The notes under the pieces were generated by a model. The model made no database searches. It had not been told where the DNA came from and saw nothing but the letters and a program-made list of their open reading frames with translations. Of a stretch of 64,000 nucleotides of DNA, positions 1 through 64,000 are shown piece after piece. Position numbers and translations under genes: made by a program. The first letter of the stretch is position 1; every line of letters starts with the position of its first letter. This stretch comes from a virus (taxonomy: Duplodnaviria > Caudoviricetes): positions 10,107 through 74,106 of IMG/VR virus record IMGVR_UViG_3300014205_000212; one strand, written 5' to 3'.

Positions 1-171
1 TATATGATGTATAAATCTTTTAATCGTGGTAACTACTATAGTGCTATTGATGAATCACTACATCATTATTCTATTAAGAAAGATAGATACTTCATTAAAG
101 GATTGTTTTTGTTTGATTTATTATCTATTATTGCTTTGTTTAGTCTATTAATTAATTTAATTTTAAAATAA
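1..171 (+). CDS. 3' end of an upstream gene with a hydrophobic C-terminus (partial)
   Basis: Frame 1 is open from base 1 to TAA at 169-171: ...DRYFIKGLFLFDLLSIIALFSLLINLILK*. Confidence 0.55.
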   Translation, partial: YMMYKSFNRGNYYSAIDESLHHYSIKKDRYFIKGLFLFDLLSIIALFSLLINLILK

Positions 172-512
172 TTAAACCTACAGTTTCAAGATATTGCCAA
201 TATGATAATAAATTAGAAAAGTATTATATCAAATATGTAGATGAGATATATGAAATTTTAAAAAAAGAATATCCTGAGATCACAAAAAAACAAATAAACC
301 ATACACTTAAATTCTTTATAAGGAATATGGTTATTGTAATAAGAGGTAAATGGGATATTAATCTTTCTGGGTATTTTATTATCATAAGGAAATTGAAGAT
401 AAGACATATCGTACCTTTTAATATCATTAAATATTCTTTTGATATATATCAGAAACTATTTGGAGATGATGATGCTGTAATAAATATTAAAAAATTAAGA
501 AATAATGAATAA
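168..512 (+). CDS. HU/IHF-like small DNA-binding protein; start probably non-ATG, upstream of the tracked ORF at 327
   Basis: Frame is open from 156 with no ATG until 327. EIYEILKKEYPEITKKQINHTLKFFIRNMVIVIRGKWDINLSGYF resembles the HU helix1-helix2-'I.L.GF' pattern. Confidence 0.4.
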   Translation: MIKPTVSRYCQYDNKLEKYYIKYVDEIYEILKKEYPEITKKQINHTLKFFIRNMVIVIRGKWDINLSGYFIIIRKLKIRHIVPFNIIKYSFDIYQKLFGDDDAVINIKKLRNNE

Positions 513-530
513 TAATATAAAAATAATAAT

Positions 531-830
531 ATGTCGATGTCTAAAGCACAAGGATTTTTAATTAAACAATGTTTAAAATCTCCTACTATAAAATCCCCTT
601 GGGATATAATTCATCAAGATAATATTGCTAAAGAAAAATTTCACAGAGGATATATTCCTTATTATGGTGATTCATTTAGTAATTGTACAGTATTTAAATC
701 ATATAAAACAAATATATCTTATGGATATACAAAAACTTTGATATCTGATAAATTACCTGAAAGAAATGAATTATGTATTTGTGGATCTGGAATTAAATTT
801 AAAAAATGTTGTTTAACTAAATATAATTAA
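531..830 (+). CDS. Protein with C-terminal SEC-C zinc-binding motif
   Basis: RNELCICGSGIKFKKCC matches the SEC-C pattern RNxxCxCGSGxKxKxCC. Confidence 0.85.
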   Translation: MSMSKAQGFLIKQCLKSPTIKSPWDIIHQDNIAKEKFHRGYIPYYGDSFSNCTVFKSYKTNISYGYTKTLISDKLPERNELCICGSGIKFKKCCLTKYN

Positions 831-832
831 TT

Positions 833-1093
833 ATGATGCAGTCAATGAATAGTCCATACATTAAAATGTATGATGAAAAAGGATTTTTAACTAATCCTAT
901 TAGTGAAGATTATAAATCTGAGTATCCAAATCGTACAAAGAGAAGAGAGGAAATGAATATACCCCGATTTAAAGGTAATAATAAGGGTGTATCAATGACA
1001 TATTCACCTCATGGTACATTTACTAAAGAAAATCAAAATATCACATTAAAAGATGGTTCTGTAAAGATTATTAATCATTATAGAACTAAATAA
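833..1093 (+). CDS. Hypothetical protein
   Basis: 86-aa ORF in a tight operon with backbone codon usage. Confidence 0.7.
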   Translation: MMQSMNSPYIKMYDEKGFLTNPISEDYKSEYPNRTKRREEMNIPRFKGNNKGVSMTYSPHGTFTKENQNITLKDGSVKIINHYRTK

Positions 1094-1127
1094 TAAATTA
1101 AGGCTTTAATTGTAGGTTTACCTTCTA

Positions 1128-1529
1128 ATGAAACCTACTTATCTATTAATCTTAAATATTAAAATTATGAAAAGAGTATTTAAATCATATTTTGACAGAT
1201 CTGTATTTTATGTATTCTTTGTAATATGTATTACTACAACAATATGTTCATTCTTCCCTTTCGATTTATTGAGTATATTAACTATTGGAACTTCTTTTAT
1301 TATTCTTATATCTGTTTATTATCTTTCTACAAGAATAGAATATATGAAATATTATTATCCTATTGTACAAGAATATATAGATGGTCCTTTTAATTATCCT
1401 TTAAAATGTAAAATTACAAAACATGGAATAGGTAGCTTATCCTGTAAATGTTGTAAGCATAATATAGGTAGATCACAAGATAAAACATATTGGATTCAAT
1501 GTTCTAAAATTTATAAAGCTATAAAATGA
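1128..1529 (+). CDS. Membrane protein with two hydrophobic segments and a Cys-rich C-terminus
   Basis: VFYVFFVICITTTICSFF and LLSILTIGTSFIILISVYYL; CKCC...C; overlaps next start. Confidence 0.65.
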   Translation: MKPTYLLILNIKIMKRVFKSYFDRSVFYVFFVICITTTICSFFPFDLLSILTIGTSFIILISVYYLSTRIEYMKYYYPIVQEYIDGPFNYPLKCKITKHGIGSLSCKCCKHNIGRSQDKTYWIQCSKIYKAIK

Positions 1530-1822
1530 TTAAAGTACATTCAGAATATGGATTAAATGCCTATATTATTGATAAAGGTATTCTTAGTACTATTGGTGCA
1601 TATCCTTTAAAAGAATGTGTCTATGATACCTTAAAATCAATAATTGATGATAATAAATATTATCCGGATGATATTAATGTTTATATAAGAAAATATAATC
1701 ATAAACAATCTAAAGAATATTTAGATATAATTATATTCTTTATTAATAATAGTATCAAAAAGAATGAAATATTTTCTAATAAAATATCTGATTTTACTAG
1801 AGAATTAATAATTAATAATTAA
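1526..1822 (+). CDS. Hypothetical protein
   Basis: 98-aa ORF coupled to the previous gene. Confidence 0.65.
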   Translation: MIKVHSEYGLNAYIIDKGILSTIGAYPLKECVYDTLKSIIDDNKYYPDDINVYIRKYNHKQSKEYLDIIIFFINNSIKKNEIFSNKISDFTRELIINN

Positions 1823-1825
1823 ATA

Positions 1826-2068
1826 TTACGGCTGTGATATGCGATGTTTGGCGATTACGAGAACAAACCTATCAAAATACATAGAACGTGGACAATACAA
1901 TATTATGGAAACGATAAACTATTTATATGAATAAGAAAGAAAAAAGAATCCAAATTATCGCAATGCTTTACCAAAACATGGATAAAGTAGATGCAGATGA
2001 AACATTAAAACTTATTGATGAATTCAGCACTATGGCAGTAATAAATAATGCCGTATTACCGCATGTTA
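1826..2068 (+). repeat. attC-like site E1 (hybrid or degenerate, TTAC...GTTA)
   Basis: Left arm TTACggctgtgaTATGcgatgtttggcg does not pair with right arm aatgccgtattaccgcatGTTA. That right arm is 21/22 identical to the right arm of E15. Confidence 0.75.
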
Positions 2069-2187
2069 TAAACCGAAGGGAACTGTTAATTGATTTTTCT
2101 ATGAAAAGAAATAAAGCACCTGAAGAATTTAAGGCGCAATATGAGAAAGAAGTTGATGACTACTTAAAATCAATTAATAGTTTATAA
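1927..2187 (+). CDS. Cassette gene, hypothetical; starts inside E1
   Basis: NAVLPHVINR is encoded by the E1 right arm; the stop is the TAA of the next TAAC (2185-2188). Confidence 0.75.
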   Translation: MNKKEKRIQIIAMLYQNMDKVDADETLKLIDEFSTMAVINNAVLPHVINRRELLIDFSMKRNKAPEEFKAQYEKEVDDYLKSINSL

Positions 2188-2308
2188 CGGTTACAAATAT
2201 GAAACGGCAGGGATTACGTGCAAAACCCTATCAGCCGACTACAAATGATGAATAGTAGCACAAAGTATAAAATAAGCATTACGCCCTGCTGTTTTATATT
2301 TGATGTTA
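2185..2308 (+). repeat. attC-like hairpin site E2 (124 nt)
   Basis: TAACggtta-caaatatgaaacggcaggg pairs with ccctgctgttttatatttg-atGTTA, with G.T wobbles only. Confidence 0.92.
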
Positions 2309-2329
2309 TGGTGCGTTTATTTTACTAAC

Positions 2330-2557
2330 ATGGTTGATTTTAACGGATTAGACACAAAAAAAAATGCTGTAAAACTTCAAGTAAAAACAGCAACGATATT
2401 TATTTGGAAAGAAAGTAACTTAACTGCCCTTATTTCTGTTAGAGATAAAGATGGCAAAGCATTATGGCAAAAGGCGCATTGTGATGCTTCTGACTTACCA
2501 TTTGCTATTGAAGTTGCTAACAGAAATATACAGACTGGTATGTTTGAAACGGATTAA
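2330..2557 (+). CDS. Cassette gene, hypothetical
   Basis: Lies between GTTATGGTGC (2305) and its reverse complement GCACCATAAC (2560-2569); likely start ATG 2330. Confidence 0.75.
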   Translation: MVDFNGLDTKKNAVKLQVKTATIFIWKESNLTALISVRDKDGKALWQKAHCDASDLPFAIEVANRNIQTGMFETD

Positions 2558-2565
2558 ATGCACCA

Positions 2566-2653
2566 TAACGGTCGGCAATATGAAACGGTTGCCTTGTAAG
2601 ACGTTTCAAATTTAGTAATAGCCTATCGGCAACTGTTTTTATATTGCTTGTTA
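2566..2653 (+). repeat. attC-like hairpin site E3 (88 nt)
   Basis: TAACggtcg-gcaatatgaaacggttgcc pairs with ggcaactgttttatattgc-ttGTTA. Confidence 0.92.
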
Positions 2654-2674
2654 GGCACAGTTAAATTTAAAACC

Positions 2675-2845
2675 ATGAAAAGAATAACTATTTGGTTAAT
2701 GAAGCGCCAACTAAAAGCAGCAAAAAATTATCGTAATAATTTAGATAATAGTATTGTAATTAAAGCATATGACTACGTTATAAAGAATTACGAAGATACA
2801 ATAATGTTTTTGCGTGCTGAACTTAAATCGAAGGCACGGTCTTAA
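2675..2845 (+). CDS. Cassette gene, hypothetical
   Basis: Between GTTAGGCA (2650) and TGCCTAAC (2849-2856); likely start ATG 2675 (MKRITIW...). Confidence 0.7.
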   Translation: MKRITIWLMKRQLKAAKNYRNNLDNSIVIKAYDYVIKNYEDTIMFLRAELKSKARS

Positions 2846-2852
2846 TTATGCC

Positions 2853-2978
2853 TAACGTTGATAATATGAAAAGTTGGGGGATTAAAAGAGCAAAAATATC
2901 GGGTCGCAACCGAAGCCTTGACGGTAGCTGGGAGGTAACATACACCGCTGCACCCCCAATTTTTTATATTATGTGTTA
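2853..2978 (+). repeat. attC-like hairpin site E4 (126 nt)
   Basis: TAACgttg-ataatatgaaaagttggggg pairs with cccccaattttttatattat-gtGTTA. Confidence 0.92.
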
Positions 2979-3017
2979 GCAACTGGGCTTTATTTATAAA
3001 CTTAAAACTAAATAAAA

Positions 3018-3224
3018 ATGGAAGTAAATGATTTAATAGACCTTAGATTCACTTCATCTACTAAGGGACCCATTCCTATCTCAAGAACTATAGATGGGAA
3101 ATTTGCCCTTATTAATGGAACATTCAGAGGTATAATTGACATAGGCTCTACTTGGAAATGTAGAATAGATAAAATAGAAAAGTTTAAAGTTATAATAAGT
3201 CCAATATCATTACAGAAATTATAA
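3018..3224 (+). CDS. Hypothetical protein
   Basis: 68-aa ORF with an A-rich initiation region; no closing complementary box found. Confidence 0.65.
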   Translation: MEVNDLIDLRFTSSTKGPIPISRTIDGKFALINGTFRGIIDIGSTWKCRIDKIEKFKVIISPISLQKL

Positions 3225-3248
3225 TAATAATTAATAAATTTCAATATT

Positions 3249-3641
3249 ATGGAAACAAAAAACAATGTATTAGTCGTTCTTAAATCTAAGTTAGACTATA
3301 AAGAAAACAAATCAAATACAAGAGAGTTTACAAAAGAAGAGATAACTTTACTAAGAGAGTACTGTATCTCTTTAGATTACCATTTTTCAATTAATAAGCA
3401 AAACAAGATAGTTAAGATATTCAATCCTATTACATTTAAATATGGATACCTTAAAGTTCTTAATAATGAGATATGCTATGGCTATTTCGTTAAAGAGAAC
3501 GATAATTCTAAATTTATTGTAAAATATAATGTTCTCTTAGAGTTAAATAACTTTAAAAAAATAAAAGGTTATAATATAAGAGTAAATAGAATGATCCAAT
3601 CTGTTATGTTTGGTATATATGACTTAGAAATTTTAAAATAA
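3249..3641 (+). CDS. Hypothetical protein
   Basis: 130-aa ORF. Confidence 0.7.
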   Translation: METKNNVLVVLKSKLDYKENKSNTREFTKEEITLLREYCISLDYHFSINKQNKIVKIFNPITFKYGYLKVLNNEICYGYFVKENDNSKFIVKYNVLLELNNFKKIKGYNIRVNRMIQSVMFGIYDLEILK

Positions 3642-3649
3642 ATAGAATA

Positions 3650-4039
3650 ATGAAAAGAGATATTGATTGGAAAGGATTTCAAGAAAATGTAGAAACCTAT
3701 ATTAAAAAAAATAGAGGCATAGGTGCAAAGTTTTTAAAAATATTATTCGATAATTATTCTACAAAGGGTATAAAAAATTTGAATATACAAAAAACTGTAA
3801 AAAGTGATTTAGGTATTATTAGCGATAATACTTCTAACTTAGAAAATATTTTAGGAATGCTACACGAATTTAGGAATTGGAATAGGGAATGGGATATTTA
3901 CTTTGCAAAACACCCTAAAAATGTTGATGAGTTTGCAAAATTATTGTCAAAAAGATACAAAGTTAAACGTGTTAACGTTAATTATAAAAAATCGGTGAGG
4001 AGTTCGGAGCTACGGAACTATCAACTGATACAAAACTAA
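3650..4039 (+). CDS. Hypothetical protein whose 3' end reads through the left arm of E5
   Basis: The TAAC of E5 is out of frame, so the C-terminal NYKKSVRSSELRN is encoded by the hairpin arm. Confidence 0.6.
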   Translation: MKRDIDWKGFQENVETYIKKNRGIGAKFLKILFDNYSTKGIKNLNIQKTVKSDLGIISDNTSNLENILGMLHEFRNWNREWDIYFAKHPKNVDEFAKLLSKRYKVKRVNVNYKKSVRSSELRNYQLIQN

Positions 4040-4097
4040 TTTAGTAGCAAGTGGTTTAAAATAAGCACGATACCCCACTGTTTTTTATAATGTGTTA
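3973..4097 (+). repeat. attC-like hairpin site E5 (125 nt)
   Basis: TAACgtta-attataaaaaatcggtgagga pairs imperfectly with atccccactgttttttataat-gtGTTA. Confidence 0.85.
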
Positions 4098-4146
4098 TCG
4101 GCTGCCTTTTTAAAATTTAATTATTCACTTAAAAACTTAAATAACA

Positions 4147-4479
4147 ATGGAACAAATTAGAAATTCAGACCTTATCGAAGGTAAGACTATTGAAAGAACG
4201 GATTATTTAGATAATAAATTCTTTCTATTTTTTACAGACAATACCTTTTGTATAATATCAGGTTGTGGCTGGGATGAAAAAGATGTTGAATTTAATGAAA
4301 ATGAATTTGAAGTTGAACCTAATACAAGCAACTACGATGATCTTAAAAGTATTGGAATTATTGATGAAGCTACCTTCTTTAAATTTAAAGATCTTAAAGA
4401 ACAAAATAGCAAAGAGTATAGAAAGCAACAAGACATTAAACAACTTAATGAATTACGCAAAAAGTATCCAGATGCGTAA
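4147..4479 (+). CDS. Cassette gene, hypothetical
   Basis: 110-aa ORF after GTTATCGGCTGCC (4094); the closing box is decayed (GGTTGCCG at 4480). Confidence 0.75.
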   Translation: MEQIRNSDLIEGKTIERTDYLDNKFFLFFTDNTFCIISGCGWDEKDVEFNENEFEVEPNTSNYDDLKSIGIIDEATFFKFKDLKEQNSKEYRKQQDIKQLNELRKKYPDA

Positions 4480-4560
4480 GGTTGCCGTATTAAATACGAG
4501 AAATAAAATTTCAATTTACAACAAAACTACACGGGCAAAATGGCGTATGAGCCCGTGTTA
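4480..4560 (+). repeat. Degenerate attC-like site E6 (TAAC and left arm missing)
   Basis: Right arm ggcaaaatggcgtatgagcccgtGTTA is intact; upstream only ggttgccg remains. Confidence 0.65.
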
Positions 4561-4595
4561 GCAGTTGTTTTTATTAATCTAAATATAAATTTATT

Positions 4596-4973
4596 ATGAA
4601 ATACGAAATTAAATATAAAGAACTTGAAAGTTATTTAACTTCTTTACCTGAAAAAGAATTTCAGGACAAAAAATATAATCCAAACGGAATTATTAAAGAG
4701 GCAGAATTGATGACAGATATTGACTTTTTTAAAAAAGATAAATCGAAATTCCCAATAAGTAAAGTTATTGATTACGGAATGCCATTTTTACTTGATGCTT
4801 TAGGCAATGATTTATCTATATGTATTTTAACTAAAAGAAAATTTAAGCTACCAACTGGAAGACCAATACAAGCTAAATTAGACCGTACAATTATATCAAA
4901 TTGTCGAAAAATATATGGAACACCTTTGAATGGATGCTGGGTAATACCTGAGCAGTTCGTGGTTTTAAAATAA
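4596..4973 (+). CDS. Cassette gene, hypothetical
   Basis: Between GTTAGCAGTT (4557) and AACTGCTAAC (4972-4981). Confidence 0.8.
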   Translation: MKYEIKYKELESYLTSLPEKEFQDKKYNPNGIIKEAELMTDIDFFKKDKSKFPISKVIDYGMPFLLDALGNDLSICILTKRKFKLPTGRPIQAKLDRTIISNCRKIYGTPLNGCWVIPEQFVVLK

Positions 4974-4977
4974 CTGC

Positions 4978-5101
4978 TAACCGTTGAAGCTATGACCAGT
5001 AAAGGATTACGGAGCGATGCACTATCCACCGATACTAAGCTGGATGCGAGCTACAACGTTTGATTAACCACCACAACCTTTATTGGTTATAGCTTGTGTT
5101 A
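4978..5101 (+). repeat. attC-like hairpin site E7 (124 nt)
   Basis: TAACcgttg-aagctatgaccagtaaagg pairs with cctttattggttatagctt-gtGTTA. Confidence 0.92.
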
Positions 5102-5147
5102 GTGCCAGTTATTTATTTGATTATCAATTTTTAAAAACAAAAATACA

Positions 5148-5714
5148 ATGAAGAAAATTAGCACACTTTACAAAAAAGACCCGAACGATTTAAGCAGGGT
5201 AATTAATGAAATTGCACCCGAAAATAAATGGGTAATTGATGGCGAAGGTATTCCGACACGCAAGTTTGATGGAACTGCAACCGCTATTATTGATGGCGAA
5301 TTATACAAACGATACGATGTTAAAAAAGGTAAGCAAGTGCCACTAAATGCGATACCATGCCAAGAGGCTGACGAAATTACAGGACACCACCCGCATTGGA
5401 TTAAATGCGACCGAAACAACCCAGCTGATAAATGGCATTTTGTTGGTTTTGATGCCTTAGAAAATAAAGAAGATGGAACTTATGAACTTTGTGGCGAAAA
5501 ATTACAAGGCAACCCAGAACATTTAACTGGACACATTTTAGTTAAACACGGAATAGAAGTATTACCAGTAACCGACTTTTCATTTGAAGGAATAAAAAAC
5601 TACTTATCAAATTCTGAATTAGATATTGAGGGTATTGTTTTTCATCATAAAAACGATGGGCGTATGTGCAAAATTCGCAAATGCGATTTCGGTATCAAGC
5701 GGGCTGTTTTATAA
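5148..5714 (+). CDS. Cassette-borne RNA-ligase-like nucleotidyltransferase (DUF5565-like)
   Basis: Motif I TRKFDGT (KxDG), GTYELCG, motif IV EGIVF, motif V CKIR; bounded by GTTAGTGCCAG (5098) and TTGGCACTAAC (5715-5725). Confidence 0.75.
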   Translation: MKKISTLYKKDPNDLSRVINEIAPENKWVIDGEGIPTRKFDGTATAIIDGELYKRYDVKKGKQVPLNAIPCQEADEITGHHPHWIKCDRNNPADKWHFVGFDALENKEDGTYELCGEKLQGNPEHLTGHILVKHGIEVLPVTDFSFEGIKNYLSNSELDIEGIVFHHKNDGRMCKIRKCDFGIKRAVL

Positions 5715-5721
5715 TTGGCAC

Positions 5722-5845
5722 TAACGGATTATATATGCGTTCGGTTGCTGACGCAAAACAGCACCAACTTAATTTAAAAAACAAAAGTAAAATGAAAGCA
5801 CAAGACAACAAAAAAGAGAAAGCAACTGACGTATATACGTTGTTA
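5722..5845 (+). repeat. attC-like hairpin site E8 (124 nt)
   Basis: TAACggatt-atatatgcgttcggttgct pairs with agcaactgacgtatatac-gttGTTA. Confidence 0.88.
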
Positions 5846-6001
5846 CCTGCCGTTTTAGATGAGATCATTGAATACATTGAAGATACTGAACAAACCATTG
5901 ATGGTGAATGGGGTTCGTGTAGAGACTTGAAAGAGTTGATTAGAGATAAACAAATGCCTGAATTATATGATAAGTTAATTGCTTTGAGAAATGGCAGGTA
6001 A
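5792..6001 (+). CDS. Cassette gene, hypothetical; starts inside the E8 loop
   Basis: ATG 5792 (MKAQDNKKEKATDVYTLLPAV) follows an A-rich tract; the stop is the TAA of TAAC 5999. Confidence 0.7.
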   Translation: MKAQDNKKEKATDVYTLLPAVLDEIIEYIEDTEQTIDGEWGSCRDLKELIRDKQMPELYDKLIALRNGR

Positions 6002-6035
6002 CTCACTTATATATACAGTTCAAAATATTGAAGTA
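5999..6035 (+). other. Array-terminal conserved site T1 (attI-like candidate)
   Basis: TAACtcacttatatatacagttcaaaatattgaagta is similar to the sites at 13048 and 24334; an imperfect inverted copy of the gttcaa...gaagt part lies at 6118-6134. Confidence 0.75.
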
Positions 6036-6286
6036 TGCCAAAACTAATAGAATCGGTAGATATAAAAAATAGAATAATAGAACTGATTAATAATAATAAT
6101 TTATTTATTAATGATGAACTTCAAATTTTTGAAGCACTTATTAATAAATATAAACCTATATCCATTTCTAATTGTTCTAATCTTTTAGGAAAAAAATATA
6201 ACTCTATAAAGTATATGGTTAACCATAATTCTTTACCTTTTATTTCTATTAATAATAGTAAACATATTTTAAAATCTTTAATATAA
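6035..6286 (+). CDS. Small helix-turn-helix protein (excisionase/MerR-like pattern)
   Basis: ISISNCSNLLGKKYNSIKYMVNHNSLPFISIN resembles the 'S.S.AA.LLG.S..T.Y.M...G.LP' HTH pattern; ATG overlaps the end of T1. Confidence 0.45.
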   Translation: MPKLIESVDIKNRIIELINNNNLFINDELQIFEALINKYKPISISNCSNLLGKKYNSIKYMVNHNSLPFISINNSKHILKSLI

Positions 6287-6290
6287 TTAT

Positions 6291-6752
6291 ATGGAAATTT
6301 TAAATTTAATTTTGATAGGAGTAATATCAAGTGGTATTACTCTTATGTATCAAAGAGGATTTTTTCCGGGAATGATATTTCATTCTTGGTTTAGATGGTT
6401 AATAATGACAAAGTATGAAATATTAGCTAAAATATTAGGCAAATGTCATTATTGTAATGGATTCTGGATAAATATTATTATAACCTTTTTATTTACTCAT
6501 AACTGGCTTTATTTCATCATAACTTCAGGTTCTTGGTATTTATGTACAGTTATCGTTTCTAATGTAATAGAATGTATTTATGTGCCAATAATATATAAAT
6601 CAGCCTTAGATTGGTGGAACAGTTTAAATATATTCGAAAAAAGTAATTTAACTGAAAAATATAAAATTAATGTTCCTGATAATGGATTAAAAGGAATAAA
6701 TCAATATATAATACAAGGAATAGCAAATAAAGAAAAAATATTAATAAAATAA
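6291..6752 (+). CDS. Membrane protein with CxxC motif (DUF1360-like)
   Basis: Hydrophobic segments flank LGKCHYCNGFW. Confidence 0.55.
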   Translation: MEILNLILIGVISSGITLMYQRGFFPGMIFHSWFRWLIMTKYEILAKILGKCHYCNGFWINIIITFLFTHNWLYFIITSGSWYLCTVIVSNVIECIYVPIIYKSALDWWNSLNIFEKSNLTEKYKINVPDNGLKGINQYIIQGIANKEKILIK

Positions 6753-6771
6753 TAATATAATTAATTTAATT

Positions 6772-7053
6772 ATGAATTACGAAGAATATTTACAAAAAGG
6801 GAAAGAACTCGAATCAGAATTTGAGAATAAGAAAACAGAATTAATGAAAGAATTTGTAAAGGCAAATAATCCTTATAAAATTGGTGACAAAATAACAGAC
6901 CATATTGGCTCAATAATTATTGAAAAAATGGGGTTTGCGTGGGGTTTCGGTAATAAGCCATGTGCCACATATACAGGTTTAGAACTTAAAAAAGATGGCA
7001 CTCCAACTAAAAAAGAATCACGTAGACAAGTGTGGCAGTCAAATATTGTCTAA
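6772..7053 (+). CDS. Hypothetical protein; stop coincides with the TAAC of E9
   Basis: 93-aa ORF with codon usage like the cassette genes. Confidence 0.75.
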   Translation: MNYEEYLQKGKELESEFENKKTELMKEFVKANNPYKIGDKITDHIGSIIIEKMGFAWGFGNKPCATYTGLELKKDGTPTKKESRRQVWQSNIV

Positions 7054-7062
7054 CATATGTTA
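7051..7062 (+). repeat. Collapsed attC-like site E9 (TAACatatGTTA)
   Basis: The two core boxes are only 4 nt apart; the downstream box GTTACCGCCAG approximates the reverse complement of ATGGACGGTAAC (7697-7708). Confidence 0.6.
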
Positions 7063-7101
7063 CCGCCAGTTTTTATTTATTAATCTTAATATCAAAACTA
7101 T

Positions 7102-7707
7102 ATGAAATCATGGAAAGAACCTACAAAAGAAAGATGGGGAATGGATTATCGTCCCGGAATTACAGAAGAATTTTCACAACTAATTAAATTAGCTAAAGAA
7201 AAGATTGAGCCATTTTCATATAAAGAAATTTCAAGATATACTTATTACTTTAAAGTAAAAGGTGAGGAAATTTCGAGTGAATTTGATTGCTGCGATGATG
7301 AAAAATGTATCAAAGAAGCCAAAAAAGCTATAAGAAAACAATACGGGAAAAATACGCATATTGAAGAATGTTATTCGGATAATGACGAAGACCATGAGAG
7401 TATTGAAATATGTAGTATTTGTGGAAAACCTATGAATGAATATCTTACTTGGTGTAATTCAGAATTAGAGTACTTAGAAGAAAATAAACCTTGGGACGCT
7501 CAATTTTTAGCTGATGAAGGTTTTGTAATTGGCGTTATTTTAGATAGTACTCCAACTATGGATTGTAATATTTCAGATTATGCAAAATATCAAAAAGGCG
7601 AAACACTTCAAAAGGCATTACAATCAAGAGAAGAATTTTTTCAAAGAATCGGTAAATTAGCTCAATCAGTAATTGATGCAGACTTCGCTGTCTTAAATGG
7701 ACGGTAA
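7102..7707 (+). CDS. Cassette gene, hypothetical (CxxC-containing)
   Basis: 201 aa with CSICG; the stop is the TAA of TAAC 7705. Confidence 0.8.
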   Translation: MKSWKEPTKERWGMDYRPGITEEFSQLIKLAKEKIEPFSYKEISRYTYYFKVKGEEISSEFDCCDDEKCIKEAKKAIRKQYGKNTHIEECYSDNDEDHESIEICSICGKPMNEYLTWCNSELEYLEENKPWDAQFLADEGFVIGVILDSTPTMDCNISDYAKYQKGETLQKALQSREEFFQRIGKLAQSVIDADFAVLNGR

Positions 7708-7828
7708 CGGTGAAGCTATGACCAGTAAAGGAATGCGGGCTTCGTGCCTGTCAAAATAGTAGAAACTTAATAGAAAATACAAAATGAAAATTAACGCAGA
7801 AACCCCCAATTGCATAAACATATTGTTA
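7705..7828 (+). repeat. attC-like site E10 (124 nt, hybrid arms)
   Basis: The left arm shares 22 identical nt with the E7 left arm; the right arm cccccaattgcataaacatattGTTA is of another type. Confidence 0.8.
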
Positions 7829-8254
7829 TATGCTGCTTTTTCTTCTATTCCATTAGATATTGAAGGTTCAAATTTAGAAAATACTGGTTGGATTCCTTCC
7901 GAAAATGATAAAAAGTATATGGATGGAAAAAACTATTTACTTGCTATTGAAGAAGCTAATTCCAAAAATGCTAAAGTAATATTTAAAAATGTATCTCTAC
8001 AATGGGATAGTTGTGATTGCGGAGATTATTATGGTTGTTCGCATGGGAATTATGTTTATGATATTGACATAATAAATGAAAATAAAAAAATTAACATAGA
8101 ATATACCGATGGAGATTCTCTGGAATTTTATAACAATGGGAAGTCCTGTAAGATTCCAACAGCAGGAGCAACTATTTTTGATTTTATAAGAATGTGTCAA
8201 ATTTGTGAAATTGAATTAGAGCTAACAGATTACGCAGAAACTCTTTTAAAGTAG
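7784..8254 (+). CDS. Cassette gene, hypothetical; starts inside E10
   Basis: TPNCINILLYAA is encoded by the right arm and box; closing box GTAGCATATAAT (8251-8262). Confidence 0.8.
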   Translation: MKINAETPNCINILLYAAFSSIPLDIEGSNLENTGWIPSENDKKYMDGKNYLLAIEEANSKNAKVIFKNVSLQWDSCDCGDYYGCSHGNYVYDIDIINENKKINIEYTDGDSLEFYNNGKSCKIPTAGATIFDFIRMCQICEIELELTDYAETLLK

Positions 8255-8258
8255 CATA

Positions 8259-8280
8259 TAATTTATTTATATGTGCATAA
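8259..8280 (+). other. Degenerate array-terminal site T2
   Basis: TAATttatttatatgtgcata resembles TAACtcgtttatatgtatag of T3. Confidence 0.4.
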
Positions 8281-8292
8281 AAAGTAATACTT

Positions 8293-8493
8293 TTGCATAC
8301 TAATCAATTGAAATATAGACTATTAAATAAAAGCATTAAATTAAGTAAAAACGAGTTGCATTACTTATATATTTTGAAATTTAAATACAAAATGAAAGTT
8401 AATCAATTTATCCGTGATGCTATCATCGAAAAATTAAAAAAAGATGTTCCAGTAATAAGAATAAATTTTAATAAAGAATATGAACCATTCTAA
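8293..8493 (+). CDS. Small ribbon-helix-helix-like DNA-binding protein (start uncertain, TTG)
   Basis: KSIKLSKNELHYLYILKFKYKMKVNQFIRDAIIEKL fits a strand-helix-helix pattern. Confidence 0.4.
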   Translation: MHTNQLKYRLLNKSIKLSKNELHYLYILKFKYKMKVNQFIRDAIIEKLKKDVPVIRINFNKEYEPF

Positions 8494-8503
8494 CTTATAC
8501 TAA

Positions 8504-8893
8504 ATGATAATAAAGATATGTTTAATAATATTATTTATTATGTGTAGTCTTTCTATTACTCATAATATGATAGTGTCTATTTATCCTGTTTATTTAAGTT
8601 TTAATGTTACTGTAACTATATATAATGCAGAATCAAATCAATGTGATGATACACCTCTTATTACAGCTTCTAATGATAAAATAAATGAAAATTCTATAAA
8701 TTGGATAGCTTTATCTAGAGATTTAAAAAAAAATTGTAGATTTGATGATACAATAGAACTATTTATAAATGGTAGGTATAAAAAATATATAGTTAAAGAC
8801 TTAATGAATAAGAGATGGACAAATAGAGTTGACATCTTAATTCATACTAAAAAACACTTTAAAGTAACTTCAGTTTTATATATAAAATTATAA
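8504..8893 (+). CDS. 3D-domain/RlpA-like double-psi barrel protein with N-terminal signal anchor (putative cell-wall enzyme)
   Basis: VTVTIYN..QCDDTPLITAS, WIALSRDL, YIVKDLM...RVDIL; hydrophobic N-terminus. Confidence 0.7.
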   Translation: MIIKICLIILFIMCSLSITHNMIVSIYPVYLSFNVTVTIYNAESNQCDDTPLITASNDKINENSINWIALSRDLKKNCRFDDTIELFINGRYKKYIVKDLMNKRWTNRVDILIHTKKHFKVTSVLYIKL

Positions 8894-8895
8894 TT

Positions 8896-8991
8896 ATGGA
8901 AACGTGGAAGATAATAACAATAATAATAGTAGTATCTATTATCTTTATTTTATGCTTTATGAAAGGTAAAAAAAGAGATGAAGAAGATTGA
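8896..8991 (+). CDS. 31-aa single-TM peptide (not in ORF track)
   Basis: METWKIITIIIVVSIIFILCFMKGKKRDEED*. Confidence 0.5.
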   Translation: METWKIITIIIVVSIIFILCFMKGKKRDEED

Positions 8992-8992
8992 T

Positions 8993-9070
8993 ATGATAAT
9001 AACTTTATTTTTTTTAATAATATGTCTAATTATATTAGGCTTATATGCTAATGGAATATTAATAAATTAA
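8993..9070 (+). CDS. 25-aa hydrophobic peptide (not in ORF track)
   Basis: MIITLFFLIICLIILGLYANGILIN*. Confidence 0.4.
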   Translation: MIITLFFLIICLIILGLYANGILIN

Positions 9071-9074
9071 AATT

Positions 9075-9275
9075 ATGGCATTAAATAAAATTACGACAAA
9101 ACCATCTAAACATAAGTTTTTTTATGTTGTTTTTAATATAAATGGAGATGTTATTGGAATAGCAGATTCTTTTGGTAAAGGATTATCTATTTATGAACAA
9201 CGGTATAATAATACACCTTCAGATTCTAGAAATAATATAATACCTTTTGAAATAAATAAATTTTATTATAAATAA
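9075..9275 (+). CDS. Hypothetical protein
   Basis: 66-aa ORF. Confidence 0.6.
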   Translation: MALNKITTKPSKHKFFYVVFNINGDVIGIADSFGKGLSIYEQRYNNTPSDSRNNIIPFEINKFYYK

Positions 9276-9280
9276 TAATT

Positions 9281-9430
9281 ATGGTAATTAAATTATTAGG
9301 AATATTATTTGTTATTATTTCTATATATATGATAAGTATTAGAATAAATTATAATGATTGGTTTGATACAATAGGATGGGTGTGTTCTTTTTTTTGGTGT
9401 GTTAATTCTACATTTTTACATAAATCTTAA
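9281..9430 (+). CDS. 49-aa two-TM peptide (not in ORF track)
   Basis: MVIKLLGILFVIISIYMISIRINYNDWFDTIGWVCSFFWCVNSTFLHKS*. Confidence 0.5.
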   Translation: MVIKLLGILFVIISIYMISIRINYNDWFDTIGWVCSFFWCVNSTFLHKS

Positions 9431-9737
9431 AACAATGAATTTTAATAGCTCAATTAGATGTATTTTACAAAAAGATAAAATAACACATCCTTTATTTCCT
9501 AAAGAAATAAAATATATATATTTAAATAACAATAATTTAGTTAATTCTTTAGGAGAACAAATTAATATTAGTGATTATATATTTAATGATGATAATTATC
9601 ATATATATTATTCTGAAATACTAACTAAAGAAGATGAAATATTATTAGTAGCAGTATTTTGGGAATTATTTCGAATAAATTCTAAATATATAGATAAATA
9701 TACTAATTTAATTGATAAATTAAGAATTAAAAATTAA
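9399..9737 (+). CDS. Hypothetical protein (true start probably the downstream ATG, MNFNSS)
   Basis: ORF track. Confidence 0.6.
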   Translation: MLILHFYINLKTMNFNSSIRCILQKDKITHPLFPKEIKYIYLNNNNLVNSLGEQINISDYIFNDDNYHIYYSEILTKEDEILLVAVFWELFRINSKYIDKYTNLIDKLRIKN

Positions 9738-9741
9738 AATT

Positions 9742-9954
9742 ATGGTAACAGGAATATTAGATGAAGACTATCTCAATGAAGAGAGATTAAAGGATCACAT
9801 TAAAGAATTAGAAGAATATGATAAGATAAGAGAGGAAAGAAATAATGCTTTAGAATTATATTGTGTAGAATGTGATAAATATATTCCAAAAGAAAAAGTT
9901 ATATGGAGAAATGATACTCCTTATTGTGAATGTGGTAATATATTAGAATTATGA
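9742..9954 (+). CDS. Zinc-ribbon protein
   Basis: CVEC...YCECG. Confidence 0.6.
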   Translation: MVTGILDEDYLNEERLKDHIKELEEYDKIREERNNALELYCVECDKYIPKEKVIWRNDTPYCECGNILEL

Positions 9955-10358
9955 TAGAAGAAGAAGCATTAGAAGAAATAATAAAGTTAGCAAATGGTAC
10001 ATCAGACCCTGCTACAATAAAGGCTTATTATAAACAACAATTCTTTAATGGAAAGAAGATGCTATTTGATGGTACTATCATTACAGCACTACTTATATTA
10101 GAAAAATACAAGGCTTACACAGATTATTGGGATTCTTCATTTGGAAATAAAAATCCTCAATATATAAAATCTGTAGATAAAAAAATGTCTATTTCTGATT
10201 TCTTAGTAAAAGGAGAATATAATAAAACATTTATTCTTCCGGCAAGAAATAGAGATATATATCTATTTGGTACTAATAGTCTTAATGAACTTAAAGTAAA
10301 ATTAATTAATTTTAATAAAAGACTTAATGAAAGAAAGAACACTTCCCGAGGGAACTAA
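9951..10358 (+). CDS. Hypothetical protein upstream of the helicase
   Basis: 135 aa, overlaps both neighbours. Confidence 0.65.
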   Translation: MIEEEALEEIIKLANGTSDPATIKAYYKQQFFNGKKMLFDGTIITALLILEKYKAYTDYWDSSFGNKNPQYIKSVDKKMSISDFLVKGEYNKTFILPARNRDIYLFGTNSLNELKVKLINFNKRLNERKNTSRGN

Positions 10359-11709
10359 AATACCACCTCATGATTTAAGAATAGAAGAAACTATATTAGG
10401 TCAGTTAATGATAGAAGTAAATAAAAATACTATTAATGCTATTAGCATCATTAATGAAGATGATTTTTATAAAGAATCACATAAATTAATTTATAGAACA
10501 ATATCTTTATTATATAAACGAGATAATGTTTGTAATTTCATTATTGTATGTCATGAATTAATGAAGATTCAAGCATTAGAAATAGTAGGTGGTAGTTATA
10601 TTATAAGTACTTTATCTTCTAATGTATCTTCTACTTTAAATGTTATTTATCATGCAAGAATTCTTAAACAGTTATCAATTGCTAGAAAATTAATTGCTAT
10701 TTCATATAATGTTCAAACTTCTGTATATGAAATGAAAGATGTAAAAGAGATAATAGATACTTTAAATAAAGACATTAATAATATCTATAAAGATGTTGAT
10801 AAAGAAGATTCTATTGTCTTAGCTTCTAAAGTATCTGATGAATTAATGAAAGATTTATTAAATGATAATTTTGTATTAAATAAAAAGAATACAGGATTTA
10901 AAATTTTAGATAAAATAATTGGTATTACATTAAATAAAATATTATTAGTTGCTGGTCCTGCAAAACATGGGAAAAGTAAGTTTATAAGTATGATAATGAT
11001 GAATATTTTAGAAAAATATTCTGATGTAAGTATATTTTGGATTACATTAGAAGATTCTGCTAAAGATATCATTGCCGGTTATATTGCTTCTAAAATTTTA
11101 ATTACTCCTAAAGACATCATTGAAAGAACATATTCTAAAGACTGTAATTCTATTATTAAACCTCATATAGAGAAGTTTAAAACCTTTGATATAGAATTCC
11201 AAGAAAAAAGTGCTAAAGTGTCTCAATTTGGCATTAAATTCATTGAATTCTGTAAAATGCGAAAAGGAAGATTTAATATTTTAATAATTGATAATATGCT
11301 TTCATTATCTGATAAAGATGATTTTAAAGGTAATGATAATGGAATGTATGATTATATTATGCTTCAGTTATTAAATATTAAACAAAGGACTAATGCTTTA
11401 ATAATTCCTATTCATCATTATAGAGATGCTCAACAAGCAGAAGGAAAGATAGAAAGTGCATATAGACCAAGATTAATAGACATGAAAGGAACAGAAGCTT
11501 TTAGAAGAGTTCCTAATCAAGTATTACTATTAAATAATCCGGGAAAATATAAAGATTTAGTTATAGAATATAAAGGTCATAAAGACTTACTAAAGAGTAT
11601 CTTTATATGTGATACTGGTGCTAATAGGAATGCTTCCGATGATGATGATAGTGCTTTAATAAGATTCTTTCACACACTAGAATTTAATATTTTTGAAGAA
11701 ATAAATTAA
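10327..11709 (+). CDS. dnaB: Replicative DNA helicase, DnaB family
   Basis: N-terminal PPHDLRIEETILG, Walker A AGPAKHGKS, LIIDN Walker B region. Confidence 0.92.
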   Translation: MKERTLPEGTKIPPHDLRIEETILGQLMIEVNKNTINAISIINEDDFYKESHKLIYRTISLLYKRDNVCNFIIVCHELMKIQALEIVGGSYIISTLSSNVSSTLNVIYHARILKQLSIARKLIAISYNVQTSVYEMKDVKEIIDTLNKDINNIYKDVDKEDSIVLASKVSDELMKDLLNDNFVLNKKNTGFKILDKIIGITLNKILLVAGPAKHGKSKFISMIMMNILEKYSDVSIFWITLEDSAKDIIAGYIASKILITPKDIIERTYSKDCNSIIKPHIEKFKTFDIEFQEKSAKVSQFGIKFIEFCKMRKGRFNILIIDNMLSLSDKDDFKGNDNGMYDYIMLQLLNIKQRTNALIIPIHHYRDAQQAEGKIESAYRPRLIDMKGTEAFRRVPNQVLLLNNPGKYKDLVIEYKGHKDLLKSIFICDTGANRNASDDDDSALIRFFHTLEFNIFEEIN

Positions 11710-11733
11710 CGGTGAGCGTATGAAATCGTGTTA
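11707..11733 (+). repeat. Collapsed attC-like site E11
   Basis: TAACggtgagcgTATGaaatcgtGTTA; its TAA is the DnaB stop codon. Confidence 0.75.
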
Positions 11734-11776
11734 GTTGCAGCCTTTTATTTAGTAATTAATTTTTAAAAACAAAAAT

Positions 11777-12124
11777 ATGAAAGTAACATTAAACATTGAA
11801 AACGATGCCGAAATGAGAGCATACGTTAAAGATTGCATTAAAGGACAAGTATTGTCAATTGTTCGTGAAGAAATGCAAGAAATGATTAAAGAAGAGTTGA
11901 ACCGAAAAATAAAAGGGTTGAACGATTCCAATTTTCAGCGGATATTTACAGATGCGATGGTGAAGAATGTAAAAGACATTTTACAAGCAAATCACAATGT
12001 GAAAAGCTGGGATAATAATTGGATTAAACCTATTATAGCTTCTTTAATGGAGCAATATGTAAAGCAAAACGAATCGTTAATTAATCAACTTGCAAAAGAG
12101 AAGGTTAAGTTGCTGGTTGGTTAG
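11777..12124 (+). CDS. Cassette gene, hypothetical
   Basis: Between GTTAGTTGCAGCC (11730) and GGTTGCAACTAAC (12124-12136). Confidence 0.8.
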   Translation: MKVTLNIENDAEMRAYVKDCIKGQVLSIVREEMQEMIKEELNRKIKGLNDSNFQRIFTDAMVKNVKDILQANHNVKSWDNNWIKPIIASLMEQYVKQNESLINQLAKEKVKLLVG

Positions 12125-12132
12125 GTTGCAAC

Positions 12133-12338
12133 TAACGGCTGCGGGTGTGACATCGGTTTTTTTGCGGATTAACAACTAAAATTTAAAAATATGGTACAGA
12201 TAGTAGAACAGACAAAGGAAGAAAAAATGGCAATGTATATGAAATTGTCTAAGAAGCAAATAGCAGAAATGCTTATTAATTGCAATAACATTATAACAGC
12301 ACTAACGCAAGCAAAAAACTGTGTTATACCTGCTGTTA
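12133..12338 (+). repeat. attC-like hairpin site E12 (206 nt, long loop containing a gene start)
   Basis: TAACggct-gcgggtgtgacatcggtttttttgc pairs with gcaaaaaactgtgttatacctgc-tGTTA. Confidence 0.88.
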
Positions 12339-12436
12339 TGGGTGAGTTAACTTGCGATAGTTGCGGTTGCCATCCAAATACAATATATCAAACAAGCAAG
12401 GGTCGGTTTTGTGAACGGTGCAATCCAGCAAGTTAA
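12191..12436 (+). CDS. Cassette gene with C-terminal CxxC...CxxC; starts inside E12
   Basis: CVIPAVMGE is encoded by the right arm; CDSC...CERC. Confidence 0.7.
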   Translation: MVQIVEQTKEEKMAMYMKLSKKQIAEMLINCNNIITALTQAKNCVIPAVMGELTCDSCGCHPNTIYQTSKGRFCERCNPAS

Positions 12437-12443
12437 TTACCCA

Positions 12444-12565
12444 TAATGGCTGCGGGTTTGAAATGTAAGGGATTTCAGAACGCTTCCGTATCACACGAGA
12501 TAAATTAACTTAGTAGTAACCAGCTTTACAACAGATAAAACCCTTATATTTTAAACCCGTTGTTA
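12444..12565 (+). repeat. attC-like hairpin site E13 (122 nt, TAAT variant)
   Basis: TAATggctg-cgggtttgaaatgtaaggg pairs with cccttatattttaaacccg-ttGTTA. Confidence 0.88.
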
Positions 12566-12583
12566 GGCACAGTACGGTAAATT

Positions 12584-12748
12584 ATGATACAATATAAAAC
12601 GAAGCAATTAATTCAAGTTCCTTGTAAAAATAAACTTACAGGTAGCATTGAAACATTTGAGATAATGGCTTATGATTTTTCAGATGCTAAAAAGGAACTT
12701 GAATGGGTTTTAGATTTACGATGGATAATTGGTTATGGTTCAATGTAG
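12584..12748 (+). CDS. 54-aa cassette gene (not in ORF track)
   Basis: MIQYKTKQLIQVPCKNKLTGSIETFEIMAYDFSDAKKELEWVLDLRWIIGYGSM*; it fills the space between matched boxes at 12562 and 12748-12761. Confidence 0.7.
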   Translation: MIQYKTKQLIQVPCKNKLTGSIETFEIMAYDFSDAKKELEWVLDLRWIIGYGSM

Positions 12749-12757
12749 TATTGTGCC

Positions 12758-12882
12758 TAACGGTTCGTGTATGACCCGTTTGGGATTAAATAGTACAAAC
12801 TTTCAAAATGGAACAAATGAATATAAATGACTTAGACTTTCAGCAAACTACCGAACCCCAAATGGGTTATGACACGGTGTTA
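12758..12882 (+). repeat. attC-like hairpin site E14 (125 nt)
   Basis: TAACggtt-cgtgtatgacccgtttggg pairs with cccaaatgggttatGacacg-gtGTTA, leaving one extrahelical G on the right arm. Confidence 0.92.
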
Positions 12883-13050
12883 TCGGCAGGTATTTGTGAT
12901 ACTTGTTCTATTCCTAAAATGATGAATACAGGCGATGGTATAAATGAACCATCTGACCCTATTCTTTATTGTCATAAAATGAAACGTGAAATATGTCCAG
13001 AACCACCAGAGGATAGGATGGTCGAATGTCGGTTTTATACTTGCCGATAA
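12808..13050 (+). CDS. Cys-rich cassette gene; starts inside E14
   Basis: PQMGYDTVLSAG is encoded by the right arm; the stop is the TAA of TAAC 13048. Confidence 0.7.
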   Translation: MEQMNINDLDFQQTTEPQMGYDTVLSAGICDTCSIPKMMNTGDGINEPSDPILYCHKMKREICPEPPEDRMVECRFYTCR

Positions 13051-13153
13051 CTCGTTTATATGTATAGTTCAAAAAAATGAAGTAGTCTATATATTAAATA
13101 GTTATATGTTTTATTGTATTCATTTTATATAATTATACTTCAATTTATTGAAA
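13048..13153 (+). other. Array-terminal conserved site T3 with downstream imperfect inverted repeat
   Basis: TAACtcgtttatatgtatagttcaaaaaaatgaagta; inverted copy tacttcaatttattgaaa at 13136-13153. Confidence 0.75.
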
Positions 13154-13196
13154 TAATAGTAAATTAATAAATAATAGTAAACTAATAAATAATAAA

Positions 13197-13565
13197 ATGA
13201 AATATAAAGATTATGAAGGATTTACAAAAACATATGTTATTGTTTATGTAACAGGAACAGGATGTATGGAAGATAATTTTATTGACCATGATGTTGTTTT
13301 TGAAACAGACAACAAAGATGAAGCAGAATCAAAAGCAAATGAGTTAAAAATACACAATAACTCACCTGCTGATATAGAATCAACCTGGTATAGAAATAGA
13401 TACCATGTAAATATTAATACACTTTCAGAAATGGGTAAAAAATTACTTGAAGAGTTTCGAAATGATTTTAATAAAACATTACAAAAAGGTTTAAAAGAAG
13501 GTATATATGATAAAGTTGAAGTTGACGATATAACTTTTTATATGGATAATAGACGTAAATTTTAA
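13197..13565 (+). CDS. Hypothetical protein
   Basis: 122-aa ORF. Confidence 0.75.
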   Translation: MKYKDYEGFTKTYVIVYVTGTGCMEDNFIDHDVVFETDNKDEAESKANELKIHNNSPADIESTWYRNRYHVNINTLSEMGKKLLEEFRNDFNKTLQKGLKEGIYDKVEVDDITFYMDNRRKF

Positions 13566-13583
13566 TAACTAATAAATAATAAT

Positions 13584-15026
13584 ATGGAAATAATAATTGA
13601 AATACAAAATTTAGGATTACTTAAAGATTTTAAAGCAGAATTTAAGTCAGGTAATCTCTATTACATACAAGGAAGTAATGGACAAGGTAAGACAACTCTT
13701 TTAAAGGCTATAGAGACATTATCTACAGGTATAGTACCTAAAGGAGATAACTTAACTAAAGGAGAGACTAATGGGTCTGTAAAAGGAACATATGAACTTG
13801 ATGGTGCTAATGGTGTTAAATATAAAGTTATATGGAACCTTACAGAAAAAACTAACACATTTACAATAATAGATCCTTCAACTAATGTTCTTAAATCTAC
13901 TTCAAGAAATAATGTTATAGCAGATATTTTTAAATATAATTCTTTTACTGTTGATGAATGGTTTGCTTGGGGATTAACTGCTGAAGGAAGAAGAAAGCAA
14001 TGTGATATATTATTAAATTTATTACCGGAAGAAGCTAAACAAGAATATTTAAAAATAGATTCGGAGATAAATGAACAAGTAGGAACTCTTTATATTAAAA
14101 GAACTACAGAAAATAAAGAATATGATAAGATTAAAGCTGTAGTAGATTCTAATAAATTATCAGAAGATGAAGAGAAATTATTATTAGAAAAAGATAAAAT
14201 AAATAAAGATTCCGAAGAAATAAATAAAAAATATGAATCAGCTTTATCTAATGATAGAACTACTTTAGAAACAGAACTATCTACATTAAAAGAAAGTCAA
14301 GAGACTAAATTATCTCAGAAGAATAAAGATATTCTATCTGAAGATACATCAATATTAGAACAACAAACTTTAATTAAAGAATATGAAGAGAAGATAAAGA
14401 CAGCTAATAAGAAGATTGAAGAATGTAATAATAAAAAGAAAATATCTATCGATATATTTAAATTAGATATAGCTAAAATAGCAAATAGAAAGATAGAAAT
14501 TGACGAAGCATTATCTAAACTTATTGTAGTAGATATAGAAACAATAAAAAAAGAAAAATCAGAAATAGATACTAAGATAACTAATATTACTTTAGCAGAA
14601 AATAAGAAGAATAATAATATTACTAATAATAAGAATCTGCAAACTAAATTTGATATTATAGAAGATCTAAATAAAACTATAGAAGATAAAAGAAAGAGGA
14701 AGAAAACTATCATCGAAGAAAATAAACTTCCTTCTGATTTGATTATCATAGAAAATGGAGAGGTGTTTTATAAAGTTAAAGATGGTAAAGTTCCATTTAT
14801 AGAATCTAATGTATCTTATTCAGAAGGAGGAATGATAGTTGCTAATTTGATGGCTAAAATCAATAAAACATTACCTATATGGTTAATAGGTAAAGCAAGT
14901 GAATATGATAATGATAGAATAAAAGAATTTGTTAAACTTGCTAAAGATAATAATGGAATTATTATCGCTGATAGAGTTATTGAAGAAGCAAACACACCAT
15001 TGACTATTAAATGTATTGAAAATTAA
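13584..15026 (+). CDS. SMC/SbcC/RecN-like ABC-type ATPase with long coiled coil
   Basis: Walker A QGSNGQGKTT, central K/E-rich coiled coil, degenerate signature SYSEGG. Confidence 0.8.
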   Translation: MEIIIEIQNLGLLKDFKAEFKSGNLYYIQGSNGQGKTTLLKAIETLSTGIVPKGDNLTKGETNGSVKGTYELDGANGVKYKVIWNLTEKTNTFTIIDPSTNVLKSTSRNNVIADIFKYNSFTVDEWFAWGLTAEGRRKQCDILLNLLPEEAKQEYLKIDSEINEQVGTLYIKRTTENKEYDKIKAVVDSNKLSEDEEKLLLEKDKINKDSEEINKKYESALSNDRTTLETELSTLKESQETKLSQKNKDILSEDTSILEQQTLIKEYEEKIKTANKKIEECNNKKKISIDIFKLDIAKIANRKIEIDEALSKLIVVDIETIKKEKSEIDTKITNITLAENKKNNNITNNKNLQTKFDIIEDLNKTIEDKRKRKKTIIEENKLPSDLIIIENGEVFYKVKDGKVPFIESNVSYSEGGMIVANLMAKINKTLPIWLIGKASEYDNDRIKEFVKLAKDNNGIIIADRVIEEANTPLTIKCIEN

Positions 15027-15050
15027 TTATTAACTTAAATAAATTAAATT

Positions 15051-15707
15051 ATGCCACTAGTTGATCAAAGTAGTAGAAACACCATCTACTTAACATTTAA
15101 AAATCTTAGAAAGCCTGATGAAGCACCTTATATAGAAGCTTATCATGGTCCGGAAAACATTACAAAGCATATGGCTATAGTAGGAGAACTAGTTAAAATT
15201 AATTTTGGAGAAGGAGAATATGAAAAAAAGAAATTTCCAACTGTTGAATTAATATTAAAAGATGAAGATACCACATATAAATTAAGATGTGGTATGGGTA
15301 AATGGACAGGAATAATGAGAACATTACTTAATAGTCTATTATCTTTAGAATCTTACGATAATCTTAATATAGCAATATTTGGAAAGAAAGATGAATGGAA
15401 GAATGTATCAGTAAAACAAAATGATGAAAAAGTAGATTGGTTCCTTTCTTTAGATGAACAAAAAGAATTTAAAGAAACAGTTACTTTTAAAGGAGAAACA
15501 CAGACTGATTATACCAAGTTAGAAAATAAATTAAAAGAACTATGTGAAAGTAAGATTAATGCTATATTAAGCATTACACATAAAAATGAACCTAAACCTT
15601 CTGAATCTATTCCTAAATTAGATATTCCTAACGAAGAACATGAACAGAAAGAAAGTATATCTAATGATTTACCTGATTTTAATACTGAAGATGAATTACC
15701 ATTTTAA
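15051..15707 (+). CDS. Putative single-stranded DNA-binding protein
   Basis: Acidic tail ending NTEDELPF; sits in the recombination cluster. Confidence 0.5.
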   Translation: MPLVDQSSRNTIYLTFKNLRKPDEAPYIEAYHGPENITKHMAIVGELVKINFGEGEYEKKKFPTVELILKDEDTTYKLRCGMGKWTGIMRTLLNSLLSLESYDNLNIAIFGKKDEWKNVSVKQNDEKVDWFLSLDEQKEFKETVTFKGETQTDYTKLENKLKELCESKINAILSITHKNEPKPSESIPKLDIPNEEHEQKESISNDLPDFNTEDELPF

Positions 15708-15718
15708 ATAAATAAATT

Positions 15719-16000
15719 ATGAATTTTGATAACAGTTCAGCTCGCGAAGTGGCTATAGAATGTGCAATTACATTTGCTAAACATAAGAAGTTAACACCTT
15801 CATTAGATGATATAATAAAAATAGCAGAAGTAGTATTTGTAAAGTGGATTAATCCACAATCTATAAAAGATTATAATATGCATAGAAATGCTGCATTAAA
15901 AAGAGCATTGATGCATTTAGATATCTCTAAAGAACCTATTGAATCAACTAAAGACATTTTAGTCTTAGCAGATAAATATTGGGAATATATAACTAAATAG
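15719..16000 (+). CDS. Hypothetical protein with an internal two-repeat pattern
   Basis: R.VA...A....DDIIKIAE and RNAALKRAL....DILVLAD. Confidence 0.65.
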   Translation: MNFDNSSAREVAIECAITFAKHKKLTPSLDDIIKIAEVVFVKWINPQSIKDYNMHRNAALKRALMHLDISKEPIESTKDILVLADKYWEYITK

Positions 16001-16002
16001 AT

Positions 16003-17064
16003 ATGCCATTAATAGATTTTAATGAAAGTAATATTTCAAAAGAATCTTTACCGGAGAAAAAGAAACATCTACAGGAAAATCTTGTAGATGTTTCTAATAT
16101 CCTTCCTAAAGAGAATATTACTAAATCGAACATAAAAGATTATTATAGGAAAAAAGGGTTTATATTAATAAGTCAATCTCTTATTACAAAACTAATTGAT
16201 AAAAGACAAGAAGAAGTTATTTTCTGTCCTAGATATATACATGAATCATATATATTAAAATCAATTGATACTATAGCTACAGAACCTATGCAAGGAGGTA
16301 GTTATTTTGAAACAGGATGTCTTGGTAGTGGAGTAGGAGGAAAAAAGACTATTGACCTTCCTAGAAAGGTTTTAAGTAAAGCTAAGATAGCTCAACTTAT
16401 TGCCGAAGGAAAACCTTTAATAGGAGAAAAGAAAATTGACCAACTTAGAATAGATATACAAATCGAAAGATTTAAACTAAGATGTCAAGAACTAGGTATA
16501 AACATTATTCCAGATGTTAATACACAAATACCTATTATAAAAACTTATGATAATAAGTATCTTGTTTCCGGAGAATTAGATATATTTCCTACAACTATTA
16601 TGTATGAGAACTGCATTAGAGCAGCTATAATAGATTTAAAACTATCAGGTGATGTAAATAATACAAGTGGTCATTATTGTTGGGGAACACCTCAATATAT
16701 GGATCCTATTCAAGGTGACATGTATCATTATCTAATAAGAGATATAGATTTTAATCTTAATCCTCATCTTAAAGAAATAATAAATCAAGGATTAATAGAT
16801 GCTATAAAATTAAATCAAGTACTATTTCTATATTGGATATTTGGTAAGAAAGAACCTTTACATAACCAAGAGAAGTTTGTAGAAAGAGAATATAATCCTA
16901 TGAATATTCAAGAATTGAAAGAAAGGATTAGAAAGACTATCTATATAATAGAAAGAGAAGAACAGTTTGGATGGATAGAAAATCCATGCGATAATTGCAA
17001 TAACTGTGCATTAAATAAATCCTATGGTGGAGAATGTCAATCATCAATAATAAGAAAAGTTTAA
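16003..17064 (+). CDS. PD-(D/E)XK (Cas4/AddB-like) exonuclease
   Basis: SGELDIF...IIDLKLSG, Q...Y helix, C-terminal CDNCNNC...C cluster. Confidence 0.75.
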   Translation: MPLIDFNESNISKESLPEKKKHLQENLVDVSNILPKENITKSNIKDYYRKKGFILISQSLITKLIDKRQEEVIFCPRYIHESYILKSIDTIATEPMQGGSYFETGCLGSGVGGKKTIDLPRKVLSKAKIAQLIAEGKPLIGEKKIDQLRIDIQIERFKLRCQELGINIIPDVNTQIPIIKTYDNKYLVSGELDIFPTTIMYENCIRAAIIDLKLSGDVNNTSGHYCWGTPQYMDPIQGDMYHYLIRDIDFNLNPHLKEIINQGLIDAIKLNQVLFLYWIFGKKEPLHNQEKFVEREYNPMNIQELKERIRKTIYIIEREEQFGWIENPCDNCNNCALNKSYGGECQSSIIRKV

Positions 17065-17081
17065 TTAAATAAATAAAAATT

Positions 17082-17912
17082 ATGTGTACAAGAGTATTAG
17101 AGTTTAAAGAGAAACAAGAAGTTATTACATTAGATGAATTAAAATTATCTGTAACAGCTAAAGCAGCAGGAGTAAAGAGACAAATAGAGCATTTTAATAT
17201 CTTTGATGATATATTAGAAAAATGTGTTAAACAAAATTATAATACATTAGTTAGTCCTATTTATGTTGCAGGAGGTGTATCTGCAAAAAAGATTCCTGCA
17301 TTAGAACCTCACGTTGGAGTAAATAATATTCAAGCTTGGTATTTAGATAAAATAACAGGAACAATAACCTTTCCTTCATTTAATAATGAACTTACAACTT
17401 GTAAAATTAATATTGAACATAGTGATAGAGGTTTATCTATTGCATTTGGTAAAGTTGTTTTGATCTGCAGTAATGGAATGACTGCATTTAGAAGTGATAT
17501 AGTAACTACATATGGTGAAGGTAAGTTAAACTATAATCAATGTTTAGAACTTGTAGAAAAATGGTTATATGAACTTCCAGAGAAAAACGAACAATATGAT
17601 AATCTAATTACACAAATGATTAATAGACCTATCATTAAAGAAGCAATACCTGAACTTATAGGTAAGTTAGAACTTAAAGCTGTAGAACAAGCATATTGTA
17701 AAGGTGATGAAGCTCCATTTAATATTTCTCAAGTATCTAATTTCTCTAAAAATATTATCACATCTTATAAAGAAGAAAAACCTATTACTAATGTTTGGGA
17801 ATTATATAATGCAGGAACATTAATTCAAAAACCAAACTTAATGGATATTAGTACTATAAATAATACTAACTTCCTTCTTACAGATTTCTTTATGAAAGAA
17901 TATTTAAATTAA
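17082..17912 (+). CDS. DUF932-like protein
   Basis: LSIAFGKVVLICSNGM and terminal NVWELYNAGT motifs. Confidence 0.55.
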   Translation: MCTRVLEFKEKQEVITLDELKLSVTAKAAGVKRQIEHFNIFDDILEKCVKQNYNTLVSPIYVAGGVSAKKIPALEPHVGVNNIQAWYLDKITGTITFPSFNNELTTCKINIEHSDRGLSIAFGKVVLICSNGMTAFRSDIVTTYGEGKLNYNQCLELVEKWLYELPEKNEQYDNLITQMINRPIIKEAIPELIGKLELKAVEQAYCKGDEAPFNISQVSNFSKNIITSYKEEKPITNVWELYNAGTLIQKPNLMDISTINNTNFLLTDFFMKEYLN

Positions 17913-17925
17913 GTTATTTAACTTT

Positions 17926-17960
17926 TAGAGGAATATCTTTAATAAGGTATTCCTCTATTT
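17926..17960 (+). terminator. Stem-loop after the recombination cluster (terminator or processing site)
   Basis: tagaggaatatctt-taat-aaggtattcctcta followed by ttt. Confidence 0.55.
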
Positions 17961-17974
17961 AATAAATTAAAATT

Positions 17975-19312
17975 ATGCCTACAAGTATATTCATAGAAAG
18001 TTTAACTAAAAGAAATATTTTAGTTAAAAACGGTAGAGAAGATTTAATATTTCATGTTGGTTCAAGTTCTAAAAATACACATAAATTTATTTCTATATCT
18101 ATTAAAGAAAAAATAATTGGAAACAATAAACATTTCTATTTTTATTTAGATGGAATATTAAAAAAAGAATCAGTTTGGGAATGTAAAAATAATAGAGCAA
18201 CAATTCATATAATAGATATAAATCATGTATAAAAGATTTGCAATAATTGACGATTATGGAACAATACATTCTAGTACCGAAGAAGAAATGAGATTAGCAA
18301 TTACTGCCATGACAGATTCTGATTCTTTAGTAGGCACTAAAAGTGATATATTAAAATTAAAAGCTAAATATTATTCTCCTTGGGTTGGAGATTTAAAATT
18401 AGTAGAAATTCATAAATTATATAAATAATGAAAAAAAGAATAACTAAAGAAGATAATAATACATTAGATAATGTAGAAAAGCCACTTTGGAAAGATATAG
18501 ATGGGAAACCTGTATTGCCTATGAATCATAAAAAGATTTGTGCTAATGCTACTTGGGATTACATTATTGTCTATTTTGATCTTAAAAAATCTCCTGAAGT
18601 ATTTAATATTTCTAAACCTAAAAATAAATGAAAACATTTTATTATACAAGAAATCAAAAAGAAGGACATAGTGGATATATAGTTACATTAGAAATTTATA
18701 AAATAGAGAAAAAAATACCATATCATTTATGTTCTCACACTTTTAATACTGCATCTACAAGAGGAGAAGAATCAGAAGTATTTAATGGATTAGCAAAAAA
18801 TGGTTTTCTTCCAAAGAAATATCAAGATAAGTATGCTAGAGAAATTCCACATAAAGCTTATAGATTATGAAATATTACAATAATAAAGGAGCATTAGTAG
18901 ATAGTCATAATGGAGATGCATTATTTATATTAATAGAATTAGAAAATAATTCTTTTATGTCAGTAGAATATAGTTCTGAAGATTATCCTTCGACAACAAT
19001 ATTATTCTATAAAAATTTAAAAGAAGTAAAAGAATCATTAAAAAATAATCCGGAATGGATATTAAATGGTATTAAAAATATAAAATTAAAGAAATGGTTA
19101 AAATCAATCCAGTAGAAGTTGCAAGTGTATTAGCTACAAATGCAACTTTTGATGAAGTAAAAGTTAATCCTGCAAATAATGTACAGGAAGAAGATGATAT
19201 GTATGAAGAAATAAGTAAAAATGAATATAGATTTAAAGGTATTTTTCAAAATATATTTAATATTCATTATGATTATTATTATAATATTTTAATTGCCCAT
19301 AATTATGAATAA
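17975..19312 (+). other. Run of six short hypothetical CDSs (17975-18232, 18225-18428, 18428-18631, 18628-18870, 18867-19115, 19094-19312)
   Basis: Overlapping start/stop coupling on the same strand. Confidence 0.65.
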
Positions 19313-19395
19313 TTCTAAATTTTAAATAGTAATTAATTGTATAGAATAAATATCTTATTTTAAAAGAATTGTTTGTTTAATTAAATAATTGTCAT

Positions 19396-20016
19396 ATGAA
19401 AATGTTAAAAGAAATAGCTGAAAATTATTCAGCACTAAATTACAACTCTGATAACTATTTTATAGGAGGAGGTTTAGATGGCTCAAAATTCGCTTCTAAT
19501 CGGCACGAGGATGCACGTAATGATTCAGGAAAGCTTACACTTGGGGAATTAACTGCACTTCTCAAGAAGGTCACAAAAATAGACATAGATGTTATAAAGT
19601 CTGTAATTAATTACGCAGTGCCTAACATGGAATGGCATCATGCCGGGAAATTGCCAAAACAATACGGTGGAGGCATGAAGAAGACATATTTTTTAAATGC
19701 AAAAGAAATTTGTGATATTGCAACTAATTTCGAAGATTATAAAAATAAAGTTGAAATTGCAATTGTTACTAAAAAGGCTGAGGCAGAGGCACAAAATACA
19801 TTAGTCCAACGTCAATTAGACTACCTTAAAGGAAATGCCACTAAATTTAGCAGAGTGTCAAATTTACCTCAATTTTACACAATTACTGAAAGCGAAATGA
19901 ACGGTAAATATGGGTGGTTTGATGCTTCCGGAAAGTCGTATAGTTTACCGATATATTACTCCGGTTGGGAATTTAAAAATCAAGAAGATTTAAATAACTA
20001 TCACTTAATTCGTTAA
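19396..20016 (+). CDS. Hypothetical protein with foreign-looking codon usage
   Basis: 206 aa; more C/G-ending and CGN codons than its neighbours; EWHHAG motif. Confidence 0.8.
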   Translation: MKMLKEIAENYSALNYNSDNYFIGGGLDGSKFASNRHEDARNDSGKLTLGELTALLKKVTKIDIDVIKSVINYAVPNMEWHHAGKLPKQYGGGMKKTYFLNAKEICDIATNFEDYKNKVEIAIVTKKAEAEAQNTLVQRQLDYLKGNATKFSRVSNLPQFYTITESEMNGKYGWFDASGKSYSLPIYYSGWEFKNQEDLNNYHLIR

Positions 20017-20177
20017 TATGAAAGTTACTGTGACTTATATCAAAGTAATCAAGAAAGTTATAAAAGCGAAAGACAACGCAGAACTTTTAATACTTATTGA
20101 TGAAAAGTGCCCTAAAGGTTATATTTTACAAAAATTTTAATTTTATAATTTAGTAATAATTTTTAAAACGAAATAAA

Positions 20178-20618
20178 ATGAAAAATACTATTGATAAATT
20201 AAAATTGAAAAAATATCATTCTAAAATAATAAAAGCTAAAATAATAACTAGTAAAAATGCATACGATTATATTAGACAGTTTTACTTTGATGATATAGAT
20301 ATTTATGAAAGTGTTTTTATATTACTCATAGATGCCTCTAATACAACAATAGGATATGCTAAAATAAGTCAAGGAGGAGTTATAGGAACAGTTATAGATG
20401 TTAAGTTAATATGTAAATATGTTATAGATAGTTTAGCGATGGGAGTTATATTAGCTCATAACCATCCTACAGGTAACCTTAAAGCAAGTGATTCTGATAT
20501 GCAAATAACATCTAAAGTAAAAGATGCTTTAAATATCTTTGATTGTAAATTATTAGATCATATTATACTTAGTTCTAATAAATATTTATCCATGGCAGAT
20601 GAAGGAATTTTAATTTAA
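20178..20618 (+). CDS. radC: RadC-like JAB/MPN domain protein
   Basis: E...SQGG...VILAHNHPTGNLKASDSD...LLDHIIL. Confidence 0.92.
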   Translation: MKNTIDKLKLKKYHSKIIKAKIITSKNAYDYIRQFYFDDIDIYESVFILLIDASNTTIGYAKISQGGVIGTVIDVKLICKYVIDSLAMGVILAHNHPTGNLKASDSDMQITSKVKDALNIFDCKLLDHIILSSNKYLSMADEGILI

Positions 20619-20624
20619 AATATT

Positions 20625-21287
20625 ATGAAAAATAAATATGTTTATTATATAATGGAAACTGATATATGGCAATCAAATTATTCAGAAACTCTATTTGGTA
20701 TTTATGATGATTATGATATAACTTTTAAAGAGTTTAATAAATTATCAGAATTTTATAATAAAGAAAATATTAATGGAGATATTATTATGTATTATACTAT
20801 TATAAATCAAAAACATGAATCTATAAAAATTATGTCTAAATCTGGTAATTAATGAATAAAGAAGAAAAAGAATTATTTATAAATAATTTTATAAATAGTA
20901 TAAAAGAAGATTTATTATCTAAATTAGATTCTATTCCTGAAAATTGGGATGGATTTGAATTAAGACATTATATTAATATTAAATTCGAACAAGAAAATTT
21001 ATGGAAAAGAAAAATATTAAGTAATACAGATAAAATAAGAAAACAAAGATGTCTTAATGATATTTATAATAATGGGTTGTAGTGTATTAAATTGGAGTAG
21101 GGAGTTACATAATAAAAAAGTAACTCCTGACCGTAATGATGGTAAAATAACAGTTAAAATACCAAATGGATATATCACATTTTCCACTGAAGAAGAAAAA
21201 CAAGATTGGCTTAAAAGATATTTAAATAAACAAATTGTTGAAAATAAACCTTTAAAATTTAATCGTTATAAAAAAAGAAATAAATGA
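20625..21287 (+). other. Three short hypothetical CDSs (20625-20852, 20852-21082, 21057-21287)
   Basis: Coupled ORFs on the + strand. Confidence 0.6.
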
Positions 21288-21709
21288 AAGCAGAAGAATA
21301 TAAAGACATTTTAAATCATTATATGTATCGTTTTAAATTAGAACATACAGATGAATATCATAATTATATAAAATTAAAATATTTCTATACAAAAAATTCA
21401 GAAATTACAGTAGATAATATTATAAAACTTGTATGTGAAGGAGAGAAAGTAGATATAGAAGATATGAAAAGAACCGGAAGAAATAGAAATTTAAATATTC
21501 AACCTAGACAAATAGCTTCTTATCTTATTACTAAACACATTAAAGGACTTACATTAGAATCAATAGGTAAAGCTTTAAGAAATGAACCTTTAGATCATGC
21601 AACAGTTATTCATGCTAATAAAACTATTAATAATCTTATAGATACAGATAAGAGAATGAAAAATAAATTAATTCATTATGAAGACATCATTAAAGCTTGG
21701 AAAGAATGA
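21284..21709 (+). CDS. Stand-alone DnaA C-terminal (domain IV) HTH protein
   Basis: PRQIASYL...TLESIG...DHATVIHA matches the DnaA domain IV signature. Confidence 0.85.
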   Translation: MKAEEYKDILNHYMYRFKLEHTDEYHNYIKLKYFYTKNSEITVDNIIKLVCEGEKVDIEDMKRTGRNRNLNIQPRQIASYLITKHIKGLTLESIGKALRNEPLDHATVIHANKTINNLIDTDKRMKNKLIHYEDIIKAWKE

Positions 21710-22362
21710 CAGAGATAGAAAAGTTCTTTAAAGATACATATGTTAGAAATACACCTATAATAGAATATCTAAGAGAAGCTACAAGAAATAAATTAGCATA
21801 TTTTATTCCTCTTAATACACCATCATTAAAAAATAGTAAACAGATACAACAGATATTTACTAAGAATTCTACTTGCTGTCATTCTAGAGGTGGATTGGTT
21901 ATTAAAACATCTACAGGAGGATTAATTTGTTCTCATTGTCAACAACCTTGTGGAAGACATACAAGACCTATTTTAAATGCTTCAGATGGCGTACAGGAAT
22001 ATGAAAAAAATATATTACCTTTTGTAAATGTCTTTAAAGGTATATTTAAAGAATGGAAAGTAGGAAAGACAGAACCTTTAGTTATGTGTTTTTATTTTAT
22101 AAGAAACCAATATAGAGATTTTGATTATGGAAACGCTTCTGAGGTACTTTTAGATATGTTTAAAGACCAAACTGATAAGAAGACTAAAGAAGTTATACCG
22201 AGATTAATTACTGATGATTGTATGCGTTTTGTAAAACCTTTCTTTCTAGGTTGTCATTATTCACAAGATAAACCTGGTACTATCATTACTTTACTTACAA
22301 AAGAACTACTTGAAATATATAGTAAAGTATATTTAGATTATAAACCTAATACATTATTCTAA
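21697..22362 (+). CDS. RusA-like Holliday junction resolvase with a Cys-rich insertion
   Basis: TPSLKNSKQ N-motif; FIRNQYRDFDYGN and LITDD acidic motifs; insertion CCH...CSHCQQPC. Confidence 0.55.
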   Translation: MERMTEIEKFFKDTYVRNTPIIEYLREATRNKLAYFIPLNTPSLKNSKQIQQIFTKNSTCCHSRGGLVIKTSTGGLICSHCQQPCGRHTRPILNASDGVQEYEKNILPFVNVFKGIFKEWKVGKTEPLVMCFYFIRNQYRDFDYGNASEVLLDMFKDQTDKKTKEVIPRLITDDCMRFVKPFFLGCHYSQDKPGTIITLLTKELLEIYSKVYLDYKPNTLF

Positions 22363-23119
22363 TGAAAACATATAAACCAATAACTAAAAAAATAATAATA
22401 GATATATTAACCGATGTAGAACATTATAATCAAAGTCCATTAAATTTAATAATTAATGGATATAATATTGATGAAAATATCACTTGTAGAAAAATATGTG
22501 TTAAAAAAGGTAGAATAGAATATTTCTATTATAAAGATTCTCCTGAAAGTATGGAAAGATTTAAAATGTTACTTAACCAAATATTAAATAGAAATGAAAA
22601 AAGTAAGTATAGTAATAGTATCAAGAATGTATAATGTAATACATGAAGATGATTTATCTGAAACAGGAATATTAAGATTAGCAGAAAACAACTTTGATAA
22701 TGAAATTAACCTATTAACTTCTAATTTAGAAGATGGTGATTTTGCTTATGAAATAAAAAGTACTAACGATTATAAAGTTTGATATGGAACAGTCATTTAT
22801 AGAAAAAAGAATTGCAAGTAAAGCAACTGAAAGAGTAGATAAAGATTATAGAGAATTTATAGATTTTTGTAATAAAAATCCTTTTGCTAAACAAATACAA
22901 ATTAAAGTAAATAATATAAATATTTTTTTAACTGGTAATAATTATAATAATCAAGAATTATTTTCTCCTCATAATACAAATAATAAAAATAATGATTTTA
23001 CCAACTATATAGATATATTCAATAAGCTTCAAAAAAAATATGAAAAAGAAGAAACAGAAATTTTACTTGATAAATTAGATAGTGTAAAATATTTATTTGA
23101 TAACTTAAATAACATATAA
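22362..23119 (+). other. Three short hypothetical CDSs (22362-22634, 22594-22782, 22784-23119)
   Basis: Coupled ORFs on the + strand. Confidence 0.6.
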
Positions 23120-23124
23120 TTAAT

Positions 23125-23490
23125 ATGCAAAAACATACAGAAATATATTTAAATCATTTTCATCTTCATCAAGGAGAAGTTATAGTAAGTGAGATATCCG
23201 GAACTACCAATGGTATAAACATTCATCATTTAGATTCTAAAAAGATGGGTGGTAGTGATACTAAAGATTATATAGAGAATCTATGTGCTATTACCATTAC
23301 AGAACATGAGTTATGCCATAGATATAAAGAATATAATGAATATGTAAAGAAGATACATGAATTATTCTTAACTATTAATCCTTATTCTTATCCTCATCTC
23401 TTTCTTGATAATACAATTTATAAAAAATATCAAAAAGATTTATATCAGATACTTAAAGAATGTGGACATTATAAAAAATATAGTAAATGA
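23125..23490 (+). CDS. HNH-family nuclease-like protein
   Basis: IHHLDSKKMGGS...ENLCAITITEHELCH. Confidence 0.7.
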   Translation: MQKHTEIYLNHFHLHQGEVIVSEISGTTNGINIHHLDSKKMGGSDTKDYIENLCAITITEHELCHRYKEYNEYVKKIHELFLTINPYSYPHLFLDNTIYKKYQKDLYQILKECGHYKKYSK

Positions 23491-23505
23491 ATATAGATAA
23501 TAATG

Positions 23506-23633
23506 TAACGGCTGGCGGTATGCGGTCGTTGCCGAACTATCAAATTAGTAATAACTTAAATACGAGAACAAAATTATGAATACAGAAAAAAGTATCAACG
23601 AAGCGGAAGGCAATGCCGTATTACCGCTTGTTA
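23506..23633 (+). repeat. attC-like hairpin site E15 (128 nt)
   Basis: TAACggctg-gcggtatgcggtcgttgcc pairs with ggcaatgccgtattaccgc-ttGTTA, with single-base bulges. Confidence 0.9.
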
Positions 23634-23944
23634 CCACCCGTTTTTTATTGCTCAGTCTGAAATGGACTAACAAAAAAGATAAGTGGTTTACGTTTTGGCG
23701 TGAAAATTCAGCAGGGTATTGCTGGTTCAAAGAATGGTGTGGACTTTATGATATTGAAAAAGCAAGAGAAACGCACGGACACGACAATACTATTATGGTT
23801 GATGGATTCCTTATTAAACACCTTTGGAAAGAAATTGAATACGAAGGTAAAAAACGTGAAATACTTCCAAATACGGAAGAGGTGCGTAAATTTTTATCTA
23901 TTCAACTTCGAGATTTAAAAGCATTGCACCGCACTACTCATTAA
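23576..23944 (+). CDS. Cassette gene, hypothetical; starts inside E15
   Basis: GNAVLPLVTTR is encoded by the right arm and box; closing box ATGGGTGGTAAC (23945-23956). Confidence 0.8.
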   Translation: MNTEKSINEAEGNAVLPLVTTRFLLLSLKWTNKKDKWFTFWRENSAGYCWFKEWCGLYDIEKARETHGHDNTIMVDGFLIKHLWKEIEYEGKKREILPNTEEVRKFLSIQLRDLKALHRTTH

Positions 23945-23952
23945 ATGGGTGG

Positions 23953-24042
23953 TAACGTTTTGCGTATATACGAGGTACGCCTTAACGATGAATTTTAAAT
24001 TACAACAAACGCTTATAGGCGTATCTTGTATATACGCTGTTA
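23953..24042 (+). repeat. attC-like hairpin site E16 (90 nt)
   Basis: TAACgtttt-gcgtatatacgaggtacgcc pairs with ggcgtatcttgtatatacgc-tGTTA. Confidence 0.92.
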
Positions 24043-24057
24043 GCACCAGTACGGATT

Positions 24058-24324
24058 ATGAGAACTGAACTAAATTTATATGATGACAAATTAAAACAAG
24101 CAATACTTGATTTGCCATACAATACAAAGATTGATGATAATGGTGTTGATTGCGATATGGTTTTCATCCCTGAAAGTGATTATGGATTTGCTGAAATATA
24201 CAGAATGTACGATGATATTTTAGTTTTTTTAATCCCAACTTACGGAGGAACACCATCATTGCAATATCACGTTAGTAGACACGCTATTGATTATCTGATT
24301 TCTGAATTGAAAAAGATAACGTAG
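24058..24324 (+). CDS. Cassette gene, hypothetical
   Basis: Between GTTAGCACCAGTAC (24039) and GTATTGGTGCTAAC (24324-24337). Confidence 0.8.
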   Translation: MRTELNLYDDKLKQAILDLPYNTKIDDNGVDCDMVFIPESDYGFAEIYRMYDDILVFLIPTYGGTPSLQYHVSRHAIDYLISELKKIT

Positions 24325-24333
24325 TATTGGTGC

Positions 24334-24450
24334 TAACTAGTTTATATATATAGTTCAAAAAAATGAAGTAATAGATTTATTAAGGCTTTCAACTTAGTTT
24401 TTATAATTATTTTTATACCTATTATATTTTATTACTTCATTTTTTTGAAC
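24334..24450 (+). other. Array-terminal conserved site T4 with a perfect 20-bp inverted repeat
   Basis: TAACtagtttatatatatagttcaaaaaaatgaagtaat; gttcaaaaaaatgaagtaat (24353-24372) is inverted at 24431-24450. Confidence 0.78.
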
Positions 24451-24475
24451 CTTTTAATAAAAATAAAAAAATTAA

Positions 24476-24896
24476 ATGAATAAACTTAAATTAACACATA
24501 AAGAACAACTTATTAAGTTACTTAATGATTTCACAATGTCATATGTTGATGATGGGAAGAAAATAGTATTCTATAATCCTACAGTATATTTCTTACATTA
24601 TATAGACTTTAAAATAAATTTCATGAAAGGAGAATATTATTATGTGTATAAAAGAGGATAAAAGTATTAAATATACAATAACTGATAAATCTTTTTATTA
24701 TAGAATAATGTTTGCTATTTCTTATAAAAATGATATATTTACAGTAGAATGTTCTATGATAAATTCTTCTAAACTATTAAAATTAAATGATATTAATGTT
24801 GAAATACTTTCTACTAAGATACCTCAAAGAGTAAAGAATAAAATAACTAAAGATTTACAATTATTAGTTTATAATAAATATTATTTAAATAAATAA
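24476..24896 (+). other. Two short hypothetical CDSs (24476-24661, 24642-24896)
   Basis: ORF track. Confidence 0.55.
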
Positions 24897-24915
24897 TACT
24901 ATAAATAATTTAATT

Positions 24916-25287
24916 ATGGAAACAAACTTATTTGAACTTATTTGGGATGATTGGGATGGAAGTGATAACTACTTGTTTTTACATTCCAATAAAACGCAAG
25001 AAGAATTTAATTCTGATGTAAAATTATTGCTCAAAAAATATGGCAAAGAGTATATAGATAGTAATATTGACCAATTTGTAGGAGCGGATGGATGGATTAG
25101 TTTCATAGTACCTAAAATGTCCGAACTTGGATATATCCCTGCTATCCCGATGAGATAGATTTTCTCCTATGCTTCAATAATAAAAGATAAAGAAGATGAA
25201 CAAGATAAAAAATGGGGTAATATTGTAGGTAAAAAACTATTAGAAAAAGCGATTCTGAAGAATAAAAAAATTATAGAAAGTCTTTAA
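24916..25287 (+). pseudogene. Hypothetical gene interrupted by an in-frame TAG at 25156-25158
   Basis: The frame continues 42 codons after TAG (IFSYASIIKDKEDEQDKKWGNIVGKKLLEKAILKNKKIIESL*). Confidence 0.5.
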
Positions 25288-25361
25288 AAATGAAATTAGA
25301 CTATTCAACTAATATATTAAATAATATAAGAAATATAAAATTTGAAAAAATATTAGAATAA

Positions 25362-25715
25362 ATGGATGATAAAATTATAATAAATATAGATAAAAACAAG
25401 GTTGATAATATATCAGTTTTAATACCTATAAAAGATTTAAAAGAACTAACTGATTTTAGAAATAATTATCATAAAGATGAAATAACTGTAATAGAATATC
25501 CTAATATATATAATATAAATGAAAATAATTTTAATCCTCGTGATTGTTTAAGAGTTTATAAATTTATGTCTCCAGATGAATTTATGATTAAATTAAATAA
25601 TTTTAATAATACTTTACTTAAAAATATTACAGAATTAATGAAGATAAAAAGTGTAGTTATTGAATACAATAAATTATCTTGGTATAGAAAAATATTCTAT
25701 AATATAAAATTATAA
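25362..25715 (+). CDS. Hypothetical protein
   Basis: 117-aa ORF. Confidence 0.65.
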   Translation: MDDKIIINIDKNKVDNISVLIPIKDLKELTDFRNNYHKDEITVIEYPNIYNINENNFNPRDCLRVYKFMSPDEFMIKLNNFNNTLLKNITELMKIKSVVIEYNKLSWYRKIFYNIKL

Positions 25716-25736
25716 GTTTATTTTTATTTGACTATT

Positions 25737-25778
25737 AGAAGGGTTTGAACTATGACAGTTCAAACCCTTCTTTTTTTT
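25737..25778 (+). terminator. Rho-independent terminator
   Basis: 14-bp stem agaagggtttgaac/gttcaaacccttct, 7-nt loop, T8 tail. Confidence 0.88.
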
Positions 25779-25780
25779 AA

Positions 25781-25788
25781 TATATTTG
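25781..25788 (+). promoter_or_regulatory. Candidate Bacteroidota sigma-A -7 element (TAnnTTTG)
   Basis: TATATTTG lies 16 nt upstream of the glycosyltransferase ATG; no clear -33 box at canonical spacing. Confidence 0.45.
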
Positions 25789-25804
25789 TATAAAGATAAT
25801 TACT

Positions 25805-26497
25805 ATGAAAAATTTAACATTTATTATTCCTTATCAGAAGGATTCAGAAGAAAGATTTAAAAATCTACTTTGGAATATTCAATATCTTCATTCTCATTTT
25901 AACAGTCCAATTTTAATATCTACAACAAAAAAGGATTATCAGGATATAAAAGAATGGAAAGATGTAGAAATAACCTTTATTGATGATATAGAAGGTAGTT
26001 ATAGAACATTATTAGGTAACGAAGGTTATAAACATTGTAAAACTAAATATTTCTGTCTTACAGATGTAGATGTCTTTACAGAATATAAACATTATATATC
26101 CTCATATTGTGCATTAGATGATTATGATTTCTCTATTCCATACTATACAAAGATGTATGATGTGAAATTTAATAATCTATGGTCTAAAGATATTATTAAG
26201 TATGAAGGTAGTATTGGAGGTTTATTCTTTGGTAGATTAGATAAGATATTAGAAGTAGGTGGTGAGAATATTAATATGAAAGGTTGGGGTTATGAAGATT
26301 TCGAAAGAGTAGAAAGATGTAAAAGACTATTATATAATATTCATCAAACTAACTATGACCTATATCATCTATACCATCCGGAATCGAAAAATCCTGAACA
26401 AGTTAAACTTAATCATGATTATCTCAATAAACTTTATAGATTTAAATACCATCAATGGTATAAACTTGCTGAAGAATTAAAAATTAATTTCCAGTAA
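25805..26497 (+). CDS. Glycosyltransferase (GT-A fold, GT7/GT2-like C-terminus)
   Basis: FIIPY N-terminus, TDVD (DxD), GGE...GWGYED, YHLYHP. Confidence 0.85.
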   Translation: MKNLTFIIPYQKDSEERFKNLLWNIQYLHSHFNSPILISTTKKDYQDIKEWKDVEITFIDDIEGSYRTLLGNEGYKHCKTKYFCLTDVDVFTEYKHYISSYCALDDYDFSIPYYTKMYDVKFNNLWSKDIIKYEGSIGGLFFGRLDKILEVGGENINMKGWGYEDFERVERCKRLLYNIHQTNYDLYHLYHPESKNPEQVKLNHDYLNKLYRFKYHQWYKLAEELKINFQ

Positions 26498-27275
26498 TCA
26501 CTATAGGTAATGTTCTTGTTATCTTAATTTCTTCAGATGTCATTCTAAACTCATTAATAAAAGGTGGATTACTTTCTATAGTAGTTTTAATATTTAAGGT
26601 TCCATCTGTTCCTTCTACATAAGAGAAAGAATTATAACATAAAGAATCTGAAAAATCTTGATTTATTCCATTAGGATCATAATCATCTACAATTTTTACA
26701 TAAGCTTGTGTAGTACTTATTAAATCAATAATCATAACATATTTATGCATCTCTGTAGCAGGATCTAAATCTGAACCTTTAGTAAATAGAAATGGGAATG
26801 TTTGATTACTTCCTAATGTCAATTTAAAATCTACTTTATTAATCCCACTAACAGAATAATAAATAGAACTTCCTGCTAACATAGTTATTACTATTCTATT
26901 TCCTGTTCTAAAATAAGAACCAGGTATAGTTAATGTTCTATCTAAAGGACTAGAATTTGTAAATAGGGTACACGGAGATATATGTCTTAATGTAGCTATA
27001 TCTAAAGGTAATTGATGAGGTTGTACAAATCTTATAAAAGAATCTGTATATCCATTATACCTTATAGCCACTTCATTATCTGTAGCTGTCTTAGCATGAC
27101 CAGCATCTGTTAAACTAGCACTATTATCTGAATCTTTACTAAATAATAAAGATTCAAATAGATATCTAAATGTCGTTTCATCAGGATAGTTACCTTGTTT
27201 AAATCTTTTATAAGCAGAACCTTTAGGAAGTAATGAACTCCAAAAGAAACTTCTATTTTTTCTATTTAATGACAT
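26484..27275 (-). CDS. Tail fibre/spike-associated structural protein
   Basis: N-terminal F..G.YP....F..LFESL motif shared with the upstream gene. Confidence 0.6.
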   Translation of the reverse strand: MSLNRKNRSFFWSSLLPKGSAYKRFKQGNYPDETTFRYLFESLLFSKDSDNSASLTDAGHAKTATDNEVAIRYNGYTDSFIRFVQPHQLPLDIATLRHISPCTLFTNSSPLDRTLTIPGSYFRTGNRIVITMLAGSSIYYSVSGINKVDFKLTLGSNQTFPFLFTKGSDLDPATEMHKYVMIIDLISTTQAYVKIVDDYDPNGINQDFSDSLCYNSFSYVEGTDGTLNIKTTIESNPPFINEFRMTSEEIKITRTLPIVITGN

Positions 27276-27286
27276 ATCTTTAATTT

Positions 27287-28528
27287 TTAAATATTACTTC
27301 CTGTACAACCTACATACATAGCATAAAATACTACAAATGATTTCTGTCTTATATCTACATCTACACTTGCTACTTGTGCAGATGATTCATCTGTATATCC
27401 TGATATTGTATGTCCATGCATCTCTGTCGCTTGACTTCCTGTTGCCATAGTAGGTGCATTAATTATATTTGCTGTTCCTGTAGTTGTATATATAAATCCT
27501 GCATCTGTTCCAGCAGTGGCTATTACTGTTTGAATTCTATGTACATGTTTAGAATAAATATTTGTTGCTGATACTTGCAAAGGATCATAAGGAGTTGTTG
27601 GTTCCACAAGTCCACTACCTGGTGTATTTTTATGTCTATGTGCATCTAATGGAATATTTGCTTTTACTAATGTCCTTCCATCTGCTCCAGATAAATCAAA
27701 TCCTTTATTAGAAGAATATCCTATAGGAACTCTAGATGTTGTATCAGGTGCTGTATATGTATTAAGAGCAGGATTATAAAATATATTTTTTACTATATCA
27801 TCATTATAACCAGGGAAACTTCCTTGTCCTTGTCCTTTTATTATAATCCATCCTACCCAATCTCCTTTTGCTCCATCTATTCCTATATTTCTTCCTACAC
27901 CATTAACATCAAATTCAAATAAAGAATCTCCTAATGTCCTATTATAAGAAGAATACATTCTTACTTCTCCTATTTTACCACTATCTACTTTATTTGATAC
28001 TGTAGTAACTGATGCTATTGTTGCAGGAGTTCCTACTTGACTTGTTATCTTTGCCCCTATTAATGTATCTAATGCTGTATTATTAACATCTAAAACAACA
28101 TCATTCCCTGCTCCTCCTGTTTGTGTAACATCAAGAATAGAACCTGATGCTTTTGTAACAGACATATTATTACTTACTGTATATCTATTACCATTACCTC
28201 CTGTTCTTCCTGTTGCATTACTGTTTTTTGCCACAGAAACACCATTTCCTGCATCTATAATAGGTAGTTGATGTGGTTGTACTACTTTAGCATATTGTCT
28301 TGTTGTATGCTTTGTAGAATCACAATTAGCTGCATCAACATCTCCGGATAGTTCTACAAACCCTTGTTGAGTTATTGTAGCTGTATCATCGCTTTCTTTA
28401 AGAAATCCTAAACTCTGAAATAAATTATTAAACATACTCTTATCAGGTTTATTACTTGTAGAGAATTTCTTATATGATTCTCCATCTGGTCCAAAGAAAT
28501 AACTTCTTAATCTTCTTGTTAATGACAT
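27287..28528 (-). CDS. Tail fibre protein with tail-collar-like region
   Basis: Gly/Thr-rich; IGEVRMY...GWII, HRH/HVH/HGH repeats, IRQKSFVVFY end. Confidence 0.7.
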   Translation of the reverse strand: MSLTRRLRSYFFGPDGESYKKFSTSNKPDKSMFNNLFQSLGFLKESDDTATITQQGFVELSGDVDAANCDSTKHTTRQYAKVVQPHQLPIIDAGNGVSVAKNSNATGRTGGNGNRYTVSNNMSVTKASGSILDVTQTGGAGNDVVLDVNNTALDTLIGAKITSQVGTPATIASVTTVSNKVDSGKIGEVRMYSSYNRTLGDSLFEFDVNGVGRNIGIDGAKGDWVGWIIIKGQGQGSFPGYNDDIVKNIFYNPALNTYTAPDTTSRVPIGYSSNKGFDLSGADGRTLVKANIPLDAHRHKNTPGSGLVEPTTPYDPLQVSATNIYSKHVHRIQTVIATAGTDAGFIYTTTGTANIINAPTMATGSQATEMHGHTISGYTDESSAQVASVDVDIRQKSFVVFYAMYVGCTGSNI

Positions 28529-28544
28529 ATTCTTAATTTTTTAA

Positions 28545-29042
28545 TTATCTAACTTTAAATATTCTCTTTCCTGTCTCACATAAAGGATTACTACTTCCTC
28601 CTATCATCATATATCCTATTCCATCTAATCCTTGTAGATCTGGATTCAATCCAAAGACATCTAATGCTTCTTGTATATCATATCCTTGTCCCATACAACT
28701 AAAATGTTTCTGTATGCAGTCTAAATTATATTTATCAATATAATATTGAGTTCCTTGGTCAACACCACAACCATCATCTATTAATAGATTAACTCTAGCA
28801 TCATTAACTCTTTCTATATATATTATCATCAACAATCCAAATAGATAATGAAAATCATTAACCATATTATATAATGTCTCTGTCTCCTTACCAAAAAGTT
28901 CTGCAGAATAAATATTAGATAATATTTTCTGTAAGTTTTCTTTCATAGCACTATAATAGTCTTTAGCTAAATAATGTTCTGTCTCTGCATTTACAAAATG
29001 AAAGTCAGTATTATGAAATGGTTGTAAAATATTAGTTGCCAT
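28545..29042 (-). CDS. Hypothetical virion-module protein (likely start MATNILQP)
   Basis: ATG at 29042 overlaps the stop of the upstream micro-ORF (TAATG). Confidence 0.65.
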   Translation of the reverse strand: MATNILQPFHNTDFHFVNAETEHYLAKDYYSAMKENLQKILSNIYSAELFGKETETLYNMVNDFHYLFGLLMIIYIERVNDARVNLLIDDGCGVDQGTQYYIDKYNLDCIQKHFSCMGQGYDIQEALDVFGLNPDLQGLDGIGYMMIGGSSNPLCETGKRIFKVR

Positions 29043-29095
29043 TATTTCCCACAATTACAAGGTTTTGTACTCTTTTTAGTTATCTTCTTAGCCAT
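29042..29095 (-). CDS. 17-aa basic Cys micro-peptide MAKKITKKSTKPCNCGK (not in ORF track)
   Basis: A-rich leader; TAATG coupling to the next gene. Confidence 0.5.
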   Translation of the reverse strand: MAKKITKKSTKPCNCGK

Positions 29096-29106
29096 AATAT
29101 TTTATT

Positions 29107-30540
29107 TTATAATTTATTATATATATTTTTATTTAGATATAATCTATTTAATGGTGTTGAATTATTATTATAATTATATTTTAGTGCATATTTTAAAACT
29201 TCATTAGTATAATCAACATCTTTATTTTTAGCATAATCATTTTCATTTTTAAATTTACCTATTGATCTACTTTTTGCTGGAGAATTATGTTTTGTAATAG
29301 CTCTATATAAGGCTGATGGATTATCATAATTTTTGTTTTTAAAATATTTATAATTATCAGATAATAATTTCATTGTATAAATATATGAACCATATTCATT
29401 ATCTATATCTTTTATATTAAAATATTGTTTTATATTGTTTAAAGTAGAAGGATCAAAATTAGTATCATATTTTATTCTACTTAATCCTTGAGATGTTTCG
29501 CTATATTCTTCATTTTTTGGTAAAAAAGTATTTGCAATTGTTTTATATAATGAAGACATTGTTTCATAAGGTTCTCTTAAATCAATTCCTATTTTAGTAA
29601 ATGATTCATCAAATTTTGTTTCTTTATTTATAATACCTAATGTTGCACGTGTTAAATCTTCAAATTCTGAATCAGATATATTTAAATAAGAAGCTATTTT
29701 ATTTTTATTTGCATTCGCATAATTTATAATATTATTTTCATATTTATTTGATGATGTATTAGTTAATTTTTCTTTATCATAAATATAATTTGTTGATGAT
29801 AATTGATTATAATCAGGTCGTATTACTTTTGCTACTTTATAAAATGGAAAATTATTTAATTCATTATTTTTAACTGTTGAAGTATAAACATGACCTTCAT
29901 ATTTATTACTTAGATTATTCATTTTATGTATATTATGTTCAATATCATATGTTCCATCATTATTTATTTTAGATATAAAAGCTGTATGAGTATTTCCATC
30001 TCCATATTTATTAGCTTCTTTTTGATAATTACTATAACCACCAGTATTAATTAGTACTACATCTCCTACTTTATAATCTTTATCTATTAATTCACCATTT
30101 TTTATATTTTGTGATAATTGCCAAGCATTTCCATATAAACCTAATTTTTTTCTAAAGTCTTCTTGTGATATATTTGAATTACTAATTCTATAAATTTCTT
30201 TTTGTACATAATCAGAACATTGTCCTTCTGTGCATTTTGTGCCATTATCTTTTTTTACAGGTTTCAATTGTAATTTTCCAGTATAGGGTTTATCATTATT
30301 TTTATTTGCGTTTATTTTATTAACTAAAGATGTAATATATTCTTTTTTATCTTGAATTAAAATAGGAACAGAATTATTTACATAAGTTTTATCTCTTATT
30401 GATATTTCTTTTTTTGGTATAATATTATTATATAATTCTTTCTTTGGAATTTGATAATTAGAAGTATTTAATTTAAAATTAATAAATATATCTTTATTAC
30501 TCAAATCAATTCCTTTATTTTTTAATATTGGCTCTGGCAT
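29107..30540 (-). CDS. Two-domain peptidoglycan hydrolase (CHAP/NlpC-like plus lysozyme/SLT-like)
   Basis: QCSDYV...GNAWQ...GDVV...HTAFI...IEHN in the N-half; GIINKETKF...SQGLSRIK in the C-half. Confidence 0.65.
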   Translation of the reverse strand: MPEPILKNKGIDLSNKDIFINFKLNTSNYQIPKKELYNNIIPKKEISIRDKTYVNNSVPILIQDKKEYITSLVNKINANKNNDKPYTGKLQLKPVKKDNGTKCTEGQCSDYVQKEIYRISNSNISQEDFRKKLGLYGNAWQLSQNIKNGELIDKDYKVGDVVLINTGGYSNYQKEANKYGDGNTHTAFISKINNDGTYDIEHNIHKMNNLSNKYEGHVYTSTVKNNELNNFPFYKVAKVIRPDYNQLSSTNYIYDKEKLTNTSSNKYENNIINYANANKNKIASYLNISDSEFEDLTRATLGIINKETKFDESFTKIGIDLREPYETMSSLYKTIANTFLPKNEEYSETSQGLSRIKYDTNFDPSTLNNIKQYFNIKDIDNEYGSYIYTMKLLSDNYKYFKNKNYDNPSALYRAITKHNSPAKSRSIGKFKNENDYAKNKDVDYTNEVLKYALKYNYNNNSTPLNRLYLNKNIYNKL

Positions 30541-30544
30541 AGTC

Positions 30545-31687
30545 TTAACAATTACAAGGTTTAAAACTTCCTGATGTATTAGTAGTAGAAGTAGTTGTTG
30601 TCTGCCATGCCCCTTGACATAGTTCGCATCTCTCTAGTATATCATTTATCTTATCCATTAACATATCTATCTGTTCAGCATAGTCATATCTTGTCTGGTC
30701 ATATTCTATAAATCCTAAATAAGAAATAAACTCTTCATTAATATATGCTAGTAATAAAGGATATAAAGCAACTATCTGATTTAAAGACTGTCTTTGTCTT
30801 ATCTTCTTCTGTTTTGCTTCTTCATCACAATTATCACAACATGGATCCCAATTATTACACATTACCGACTGTACTAAATAATTATAGCAAGTCTTTAACT
30901 TACAATAACTATAAAGAGGAAATTGTGCAACAACACTATTCGTTCCTGTAGTAAAATCACTACTCGTTGCATTCTCTTCTATGGTTATGATAAAGACACC
31001 ATCACTAGGTATTGTAATGTCTGCAATAGTACCTGTAGTCAATCCATTATAGTAAACAGGAACTAATGTACTATCATTAGTAACCATTGTATCTATATCA
31101 TCTCCTATTGCTATATCATAACCAGTAATTAAATATCTTTTATAATATCCTGTTGTTGTATGGTCTATTAATTTAAAACTATCATCACATTCTATTAAAA
31201 CAGTTTCATAATCTACATGAGGAAATACACTCTCATAGATAGTTTCTGAACTAAGAGTTGTATCTGTAGCAAATATAGTTGCTATTGCCCCTGTTCCTAT
31301 AACTGTCCATTCTGTTCCTGTTCCCGGTTCTTCTGTTGAACTTGCTACATTACAATAATAAAATGTATCTACTAAGAATACAACAGTATTTAATGTATAT
31401 GTTCCTGCTATCCATACCGGACACCAATAAGCAATTATCTCATAGTTAACTCTTGAATTTGGAAATGCAATGTCCCATGTTCCTGCAGTACCTGTAATAC
31501 CAGGATTAGTTATATCATTTAAAGATGTATCTTCTGTATATGTCCCACTACCTGGATCTGTTTTAACTATTAAAGCTATACCATAGTCTTCTCTTATTGT
31601 AGGACTACTATATGTAGAACCATCTATTACTGTTATAAATCCTTCAGTAGTTGTCTGATTCGATGTTAATGATGTTGCTAGTGCCAT
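30545..31687 (-). CDS. Virion structural protein
   Basis: Thr-rich beta N-part, Cys-rich helical C-part ending KPCNC. Confidence 0.7.
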   Translation of the reverse strand: MALATSLTSNQTTTEGFITVIDGSTYSSPTIREDYGIALIVKTDPGSGTYTEDTSLNDITNPGITGTAGTWDIAFPNSRVNYEIIAYWCPVWIAGTYTLNTVVFLVDTFYYCNVASSTEEPGTGTEWTVIGTGAIATIFATDTTLSSETIYESVFPHVDYETVLIECDDSFKLIDHTTTGYYKRYLITGYDIAIGDDIDTMVTNDSTLVPVYYNGLTTGTIADITIPSDGVFIITIEENATSSDFTTGTNSVVAQFPLYSYCKLKTCYNYLVQSVMCNNWDPCCDNCDEEAKQKKIRQRQSLNQIVALYPLLLAYINEEFISYLGFIEYDQTRYDYAEQIDMLMDKINDILERCELCQGAWQTTTTSTTNTSGSFKPCNC

Positions 31688-31689
31688 AA

Positions 31690-34600
31690 TTATTCTGTTT
31701 TAAAAATTTCTTCAATATTATAATAATTTCTCGTTAATCCAAATTGTCTTGCTACTTTTTCCATATCTCCAGTTCCTATAGACTTAAACATCCTACCATA
31801 GATAGAGAATACTGTAAACGGATTCATGCTTAATTGTAAAGCTGTAGGACCAGGAGTTAAATCTTTTCCATATTCCCATAATACAGATATTAATTTTTTC
31901 TTTTTATCTTCATCATCACTTCCTGCAAAAAAGAATATAGCTATTAATGTTAACATAGTAGTTTGAATACTCATTTTAGCAAGATTAAATTTAGTCATAG
32001 TATCTAAATCACCTCCATAGATTAATTTATTAGCTAATTTAGTTACTGACTGAAGCATACCTTCTATTTTAATAATTTCCTTTTCTGTAATCCAATTACC
32101 ATCTTCATCCTTTATAGCTCTATAGCCTACTCCTTTTGTAGTATTTCTAGTTCCTGCAAATATTCCTAAATTTTCTAATCTAGTTAACATGAATGTTTGA
32201 AATTGACTTATCATCATACCTAAAAACATAGAACCTAGAAATGCTTTATTTGTAGGATCCATTGCTCCAATAATAAACTTATCAGCATACCATTTAAAAG
32301 AACCATCAGATTCTTCAAATGAATATCCTAATATAGGATTCTTTTCAGTTTCATCCTGTTGTCCTTCTTCTATTAGTCTTTGTCTTAATGATTCTAATAA
32401 TACATGTTCTCCATTTTTGGTTTTTGCTTTTCCATTTGTGTCATAGTATCTACCATCTTTAGTTTTATCATATATAACTTCACCAGTTTGTTTATCTATA
32501 CTAAATGCCTTATATGAATCATCTTTAATCATTATTGCAGCCATTGAAATAACCCTTGCCATTTCATCACCTGCTTGATTCATTAAGTGCATATAATATG
32601 TCTGAAAAATATTATTCTTATTAACTTTAGTCATTCTTGGATTGTCGATTAAATCTTTATCCTGACTTAATATTAAATTGTATCTCTTTCCTAATTTATA
32701 AATTAATTCAAAGTCTTTTGTATCTCCTATCATTACATTTGCCATTCTTATCATTGCTTCATTAATATGTGTAATTCCCGGCATTGCTATATTGGATTTT
32801 GATGCTCCTGATAATGTAGCTGATAATGAATTAGTAAATAAAGCTATATTATTAAATACAGCAGACTTAATAGCTGATTTAATATTATATGCTAATATCC
32901 ATGAAGACGAAGAATGTATCATTGACTTACCGAATTGAGATAAATTCATACCTCCTCCTATTTGAAATCCCGGCTGTATAATTTGTCCATCTGCTGCAAC
33001 TTTTTGCTTAAATACTATAGAAGGTAGATTAAGATTTAACTTCTCATCTTTATCTTGCTTGAAAACATTACGTTTTAAGTATGCTTCTAAATATTCTTTA
33101 TTATTTAGCAAATCAGTATGAGGGTACATTTCCATTATAGACAATGTAGCATTATAAATAGGTATGATTTTATTTTCAATAATTTCTTTTCTAATAGAAG
33201 ATAACATAAACATTCCATGTATCTTTTCTAAATCTAAAGACATAACTTCATTAAGATAATTATCTTTAATAATATATCTAGGTTTATCTGAACCTTTATC
33301 ATATTCAACATTTAATCCTGCTCTTGATAATATTTCAGCATGGTTAACTTGATTTCCTAATTTAGCAAAAATATTCTGATAATTATCATTATTCCTATTT
33401 ATATCTTCTTCTATTAATTCCGATGAATTTCCTGTTACTTTAAAATATTTCTTTATAGAATCTGATATGTGTCCAGATACAAGCAATTCATTAATCGTTT
33501 TATCCATTACCGGTATATATCCTCTTTCATATCCTGATGACTTAAGAATATTTAATGCATCTTCTCTAGTTCTTTCTACTTTATTATTTAATGATTCATT
33601 ATGAAGAATATTATCTATATATCTTTCTTCTAATAAATCTAAAAATAAATTAGCAAACTTTAGATCATCTTCAGTAAGTGTCTTTCCTATTTCATTCTTA
33701 GTATCTAAATTTGATTTATCCCAATGGATATAAGGAATAAATATTTTTTTAACTTCTTTACCAATACCTTTACTTGCTTCTACTGTTTTAAATAAATGTT
33801 GAAATGTATTACTTCCTTGATCACTTACATATTTTCCTATTGTACTTCTATTTACTGAACCTTTAATAACTTTATCTATTAATTCATCTTTTCTTAATTT
33901 CTTAATAGCTTCTTTAGTCTTAAATATTATTTCATTGTTTGACTTAATATAGTTATCTCTAAACCATTGTAATATAGAATCGGATATCATATGTGCAGAT
34001 TGGAAATACTTTTGCATAGAACCCATATCTTCAACTTTATTATATAACTCTGTAAAGCCTGAAGTTTTCTCCATTACAGCTCTAGCCAATAATTGATATT
34101 CTTCATTCTTATACACTTCTTCTAAAGACATTAGCTTTTCTAAATATCTCATTCTATTAATTAAGACTTTTGTAATATCTCTATTGCTAATATCATCTCT
34201 TGTAAGAATGTTATATTGCTTTAACTCAAATGCTCTTCTTGCATCTGTTAAAGAACTATCAGTAGATAAGTCTTTTATATGATTAGTTAATATTGCAAAA
34301 TAATTCTGCTTGTATTTTATATTATATAATGTGTCATTATTGATAGTAGCCAATATAGCTTCGTTCTTTATCAAATTTAAAAATACAGGAAACTTCTTTA
34401 ATATCTTAACTTGTTCAACCATCATAGATAGTTCTGTTATCATTCTAGATTGAATAAGTTTATATGAAGGTGATACAACACCTATATTTCTAATCTTTAT
34501 CTTTGATTCATTATTTGCTATCATGTTAGACTGCATATTCATCATAGTCAACGTAAGAAGTAAATTTCTTATATCTCCATTGCTATTATTTAATGTTCCT

Positions 34601-35853
34601 CCTAGTGCTTTATATTTACTATCTGATGCTACTATACTTATTATATTTTTATTGAACTCTGCTGCATCATTTCTTTCAAAGATATGTTTAGTGGATATAT
34701 CAATTAATGATAAGTCAATATGACCATCTGAATCTATATTATGAATTATTACTAATGGATTAAATCCTTTCATGTTTTTATTATATAAAGCCCTGAATCT
34801 TGCATCCGTTGATTTTTCTAAATCCGAATACTTCATTGCTTTATAAACATTCAAATTAACCCCTAAAACTGTCAACAACTCCTTTATAGTTCTTTCACTA
34901 AATCTCTTATCTCCAAATACCTCTTTAGTTAATTCTTTAATGTCTAATTCTGATTTATCGATCTCAGCTATTCTATTTATAAAATTTACAAATAAATCTT
35001 TTTCTTGTTCTCCAAATGCAAACTTCAAAGGAATAATATCTTGTCTAATCTTACTTCTTAATTCTTCTTCTGTTAATGATGTAGCATAAGTGAATTTCTG
35101 TTCCTTATCATATACATAATCATTATCTATCTTATTCTGATATAAACTTCTTAATACCTGATTTTCTATTTTAGTTTTTTCAGCTTCAATAGTTTTTTCA
35201 TTTTCGCTTTCTGAATTATTAAGTAGATTAAATAATTCTCGTACATCATCTTTAACTACTTCTAAACTATATCTTAAATTATTATCCGGTATAGCTACTA
35301 TTTTTACATTATCTTTATCATAAACTACTAATCTAGTCTTAATACCATAATCTCTTTCTATAATCCATGATGTTGCTACTGCATCTTTATTTGGTACTAT
35401 AGCTAAATCATAATTATTCCTATTATTCTGAAATATAAACCTTGCATTTTGAGAAACACCTTTTGTAGAAATATTATTTTGCGTTATCATATTACTATTA
35501 GCAAAATACTTCTTAATGTTTTCTCTAGCTTTTATCTCTGTTTCAGAACCTAATGTATATACTTCATTTAAAGATAAAAATTTTGATTTTCTATATGATT
35601 CTATTTTATCTTCTAATGTATTCTCTTTATAGCCCATTATTTTATAGGAAGATGTACTATCTATACCTTTACCTACTAAACCAAATGCCATTCCTTTAAA
35701 TAAGCTAGTCATGTTTAATTCAGCTATTAGCTTTTCATTTATAGAGGAACCGTATTGTGATAAATTAGTATCATCGAATATTTTCCGTAATCCTTCTTCT
35801 GAATATTTATCAGGACTTAATTCATTTCCTATTTTTATTTTATAACATGCCAT
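31690..35853 (-). CDS. Large ejection (cargo) protein
   Basis: 1387 aa directly downstream of the vRNAP; C-terminal hydrophobic helix MLTLIAIFFFAG. Confidence 0.7.
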   Translation of the reverse strand: MACYKIKIGNELSPDKYSEEGLRKIFDDTNLSQYGSSINEKLIAELNMTSLFKGMAFGLVGKGIDSTSSYKIMGYKENTLEDKIESYRKSKFLSLNEVYTLGSETEIKARENIKKYFANSNMITQNNISTKGVSQNARFIFQNNRNNYDLAIVPNKDAVATSWIIERDYGIKTRLVVYDKDNVKIVAIPDNNLRYSLEVVKDDVRELFNLLNNSESENEKTIEAEKTKIENQVLRSLYQNKIDNDYVYDKEQKFTYATSLTEEELRSKIRQDIIPLKFAFGEQEKDLFVNFINRIAEIDKSELDIKELTKEVFGDKRFSERTIKELLTVLGVNLNVYKAMKYSDLEKSTDARFRALYNKNMKGFNPLVIIHNIDSDGHIDLSLIDISTKHIFERNDAAEFNKNIISIVASDSKYKALGGTLNNSNGDIRNLLLTLTMMNMQSNMIANNESKIKIRNIGVVSPSYKLIQSRMITELSMMVEQVKILKKFPVFLNLIKNEAILATINNDTLYNIKYKQNYFAILTNHIKDLSTDSSLTDARRAFELKQYNILTRDDISNRDITKVLINRMRYLEKLMSLEEVYKNEEYQLLARAVMEKTSGFTELYNKVEDMGSMQKYFQSAHMISDSILQWFRDNYIKSNNEIIFKTKEAIKKLRKDELIDKVIKGSVNRSTIGKYVSDQGSNTFQHLFKTVEASKGIGKEVKKIFIPYIHWDKSNLDTKNEIGKTLTEDDLKFANLFLDLLEERYIDNILHNESLNNKVERTREDALNILKSSGYERGYIPVMDKTINELLVSGHISDSIKKYFKVTGNSSELIEEDINRNNDNYQNIFAKLGNQVNHAEILSRAGLNVEYDKGSDKPRYIIKDNYLNEVMSLDLEKIHGMFMLSSIRKEIIENKIIPIYNATLSIMEMYPHTDLLNNKEYLEAYLKRNVFKQDKDEKLNLNLPSIVFKQKVAADGQIIQPGFQIGGGMNLSQFGKSMIHSSSSWILAYNIKSAIKSAVFNNIALFTNSLSATLSGASKSNIAMPGITHINEAMIRMANVMIGDTKDFELIYKLGKRYNLILSQDKDLIDNPRMTKVNKNNIFQTYYMHLMNQAGDEMARVISMAAIMIKDDSYKAFSIDKQTGEVIYDKTKDGRYYDTNGKAKTKNGEHVLLESLRQRLIEEGQQDETEKNPILGYSFEESDGSFKWYADKFIIGAMDPTNKAFLGSMFLGMMISQFQTFMLTRLENLGIFAGTRNTTKGVGYRAIKDEDGNWITEKEIIKIEGMLQSVTKLANKLIYGGDLDTMTKFNLAKMSIQTTMLTLIAIFFFAGSDDEDKKKKLISVLWEYGKDLTPGPTALQLSMNPFTVFSIYGRMFKSIGTGDMEKVARQFGLTRNYYNIEEIFKTE

Positions 35854-35856
35854 AGC

Positions 35857-38800
35857 TTAACAATTAACTTTTTGTGTATTTGTGTTTTTAAATTCTGCAA
35901 ATGATATTTCAGTATTTAATATTCCATCTTTATTCATTGTATTATTTAAAGCATTATATATTTCTCCTCTTTTATTTGCAATATAATTCCATATTTCATT
36001 TATAGCTTTAGAATCATTAAACTTTATATTATTATTATTTAACATAAAATCTCTTACTGCTTTTTCAGATGATAGTCCAGCAACTGTACAAATTATTTCT
36101 TCAACTAAATCTCCAGGAGTATATTTAATATTATTCCTTTCAAATTTCTGTTTTATCATTTCAGATAATTCATGATTTTCATTTATCATAGTTACAGCTT
36201 CTTCTACTAATTCATTATATTTTGATTTATCTGAAATACGTAATGTCTTAAACCATAAATGTGCTATTTCATGTACTAAATCTGTCGTTAATACAATATC
36301 GGAATTAACATATATTTCTCCATTATGAACTAAAGCTCTTGTATTAATAGGTCTTCCTAAATGTTCATTCATTTGTTCTGTAGTAAATATATTAATCTTT
36401 AATCCTGGTACCATGCTTTGTAAATATTGTATAAACATAGTTAAATTTTCTCTATTCAATCTTAATCCATCCATAAATTTCAAGTCAGTACTATCTAAAG
36501 AGAATTTACTATTTAATTCTTTTATCTTCTCTAATAGATTAGCAGATTCTTCATTTACATCTGCTTTAACAAATTTAACTGTTGTATTATCTATTGGAAC
36601 AGCTTTAATTAAAACTCCTGTCTTTGTAGAATAAACAGATTTAGGATCATAATTATATCCATTTAAAAATGTCTTTATGATAGGAATAAAATTATCCTTA
36701 TTCATATCAGATTCTTCTTCTGCACTAAATACTTTTATTAATTCAAATGATGTAGCCTTTTTTATGACTTTATCTGTATCGACTTGATTATTATTAACCC
36801 ATACTGCATTAGTGTCTAAATACAAGTTATCTAGCGATTTCTTAATGTGTTTAAATTGATAAAGCTTTTTGTCTAAATAAACTTTCTTCAATACTACATC
36901 AGGTCTTGCTCCATAAATATCTGTTGAATGTTTTTCTTTAGAATAGAAGTTAGAACCTCTATAACTATTAAACATTATATCTGATAATTGACTTGCTATA
37001 TTATCTCTAAAATTCTTATCTGATAATTTAGATTCAAATGCTTTTATAGATTCTGAATAATTTTTCATCCAATCTACTCCCATCACATGAAGAATACTTC
37101 CATTTATGAATTTTAAATCTCTTTGTATTATTTCATAAATCTGCATTAACTCTTTTATTTTATTTGGGAAACTTCTAAATTCATCTACATATTTCTTAAT
37201 AGTATTTTCATTTATTTCCATACTATTTCTTAATATCAATGTCTGTGTTCCTTCAAAACCTGTAGTTTCTATTTGAGAAAAGAAATCACTTCTTCTTAAT
37301 TTATTTAACTGATCAGGAGAAAAATTATATTCCGGATATTTTTCCATAATTTGTAAGTCAGTTAATTCTTTTACATCATCTCTAAATGTTATAAAGAATT
37401 CTGGAAACTTAGATATAAATAATTCTCTATCTGATAATAATGATAAATTTAATTTTTGTAAAATATTTTCATTAGAAGAATATTGTCCAAAGATATTTAG
37501 TTCTTTAGTAGATAAATCAAATGTTCTATCACTATAATATTGTTTAAAATATATATCATTTATAGGTTTTGCAAATAACTTCTGAAAGTTTATCATATTA
37601 TTTTGATAATCCCATTTTTGTAATTCATTTCTTCTTAAATGATACTGTTCTATTTCTTTTATAGCATCTGAATACATATAGAAATAATCTTTTTCTAAAT
37701 CTCTTTGTTGACGTATAAGAGAAATATTTTTCATAAAGTGTGGAAAACTTCTTGCTATCTCAACTAAATTACCATTTGAATAAATATTTCTTTCTCTTCT
37801 AATTAATGCTTCTGTTAATAATTCTCCTTTACCAATATTAGAAGGTCTTACTTTTATAACTCTATCAACATAAAATTTAGATTCATCATTAGTCCATTTT
37901 TTAACTGATATTATAGGTTTATCATTTATATCTGATATAACCCCTTGTTCATTATAAGATACTATTACAGGAAGAATATTAAGTCCAGATGTTTCTTTAG
38001 TTATATCAAAATTATTAACTGTAGAAACATTAAGATTAAGTAATAATAATTTATCATAAAGATTTAATTGGTCTTTATTAGCTTTTGCCTTTGATTCATA
38101 AATAGCATTACCACTTTCATATTCATTATTATAATTATCATAAGACTTTTGTGTCATAGTTTTTAAATCATAAATTCTAAAACTACCTTTCTTATCTACG
38201 GTAATAATATCTAACTCTCCAGCTACTCCGATATTATCGCTTTTTATTCCTTTAATTTCACCTTCTAATTCTCTGCTCTTTAACTTAATATTAGATGCAT
38301 AAACTTTCTCTCCACGTAATTCAAATCCTTCTTTTAATGATTTTAAATATGTAACATATTTATCAAATACATCTTTAGAAGTAAATGCAGATGCATAATC
38401 TTCATATTTCAATGATACGCCATTAAAATACTTTCTTAATATTTCATCTGACATATTACCTACTTCAATTGCTACTGATTTTACAGAAGTTATTTTTTTA
38501 CCTTTTATAGTAGATAGATAATCTGAACTCCTTTGATAATAATATTCTATTTCACCTTCTGTATTTCTATCTACATAATGAGTTTTATCTGAAGCCAAAG
38601 AAACATATTGTTGTTGCTCAATCATTTTCTTAACTACTTCTGTTGTATTATAATTATATGTATCTCTAACTATAGTAGTTCCTGAAGATAATCTTTCTTC
38701 TGCTAATTTAGCTCTGTAATATTCATTATCAGATAATTTAAAATTCTCTTCATGATTATTGGATTGCCATTCTTTATTATCTAATAAATCATCTATCGAC

Positions 38801-41800
38801 ATACCCATCTTTTCTATCTCACTTATTGTCGAAGCAAATTCAAAATCATTAACTTTTAAACCATTTCTTGTACCTACTACTGAACCAAATCTTCTAATCC
38901 ATTCTGATTTACTTACTATGTCTTGAAGTGTGGTTAGAAGCTCTGTATTCTCTTTTATGATATCATCAATATTTGATAAATCTTGTTCATCTAATTCAAT
39001 TTCTTCTTGTTCTCCCATTAGAGCAATTTTCATCTCATTGAATTTAGAATTAAGATATTTATAATGAAGTGGGAAAGTTTCTTTTATAGACTTTCCAAGT
39101 TCTTCTTTATGGAGAATAACTATTTTTCCTTCTTTAGATCTACTCAATACTTTATTAATTCGACTATCTACATGAGTTTTATAGGCTTCTATATTCATTA
39201 AAGATAAATCACCACTATCTATAATGTTTAAAGCATTCTCCATGCCTCTTATACTCTTTATTCCTTTTCCTGGACCTATAGGACTTTCATAGTTTTCTAT
39301 ATTATCTCCAAATACATATAACTTATTTGGATTATTAATTACTACTTGTTTAGTTATAGTATCTCGAGTTACAAATATTTTAGCTTTATCATAGCTTTGT
39401 TTATATTCTTTCTCTCTTTCATAAATCCTTTTAGTATTAGATTCAATATTTAATAAATATCTATTTATAATATCTAAAATTCTATGTTCTTGTTTGCTCT
39501 CTAATACATTAAATCCTTCTTTAACATCTGCATAAACAGATTTTATTATAGGTTCATTGAGGAATAACTTTATTTGAATATCATTATATCCTAGCATTAA
39601 TAAGATAGGAACTATTGGAGATGTTGTTTCATCTACTCCCATCTTACCTAATGATGAATTTTTAATATTATCAATAGCTAATACAAGATAATCCCCTATT
39701 CTGATAGGTATAGACTTTAACCCTTTTACTTTAGATAATGATACTATATCTTTAAATCCCGGCATTAAAGAAGATAATTGTTCTTCTTTTAACTGCATAA
39801 GATATGATACTGTAGATAATGATTTAGCAAGTATATCAATAGACCTTAATCCGGAATTAGTCATTTCATATTGACTAATCATCGTATTATAAAGATTGAA
39901 TGATTTATTTGCAAATCCTCTATCTCTTAATTTTAGATATTTTTTTTGTTCCTTTTCAGTAAGATTATTAAAATCTTCTGTTTCTGTTACCTTAATACTA
40001 TTATTAGCTATATCATTTATAGCATCTACTGATGATTCAAGTAAAATATTTTCAGCATTTTCTATATTATAAACTGATTTTATTTTCTCAATTATGTAGT
40101 CATTCAACTTATTATATGAATCTAATTCTTTTATATCCGATAATATTGATATTCCAGATGCTTTTAATGAAGCAGAAGCTGACTTATAATATACCTGTAA
40201 TTGGTCAATGTCAAAGTCACTATCATTTAATATTGTCAATTTAGGATTTATATAAATAACATTTCCTTTATCTTGTATAAAACCAATAATCTTTGCAGGA
40301 ATACCAAATCCAAGTCTTGAAGAAGGTACACGTACTAAATATAGATTTAAACTATCTTCAAATGTTTCTAATGCAGTTATATAATCTCCTAATGATAATA
40401 CTTCTTTATCTTCATTTCTTAATAAAATGGTCTTCTCTCTATTTATTACTGATGTTTTTAATTCTTCTACTATCTTTTCATCTATAAGTGTATGAGCAAC
40501 TTTTTTTAGATCTCCTTCTTTAGTAGTGTAATATAAAAATCTTGCATCATTAATATTTTCTGTTTCTAAAAATCCATATTTCTTAAAATGTGAATACGAT
40601 GCCACTACTTCAGCTTCTTGTAAACCTTCTTTAGTTATGTCTAATGTCTTTAAATCTCTTACTTTAAATTCTCCAAAGGTTCCATTCTTTTTTGCTTCTG
40701 TCAAAGTAAGATTATCTATAGTGCCAAATTCCTTCTCTATTGAATTAAGAAGTCTTGTTTGACCATTTGCATCTTCAAAGATTAATATTCCATCTCCACT
40801 TAATTGTGTGCTTCTAATACCATTAACTTTCTGTCTTATTAATGATGATGTCATATAATTCCTTATAATTTGTATCAAAGGTATTCTTACATTGTTTGTC
40901 TGTAATGATAAAGTCTTTGTTGATAATACTTCTCCTAATGCTCCGGCATACTTACTTCTATTTATAGATGATAGTCCAGTAGTTCTTAACCAACTATCGA
41001 AATCATTTCCTATTTCTTCTATGATATTTGCATTTTCCATATCATAGATTAAAGAGAATGCTGTAAATATATCATTAGCATTATCTTTATTAGTTTCTTC
41101 TCCTGTACCTATAATAGATAGTATCTGATGCATTAATTGAACATTCTTTGTATTCTCTATATCTTGATAAGGGTTTAATACAAATCCTAAATTTCTTGTA
41201 TTGAATTCTCTTCCATATAATCTTTGAGTAACAACTTCGCCTTTATCATTTGTAGCATATATTCCTTCGAAATTAAATGGATTTACTATTTCGGTTCCAG
41301 ATTTACTATTTGTGGTTCCGGCTATACCCCAAGGAATATTAGACTTAATGATTTTTTTATTTTCATCTTTATTTAAATCTTCAATAAGCATATCAGATGC
41401 TTTCTCTATAGATTTAGTAGATGCAAAATACTTCATGAATTTCGCTCTTCCATTAAATGTATATTCTCCTAAATCATTTTCCTTGAAACTATCAATATTA
41501 TCTTGATCCCATGAAAATAACATACTATCTAACTTAATTCTATCAAGTAGATTTATATTATATGATTCGGTGGTTATGTCTTCCGAAGAATGTTTAATTG
41601 TATGATGATTATCTGTTACATAATCATGATCAACTAATAATGTTTTATATACCTTACCTTGAAAAGGAACATTCGTTTCTCCACCAAAGTTTTTTATAAT
41701 TAATCGTGAGAATATAGGAAAGGATGTCATACCACCATCGTTTCTAGGAATAGATTTACCTAACTTTTCATCTTTGATATATGTGTCATTATTATATCCT

Positions 41801-44800
41801 TGATCATCTATGATATAATATTTTGCTTTTAACTCAATACCATCTTCCGATATACTTTCTCCTATATTAGCATAATTAGCCGGTGTAGTTGTAGGTCCTA
41901 AATATTTAGTTTGCTTTGATAAATCTGAAAATGCTGTTGTATGATTCATTATCAAAGGCATTATATTTTGGTTAGTAAACATATATGAAAAGAAATGACC
42001 TTTTAATAAAGGATTTAAATTATTATTCTTATCATAATATACTCCACCATCTACTCCATTTAGACTTGCTACATCTTTAGGTAACATAGTCTTTAATTCA
42101 TATAGTTTATTTGTATATTCTCTATATGTTAAAGCAAATAATTTATCTCTATTTGATGTTGATTTATCTGATTCCCATTTAACTGAATTCTCATAGTTAA
42201 AGACTCTATTATAATTTAATTTAGAGTTTTTAATATATGATTGATATGTTAATGCTAATCCCGGAAGAATAATTGTTTTAATTTTTTCTTTACCTGTTAT
42301 TTTATCTACTTCTTTAGTTTTAGAAACAATATAATCTTTACCATCTTTAAGATTTAATAATACTGCTTGATAAAAAGCTTTTTTATTTTCTTCTGATAAT
42401 CTATTTTGAAAACTTTCAAAGGCATTATATAATAATAAATGATTACCTGGTTTAAATATATCTTTTTCGTCAGATAATAAATCAGTCATTTCATTTGCTG
42501 AAAATAATTTAGTATCTAAAAGATATTTAGAAAATCGTTTCCATCTTCTTGTAGATAAAGAATTTTCTCTTTTTAATCTTTTAAATTCTAAATCTACATG
42601 ATTGTTAATTAGATTATCATTTAATTTAATACTTTCTATTTGACCATTATTTAATACAGTATAGAACATTCTTTCAGTTCCATTATTATCAAATATAATT
42701 TCTGCTTTAAATAATGATTCTGTATCTGATACTGTATTCAAGGATAATGATAATCTTTCTAATTTTGATGCAGAAGATTTCTTTACACTCTCTATAAACA
42801 TTCCGAGCATCATTTTATTCAAATCTATAGATGTTGGCTGTAATGTACCTTTATATCCTTCTATTCCTTTAAATGGCTTTATATATTCTAAAGTCATAGT
42901 ATTTTTATGATTAGAAGAAGTTCCTATGATAGGATATAATAATTCCCCATTGTCATCTACTAGATTGCTTGTTAATATTGCCTGTGTTTCATTATCATTT
43001 AATTCAGTTTTTATATCTTCCATTACTTGTTTTGGATTATTCATAATCCTTGATAATGAATTTTTCTGTATCAACTTAAATTCTCTTGTGTTATCTTTTC
43101 TTCTTATCATTGAGATTCTATCATATGGTCTAATTTGTAAATCCATATCTGCAATGACATTTAGAAATGTATATAGGTCTGTTGGTTTATGAAAATCATT
43201 TCCTACGAAATTATCATACTCTGATGCTTCTTCATCCATCATTTTCTGTTTATCACTAACAGATGATTTCTCTCCATAAATACCTATAGTCTTTTTATAT
43301 TCTTCTATTTCATCATTAAATACATTAAGATTTTTAACATCTTGATTATATAATTCTTTTATTGCATCAGACATTTCAGGAGCATTTTCTCCAAAATAAT
43401 CTTTATATGTATCAGAATTTCTTAATTCTTCTATTCCTAAAGTTTGATTTATATTGTTATATGTTGCCTTAAACATATTTAATAAACCATTAGCTATGAA
43501 ATTTTCACCTATCTTGTTTTTAGGTGCCATAGTTTTAAAATTAGGAATTATTTGTTTAACTCTTAATTCTGTTGCTTCGCTATCTTTTAATAAATTAAGA
43601 AATGTTGTCGGAGCTATTCCATTTAATCCAAATAATTTCTTTAACTTTAATATGTAGAATAAAGCATTTGATTTAAATTCATCTGTTAATTGAACAACTC
43701 CATCTTCAGTTGTAATTAATTTAATTACATTATTACCTAATATTATAGATAGTGAATCTGATGTAACAATAAATTGTTTATATTTTTTACTTACAAATTT
43801 ATTCATAATTGACTCATACATTCTATCATTGAATCCAAACATATGCATAATCATTTGTTGTGACATCTCATTAGTTAATGATGCAACATTTGTATTATTA
43901 ATATTAGTAGTAGTAACTATCTCTCCATTTTTAGTTTGTTTTACTTCTGCAGTAAATCCACTTTGTAAATGCAATGAATTATTCAATGAACCAAAATGAT
44001 TTAATATATTTTCTAATTCATCTCTTCTTAATTTAGATTCCTTATCTTTTCTTATATCTGCTTGCATGATATATTTCTCAAAAGAAACCTTCTCTGTATC
44101 ATTAATAACTACATTAGTATCAAATAACCTTGCAATTAAATTATATGCTACTTGTGCCCTTCTTGTAGTTATAGGTTGCTGTTTTACATATTCTAATATT
44201 TCATCTTTAAATTCTAATAAAAATGATTTTTCTTTTAATCCTCTTTTATTAATTCTATCAGATATTTCATTTATCAAAGATTCAATATCATGTTTAGAAA
44301 AGAATGTTTTATTATCCCATCTACCTAATTTAATTTTACCATTGAATGCTTCTATGTTTCTATATGGTAAAGTTTCTAATATAAGTTTTAGATTATTTGA
44401 AATTAAATCAGCCGGTTTAAATTGTTTACTCCATGTCATTGCATCAGTAGTTTTCATTCTCTGCAATGTTTCCGGATTAGTATCTGATACTATATCAAAG
44501 AAGATAGCATCAAAGACATCTTTTTTAGATAATTGAAATCTTAAATATTTTTTAAAATCTGAATCTGATTCAATATTTTTAGCTTGATCAAAATTTAACT
44601 CATTTAAACTATATTCTTCAGAACCTATATTTACTTTATATTCAGCATCTACTTCATTATCTTTATAAAACTGTAATAGATTAGAATATATATCTGAAAT
44701 ATTATTTCCTTTTACACTAGATAAAGATGAATAGAATGATTGTTGAACAAAACTATGAGCTATTTCATTTCTTAAAGATTGTACATTTCTCCCAAGTAAT

Positions 44801-47800
44801 TTATTTAATTCTTGATATGTTACTTTCTTTGACTTCTTTACTTTCTTATTTATTATTTCAGATGATTCTGTATCATATTCTTCTTCTAATAAATGTTCTT
44901 CTTCATTCAATGTTTCATCAGAAGACATCTTTGTAACATGATGATTATTTATAATCGGTGATTTATCTTTATAGTATCCGGATTCTATTTCTTCAAGTAA
45001 ATCATTTAATTTATTTGTTTGAAGAATGTATCTATTATAGACACCTTCTAACCACTTCATAAATCTTTGTAGTAATCCTTTTACTGTGTATATAGATTCA
45101 AACTTATCTGATTGATGTTTATATCCATATTTATTAGCCATCCATTCTTCAGCATGGTCTTTATTATCAATTCCTATTACTTCACTTACTTCTTCATATA
45201 TTTCTGTTTTCTGTTCTTCAGTTAAATAATAGTTCCAAATAACGTGAAATATTTCATGTCTTATTGTTGGATTGTTTACTCCTCCATTTTGTAGTCTTAA
45301 TCTAATACTTCCATCTTTTAATAAGCCAAAACATTTTCTACCTTTATTTACTAATTCATTTTCATATAAGGTATTCTTACCCCATAATTCTTCTCCTAGT
45401 ATATTATTAATAATTGAATTAGATTCTTCTATTGAAGATGTTAAATTAGCTCTTAACATTTTATTTAATAATCTATCATCTATAACTTTTTCTCTAGTTA
45501 ATTCTGCATCATAAGTATCATCATTTGATTTATTTTCATTATCAACTAGATTATTAATATTAAAGAAATTATAAGGCATGTGGATATCCTCTGCATTTGT
45601 TATAACCTTCTCTTTTACTTCATCAGATGTTATGTCATAACCATCTTTACTAAATTTCAAGTAATCATATCTTTCATCTAATTTAGATGTCAAATAAGAT
45701 ATTTCTAATTCTTCATTATTCTTTTTTCCTGTTTTATTTATTCCGGATTGAAGATTAATTAAAAATGCTTTTAACATTCTTACTTCAGCATTGATTCCGG
45801 TAAATCCTTTAGCATATATATCTAATAATGAACTATTTTTTATTCCTTCATAATTAGTGTTTATTCTTGTAATAGAATTCAATCCCTGTACTACATTTAA
45901 ATATTTAGATATAACACCTAATTCTTCACTACTAAATAATGATTTATTATTATTTAAAATTTGAATTATATGTAAGGAATTAATTATACTATTTACTTGT
46001 GGAGTTATTTTATCTTTTAATATTTCCTCTATCATTAATAAATCTTCTTCGATATAATTATTAACGATAGATGTATTTAGTTTTCTTGTATTCGCAACAA
46101 CCCAAGGAGAAGAATTATTTATTTGTCCATAATCCCATCTTACAATTAATCTTGTTCTTCCATTTAGTGAGTCAAATAAAACCTTAGTATTAAATTTTAT
46201 ATCTGATTTACTTGTTTGGTTTTGTATAGATTCAATAAATGAACTTATAGGTTGTTCTTGTTTACCATATATAACTGTTCCTTTTACTGATTCATTACTT
46301 GATAAATTAATTAAACCTAAAGATACTTGTTCAAGATTATCCTTTTTAGATAAATCAAATCCTTTTTTTCTTAATCTGGCTGTATTTAAATTAAGTTGAT
46401 TTAAACTTGGATTGCTAGTTTGAAAACCATTATTAATTTCTTCTTCAATTTCTGCTTCTGTTCTATTATAATTAGTAATTCTATTTTCATTAGTTAATTC
46501 AGTAGATTTAAATGTGTCCATAAGAACTGTAAGAAATAGAAAATCATCATCTAATAATATATCACCATTAGCATCGGTAAACTTGTTAACTATATAATCA
46601 TGTAATTCTTTATTAGTCTTATTAAGTTTATACATATACTCTTTCAATTCTTGTTGATTAGGTACAAACTTTATTGCAAGTATATTTGAACCTCTAAATT
46701 TTGCATCTGCTAATGATGCTTCTTTTAGATATATTAATTCTAAATTATTAATATTTAAATTATCAAAGATGAATTTAGTGAAAAGTCTTTTATTATCTTT
46801 TCTTTCTTGTGTAATAGGTTCTTTACTTAATCCTTCGATGTATGTAAAATTTGTTCCAAACACTAAATTGCTATCTGAAACTTTAAATACTTTATTTAAT
46901 TTACTTTCTAATGTTTTATCTACTTTAGGATTTATATAAGAAATAAATTCTCCTTGATTAAATATTTTACCATTAGTTAATTCAAATACAGGAACAGTAT
47001 TATTTAATTTGATAGATTTTAATTCTACCATATTACCATCATTAATAAAGAAAACATCTCCTACAGATATATCTACTTCTTCTTCGTTTATTTGTATTGA
47101 TAATGAATCTTTATTAACTTCTTCTATATTTTTATTTTCCTTTTTTTCTAATAAATTATAGTTTATTAAAGATTTATCTGTTTCATTTCCTTTATCATCA
47201 TATAATTGAATAGATACTTCTCCATTTGAATTTACATCATCTGATAATATTTTACATGTTATATTATTTAATGAAGGAATTACATACCAATCTTCTTTAT
47301 TAATATTTTCTTTTGCTTTTATAACTTCTGCATTTATTCCTTTTGAAGCATTCTGTTTTATATCTTTTACTTTATCATCACCATAAATAATCTTATCTAA
47401 ATATATAGCCTCTAATTTCTTTGTTTCAAGTGCTTTTTCTTTATTTAAAACATTTACTGATGCAATATCTGTTTTGATATCATCAATCCACCATGTAGGC
47501 TTTTTATCGTATTTTAAAGATGTAATTCCTATCATAGATATATATCCATAATTAGATACTCTACTTAATGCTGTATAAAAAACATTACCTTTAAGTCTAT
47601 CATCTGTATATTGAGAATATTTTGCATAGTTTGGAAAATCTATTGCAATATAAATATTCTTCATTCGTAAACCTTGTATATTCTTATATTTGGTTTGAGA
47701 TTTATTTGGATCTATAACATATATAAAATCTTCTTTACCTACTAGTCCAGGATTACTTGCAATGAATTTATCTGCTTCTTCTTGATTTAAAAATATTATA

Positions 47801-50800
47801 GCCTTATCAACTGATGTCTGTGAAAGAAAATCATTTATTACATCTGTTTCTGTTAATGAATATTTAACTCCTCTACTTATTCTATCTACTACTTCATGAT
47901 ATACTCTTGGCATTATATCTCCTTGCAAAGTTGAATAATTACCATTAGTCAGTCCTGATACAGCCCAATTAGTCATAATTTTTAAAGCTGGATCCTCATT
48001 ACTAAATGTGTATGTTAATGGAAATGTACTTAAACCGGTATATACATTATATCTATTTAAATCTAATGAATTTAGTGGTATCATCTGAGTTCTATCCCCG
48101 GCAAATATTACTTTAGTATTTACACTTGCGAATTTATTTTTAAGATTAATTATATCTTCTTTTGTTAATGTAGAACTTTCATCTATTACTACTACATCAT
48201 ATTTAGAAACATCAATCTTATTATCTTTTAATAAATCTTTAGTTAAAATTGTATCTATAGATGAACTATAAAATTTTAAACTATTTTTTGTTCCTGTTAA
48301 TAAATCCTCAGTTAATGATACTACAGCAATTTTTAAATCTGTTTTGGTTAATGATTTATGCAATAATAAACTCTCTACTAATACTTGCATTGTCTTTCCT
48401 GAACCGTAGGCTCCTGATATGCTTAATGCGTTTTTAAATTTAATATTATTAGTTAAACCGGTATTATACATATCTAATACTGACATTCCATCAATCAAAT
48501 ATGATACTATTAGTTTTTGAGATTCTTTCTGTTCTTCAGTAGATATATTAACTTTATCTTTAAGTTTTGATAATATAAGTTTATCTACATCATTTAAGTT
48601 AACTGCATTCATTTGAGTTAACAGATTTATAATATATTTACTTCTTGCACCAATTAATACACTAGATACCTCACTTGTAGATACTTCTCTTAAACTTTCT
48701 AAAGTAGATACATTAGCAGTTTCACCTTTAACTAAATAATTAAATTCATTAGTAACATTTAATTGCTTTTTAATATTATCAATTAGTTCTTGCGTAACTA
48801 ACTTTTTGCCATTTAGGAATTTATATAATGTATCAAATATTTGATTTAATAACTTATTATTTTCAAGTATTAACTTTGCATTATCATTAGATATATCTAA
48901 TGCTTTATCATTTGATAAAACAATATCTTTTAATAATTCTACTGCACCTTTTAACCCAGCTTCATTAAATATGTCAGGAATAGCTTTTTGTATTTCTTTT
49001 ATTGCATATACCTTATTCTTACAATGTATCTCTTTCGCTTTATTATTATAAGCATCTCTACTCTGTCCTAACTGTTTTACTTTATCAGATAATACCTGTG
49101 CTTCTGATTCAAGTTCTATTAGTCTTTTAGATAATATTTCTAATTCTTGATTTGATAATGTTTTTTCTCCTAAATATAAATGCTTCTGTATTTGATTACT
49201 TACTCCTAAAATATTTTTTGCTTTTATAAATTCATTCATAAAATGAATAAAATTCTGCAATCTATCTATTTTAAAATTTATATCATTTATATTGAAATTT
49301 TTATTATTTATTAATTCCTCTATAGATACTAATTCATTTTCTATTCCGGAAGTAATATAATTTCTATAATGTGTTTGTTCATCTATTAATTGTTCATCTG
49401 AAATTGTTAAAGCTGATTTATCAACTATAATTTCAGGATTATCTTTAGTTTCTACAATATACTTATTATCCTTCTGTAAATGCTTTCTAACTATGGCTCT
49501 TTCAATTCCTTTTTCTGTTTTAACATTTACTATCTCTCCTGATGAAAAATCTGTTAATTCTCTTGTATTTGAGTTTCCAAGAAATGACTTAAATCTATTT
49601 AATGTTTCTAATGTTGTTTTCACACTTGCATTAAAAGACATTAATTCTAATTCATCTGTTTCTTTAGATTCTGTTTCTTCAACTACTTTAGTGATATTAC
49701 TTATTATATTTTGTATCTTATTTGATAGTAATTGAGAAAAGTCATTCTTCATAGTTACTAATGGAACATTATCTGTTAATGTACCATCTGTATTAAATAT
49801 ATATGAATTTAATTCTTTATTTAACCTATCTAATTCATTTGTAGTTTCTTTTGTAGTTCCTTTTGTATTTATTATAGGATTAAACTCTGTAAGTTTAGTA
49901 TTATAATTAGTTCTTTTAATTTGTAATGCATCTATATTCTCTTTAGTATTTAATTTACTTATATAGTTATTAAATTCTAAATCAAAATCCCTTGTATTTA
50001 AATATAACTGTTGATTTACAAAAGCAAATCTTTTATTATATTCCTTTAAGTATTTTGGACTATTCCTAAATTCATTCGTAATTTTTTCTTTTTGTTGTTC
50101 GAAATATTTATCCGTGGAATCCTTTACTGTTTCTGTTATAACTTTTAATTGTTTTCTTCTATCATTAATAAATGCAGGAAATGCTGTTCCTTTTTCTATA
50201 GTAGTCAGATTTTTATAATCATTTAATAATCCTCTTTTAAAAATAACATCTTTCCTTTGTAATTGATCGAGTTTTAAATATGCTTCTTTATTACCATTTA
50301 AATCTTCATTAACCTTATCAATCTCTACTTCTATTTTTGCTTTCTCTTCTTCGGTCTTTGCTTCACTTAAAGATGTTGTTAATTCGTTTAATTTAGTTTT
50401 TGCTTTCTTTATATCTCTTTGTACATTTAATGTCTTAAATACATAGTTATCTTCATCTGATTCATTTGTTAATGCATTCCAAATTAAAGGATTACTAGTT
50501 TTAAATTCTTCTCTATCTTCTAATCTCTCATTAATTCTTCTTCTATATAAATCATATAAATATTCATTCTGATTCTCTACAATATTTGTATTAGTATTTT
50601 TCCATGGAATATTATATTCAACTTCATATTTTTGTTGATTTGTCTTCTCTATAGTTATTGGTTCTCCATCAATATTTAATTCATTACTTCCTAATAATCC
50701 TTTTGAACCTAATGTAGTTAAATGATCAATTAATTTAGTGGCTCCTGCTATTCCATCTTTATCAATTATTTTATCTATACTTTCACTTCTCTTTCTTCCT

Positions 50801-52401
50801 ACATCTCCCATTATACCGTTTCCTATGGCACCTGTTAATCCTCCAATCCAAAATGATGAATTAATATCATCCCATGTGTTATACATAGAATATAAACCTT
50901 TACCTTCAGCTAAATCCTTTTTAGTTGAATATATCTTTTTAGCTTCATTAAATACATATCTTGATAATGCATTACCACCAGCTTCTGTACCTTCTTGTAA
51001 TCCTTCTCTTACAAATCCTTCTACTATTTGCTTTCCTTTATTTAATACAGGATTCGACAACTTAATATATTCTGAATCTCCTTTTATAAATTCAACAGCT
51101 TTCTTAATAAATGTTTGCTTACCTTCAATACTATTAATATTAATATTGTTTTGTTGCATATATTCTTTAGCCTTATTAACATCTTTAGTAAGTGTCTTCA
51201 TTGCATCATCTCCAAGACCTCTCACTAACATATCAGCACTTATAAGTCTTTCACTTAGAAATACTGTTGCTGCATCAACCATTGACATATTTAATGCTTC
51301 TTGATGAGATAATCCCATCGCTCTTGATGCATCATAAGAAGGACCCATAACTTGTAATGCCCCAGCTCCTGCAGTCATAGTAGCAAGAGATTTAGATGTC
51401 ATACCTAATAATGATCCTCCATATCCTGCTATATACATCTGTGCTAAAGAACCTATTCCTTGTCCTACATTCTCTAATATCTTTGCATAGTCCTGATTCC
51501 ATTTAGCATTTATTTGTTCTTCAGAAGGTATGTTTCTCCATTTATTTAGATAATCTATATTTTCATTGAAATATCCTTGTACTGATTCATTATATTCGTT
51601 TTTAGTATCTTTATCTATTAGTCCTAATATAGGATCTGTAATAATTGGTTTTACTAAATATTCATTTAAAATCTGCATAGGTGTATAAGGCATTCTTACT
51701 ATACCAGCTGTTACTTCATAAACACCTTTATATAATCCTTCTAATGACGTTATTCCATACTTATCATATGTACCTTCAAAATTATCAAATGCTCTATATC
51801 CAGGTATTGTATAAATATCTTTATCAGGATTATCTATTCTAGCATAATATTCACCAGAATTTTCATCATAAAATATTCCTGATTTATAATCTATCTTTTC
51901 TTGTTGTGTCATAGGTCTATCAATCCATTCTCCTGTGGCACCATCATAGAATTTTGGTTTAGCTAATACTTTATCCAAATCATTGATATGACTTCCAAAT
52001 TCATTAGTTATAGGATCAATATAATCATATTGAGATTTATCTGTATTTATTCTTTCATATCCTCTTCCTTGTATTCCTGTATTAAATATGTCAGAACCAG
52101 AAAATATTTTTTCTCTTGGACCTACTAATGACGGATTTTCTATAATATATGTTTTTAAATTATTTACATAACTATATAAACTTTCAAAATCTTTATCTTG
52201 AATATCTGGATTTTCTGTTTTTATCTTATCATTAATACTTTTATAATAATCAAAATCATGTAACACTAATTCTTGATTAGTATTAAATGCCATCATCAAT
52301 TCATCTACAGTTGCATTTGGAGAACTAAATACTGTCTTATATAAATCTACTTTAGGTTTTTCTATTACTTCTTCTTTTGGTAAATTATCTTGCTCTGCCA
52401 T
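35857..52401 (-). CDS. Virion-packaged RNA polymerase polyprotein (crAss-like), 5514 aa
   Basis: Catalytic loop DSDFDIDQL (DFDID at 40204-40218) and upstream RVPSS; also SF1 helicase, two HExxH and PD-(D/E)XK motifs. Confidence 0.9.
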   Translation of the reverse strand: MAEQDNLPKEEVIEKPKVDLYKTVFSSPNATVDELMMAFNTNQELVLHDFDYYKSINDKIKTENPDIQDKDFESLYSYVNNLKTYIIENPSLVGPREKIFSGSDIFNTGIQGRGYERINTDKSQYDYIDPITNEFGSHINDLDKVLAKPKFYDGATGEWIDRPMTQQEKIDYKSGIFYDENSGEYYARIDNPDKDIYTIPGYRAFDNFEGTYDKYGITSLEGLYKGVYEVTAGIVRMPYTPMQILNEYLVKPIITDPILGLIDKDTKNEYNESVQGYFNENIDYLNKWRNIPSEEQINAKWNQDYAKILENVGQGIGSLAQMYIAGYGGSLLGMTSKSLATMTAGAGALQVMGPSYDASRAMGLSHQEALNMSMVDAATVFLSERLISADMLVRGLGDDAMKTLTKDVNKAKEYMQQNNININSIEGKQTFIKKAVEFIKGDSEYIKLSNPVLNKGKQIVEGFVREGLQEGTEAGGNALSRYVFNEAKKIYSTKKDLAEGKGLYSMYNTWDDINSSFWIGGLTGAIGNGIMGDVGRKRSESIDKIIDKDGIAGATKLIDHLTTLGSKGLLGSNELNIDGEPITIEKTNQQKYEVEYNIPWKNTNTNIVENQNEYLYDLYRRRINERLEDREEFKTSNPLIWNALTNESDEDNYVFKTLNVQRDIKKAKTKLNELTTSLSEAKTEEEKAKIEVEIDKVNEDLNGNKEAYLKLDQLQRKDVIFKRGLLNDYKNLTTIEKGTAFPAFINDRRKQLKVITETVKDSTDKYFEQQKEKITNEFRNSPKYLKEYNKRFAFVNQQLYLNTRDFDLEFNNYISKLNTKENIDALQIKRTNYNTKLTEFNPIINTKGTTKETTNELDRLNKELNSYIFNTDGTLTDNVPLVTMKNDFSQLLSNKIQNIISNITKVVEETESKETDELELMSFNASVKTTLETLNRFKSFLGNSNTRELTDFSSGEIVNVKTEKGIERAIVRKHLQKDNKYIVETKDNPEIIVDKSALTISDEQLIDEQTHYRNYITSGIENELVSIEELINNKNFNINDINFKIDRLQNFIHFMNEFIKAKNILGVSNQIQKHLYLGEKTLSNQELEILSKRLIELESEAQVLSDKVKQLGQSRDAYNNKAKEIHCKNKVYAIKEIQKAIPDIFNEAGLKGAVELLKDIVLSNDKALDISNDNAKLILENNKLLNQIFDTLYKFLNGKKLVTQELIDNIKKQLNVTNEFNYLVKGETANVSTLESLREVSTSEVSSVLIGARSKYIINLLTQMNAVNLNDVDKLILSKLKDKVNISTEEQKESQKLIVSYLIDGMSVLDMYNTGLTNNIKFKNALSISGAYGSGKTMQVLVESLLLHKSLTKTDLKIAVVSLTEDLLTGTKNSLKFYSSSIDTILTKDLLKDNKIDVSKYDVVVIDESSTLTKEDIINLKNKFASVNTKVIFAGDRTQMIPLNSLDLNRYNVYTGLSTFPLTYTFSNEDPALKIMTNWAVSGLTNGNYSTLQGDIMPRVYHEVVDRISRGVKYSLTETDVINDFLSQTSVDKAIIFLNQEEADKFIASNPGLVGKEDFIYVIDPNKSQTKYKNIQGLRMKNIYIAIDFPNYAKYSQYTDDRLKGNVFYTALSRVSNYGYISMIGITSLKYDKKPTWWIDDIKTDIASVNVLNKEKALETKKLEAIYLDKIIYGDDKVKDIKQNASKGINAEVIKAKENINKEDWYVIPSLNNITCKILSDDVNSNGEVSIQLYDDKGNETDKSLINYNLLEKKENKNIEEVNKDSLSIQINEEEVDISVGDVFFINDGNMVELKSIKLNNTVPVFELTNGKIFNQGEFISYINPKVDKTLESKLNKVFKVSDSNLVFGTNFTYIEGLSKEPITQERKDNKRLFTKFIFDNLNINNLELIYLKEASLADAKFRGSNILAIKFVPNQQELKEYMYKLNKTNKELHDYIVNKFTDANGDILLDDDFLFLTVLMDTFKSTELTNENRITNYNRTEAEIEEEINNGFQTSNPSLNQLNLNTARLRKKGFDLSKKDNLEQVSLGLINLSSNESVKGTVIYGKQEQPISSFIESIQNQTSKSDIKFNTKVLFDSLNGRTRLIVRWDYGQINNSSPWVVANTRKLNTSIVNNYIEEDLLMIEEILKDKITPQVNSIINSLHIIQILNNNKSLFSSEELGVISKYLNVVQGLNSITRINTNYEGIKNSSLLDIYAKGFTGINAEVRMLKAFLINLQSGINKTGKKNNEELEISYLTSKLDERYDYLKFSKDGYDITSDEVKEKVITNAEDIHMPYNFFNINNLVDNENKSNDDTYDAELTREKVIDDRLLNKMLRANLTSSIEESNSIINNILGEELWGKNTLYENELVNKGRKCFGLLKDGSIRLRLQNGGVNNPTIRHEIFHVIWNYYLTEEQKTEIYEEVSEVIGIDNKDHAEEWMANKYGYKHQSDKFESIYTVKGLLQRFMKWLEGVYNRYILQTNKLNDLLEEIESGYYKDKSPIINNHHVTKMSSDETLNEEEHLLEEEYDTESSEIINKKVKKSKKVTYQELNKLLGRNVQSLRNEIAHSFVQQSFYSSLSSVKGNNISDIYSNLLQFYKDNEVDAEYKVNIGSEEYSLNELNFDQAKNIESDSDFKKYLRFQLSKKDVFDAIFFDIVSDTNPETLQRMKTTDAMTWSKQFKPADLISNNLKLILETLPYRNIEAFNGKIKLGRWDNKTFFSKHDIESLINEISDRINKRGLKEKSFLLEFKDEILEYVKQQPITTRRAQVAYNLIARLFDTNVVINDTEKVSFEKYIMQADIRKDKESKLRRDELENILNHFGSLNNSLHLQSGFTAEVKQTKNGEIVTTTNINNTNVASLTNEMSQQMIMHMFGFNDRMYESIMNKFVSKKYKQFIVTSDSLSIILGNNVIKLITTEDGVVQLTDEFKSNALFYILKLKKLFGLNGIAPTTFLNLLKDSEATELRVKQIIPNFKTMAPKNKIGENFIANGLLNMFKATYNNINQTLGIEELRNSDTYKDYFGENAPEMSDAIKELYNQDVKNLNVFNDEIEEYKKTIGIYGEKSSVSDKQKMMDEEASEYDNFVGNDFHKPTDLYTFLNVIADMDLQIRPYDRISMIRRKDNTREFKLIQKNSLSRIMNNPKQVMEDIKTELNDNETQAILTSNLVDDNGELLYPIIGTSSNHKNTMTLEYIKPFKGIEGYKGTLQPTSIDLNKMMLGMFIESVKKSSASKLERLSLSLNTVSDTESLFKAEIIFDNNGTERMFYTVLNNGQIESIKLNDNLINNHVDLEFKRLKRENSLSTRRWKRFSKYLLDTKLFSANEMTDLLSDEKDIFKPGNHLLLYNAFESFQNRLSEENKKAFYQAVLLNLKDGKDYIVSKTKEVDKITGKEKIKTIILPGLALTYQSYIKNSKLNYNRVFNYENSVKWESDKSTSNRDKLFALTYREYTNKLYELKTMLPKDVASLNGVDGGVYYDKNNNLNPLLKGHFFSYMFTNQNIMPLIMNHTTAFSDLSKQTKYLGPTTTPANYANIGESISEDGIELKAKYYIIDDQGYNNDTYIKDEKLGKSIPRNDGGMTSFPIFSRLIIKNFGGETNVPFQGKVYKTLLVDHDYVTDNHHTIKHSSEDITTESYNINLLDRIKLDSMLFSWDQDNIDSFKENDLGEYTFNGRAKFMKYFASTKSIEKASDMLIEDLNKDENKKIIKSNIPWGIAGTTNSKSGTEIVNPFNFEGIYATNDKGEVVTQRLYGREFNTRNLGFVLNPYQDIENTKNVQLMHQILSIIGTGEETNKDNANDIFTAFSLIYDMENANIIEEIGNDFDSWLRTTGLSSINRSKYAGALGEVLSTKTLSLQTNNVRIPLIQIIRNYMTSSLIRQKVNGIRSTQLSGDGILIFEDANGQTRLLNSIEKEFGTIDNLTLTEAKKNGTFGEFKVRDLKTLDITKEGLQEAEVVASYSHFKKYGFLETENINDARFLYYTTKEGDLKKVAHTLIDEKIVEELKTSVINREKTILLRNEDKEVLSLGDYITALETFEDSLNLYLVRVPSSRLGFGIPAKIIGFIQDKGNVIYINPKLTILNDSDFDIDQLQVYYKSASASLKASGISILSDIKELDSYNKLNDYIIEKIKSVYNIENAENILLESSVDAINDIANNSIKVTETEDFNNLTEKEQKKYLKLRDRGFANKSFNLYNTMISQYEMTNSGLRSIDILAKSLSTVSYLMQLKEEQLSSLMPGFKDIVSLSKVKGLKSIPIRIGDYLVLAIDNIKNSSLGKMGVDETTSPIVPILLMLGYNDIQIKLFLNEPIIKSVYADVKEGFNVLESKQEHRILDIINRYLLNIESNTKRIYEREKEYKQSYDKAKIFVTRDTITKQVVINNPNKLYVFGDNIENYESPIGPGKGIKSIRGMENALNIIDSGDLSLMNIEAYKTHVDSRINKVLSRSKEGKIVILHKEELGKSIKETFPLHYKYLNSKFNEMKIALMGEQEEIELDEQDLSNIDDIIKENTELLTTLQDIVSKSEWIRRFGSVVGTRNGLKVNDFEFASTISEIEKMGMSIDDLLDNKEWQSNNHEENFKLSDNEYYRAKLAEERLSSGTTIVRDTYNYNTTEVVKKMIEQQQYVSLASDKTHYVDRNTEGEIEYYYQRSSDYLSTIKGKKITSVKSVAIEVGNMSDEILRKYFNGVSLKYEDYASAFTSKDVFDKYVTYLKSLKEGFELRGEKVYASNIKLKSRELEGEIKGIKSDNIGVAGELDIITVDKKGSFRIYDLKTMTQKSYDNYNNEYESGNAIYESKAKANKDQLNLYDKLLLLNLNVSTVNNFDITKETSGLNILPVIVSYNEQGVISDINDKPIISVKKWTNDESKFYVDRVIKVRPSNIGKGELLTEALIRRERNIYSNGNLVEIARSFPHFMKNISLIRQQRDLEKDYFYMYSDAIKEIEQYHLRRNELQKWDYQNNMINFQKLFAKPINDIYFKQYYSDRTFDLSTKELNIFGQYSSNENILQKLNLSLLSDRELFISKFPEFFITFRDDVKELTDLQIMEKYPEYNFSPDQLNKLRRSDFFSQIETTGFEGTQTLILRNSMEINENTIKKYVDEFRSFPNKIKELMQIYEIIQRDLKFINGSILHVMGVDWMKNYSESIKAFESKLSDKNFRDNIASQLSDIMFNSYRGSNFYSKEKHSTDIYGARPDVVLKKVYLDKKLYQFKHIKKSLDNLYLDTNAVWVNNNQVDTDKVIKKATSFELIKVFSAEEESDMNKDNFIPIIKTFLNGYNYDPKSVYSTKTGVLIKAVPIDNTTVKFVKADVNEESANLLEKIKELNSKFSLDSTDLKFMDGLRLNRENLTMFIQYLQSMVPGLKINIFTTEQMNEHLGRPINTRALVHNGEIYVNSDIVLTTDLVHEIAHLWFKTLRISDKSKYNELVEEAVTMINENHELSEMIKQKFERNNIKYTPGDLVEEIICTVAGLSSEKAVRDFMLNNNNIKFNDSKAINEIWNYIANKRGEIYNALNNTMNKDGILNTEISFAEFKNTNTQKVNC

Positions 52402-52402
52402 A

Positions 52403-54673
52403 TTATTTGTCTAAAATTAAATTTACAATATTTTGATTTTTTGGATTTGATAATAGTTGGGTATTATAATGATTTGCTACATCATTTCCTTTTCCTTGTA
52501 AATACCATGCTTCAGGAATTGGAATAAGAACTTCTATTGCATGATAACTACCTTCTGCATCAGGAGATGATGATACGGGCTGCATTTCATAATATTTACT
52601 TCCATTATCTCTAGTTTTAGAAACTTTTTCATATACATCTTTTACTCCAAATGTATTTTTTAATATATCTGGTATTTCATCGAATGTGTCATCTGATTCC
52701 CATATAAAAGAACTTTCTTTTGCTTTACTATAATTTACTTTTTTTATTCCATCTACTGTTGTTACTATTTTATCTTCATCATCTTTCTTTAATTTAGCTT
52801 CTGGTATTTGAATATCCTCTATTAAATCTGAATTATCTTTATTAACTAAAACAGTTGCAGTTATATATTTTTCTATTACAAGATTTCCTTTATTATCAAC
52901 TTCGTAATCGTTTATTAATTTTCCTGTTTCCGGATCCTTTTTCCTTTTTGGTGCTTCTATTATATCAGTACCAAATTCTAATAATTCAACTGTTCCTGCT
53001 TGTTTGCCTTTTATATTTAAAACATTCCCATTAGTTTTAATTATAAATGAACCATTATTAAATTCAGAAGTCAATAAATCGGTAGAAGTTCCATTTTCTT
53101 TTTGACTATTATTATAACCATAATCTTTATTTAATTTTGGAACTTCTTCATATGATGATGCACTTACAGTTCTAGCTTCATAATCTTCTGTTCCTATAAG
53201 TTTTCCATTTTCAAATACTGGAATTAATAATTTTTGAAGCTCTTTTGTTTTATCAAAATAACTTCCTGATGAAATTGCACCCCAGAAATTTACTTTTGGT
53301 TCTGTAGCATCATTTCCACTTCCACCTCTTTGTAATTTATTTAAATCCCAAAATTCATCTATACTTTCTGTATATTTAGTACTAACATTTTGTTCGTATT
53401 TTGATATTGCTAAATCTCTTATATATTTTTTAACCATATTATTATAACCAATTCTATCTTCTGATTTTGTAAAATCAAATGAATTAGTCATTTTTTTATA
53501 CATCATATCATAATCTTCAAAATAATATCTATTTATATCTTCACTTGTTAAATTAACTTCCTCTTTAATCCCATCTTCATTAGTTTTAGATATAGTTGAT
53601 TTACCATTTAAAGTTAATGTTTTTAAACTATTTCTATATTCTATTTCTATATCTTTTTTATTATCTATTAGCGTTTTTATTAATTCAGGTTTATAATTAA
53701 TATCATTTTTTTTATCAAATTGATGTGCTAAATCCAATTTCGCTGTTTCTGATAATTGATTGTATATATTATCTACTAAAGCTAGAAGTTCAGGTTCATT
53801 TGTTGTATATCCATTTTTAGCTAAATATGCTACTACTGCTCCATCATTAGCAGTTAAAGAAACATATGATTTTTTCCCATTTGCATCTGTAACTTCTTTA
53901 ACTACTTGTTGACCGTTATTATTTATTGTAGTAAGTTTAAATGAACCATCAATGTTTTTAATATATTCATCATTACTTCTATTTTGTCCTTTAGTTTCTT
54001 GAAATAATTTATCTATTTCTGCAATAGCTTTATCTTTATAGTTATAATTATATTTACTTGTTGAACTTTCTACGATAGGTGTTCCATCTTTCATCCAATT
54101 TACTCTTGCAAATTGTCCTTCTAATTGTTGGTCTTTATTTGTTCTTTGACTTTTAACAGTAAGTCCATCATAGTTTTTAGCATTTATATATTCAGGTACA
54201 TATATTCCTTGTGATTGAATCATTGCAGTATCTTCGCCAGTCAACCATACATTATCTAAATTATTTCTTTGTTGATAATGAGCATCTTTTTCTTTTTCTA
54301 TTTGACTTAATGCTGTCTTAATTTTATTCTTTTTATTATATGCTTGTTCTAATTGAAAAAATTTATTATCTCCACCTTTCTTTTTATTCTCTTGTTCATA
54401 GTATATACTAAAATCTCCTGTCTTAATTACTTCTGATTCCATTTCATTAAGTAACCTTGTAATATTATTACCTACATTCTCATAAGCATTAATAATATCT
54501 GAATTAGCTTGTGCTAGTCCTTTAGGTTCTATATCATCAATCTTTGGTTTAAATGATGCTAGTTGTCTTTTAAAAGCAGTAATAGGGATATCTCCTAAAC
54601 TAAATTGTAATCTACCTTCAGGTTGTACCGGAAGAAACAATGGTTGTCCTCCTCTATTTGAACCTATTCCCAT
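52403..54673 (-). CDS. Ejection/cargo protein
   Basis: 756 aa, between the muzzle genes and the vRNAP. Confidence 0.65.
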   Translation of the reverse strand: MGIGSNRGGQPLFLPVQPEGRLQFSLGDIPITAFKRQLASFKPKIDDIEPKGLAQANSDIINAYENVGNNITRLLNEMESEVIKTGDFSIYYEQENKKKGGDNKFFQLEQAYNKKNKIKTALSQIEKEKDAHYQQRNNLDNVWLTGEDTAMIQSQGIYVPEYINAKNYDGLTVKSQRTNKDQQLEGQFARVNWMKDGTPIVESSTSKYNYNYKDKAIAEIDKLFQETKGQNRSNDEYIKNIDGSFKLTTINNNGQQVVKEVTDANGKKSYVSLTANDGAVVAYLAKNGYTTNEPELLALVDNIYNQLSETAKLDLAHQFDKKNDINYKPELIKTLIDNKKDIEIEYRNSLKTLTLNGKSTISKTNEDGIKEEVNLTSEDINRYYFEDYDMMYKKMTNSFDFTKSEDRIGYNNMVKKYIRDLAISKYEQNVSTKYTESIDEFWDLNKLQRGGSGNDATEPKVNFWGAISSGSYFDKTKELQKLLIPVFENGKLIGTEDYEARTVSASSYEEVPKLNKDYGYNNSQKENGTSTDLLTSEFNNGSFIIKTNGNVLNIKGKQAGTVELLEFGTDIIEAPKRKKDPETGKLINDYEVDNKGNLVIEKYITATVLVNKDNSDLIEDIQIPEAKLKKDDEDKIVTTVDGIKKVNYSKAKESSFIWESDDTFDEIPDILKNTFGVKDVYEKVSKTRDNGSKYYEMQPVSSSPDAEGSYHAIEVLIPIPEAWYLQGKGNDVANHYNTQLLSNPKNQNIVNLILDK

Positions 54674-54684
54674 ATAATTAATTT

Positions 54685-55737
54685 TTATTCGTCTGTGTTT
54701 TCTTTTAGTTGTTTTTTTATTCTTTCAAATTCTTCTGGTTTTAAAGATGCCATTTTATCCATGAATAATAAATCAGAACCTTTATTGTTTTTCAGGAATT
54801 CTTGTATCTTATCCATCTCTGCTCTTTGTCTATTTACTCCTGTAAATCTATTAAGAATTCTATCTTGTAATGCACTTATGATTGCTCCTGATTGATTATT
54901 TTCTTCTATCTTTTTTTTCATATTTAAATTAGAGGTCTGTGCATCTATTCCAGACTGTGCATTTCTATATGCATCATATCTCTGTGCTTCTGAAGATAAC
55001 CATTGTTTTTCCTGTCCTGCAATACCTTGTAATCCTTGTACTTGATTTTTATTTGTTTCAGCCAATATAGATGATGTTGCATCTAATTGTCCATTCTCTT
55101 TTAGATATTTATAGGCATTTGCTGCATTAGATGCTAAAACTGTGTTTAATTCATTTATCTGTAAGTCTTTTGTAGAAAGTGTTGGTGTGAATGATTGTTT
55201 ACTTCCTACATAAGGTTCAGATGGACCTCTAAAAAACTCTTTTAATCCATTATATATATCGCCTCCTATTCCTGATGCTTCTACAATATATTGATTATTT
55301 TGAATACGATTAAATCTATTTTCTAATGATTGTGGAACATTAGGTTGTCTTAATGATGGTGTTTTGGTAGGGTTAGTAGGTGTTTCTTTATTTATTATTT
55401 CTTGTGTATTTTCTAAATCATTTAAAGCATTATCTAAATTACTTGAACTTTGATTTAATCTATCTATTTTTCTTAATTTATTATTTGTATCTACATCTAA
55501 ATTTACTATATCATTAATAGGACTTGATTTTCCAGATGATAAATAATTATTTAATAAATTATTTATACCTAAATATCCTTGACCATATTTTTCAACATCT
55601 GTAATATATTTTGTATTTGTAAAATTATCATCAGGTTGAAGCACTCCTCTATTTATCCCATAAAGATTATTTAAATAACTTACAACAGTATCTATGTTTA
55701 TGTTATTATATTTACTTGTTTGTAATGGATTAGGCAT
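54685..55737 (-). CDS. Ejection/cargo protein (Q/N-rich coiled coil)
   Basis: 350 aa, helical low-complexity composition, gene position. Confidence 0.6.
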   Translation of the reverse strand: MPNPLQTSKYNNINIDTVVSYLNNLYGINRGVLQPDDNFTNTKYITDVEKYGQGYLGINNLLNNYLSSGKSSPINDIVNLDVDTNNKLRKIDRLNQSSSNLDNALNDLENTQEIINKETPTNPTKTPSLRQPNVPQSLENRFNRIQNNQYIVEASGIGGDIYNGLKEFFRGPSEPYVGSKQSFTPTLSTKDLQINELNTVLASNAANAYKYLKENGQLDATSSILAETNKNQVQGLQGIAGQEKQWLSSEAQRYDAYRNAQSGIDAQTSNLNMKKKIEENNQSGAIISALQDRILNRFTGVNRQRAEMDKIQEFLKNNKGSDLLFMDKMASLKPEEFERIKKQLKENTDE

Positions 55738-55741
55738 ATCT

Positions 55742-56476
55742 TTAAAATTTAAATTCGTATATATTATTTGTTTTTTTATCTAAATATGGATTAGAATAAT
55801 TAGGAACCTTAATATTTGCATTATTTTGCATTATATATCTATTTATATTCTGTTCCGGAATAAATGTTTCATTATTATATCCTCCAATATATTGATTTAA
55901 TTTATTATAATCTATTCCTATATTATTCATGAAGTTATTACTTGTAATTTGTTTATTTGATGTAATAGAAGGACTATTGAGATCAAACTTACCTTTTATT
56001 TTATTCCCTTGCATTATTACATTTTTAGGATCTGTATTACTTAATTTAAATGTAGGGACATTTTGTAATCCTGATGAATCAACTTTAGGTTTTGCCATAG
56101 TAGGTTTACTAAACATAGATGAAATTTGTGTACCTGTTAATATTCCTTGTGTTCCTATATCCATTATTTTTCCTAATGTTGTATTCTTTTGTTCTTGCAT
56201 TGTACTTTGGAAAGCATAATCTTTCTCCAAATCACCTAACCTATATCCTGCATTAGGATCACCTTGTGTCATTCTTAATTGAAACTTCTTCTTTAAAGGA
56301 TCATCTTTAATCATCAATCCTGTTGCATTACCTAATAAGTTTCCTGCGACAGCTCCAATTCCTGCTCCAATTAGAGTTCCTACTCCGGGTACTATTGAAC
56401 CTATTCCTGCTCCAATTCCTGCTCCTGCTGCAGTAGAACCTAATGTTATTCCACTTTTTATTTCTTTCTGTGACAT
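55742..56476 (-). CDS. Ejection protein with Gly-zipper membrane helix
   Basis: AAGAGIGAGIGSIVPGVGTLIGAGIGAVAG. Confidence 0.7.
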   Translation of the reverse strand: MSQKEIKSGITLGSTAAGAGIGAGIGSIVPGVGTLIGAGIGAVAGNLLGNATGLMIKDDPLKKKFQLRMTQGDPNAGYRLGDLEKDYAFQSTMQEQKNTTLGKIMDIGTQGILTGTQISSMFSKPTMAKPKVDSSGLQNVPTFKLSNTDPKNVIMQGNKIKGKFDLNSPSITSNKQITSNNFMNNIGIDYNKLNQYIGGYNNETFIPEQNINRYIMQNNANIKVPNYSNPYLDKKTNNIYEFKF

Positions 56477-56477
56477 A

Positions 56478-59400
56478 TTATGTAAATGAATTTTCGAAAT
56501 TAGTGATTATATTCTTTAAATACAAATCCTCTATTCCACTATAGTTTAAATTTATTTTCAACCATTCTCCTCTCATATTAGAATTTATCATCATTTCAAT
56601 ATTATTTGTAAAGAATGAATTTGTAGGAGTTGTCTGTACTTGAATAGGGAATTTCCATTTTCCTTCTACATATTCTGGTCTCAACCAAAATCTAACATCA
56701 TTAACATCAAAAGCATCATGTAACCCTGTTTGTGAAGATGTATTATATATTATTTGCGTAAAACCTAAATCTCCTGATTCTATTTCTAATGAATCAAAAC
56801 GTTTACTAAGTAAAGGAGAATTACCATTACATATAACACTAATATCAAAGTTTCTTGTTGTTCCATAGAAAGTTTGTTTATTCGATGTTGTTCCATTAAA
56901 TAGATATGGTCTATCATGTAAGTATATTCTTCTTTCACCACTATAATTATTAGTAGAATAACACAAAGAATAAAAATCATTATTGATATTAGCATAAATA
57001 GGAGATGTAAAAGAATATTCACATGTAAATTCTTCAAGTATTTCATTAAAGGCATATGTAGTAGATTTAGTTCCATATAATATTGTAAATAATATATCAC
57101 TATACTTCTTATCATATCCTAATGATACTCCTTGATTTAAATATATCATATCAGATAATTGACTTTCTATATCTGTTAATTTTTCTATCCCTTCTAATAA
57201 TGAATAAACTTTTGTAGAGAAACTTTCACTTAAAGTTAAGTCTTGTGGTGCTCTTTTAGCTGATACTCTAAATATAGCCCTCTTATTCCAATCTAAAGCA
57301 TATATACCATTAAATCCTTTTACTGTTGCTCTTCTATGTTGAATACCATTTTCTAATACTGTATGTGTTGACTGCTCTAATATATCTCCTCTACCTACTA
57401 CTACTTCTCCTTCATTGGTAGGAACATTCATCTGTCTTTGGTCAGTGAAATGTATATTTGTCCTTCTATGTTGAAATGAATATAAATATTTATTATCCGT
57501 TTCTAATTTCATTATAGGTCCAGGAGTAATATCATAATCTTTATATGACATAATCTTTAAATTCCTAAAAGCATCTGTATAAGAATTTTCTATTATCTTA
57601 TCTGAATATCTTATCCTTGTTTCATAATTTATCTGTCTATAGTCATTATCTCTATCATAATGATAATGTCTTATTGAAGACCTTACAACATTATAACCAT
57701 AGTTTATTGCTAAACTTTCTGTCTTATCTGAAGTATCAGGATTGAATACAGCAAAAGATTTTAAACCATCTTCTCCACATGCAGGATAAAATGTTCTATC
57801 TTTTTGACTAATACGCATCTCTGTATTAATTTCATTCTCTGTAATCATCTCCATAACTAATCCATGACCATTATAGATTAATCTTTGTTCATCATTATCT
57901 TCTCTTCTATCTTGATCTGCTCCTGTTATTTCATAAATGTTTTCTACTTGTGTAGGAATAAATGATGTACCTCTATAACTCATTACTTTGATATAAGTGC
58001 TTTGTAAGAAACAATCACCTTTATAATAAGGATTACCTATATTAGTAACTTCAAATCCTTCATGTGTTGTTGTATTCCATAATATCAAATCAGATATTTT
58101 AGAATACCATGTATGTTTTAAATCAAAATATGTCGGTAATGTAGTTGCATTTAATGTTGAAGGATCTATCTTATAAAGGCTTACATGTCTTAGATTTAAA
58201 TTACTTACATGTGAATCTAATGTAATCCCTATATATTTACTTGTACTCATAGATCTATTAGAAGAACATTCCCATCTTTCATCTGTCTCTTCTTTGAAAA
58301 AATACCACATACAAGTTCCTGACTGTGTTACATTACTTGTTTCTATAGTATCTACTCCTATATCTGTATATTCAGATACAAATCCATTCTTTGCATTATT
58401 CGTTCTTCTAAACTTATCTACATTGACTGTATCAATAGTATATATAGTACTATTACTTTCATCTACTATATCATATATTGATGTTTTCCACCACATAGGA
58501 TAAGTATCTACATCACTTTTACTTACTATATCTATAGGGCTTCTATATAATAATCTTCCAACTAAAACATTTTGATTTTCTTCATAATCTACTTTTCCAT
58601 TAACAATCATTTTATAATTAGAATCTATAATAGATGTTTGGTTTAAAATATTATCCGGAGAAAATAACCCATATTTTTTTTCTACATAAAATACTCTTGA
58701 CATATAATTCCTAAACACCTTTCTATTATCGCTTGCCTTTAAATGCCAATATGTATTTGGCATAAATCCTTTATAAATAGGAATTACAAATTCATCATCA
58801 TTATAAGATAATCCATTAGAAATATTTACTGTTGGACTTACATCTTTTTTACCTCCAAACATTTTTATATTTTCTGTTTTACCTCTATTGGCACCCCAAT
58901 ATTCTGATTCAGATTGATCTTCTGAATATTTTTTACAGGACTGTCCTACCCAAGGTGAATATTGTATAGGTGATGTTGGTACTCCTATAGTACAAATACT
59001 AGTAGTTGGTGCTATATTTGAAAGATATGTATATAGATTAGTAGAAACATTACATTGATTTATTGATTGACCATGTTGCAAAGAACCATAATATGTATAT
59101 ATTGAATATCTTAAATCATTAGTATAATTATGATTTAAATCTAAAAATAATGAAGCACTTTCTATTACTTGTTCTTTTATTCCATCATAATGATCTAAAA
59201 ATTCTGTTGTATTTTCTTTTACACTATCCCAAAATCTATAACCTCTACATCCATACATTGTAATACCTTGATATTGCATGTTCTTAAATCTATCTCCTCT
59301 AACATAATAATAACCTATTATATTATCATTAAAATAGTTTTGTGCATCTATATTACTTAATAGATAGTTATTGGCTGTATTATTCTCAAAATAGATACCT

Positions 59401-60866
59401 AATATCTTTAATCTATTTATTGAATTATCATAAAGAGAAAAATCTGTTATTGTAGGCATCCTTACTATTCCCATTACATGAGTAGAACTAGGATAGTCAT
59501 AACCATTTGTTTCATATACTTCTGATTCTATTCCTCCTTTAAAAACAAATACTATTCCTACTGGATATGCTTCATTCCTAAAATATGTTACAAAATTAAG
59601 TACATTATTATAATCTTTATATCCTGTAGATTTAGATATTCCATAAGAATCTTTATAAGGTCTTCCTACTACTAATGAAGCATAAGTCTTAAGATATTCA
59701 TTATGTGTATTTATTCTAGTCCAATTACCTCCATAATATCTACCATTATGTATTGTCTGTGTTTGAGATGTTAATTCTTTAATCGAATCATCTAATAATT
59801 CTGATTCAGGTATATTTATTGTTACTTCTCTTCCAGTTATAATAACATTTATTGTAGATGCTTCTATTTTATATAGTGTATCTATAATCTTAGTATCTCT
59901 TATCACTACATCACTTTCATCACTATAATATCTTACATACGATATTTCAATATATTGATATGAAGTATCAAGATTAGATAAAGTCAATGATATCCTCTTA
60001 TCACTTTTACTTGTTGAACCATCTTCTCTATCTATCCCTTGTATTCCTTCCACAGAATATATATCTCCTGAATCTCCTTTATATATAGAGATAGGTCCAA
60101 TTTCTTGTACTACTTTAGTCCTATTATAATTATCATTAACATATTTAATATATAAAAACATATTCCCTGATCTTAACTCTCCTCCTGTCTGTAATGTTAA
60201 TGAAGATAAATTAGGAAGAGATTTAGTTAATGGAATATGACTTATATAATAAGGGATATCATTATCATCATATTGTCTTGTTGTAAGTTCTCCTGTTTGA
60301 TTGAAACTACTATTTATTACATAATTCATATTATGACCATCACATAAATAAATATTTACTGAATCATCATAGTTTTTATAAACATTTACTTCTACTGGAT
60401 ATATAGAAGATAATCCCATTAATGTATTCCGAAATATTGTTCTTGTAGTTAAATCTGTTTTATCTGTAAAATAATTTGTTAAAGGTTTATATTTTTTTTC
60501 AAATCCTGTAATTAGACTATTATATGTTATTGACCATGCATGCATACTTGTAAATGTCACGGTTACACATTTAGGACTTGGGAAACAACCTATCTCTGAT
60601 TGTCGAGATACATTATTATAAGATATAATATAAAGTATTCCATTATATTCTTTACAGCCTATCATAGTAAATCCTTCTGATAGTTGTATTCCAATTTCAT
60701 TTGTTGGATCATAATCATTACCATTTACATTAGTAATAATTAATCCTTGTCCATCTTTATTTATTGCACGTAAATTTAATGCAGGAAAATCCCATACATC
60801 ATTACCTCTTTTAGAATAATCTAAATCTGTATTTATTCCTTTATGGAAAACATTTATACTCTGCAT
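56478..60866 (-). CDS. Tail stabilization/muzzle protein (P22 gp10-like, crAss Tstab)
   Basis: N-terminal NVFHKGINTD...ALNLR; C-terminal MRGEWLKINL; 1462 aa; gene position. Confidence 0.8.
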   Translation of the reverse strand: MQSINVFHKGINTDLDYSKRGNDVWDFPALNLRAINKDGQGLIITNVNGNDYDPTNEIGIQLSEGFTMIGCKEYNGILYIISYNNVSRQSEIGCFPSPKCVTVTFTSMHAWSITYNSLITGFEKKYKPLTNYFTDKTDLTTRTIFRNTLMGLSSIYPVEVNVYKNYDDSVNIYLCDGHNMNYVINSSFNQTGELTTRQYDDNDIPYYISHIPLTKSLPNLSSLTLQTGGELRSGNMFLYIKYVNDNYNRTKVVQEIGPISIYKGDSGDIYSVEGIQGIDREDGSTSKSDKRISLTLSNLDTSYQYIEISYVRYYSDESDVVIRDTKIIDTLYKIEASTINVIITGREVTINIPESELLDDSIKELTSQTQTIHNGRYYGGNWTRINTHNEYLKTYASLVVGRPYKDSYGISKSTGYKDYNNVLNFVTYFRNEAYPVGIVFVFKGGIESEVYETNGYDYPSSTHVMGIVRMPTITDFSLYDNSINRLKILGIYFENNTANNYLLSNIDAQNYFNDNIIGYYYVRGDRFKNMQYQGITMYGCRGYRFWDSVKENTTEFLDHYDGIKEQVIESASLFLDLNHNYTNDLRYSIYTYYGSLQHGQSINQCNVSTNLYTYLSNIAPTTSICTIGVPTSPIQYSPWVGQSCKKYSEDQSESEYWGANRGKTENIKMFGGKKDVSPTVNISNGLSYNDDEFVIPIYKGFMPNTYWHLKASDNRKVFRNYMSRVFYVEKKYGLFSPDNILNQTSIIDSNYKMIVNGKVDYEENQNVLVGRLLYRSPIDIVSKSDVDTYPMWWKTSIYDIVDESNSTIYTIDTVNVDKFRRTNNAKNGFVSEYTDIGVDTIETSNVTQSGTCMWYFFKEETDERWECSSNRSMSTSKYIGITLDSHVSNLNLRHVSLYKIDPSTLNATTLPTYFDLKHTWYSKISDLILWNTTTHEGFEVTNIGNPYYKGDCFLQSTYIKVMSYRGTSFIPTQVENIYEITGADQDRREDNDEQRLIYNGHGLVMEMITENEINTEMRISQKDRTFYPACGEDGLKSFAVFNPDTSDKTESLAINYGYNVVRSSIRHYHYDRDNDYRQINYETRIRYSDKIIENSYTDAFRNLKIMSYKDYDITPGPIMKLETDNKYLYSFQHRRTNIHFTDQRQMNVPTNEGEVVVGRGDILEQSTHTVLENGIQHRRATVKGFNGIYALDWNKRAIFRVSAKRAPQDLTLSESFSTKVYSLLEGIEKLTDIESQLSDMIYLNQGVSLGYDKKYSDILFTILYGTKSTTYAFNEILEEFTCEYSFTSPIYANINNDFYSLCYSTNNYSGERRIYLHDRPYLFNGTTSNKQTFYGTTRNFDISVICNGNSPLLSKRFDSLEIESGDLGFTQIIYNTSSQTGLHDAFDVNDVRFWLRPEYVEGKWKFPIQVQTTPTNSFFTNNIEMMINSNMRGEWLKINLNYSGIEDLYLKNIITNFENSFT

Positions 60867-61507
60867 TATTCTATTTCATTTAAATGATATAATGGGATAT
60901 TATTCATATTAGGTATCATATTTAATACTACATTTAACATTCTTCTTGAATCATCATTAGTTTCATGTCTTACTCCATTATTTCCTGCACTACATTGAAT
61001 AATCTTCTGTTGGTCTATATATTGCCATTGTTGACCATTAATATTATTAGAAAGAAAATCCTCATAATACAACTTCCATGTACAATATGCTTCACAAGCA
61101 AGTTCATGTCCTTTTAATATAAGAGGATATCCTGTTTTATTATCTACCGGAACACCTGAATAATTAATATAAACATAATCCCTATCTAAATCATCTTTAT
61201 AAAATGTTTGGGTAGTATTAAAGATAAGATGAACACCATCATTATAATAATTCTTAATCCTTGTATTTGATGCATCATAAACATCTAATAGTCTATACAT
61301 ATTACATGGTAACAGTCCTAAATTTCCTGTTACAATGACTTTAAACCTATTATAGTCATACATCGCTACAGGATTACCTAATATTTCAATAGTACATTCT
61401 GCACACCATTCTACTATTTCATCAATAGTAAATGATTTCTTTTTATGTGTCATAGCTAATCTTGCCATGATATTTTCTGCTGTTACATATTTCTGATTCG
61501 TACTCAT
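60866..61507 (-). CDS. Tail tubular/ring protein (crAss Ttub-like)
   Basis: YVTAENIMARL...IVEWCAE...GYPLI; immediately upstream of Tstab. Confidence 0.65.
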   Translation of the reverse strand: MSTNQKYVTAENIMARLAMTHKKKSFTIDEIVEWCAECTIEILGNPVAMYDYNRFKVIVTGNLGLLPCNMYRLLDVYDASNTRIKNYYNDGVHLIFNTTQTFYKDDLDRDYVYINYSGVPVDNKTGYPLILKGHELACEAYCTWKLYYEDFLSNNINGQQWQYIDQQKIIQCSAGNNGVRHETNDDSRRMLNVVLNMIPNMNNIPLYHLNEIE

Positions 61508-61508
61508 A

Positions 61509-61946
61509 TTATTCCCATGTTTTACCTGATTTTTTTAACATCCTAAAATATTTTATATAATCTCCTTTAAAATTATTTATAAAATATACTGTCTTTAATC
61601 TCTTTACTAACCTTGTATCTAATAATGGAAGTAATCTAAATTTCCAACAATAATTGTGTTTTAAATTTACCATCCTTAATGCAAAGAATGGATCCTTATT
61701 TAATACAACCACTAAATTATTTATAAGAACATCTCTCATTACTAACTTCATAAATAACTTAACTATTTTTAATGCTAAGTGTAATGTTCTTTCTGCCCTT
61801 ACTCTCTTTTTAAATACTGTATTAACTGTTGTATGTCCATAGAGTTTATCTAATGTACCATAAGGTCTTTTATATTGGAATAAGACATCATTCTCATTAA
61901 GTAACTCTTTAAAGTTATAACTAAATATTTTCGCTCTCTTTACCAA
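61509..61946 (-). CDS. Basic protein, possibly IHF-like as in crAss tail modules
   Basis: Basic helix IVKLFMKLVMRDVL followed by beta strands; position upstream of the Ttub-like gene. Confidence 0.4.
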   Translation of the reverse strand: MVKRAKIFSYNFKELLNENDVLFQYKRPYGTLDKLYGHTTVNTVFKKRVRAERTLHLALKIVKLFMKLVMRDVLINNLVVVLNKDPFFALRMVNLKHNYCWKFRLLPLLDTRLVKRLKTVYFINNFKGDYIKYFRMLKKSGKTWE

Positions 61947-62373
61947 CTAAATGTGTTTGATTATTACTACTACTCTTTACTAATTCCATATATTCATTAC
62001 TAAACTCAGGTAGTCCTCTATTATCTATATCTTTACCAAATTCTTCTTTCCAATATTTATATACATCATGGACTTCTGATTCTAATGAATATTTTAATCT
62101 TTCATATTCTCTTTTATTCATTACCTGTTCTTGGTCTATTACTGTATCATATTCTACACAATAGAACGATGGTATATAAATAAAAGAACCGTTAACATCT
62201 ACTTTGTAATGGTTATAATATTTATTTAAATATTGAGTTTCACAATCTTCAAGAGTAACTAACTGTATTGCTTTACTTTCATATATCAATTGCTGTTGCA
62301 TGATAAGATATATTGTATTACCTGAACTATCTACAATCTGTAAATTGCCTGTCATAGTTATTGTATTACTCAT
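61921..62373 (-). CDS. Hypothetical tail-module protein
   Basis: 150-aa ORF. Confidence 0.6.
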   Translation of the reverse strand: MSNTITMTGNLQIVDSSGNTIYLIMQQQLIYESKAIQLVTLEDCETQYLNKYYNHYKVDVNGSFIYIPSFYCVEYDTVIDQEQVMNKREYERLKYSLESEVHDVYKYWKEEFGKDIDNRGLPEFSNEYMELVKSSSNNQTHLVGKESENI

Positions 62374-62379
62374 ATCTTA

Positions 62380-63039
62380 TTATTTTATAGGTTGAGTACC
62401 TAGACTGTCTTGTGCATCATTTATTACATCTTTAGGGATATTAAAACTACTCATTATGTCTTGCTTAACAAGTAATTCTAATTTATATGTATCAGGTGTT
62501 GGATAAGGATCATCATCATCCCAATTACAAGCAGTAGTTGGGTCTTCTAATATTCCTACCATACATACATATTTAGAACCTGTTGTAGGTAAATTATTAT
62601 AAAATATCTTATTACCTATAACATTATAAATAGTTTTATTATTTCCATACTCTAATTTTCCTGATACTGTACTTCCTGTCATTGATGTTCTTCTAAATGC
62701 AGTTTTCATATCAGATAATCCTAAATAAGCAATATTACCATTACCTATCTTATTATTTAATGTAGGTACATCAGAATACCATAATACATCTCCTGATTCA
62801 ACTAATACACCATCTATTGTACAATATTGCTTTTCACAAATTATTTCAATACAACATTGTTTTTGCATGTATCCTTCAAGATTCTTTCCGGATTTATAAT
62901 CTGCTTCAACAAGTTTAACATTAATATCATTAATTTTCTTTACTATCCAATCAATAGAAATATCATTATCATCAACTATATGGAAGTTCCTTATAGATTC
63001 TAATACTGAATATGCTATTTCTTTTAATGTAGATGCCAT
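62380..63039 (-). CDS. Tail ring/adaptor protein (crAss-like)
   Basis: TLKEIAYSVL...DDNDISIDWI...GILEDP...YPTP pattern. Confidence 0.65.
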   Translation of the reverse strand: MASTLKEIAYSVLESIRNFHIVDDNDISIDWIVKKINDINVKLVEADYKSGKNLEGYMQKQCCIEIICEKQYCTIDGVLVESGDVLWYSDVPTLNNKIGNGNIAYLGLSDMKTAFRRTSMTGSTVSGKLEYGNNKTIYNVIGNKIFYNNLPTTGSKYVCMVGILEDPTTACNWDDDDPYPTPDTYKLELLVKQDIMSSFNIPKDVINDAQDSLGTQPIK

Positions 63040-63043
63040 TTTA

Positions 63044-64000
63044 TTAATATGTTACTGTACCATAACAATTATTTTTTACTATAAACTCCACATATAATAT
63101 TGCCAATGCTGTTAAATTTGAATTAGCTGTTATCTTTGGAATTATTGAATATGTATTTTCGTTTGTTACCGTATCGAAAGATATTGCACAAGTTAATGTT
63201 CCAGATGTTACAACTACTAATGAATCTAATATTTTACCATCTTTAGTTATAACTCCTTTTTTATATACTCCTCCATATAATAATGTTCCTGTATATGTTT
63301 GTCTTTCTATTCCTTCTGTACAATGAATTGTAAAATCTATAACTCCTCCTATAGTTCTACTTGTATCTGAAGTTATATTTAAAACTCCTACAGCTACATT
63401 ATCTGTTAAATAGTTTCTTGATGGAACAATAATTCTATCATAAAAACTATTAGTAGTAGTATTGGTAACTGAATCTTTAAATGCTCCTTGTATAATTACT
63501 GTTGTTTCTCCTGCTCCTGTAGAAGAACCTCCTTTTAAAGTTAGATTTCCTCCATTTTTATCTGTACTTCCTAAAGTTGAACTTCCTGCATTTATAGTAA
63601 GATTTTTCCCTTCTGTATCAGCAGTTATATTTCTTTCCATCCCAATACTCTTATCTGCTTGACCACTTAAAGAAATAGTCTTTGTCAAAGTAGATACACT
63701 TCCTATACCTAAATATCCTCCTGAAGGAGTTATTAATGTATCTGTCTTTAAAAAATAATCTGTTAATGTATCATTTATTTCCAATTTTGTATAATATCCA
63801 GTTAAAGAATCATGTATGTAAGCTCTAATAGTATCATCACATACTGTGCTTAAATAATAGTCAGCTAAAGAATCATTTATCTTTGAACTTAAATAGTAAT
63901 CAGTAAGAGTATCATTTATTTCTAATTTAGTATAGTAACCATCTAAAGTATCATTAACGTAATCATCATCTACTAATGAATCTCCATATACAAATATAAC
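63044..64000 (-). CDS. Tail fibre-like protein, 5'-truncated by the window edge, with (N/H/D)D(T/S)L repeats
   Basis: The frame is open from 64000 through the tracked start at 63784 (a TTG Leu): VIFVYGDSLVDDDYVNDTLDGYYTKLEINDTLTDYYLSSKINDSLADYY... Confidence 0.75.
   Translation of the reverse strand, partial: VIFVYGDSLVDDDYVNDTLDGYYTKLEINDTLTDYYLSSKINDSLADYYLSTVCDDTIRAYIHDSLTGYYTKLEINDTLTDYFLKTDTLITPSGGYLGIGSVSTLTKTISLSGQADKSIGMERNITADTEGKNLTINAGSSTLGSTDKNGGNLTLKGGSSTGAGETTVIIQGAFKDSVTNTTTNSFYDRIIVPSRNYLTDNVAVGVLNITSDTSRTIGGVIDFTIHCTEGIERQTYTGTLLYGGVYKKGVITKDGKILDSLVVVTSGTLTCAISFDTVTNENTYSIIPKITANSNLTALAILYVEFIVKNNCYGTVTY

Follow-up and report, generated by a model that had tools for sequence, protein, structure and literature searches.

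A conserved non-hairpin motif at the ends of integrase-less cassette arrays in a phage is a candidate attI-type site

Several arrays of small gene cassettes in this AT-rich phage end in a conserved motif, which is probably an attI-type site: the double-stranded, non-hairpin partner of folded attC-like cassette hairpins. This assignment is predicted from sequence. A first-pass annotation had proposed the reading as an attI-like platform, and it is supported by comparisons (array ends, related phages, bacterial sites), not by experiment. The core and the position of the terminal site resemble those of a docking site beside bacterial recombinase genes, so that the phage probably borrows a recombinase; it probably exchanges accessory genes at several genomic loci.

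The window is the whole stretch of DNA that was analyzed, with a length of 64,000 nt (positions 10,107 to 74,106 of the 74,106-nt contig IMGVR_UViG_3300014205_000212). All coordinates refer to the window. It contains the following terminal sites, one of which is directly followed by a conserved gene.

5999-6035, + strand: terminal site i, the last TAAC of array A (5999-6002) plus the platform (6003-6035)
8259-8300, + strand: terminal site l, a weak subtype, TAAT (8259-8262) plus the platform, with a local palindrome around AAAAAGTAATAC
13048-13084, + strand: terminal site q, the last TAAC of array C (13048-13051) plus the platform (13052-13084)
24334-24370, + strand: terminal site t, the last TAAC of array D (24334-24337) plus the platform (24338-24370)
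6035-6286, + strand: gene for an 83-aa protein, directly 3' of site i and kept behind the same platform in relatives

At sites i, q and t, the three 37-mers are confirmed, with TAAC being directly followed by a 33-nt motif. Sites q and t have one mismatch across 30 nt, and site i deviates at 3 of 22 core positions. In the window, the core of the 37-mer is matched four times, three times directly and once in inverted orientation (24433-24454), vs 0.01 expected from shuffles. A scan of the whole contig retrieved the same four matches and no others. The proposal would have been refuted by a motif that is equally common away from cassette ends; it is confined to array ends in the 74-kb contig, as are the exact matches in a 68.6-kb relative. 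The weaker version that had been reported after TAAT (site l) is real and represents a second subtype, which is kept in related phages. The non-hairpin status holds as well: the TAAC is unpaired in folds of single-stranded DNA, and a GTTA partner is absent. At site i, the R'' flank is complementary to the R' of its own cassette at 5842. The G+C content falls precisely at the junction, from about 0.35 to 0.14-0.17. The genes downstream of sites i, q and t are unrelated to one another. The last base of the platform at site i overlaps the start codon of the 83-aa gene, for which no Pfam or PHROG family match was obtained.

The terminal sites close four arrays.

1830-6002, + strand: array A, ending at site i and interrupted by three AT-rich ORFs at 2985-4040; matched R'/R'' flanks at 2305/2569, 2650/2856, 4557/4981, 5098/5725 and 5842/6002
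7055-8262, + strand: array B, two cassettes, starting with a minimal AAC-ATAT-GTTA site and ending at site l
11711-13051, + strand: array C, four cassettes, from the DnaB stop codon to site q
23510-24337, + strand: array D, two cassettes, ending at site t

Array C is absent from the corresponding position in relatives, and array D is missing from the syntenic place in one of them (L015). A total of 19 internal sites fold as hairpins closed by TAAC/GTTA, and for 18 of these the + strand is the better folder. Each cassette unit starts 3' of an AAC and itself ends in AAC. The cassette ends carry 11-nt complementary arms around GTT/AAC, which are cassette-specific. The four hairpin arrays meet the criterion for CALINs (at least two attC-type sites in a row, free of an integrase), but were not scored with IntegronFinder. 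In arrays A, B and C, the leftmost sites are degenerate or minimal and the site-proximal ones are intact, which fits older cassettes being located far from the entry site. The cassettes are higher in G+C than the phage backbone. Cassette ORFs of the phage point toward the terminal site in 18 of 19 cases, whereas those of bacterial arrays (see below) read away from it (44 of 48). About half of the ORFs begin in the hairpin loop, upstream of the GTT, so that genes stay whole only in AAC-to-AAC units. For one cassette gene, which belongs to a mostly viral family, the closest relative at the nucleotide level is in a Cellulophaga phage.

Terminal junctions were compared for 14 arrays: four from the window, two each from the related phages G001 and L070, and one each from L064, L011, L077, L079, L080 and L081. 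That one genome carries several platforms is evident from four in this phage and at least two in G001. The junction pattern is AAC|TNNYTTATAT, with AAC in 13 arrays and AAT in one. Position +1 is a T in 13 of 14, TAT is found at +6 to +8 in all 14, and position +9 is an A in 13. The shorter core AAC|N5-TATA is present in 13 of the 14 sites. Internal junctions have a G at +1 (25 of 27 in phages, 93 of 119 in bacteria), and TAT at +6 to +8 is seen in none of the 27 phage and in 5 of the 119 bacterial ones. Two criteria for an attI site are met here: it is double-stranded rather than an attC-type hairpin, which the internal sites do form, and it represents a fixed array end that is fused at the GTT/AAC core (all 14 arrays, including the one with AAT). 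Site i has occupied orthologues in L011, L079, L080 and L081, with the same gene (83-88 aa) downstream. Site l is orthologous to site A of G001, site 2 of L070 and the site of L077. An RHH-like gene follows in all of these, and a p129 homologue is next after it (checked in G001).

The cassette next to the site was expected to be variable. This is what is found, as close relatives share the site and the downstream DNA but differ in the adjoining cassette. To the right of the junction, phage backbones are 93-99% identical, while the cassettes to the left are unrelated; the break is exactly at (T)AAC. For L080 and L081, sequence identity is 98.8% from TAAC rightwards and the left sides are unrelated; each is 92.8% identical to L011 from the same TAAC point. 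G001, L070 and L077 have about 95% identity rightwards from TAAC and three different cassettes to the left, with identity in L077 starting about a dozen bases before TAAC, within the end arm of the cassette. Orthologous platforms in phages whose flanking genes have no more than 36-59% protein identity are all filled, and with different cassettes. L011 and L081 have a cassette in common, the body of which is 98.6% identical, and diverge within 4 nt after its AAC. It is followed by six more cassettes in L011 and by one in L081, and then by the same platform. Because this homology breaks at AAC|, the crossover is inferred to be on the AAC side, not on the GTT side. As a separate observation, the flank at the left boundary in L070 is the cassette's own flank, which the simple model does not predict.

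The first-pass annotation had read the 37-mer as an attI-like platform candidate. Only the first ~10 nt after the AAC are common to all sites, and the distal part is lineage-specific: beyond about +10, there are three platform types (i/q/t; l/A/B; L064). The distal half is partly palindromic (TTCA-N6-TGAA). An inverted copy had been described as well and is convincing at one site.

24431-24452, - strand: inverted copy of the distal half of site t, pairing with 24351-24372 (22-bp stem, 56-58-nt loop)

This stem has a fold z-score of -3.6. The partners at site q (about 13136-13152; z = -1.3) and site i (about 6116-6137, within ORF 6035-6286; z = -1.5) are weak and not significant. The distal GTTCAAAA..TGAAGTA and its inverted copy are specific to the phage lineage, and a regulatory role, which is inferred, is more likely for them.

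The hairpin family of the phage is also found in bacteria. A pattern for it retrieved 79 loci, with about 4 being expected. Nearly all are from Bacteroidota, including Bacteroidales, Paludibacter, Rikenellaceae and many Flavobacteriaceae, and many are organized in long arrays. The logic of the cassette ends is the same in phage and Bacteroidota arrays, and so is the folding strand (the + strand folds better in 24 of 31 bacterial hairpins). Six array ends were read directly in five Flavobacteriaceae genomes, with two being from Cellulophaga baltica. In all six, the best or near-best integron-integrase-like gene of the genome comes directly after the last AAC. The criterion that an attI site adjoins an integrase gene is unmet in the phage, but is fulfilled by the bacterial arrays with this hairpin family. 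The pattern scan itself retrieved arrays beside a recombinase gene in four of these five genomes. Five different sequences are represented among the bacterial terminal sites, each of which has AAC|N5-TATA and then a palindrome. Given the 13 phage sites with this core, the expected likeness to the site of the cognate recombinase is met. Site q matches the recombinase-side site of C. baltica contig C34 in 10 of 11 bases (+1 to +11). The C. baltica recombinase matches PF00589 (3e-35) and scores 186 bits against TIGR02249, which exceeds its XerC/XerD scores. For the array-side recombinases, the TIGR02249 match is split in two (about 3-181 and 240-315) and reaches 186 bits vs a cut-off of 265. Each is an IntI/Xer-family tyrosine recombinase without the IntI-specific insertion, and the criterion for a classical integron is not met.

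The phage system would then belong to the integron-like arrays of Bacteroidota, which are long in Flavobacteriaceae and have a rAID-1-like layout (without a comparison at the protein level). The functional core probably consists of the 11-nt arm of the last cassette (T-N6-TAAC) and N5-TATA. The crossover is inferred to occur at or beside AA|C; the exact cleavage point and the acting enzyme are inferences, too. A free cassette would be a circularized unit of hairpin and gene. Its + strand would fold and recombine with the site, so that the cassette would land immediately left of it; in gene orientation, this is the array's 3' end. Entry at this transcriptional 3' end had been predicted. It gains support from the flipped phage ORFs, the ORF starts inside the hairpin and the L011/L081 break at AAC|, with the direction remaining inferred. 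That cassettes are inserted at the site, rather than being only excised or replaced, is likewise inferred. No tyrosine, serine or HUH recombinase (PF00589, PF00239, PF01797) was found on the 74-kb contig or in G001. As the sequenced 74 kb contain four sites but no recombinase, the enzyme would act in trans, and may be provided by the host or by an unsequenced part of the phage. It is tempting to speculate, with the balance of evidence not quite in favor, that a lytic phage keeps several integrase-less host docking sites, spread over its early-gene region, and by means of the host recombinase draws on a phage-circulating pool with flipped genes. As part of the same reading, and held just as tentatively, this may be a distributed multi-platform integron that serves the virus, not the cell, with phage transcription reading the flipped genes.

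An empty site, with the backbone joined straight to the platform, had been suggested as a check. It was looked for in relatives but none was found. The evidence for recombination is only indirect, consisting of different cassettes that are joined at the same base in 93-99% identical backbones. The metagenomic contigs are short, and mis-joining at shared sequence is possible. Homologous recombination between phages could spread such differences and would not reveal a currently active junction.

The motif may be merely regulatory (promoter, operator or 5'-UTR), with insertions being tolerated just upstream of transcription units. In two platform types (site i and the A-type sites), start codons are within about 35 nt, so that much of the platform conservation could be due to a 5'-UTR or an operator. 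The partly palindromic distal half with its inverted copy is in line with this, as are the small, possibly DNA-binding genes after two platform types and the distal parts, which vary by platform type as expected of gene-specific regulatory DNA. We consider it unlikely, however, that regulation is all there is. All 14 sites, each with a different cassette flank, have the junction at the identical base, AAC|N5-TATA also occurs beside the bacterial recombinase gene where no phage gene follows, and the genes after sites i, q and t are unrelated. A scan for sigma-70-type promoters does not discriminate in DNA this rich in AT (183 hits vs 159 expected, none of the listed ones being at the core), and the -33/-7 promoter motif of Bacteroidota was not seen by eye.

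The arrays may also be fossils, i.e. pieces of a bacterial array that were captured en bloc with an attI remnant and are now inert. The hairpin family and the terminal core do occur in bacterial chromosomes as well, the phage contigs lack a recombinase, and the G+C content of the cassettes exceeds that of the backbone. Yet the cassette ORFs are on opposite strands in phage and bacteria, so that the phage arrays are not simple copies of bacterial ones. The different cassettes next to the site on 93-99% identical backbones point to recent turnover, diverged orthologous platforms all hold different cassettes, and the cassette gene with its closest nucleotide match in a Cellulophaga phage is from a mostly viral family. 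There is little to recommend an inert remnant. Even less can be said for cassettes that are non-autonomous single-strand transposons of the IS200/IS605 kind, which insert 3' of TAAC and have the motif as a favored target context. They would account for the strand-specific folding and for units that all start 3' of an AAC and end in AAC, but a Y1 transposase was not found in the search described above. The enzyme encoded beside the bacterial arrays is a tyrosine recombinase rather than an HUH enzyme, and cassette-specific 11-nt complementary ends are the signature of a crossover within a palindromic tyrosine-recombinase site. This explanation is very improbable.

If the sites are active as attI-type sites, a virulent phage gains and loses accessory genes singly and precisely, at several loci, with an enzyme that it does not encode, and would exploit the integron-like system of its Bacteroidota host. 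AAC|N5-TATA is a testable docking-site core for a family of recombinases often found in marine Flavobacteria and gut Bacteroidales, for which docking sites have hardly been defined so far. The data suggest that the cassette pools of phage and host share recombination sites and are separated by gene orientation, which bears on the movement of anti-defence and defence genes between phage and host.

The phage site has much in common with attI sites (e.g. attI1 of class 1 integrons). It is non-hairpin, double-stranded and at one fixed array end, it is fused at the conserved GTT/AAC to a cassette that is variable, and its partners are inferred to be folded single-stranded attC hairpins. On the - strand, it resembles a short inverted pair around the crossover, and may be comparable to the L and R boxes of attI1. 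Unlike attI, it has four copies in this one genome without an adjacent integrase gene, and the cognate bacterial enzyme family is below the TIGR02249 cut-off. An attI site is also expected to have genes reading away from it and a platform promoter. This is not met in the phage, where the genes point toward the site, so that a Pc-type promoter cannot serve them.

In rAID-1 of Bacteroidales, a XerD/IntI-like recombinase is followed by co-directional genes with repetitive integron-like spacers (Ross et al., bioRxiv 10.1101/471110). The phage shares the family of intergenic hairpin repeats with these and the Flavobacteriaceae arrays. It does not meet the criterion of a recombinase heading co-directional genes, as it has no recombinase, its genes are flipped and its arrays are dispersed and short, with 2 to about 8 cassettes each. 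At attG sites and in SALINs/CALINs, a trans-acting integrase inserts cassettes into double-stranded sites outside the integron; attG sites are very numerous and have only GWT in common, and such hot spots were suggested as a possible origin of attI (Loot et al., bioRxiv 10.1101/2022.09.11.507474). By contrast, the core that the phage sites have in common with the cognate bacterial attI-type sites is longer, and the phage sites are kept at orthologous positions and carry multi-cassette arrays.

CALINs, as integrase-less attC clusters, have been reported from virulent phages, including a phage of the flavobacterium Polaribacter, and attC sites from CALINs of lytic phages recombine with attI1 under IntI1, according to the accessible parts of that report (Qi et al. 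2023, PMC9892861). As far as these parts go, the phage analyzed here is similar in having attC-type clusters without an integrase. In the same parts, an attI-type site is given only for a Shewanella prophage, both at its complete integron and at its CALIN, and none for virulent-phage CALINs; crAss-like phages, Bacteroidetes and Flavobacteria as such are not mentioned, and a multi-platform layout is not described. The available portions of two other reports describe PeSLs of T4-type phages, where small accessory genes with conserved stem-loop and promoter flanks are shuffled as modules (PMC2839356, PMC4122927). Judged from these portions, the small accessory genes of our phage would likewise be swapped as modules with stem-loop flanks.

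PeSLs are thought to act via homologous recombination between repeats. We know of no cassette-specific complementary ends, GTT/AAC core or bacterial recombinase-linked counterpart for them. When XerCD integrates CTX-type phages at dif, one strand exchange joins a folded single-stranded hairpin to a double-stranded core site, and successive elements stack beside the reconstituted dif. In our phage, unlike CTX/dif, the phage genome is the recipient DNA and the guests are single-gene cassettes. The 11-nt arm of the phage, which ends in TAA, resembles what we take to be a XerC arm; this likeness to dif was judged by eye only.

The window makes up the right-hand 64 kb of a viral contig (74,106 nt, G+C about 25%) and is divided into two gene blocks. 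Window positions 1-26,500 carry small genes on the + strand, and the remainder carries large genes on the - strand. The latter include:

Window 35857-52401, - strand: ORF of 5,514 aa.

For the first 3000 residues of this ORF, tblastn against 50,697 deposited phage genomes gave no match. A close relative among deposited phages was found neither by megablast with the structural region nor by tblastn with DnaB. PHROGs provided a name for only one virion protein, and the crAss-like label is thus unverified. Rfam and tRNA scans gave no matches.

Inside the + strand block of the window are islands of 31-42% G+C. These consist of small ORFs with imperfect hairpins between them, which open with ..TAAC and close with GTTA... 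The first-pass annotation had reported that three of these arrays end in nearly the same 37-mer, and such 37-mers are indeed found at sites i (5999), q (13048) and t (24334), each beginning with the last TAAC of an island. The 22-nt core of the motif occurs three times in direct and once in inverted orientation in the window, where 0.01 matches are expected, and the whole contig contains no others. The weaker version proposed to follow TAAT at 8259 (site l) is also real. As had been claimed, none of the four sites folds back on a GTTA partner, whereas 19 internal sites do. Sites i, q and t are followed by genes that are not paralogs, so the motif is not a piece of a larger duplicated gene module.

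Related phages were located via DnaB and two small genes that follow the platform (the conserved non-hairpin stretch after the last AAC of an array), supplemented by one metagenome pattern scan. The metagenomic contigs are short, and mis-joins at shared sequence are possible in them. All array ends seen, 14 in total, have the same form (four from the window, two each from G001 (L015) and L070, and one each from L064, L011, L077, L079, L080 and L081). After the AAC, they have T at +1 (13 of 14), TAT at +6 to +8 (all 14), A at +9 (13 of 14) and T at +10 (11 of 14), which gives the consensus AAC|TNNYTTATAT. Of 27 internal junctions, 25 start with G at +1, and none has TAT at +6 to +8. Only about the first 10 nt after the AAC are shared by all terminal sites.

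The distal half (GTTCAAAA..TGAAGTA) and its inverted copy are restricted to sites i, q and t and their closest kin, and are partly palindromic. We had considered that the inverted repeat represents the ends of a non-coding terminal cassette, but dropped this because it is absent from the other platform types. From sequence alone, we infer a regulatory role for the distal half and its inverted copy. At site i, the inverted partner is within the downstream gene, which codes for 83-88 aa, at codons that are conserved in relatives. Palindromes of the TTCAA..TTGAA kind are found in this gene in three phages:

Window 6116-6137: palindrome in the 83-88 aa gene.
L011, about 3070-3100: palindrome in the 83-88 aa gene.
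L079, about 540-560: palindrome in the 83-88 aa gene.

They are at the same codons and resemble the distal half of the upstream platform. The two could be an operator pair for the gene's own product.

Two platforms recur in the same gene context. The 83-88 aa gene follows the array end at site i and those in L011, L079, L080 and L081. An RHH-like gene and then a homolog of p129 come after both site l and site A of G001, and L070 (site 2) and L077 have platform and RHH gene as at site l. These two platforms are orthologous across distant phages. All are occupied, with a different cassette each time. To the right of TAAC, L080 is 98.8% identical to L081, but to the left the two are unrelated; from this TAAC onwards, L011 shares 92.8% identity with each. 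G001, L070 and L077 are about 95% identical rightwards, with three different cassettes on the left; the match of L077 begins about a dozen bases earlier, within the end arm of its cassette. Because homology breaks at TAAC in close relatives, the motif is part of the backbone, and its junction with the cassettes has formed anew many times. An empty site in relatives, which the first-pass annotation had named as a check, was looked for and not found. The arrays after DnaB and after the ORF at 23125-23490 have no counterpart at syntenic places in relatives.

Exact and degenerate IMG/VR scans with the 37-mer core and with the second subtype returned only chance matches and the relative G001. The metagenome scan for the second subtype added the relative L077 and brought up a family that is unrelated (L071, L072, L074 and L076). 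Contigs of this family share TAGTGTATA..AAAAAAGTAATACT in an AT-rich upstream region, without AAC and without cassettes; this is possibly a promoter of another organism. In L070, the platform is duplicated in tandem together with the RHH gene and the p129-like gene (100-440 and 640-895). L070 also has an array of one cassette in which the left-boundary flank equals the end flank of the same cassette, which does not fit the simple insertion model.

Over 10-11 nt, the sequence that follows each GTTA is the reverse complement of the sequence that leads up to the next TAAC, and the outermost pair is G.T. Such complementary ends are the signature of circular cassettes that recombine within a palindromic core. 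A naive scan that paired TAAC with GTTA and a scan for matching 10-mer ends gave mostly noise in this AT-rich sequence. Roughly half of the ORFs start within a hairpin loop and read through GTTA, so that only units from one AAC to the next leave genes whole. It has to be decided if the crossover is at the GTT end (flank R') or at the AAC end (flank R'') of the hairpin. Boundaries of homology blocks between hairpins cannot separate these, as hairpins of one family are alike. The only case that distinguishes them is a cassette body shared by L011 and L081, the end of which is 98.6% identical. The sequences diverge within 4 nt after the AAC of this body, continue with six further cassettes in L011 and one in L081, and then reach the same platform. 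This comparison settles the predicted crossover on the AAC| side, the hairpin moving with its downstream gene. The + strand fold is the more stable one in 18 of 19 hairpins (summed energy -305 versus -243 kcal/mol). In arrays A, B and C, the sites furthest to the left are degenerate or minimal and the site-proximal ones are intact, which agrees, in a small sample, with older cassettes being far from the entry point. Cassette G+C gave no clear age gradient along the arrays.

A 19-base pattern from one hairpin family matched at least 79 loci in species-representative genomes, with about 4 expected by chance. Nearly all of the matches listed are from Bacteroidota, including Aquimarina, Cellulophaga baltica, Tenacibaculum, Maribacter, Paludibacter and Bacteroidales. 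Many of these loci lie in long arrays which obey the end-matching rule of the phage. In Aquimarina sp. LLG6339-5 (C1:127285-223699), one hairpin family extends over about 141-224 kb, starting beside an IntI/Xer-like recombinase gene at 127-128 kb, which suggests a cassette array nearing 100 kb in a flavobacterial chromosome.

Six array ends were read in five Flavobacteriaceae genomes (two of them in Cellulophaga baltica). In all six, the last AAC of the array is directly followed by the gene which, within that genome, matches the integron-integrase model best or nearly best, and this gene is convergent with the phage-type + orientation. The hairpin-pattern scan found arrays beside this gene in four of the five genomes. 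The matches to the integron-integrase model are in two stretches and below its cut-off. For the Cellulophaga baltica protein, PF00589 matches at 3e-35 and TIGR02249 with 186 bits, higher than the scores for XerC and XerD; this marks it as an IntI/Xer-like enzyme without the IntI insertion. Two Aquimarina sites have one and the same sequence, so the six ends represent five distinct recombinase-side sequences, each with AAC|N5-TATA followed by a palindrome. A C. baltica sequence, on contig C34, agrees with site q in 10 of 11 bases.

The folding-strand preference is the same as in the phage for 24 of 31 bacterial hairpins. Cassette ORFs are on the folding strand in the phage (18 of 19) but on the opposite strand in the bacteria (44 of 48). 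The bacterial order is recombinase, site and genes reading away, which is the rAID-1 layout published for Bacteroidales. The phage has the site at the same array end, but its genes point towards it. In C. baltica B2M06, the cassette nearest to the recombinase has two genes. One of these (L161 55-894, - strand) has a weak match to an AbiJ N-terminal domain (E 1.5e-4, below cut-off), a hint that the newest position may hold an anti-phage gene.

The terminal site is best read as a putative attI-type docking site, recombination itself being inferred and not observed. The phage junctions also resemble dif, but by eye only, and we do not adopt this reading. Entry of new cassettes at the transcriptional 3' end of each array, as inferred in the first-pass annotation, follows from the conserved polarity together with the flipped genes; the direction remains an inference. 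No recombinase gene was found on the 74,106-nt contig or on G001. The simplest source of the enzyme for a docking site is a host recombinase. One of the cassette genes, from a family that is mostly viral, is 67.7% identical in nucleotide sequence to a gene of a Cellulophaga phage. A flavobacterial host and a pool of cassettes common to several phages would be consistent with this.

Clusters of attC sites in virulent phages (PMC9892861), insertion at genomic sites by integrase (10.1101/2022.09.11.507474) and rAID-1 clusters (10.1101/471110) are already published. In the literature, we found no description of a defined docking-site core common to phage and bacterial arrays, of several integrase-less copies in one phage, or of signs of recent turnover at such copies.

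Several other features of the phage genome were seen. A 206-aa gene with raised G+C (0.34, locally up to 0.40) and a 40-aa ORF (window 19396-20140) have no hairpin sites around them; they resemble an insertion of a different type. The RadC-like gene is directly after DnaB in G001 (L015 8580-9026) and 9 kb further on in the window (20178-20618). An AT-rich leader (..TTTAGTAAT..TTTTAAAAAC..) at window 5115-5150, 11747-11782 and 20148-20183 precedes two cassette genes and this RadC-like backbone gene, and may serve all three as a promoter or translation leader. Upstream of the window by 3.6-1.6 kb (C1, about 6500-8500), the contig has a higher G+C, is mostly non-coding on the + strand, and contains C runs as well as a number of short inverted repeats. 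Some hairpins have a 3' arm that codes for the first 15-25 residues of the cassette protein:

L015 3216-3329: hairpin with coding 3' arm.
L015 4584-4698: hairpin with coding 3' arm.
Window 2047-2068: hairpin with coding 3' arm.
Window 23612-23633: hairpin with coding 3' arm.

The N-terminal peptides encoded in this way (e.g. K-Q-Q-C-N-I..V-S and N-A-V-L-P) are conserved across otherwise unrelated cassette proteins.
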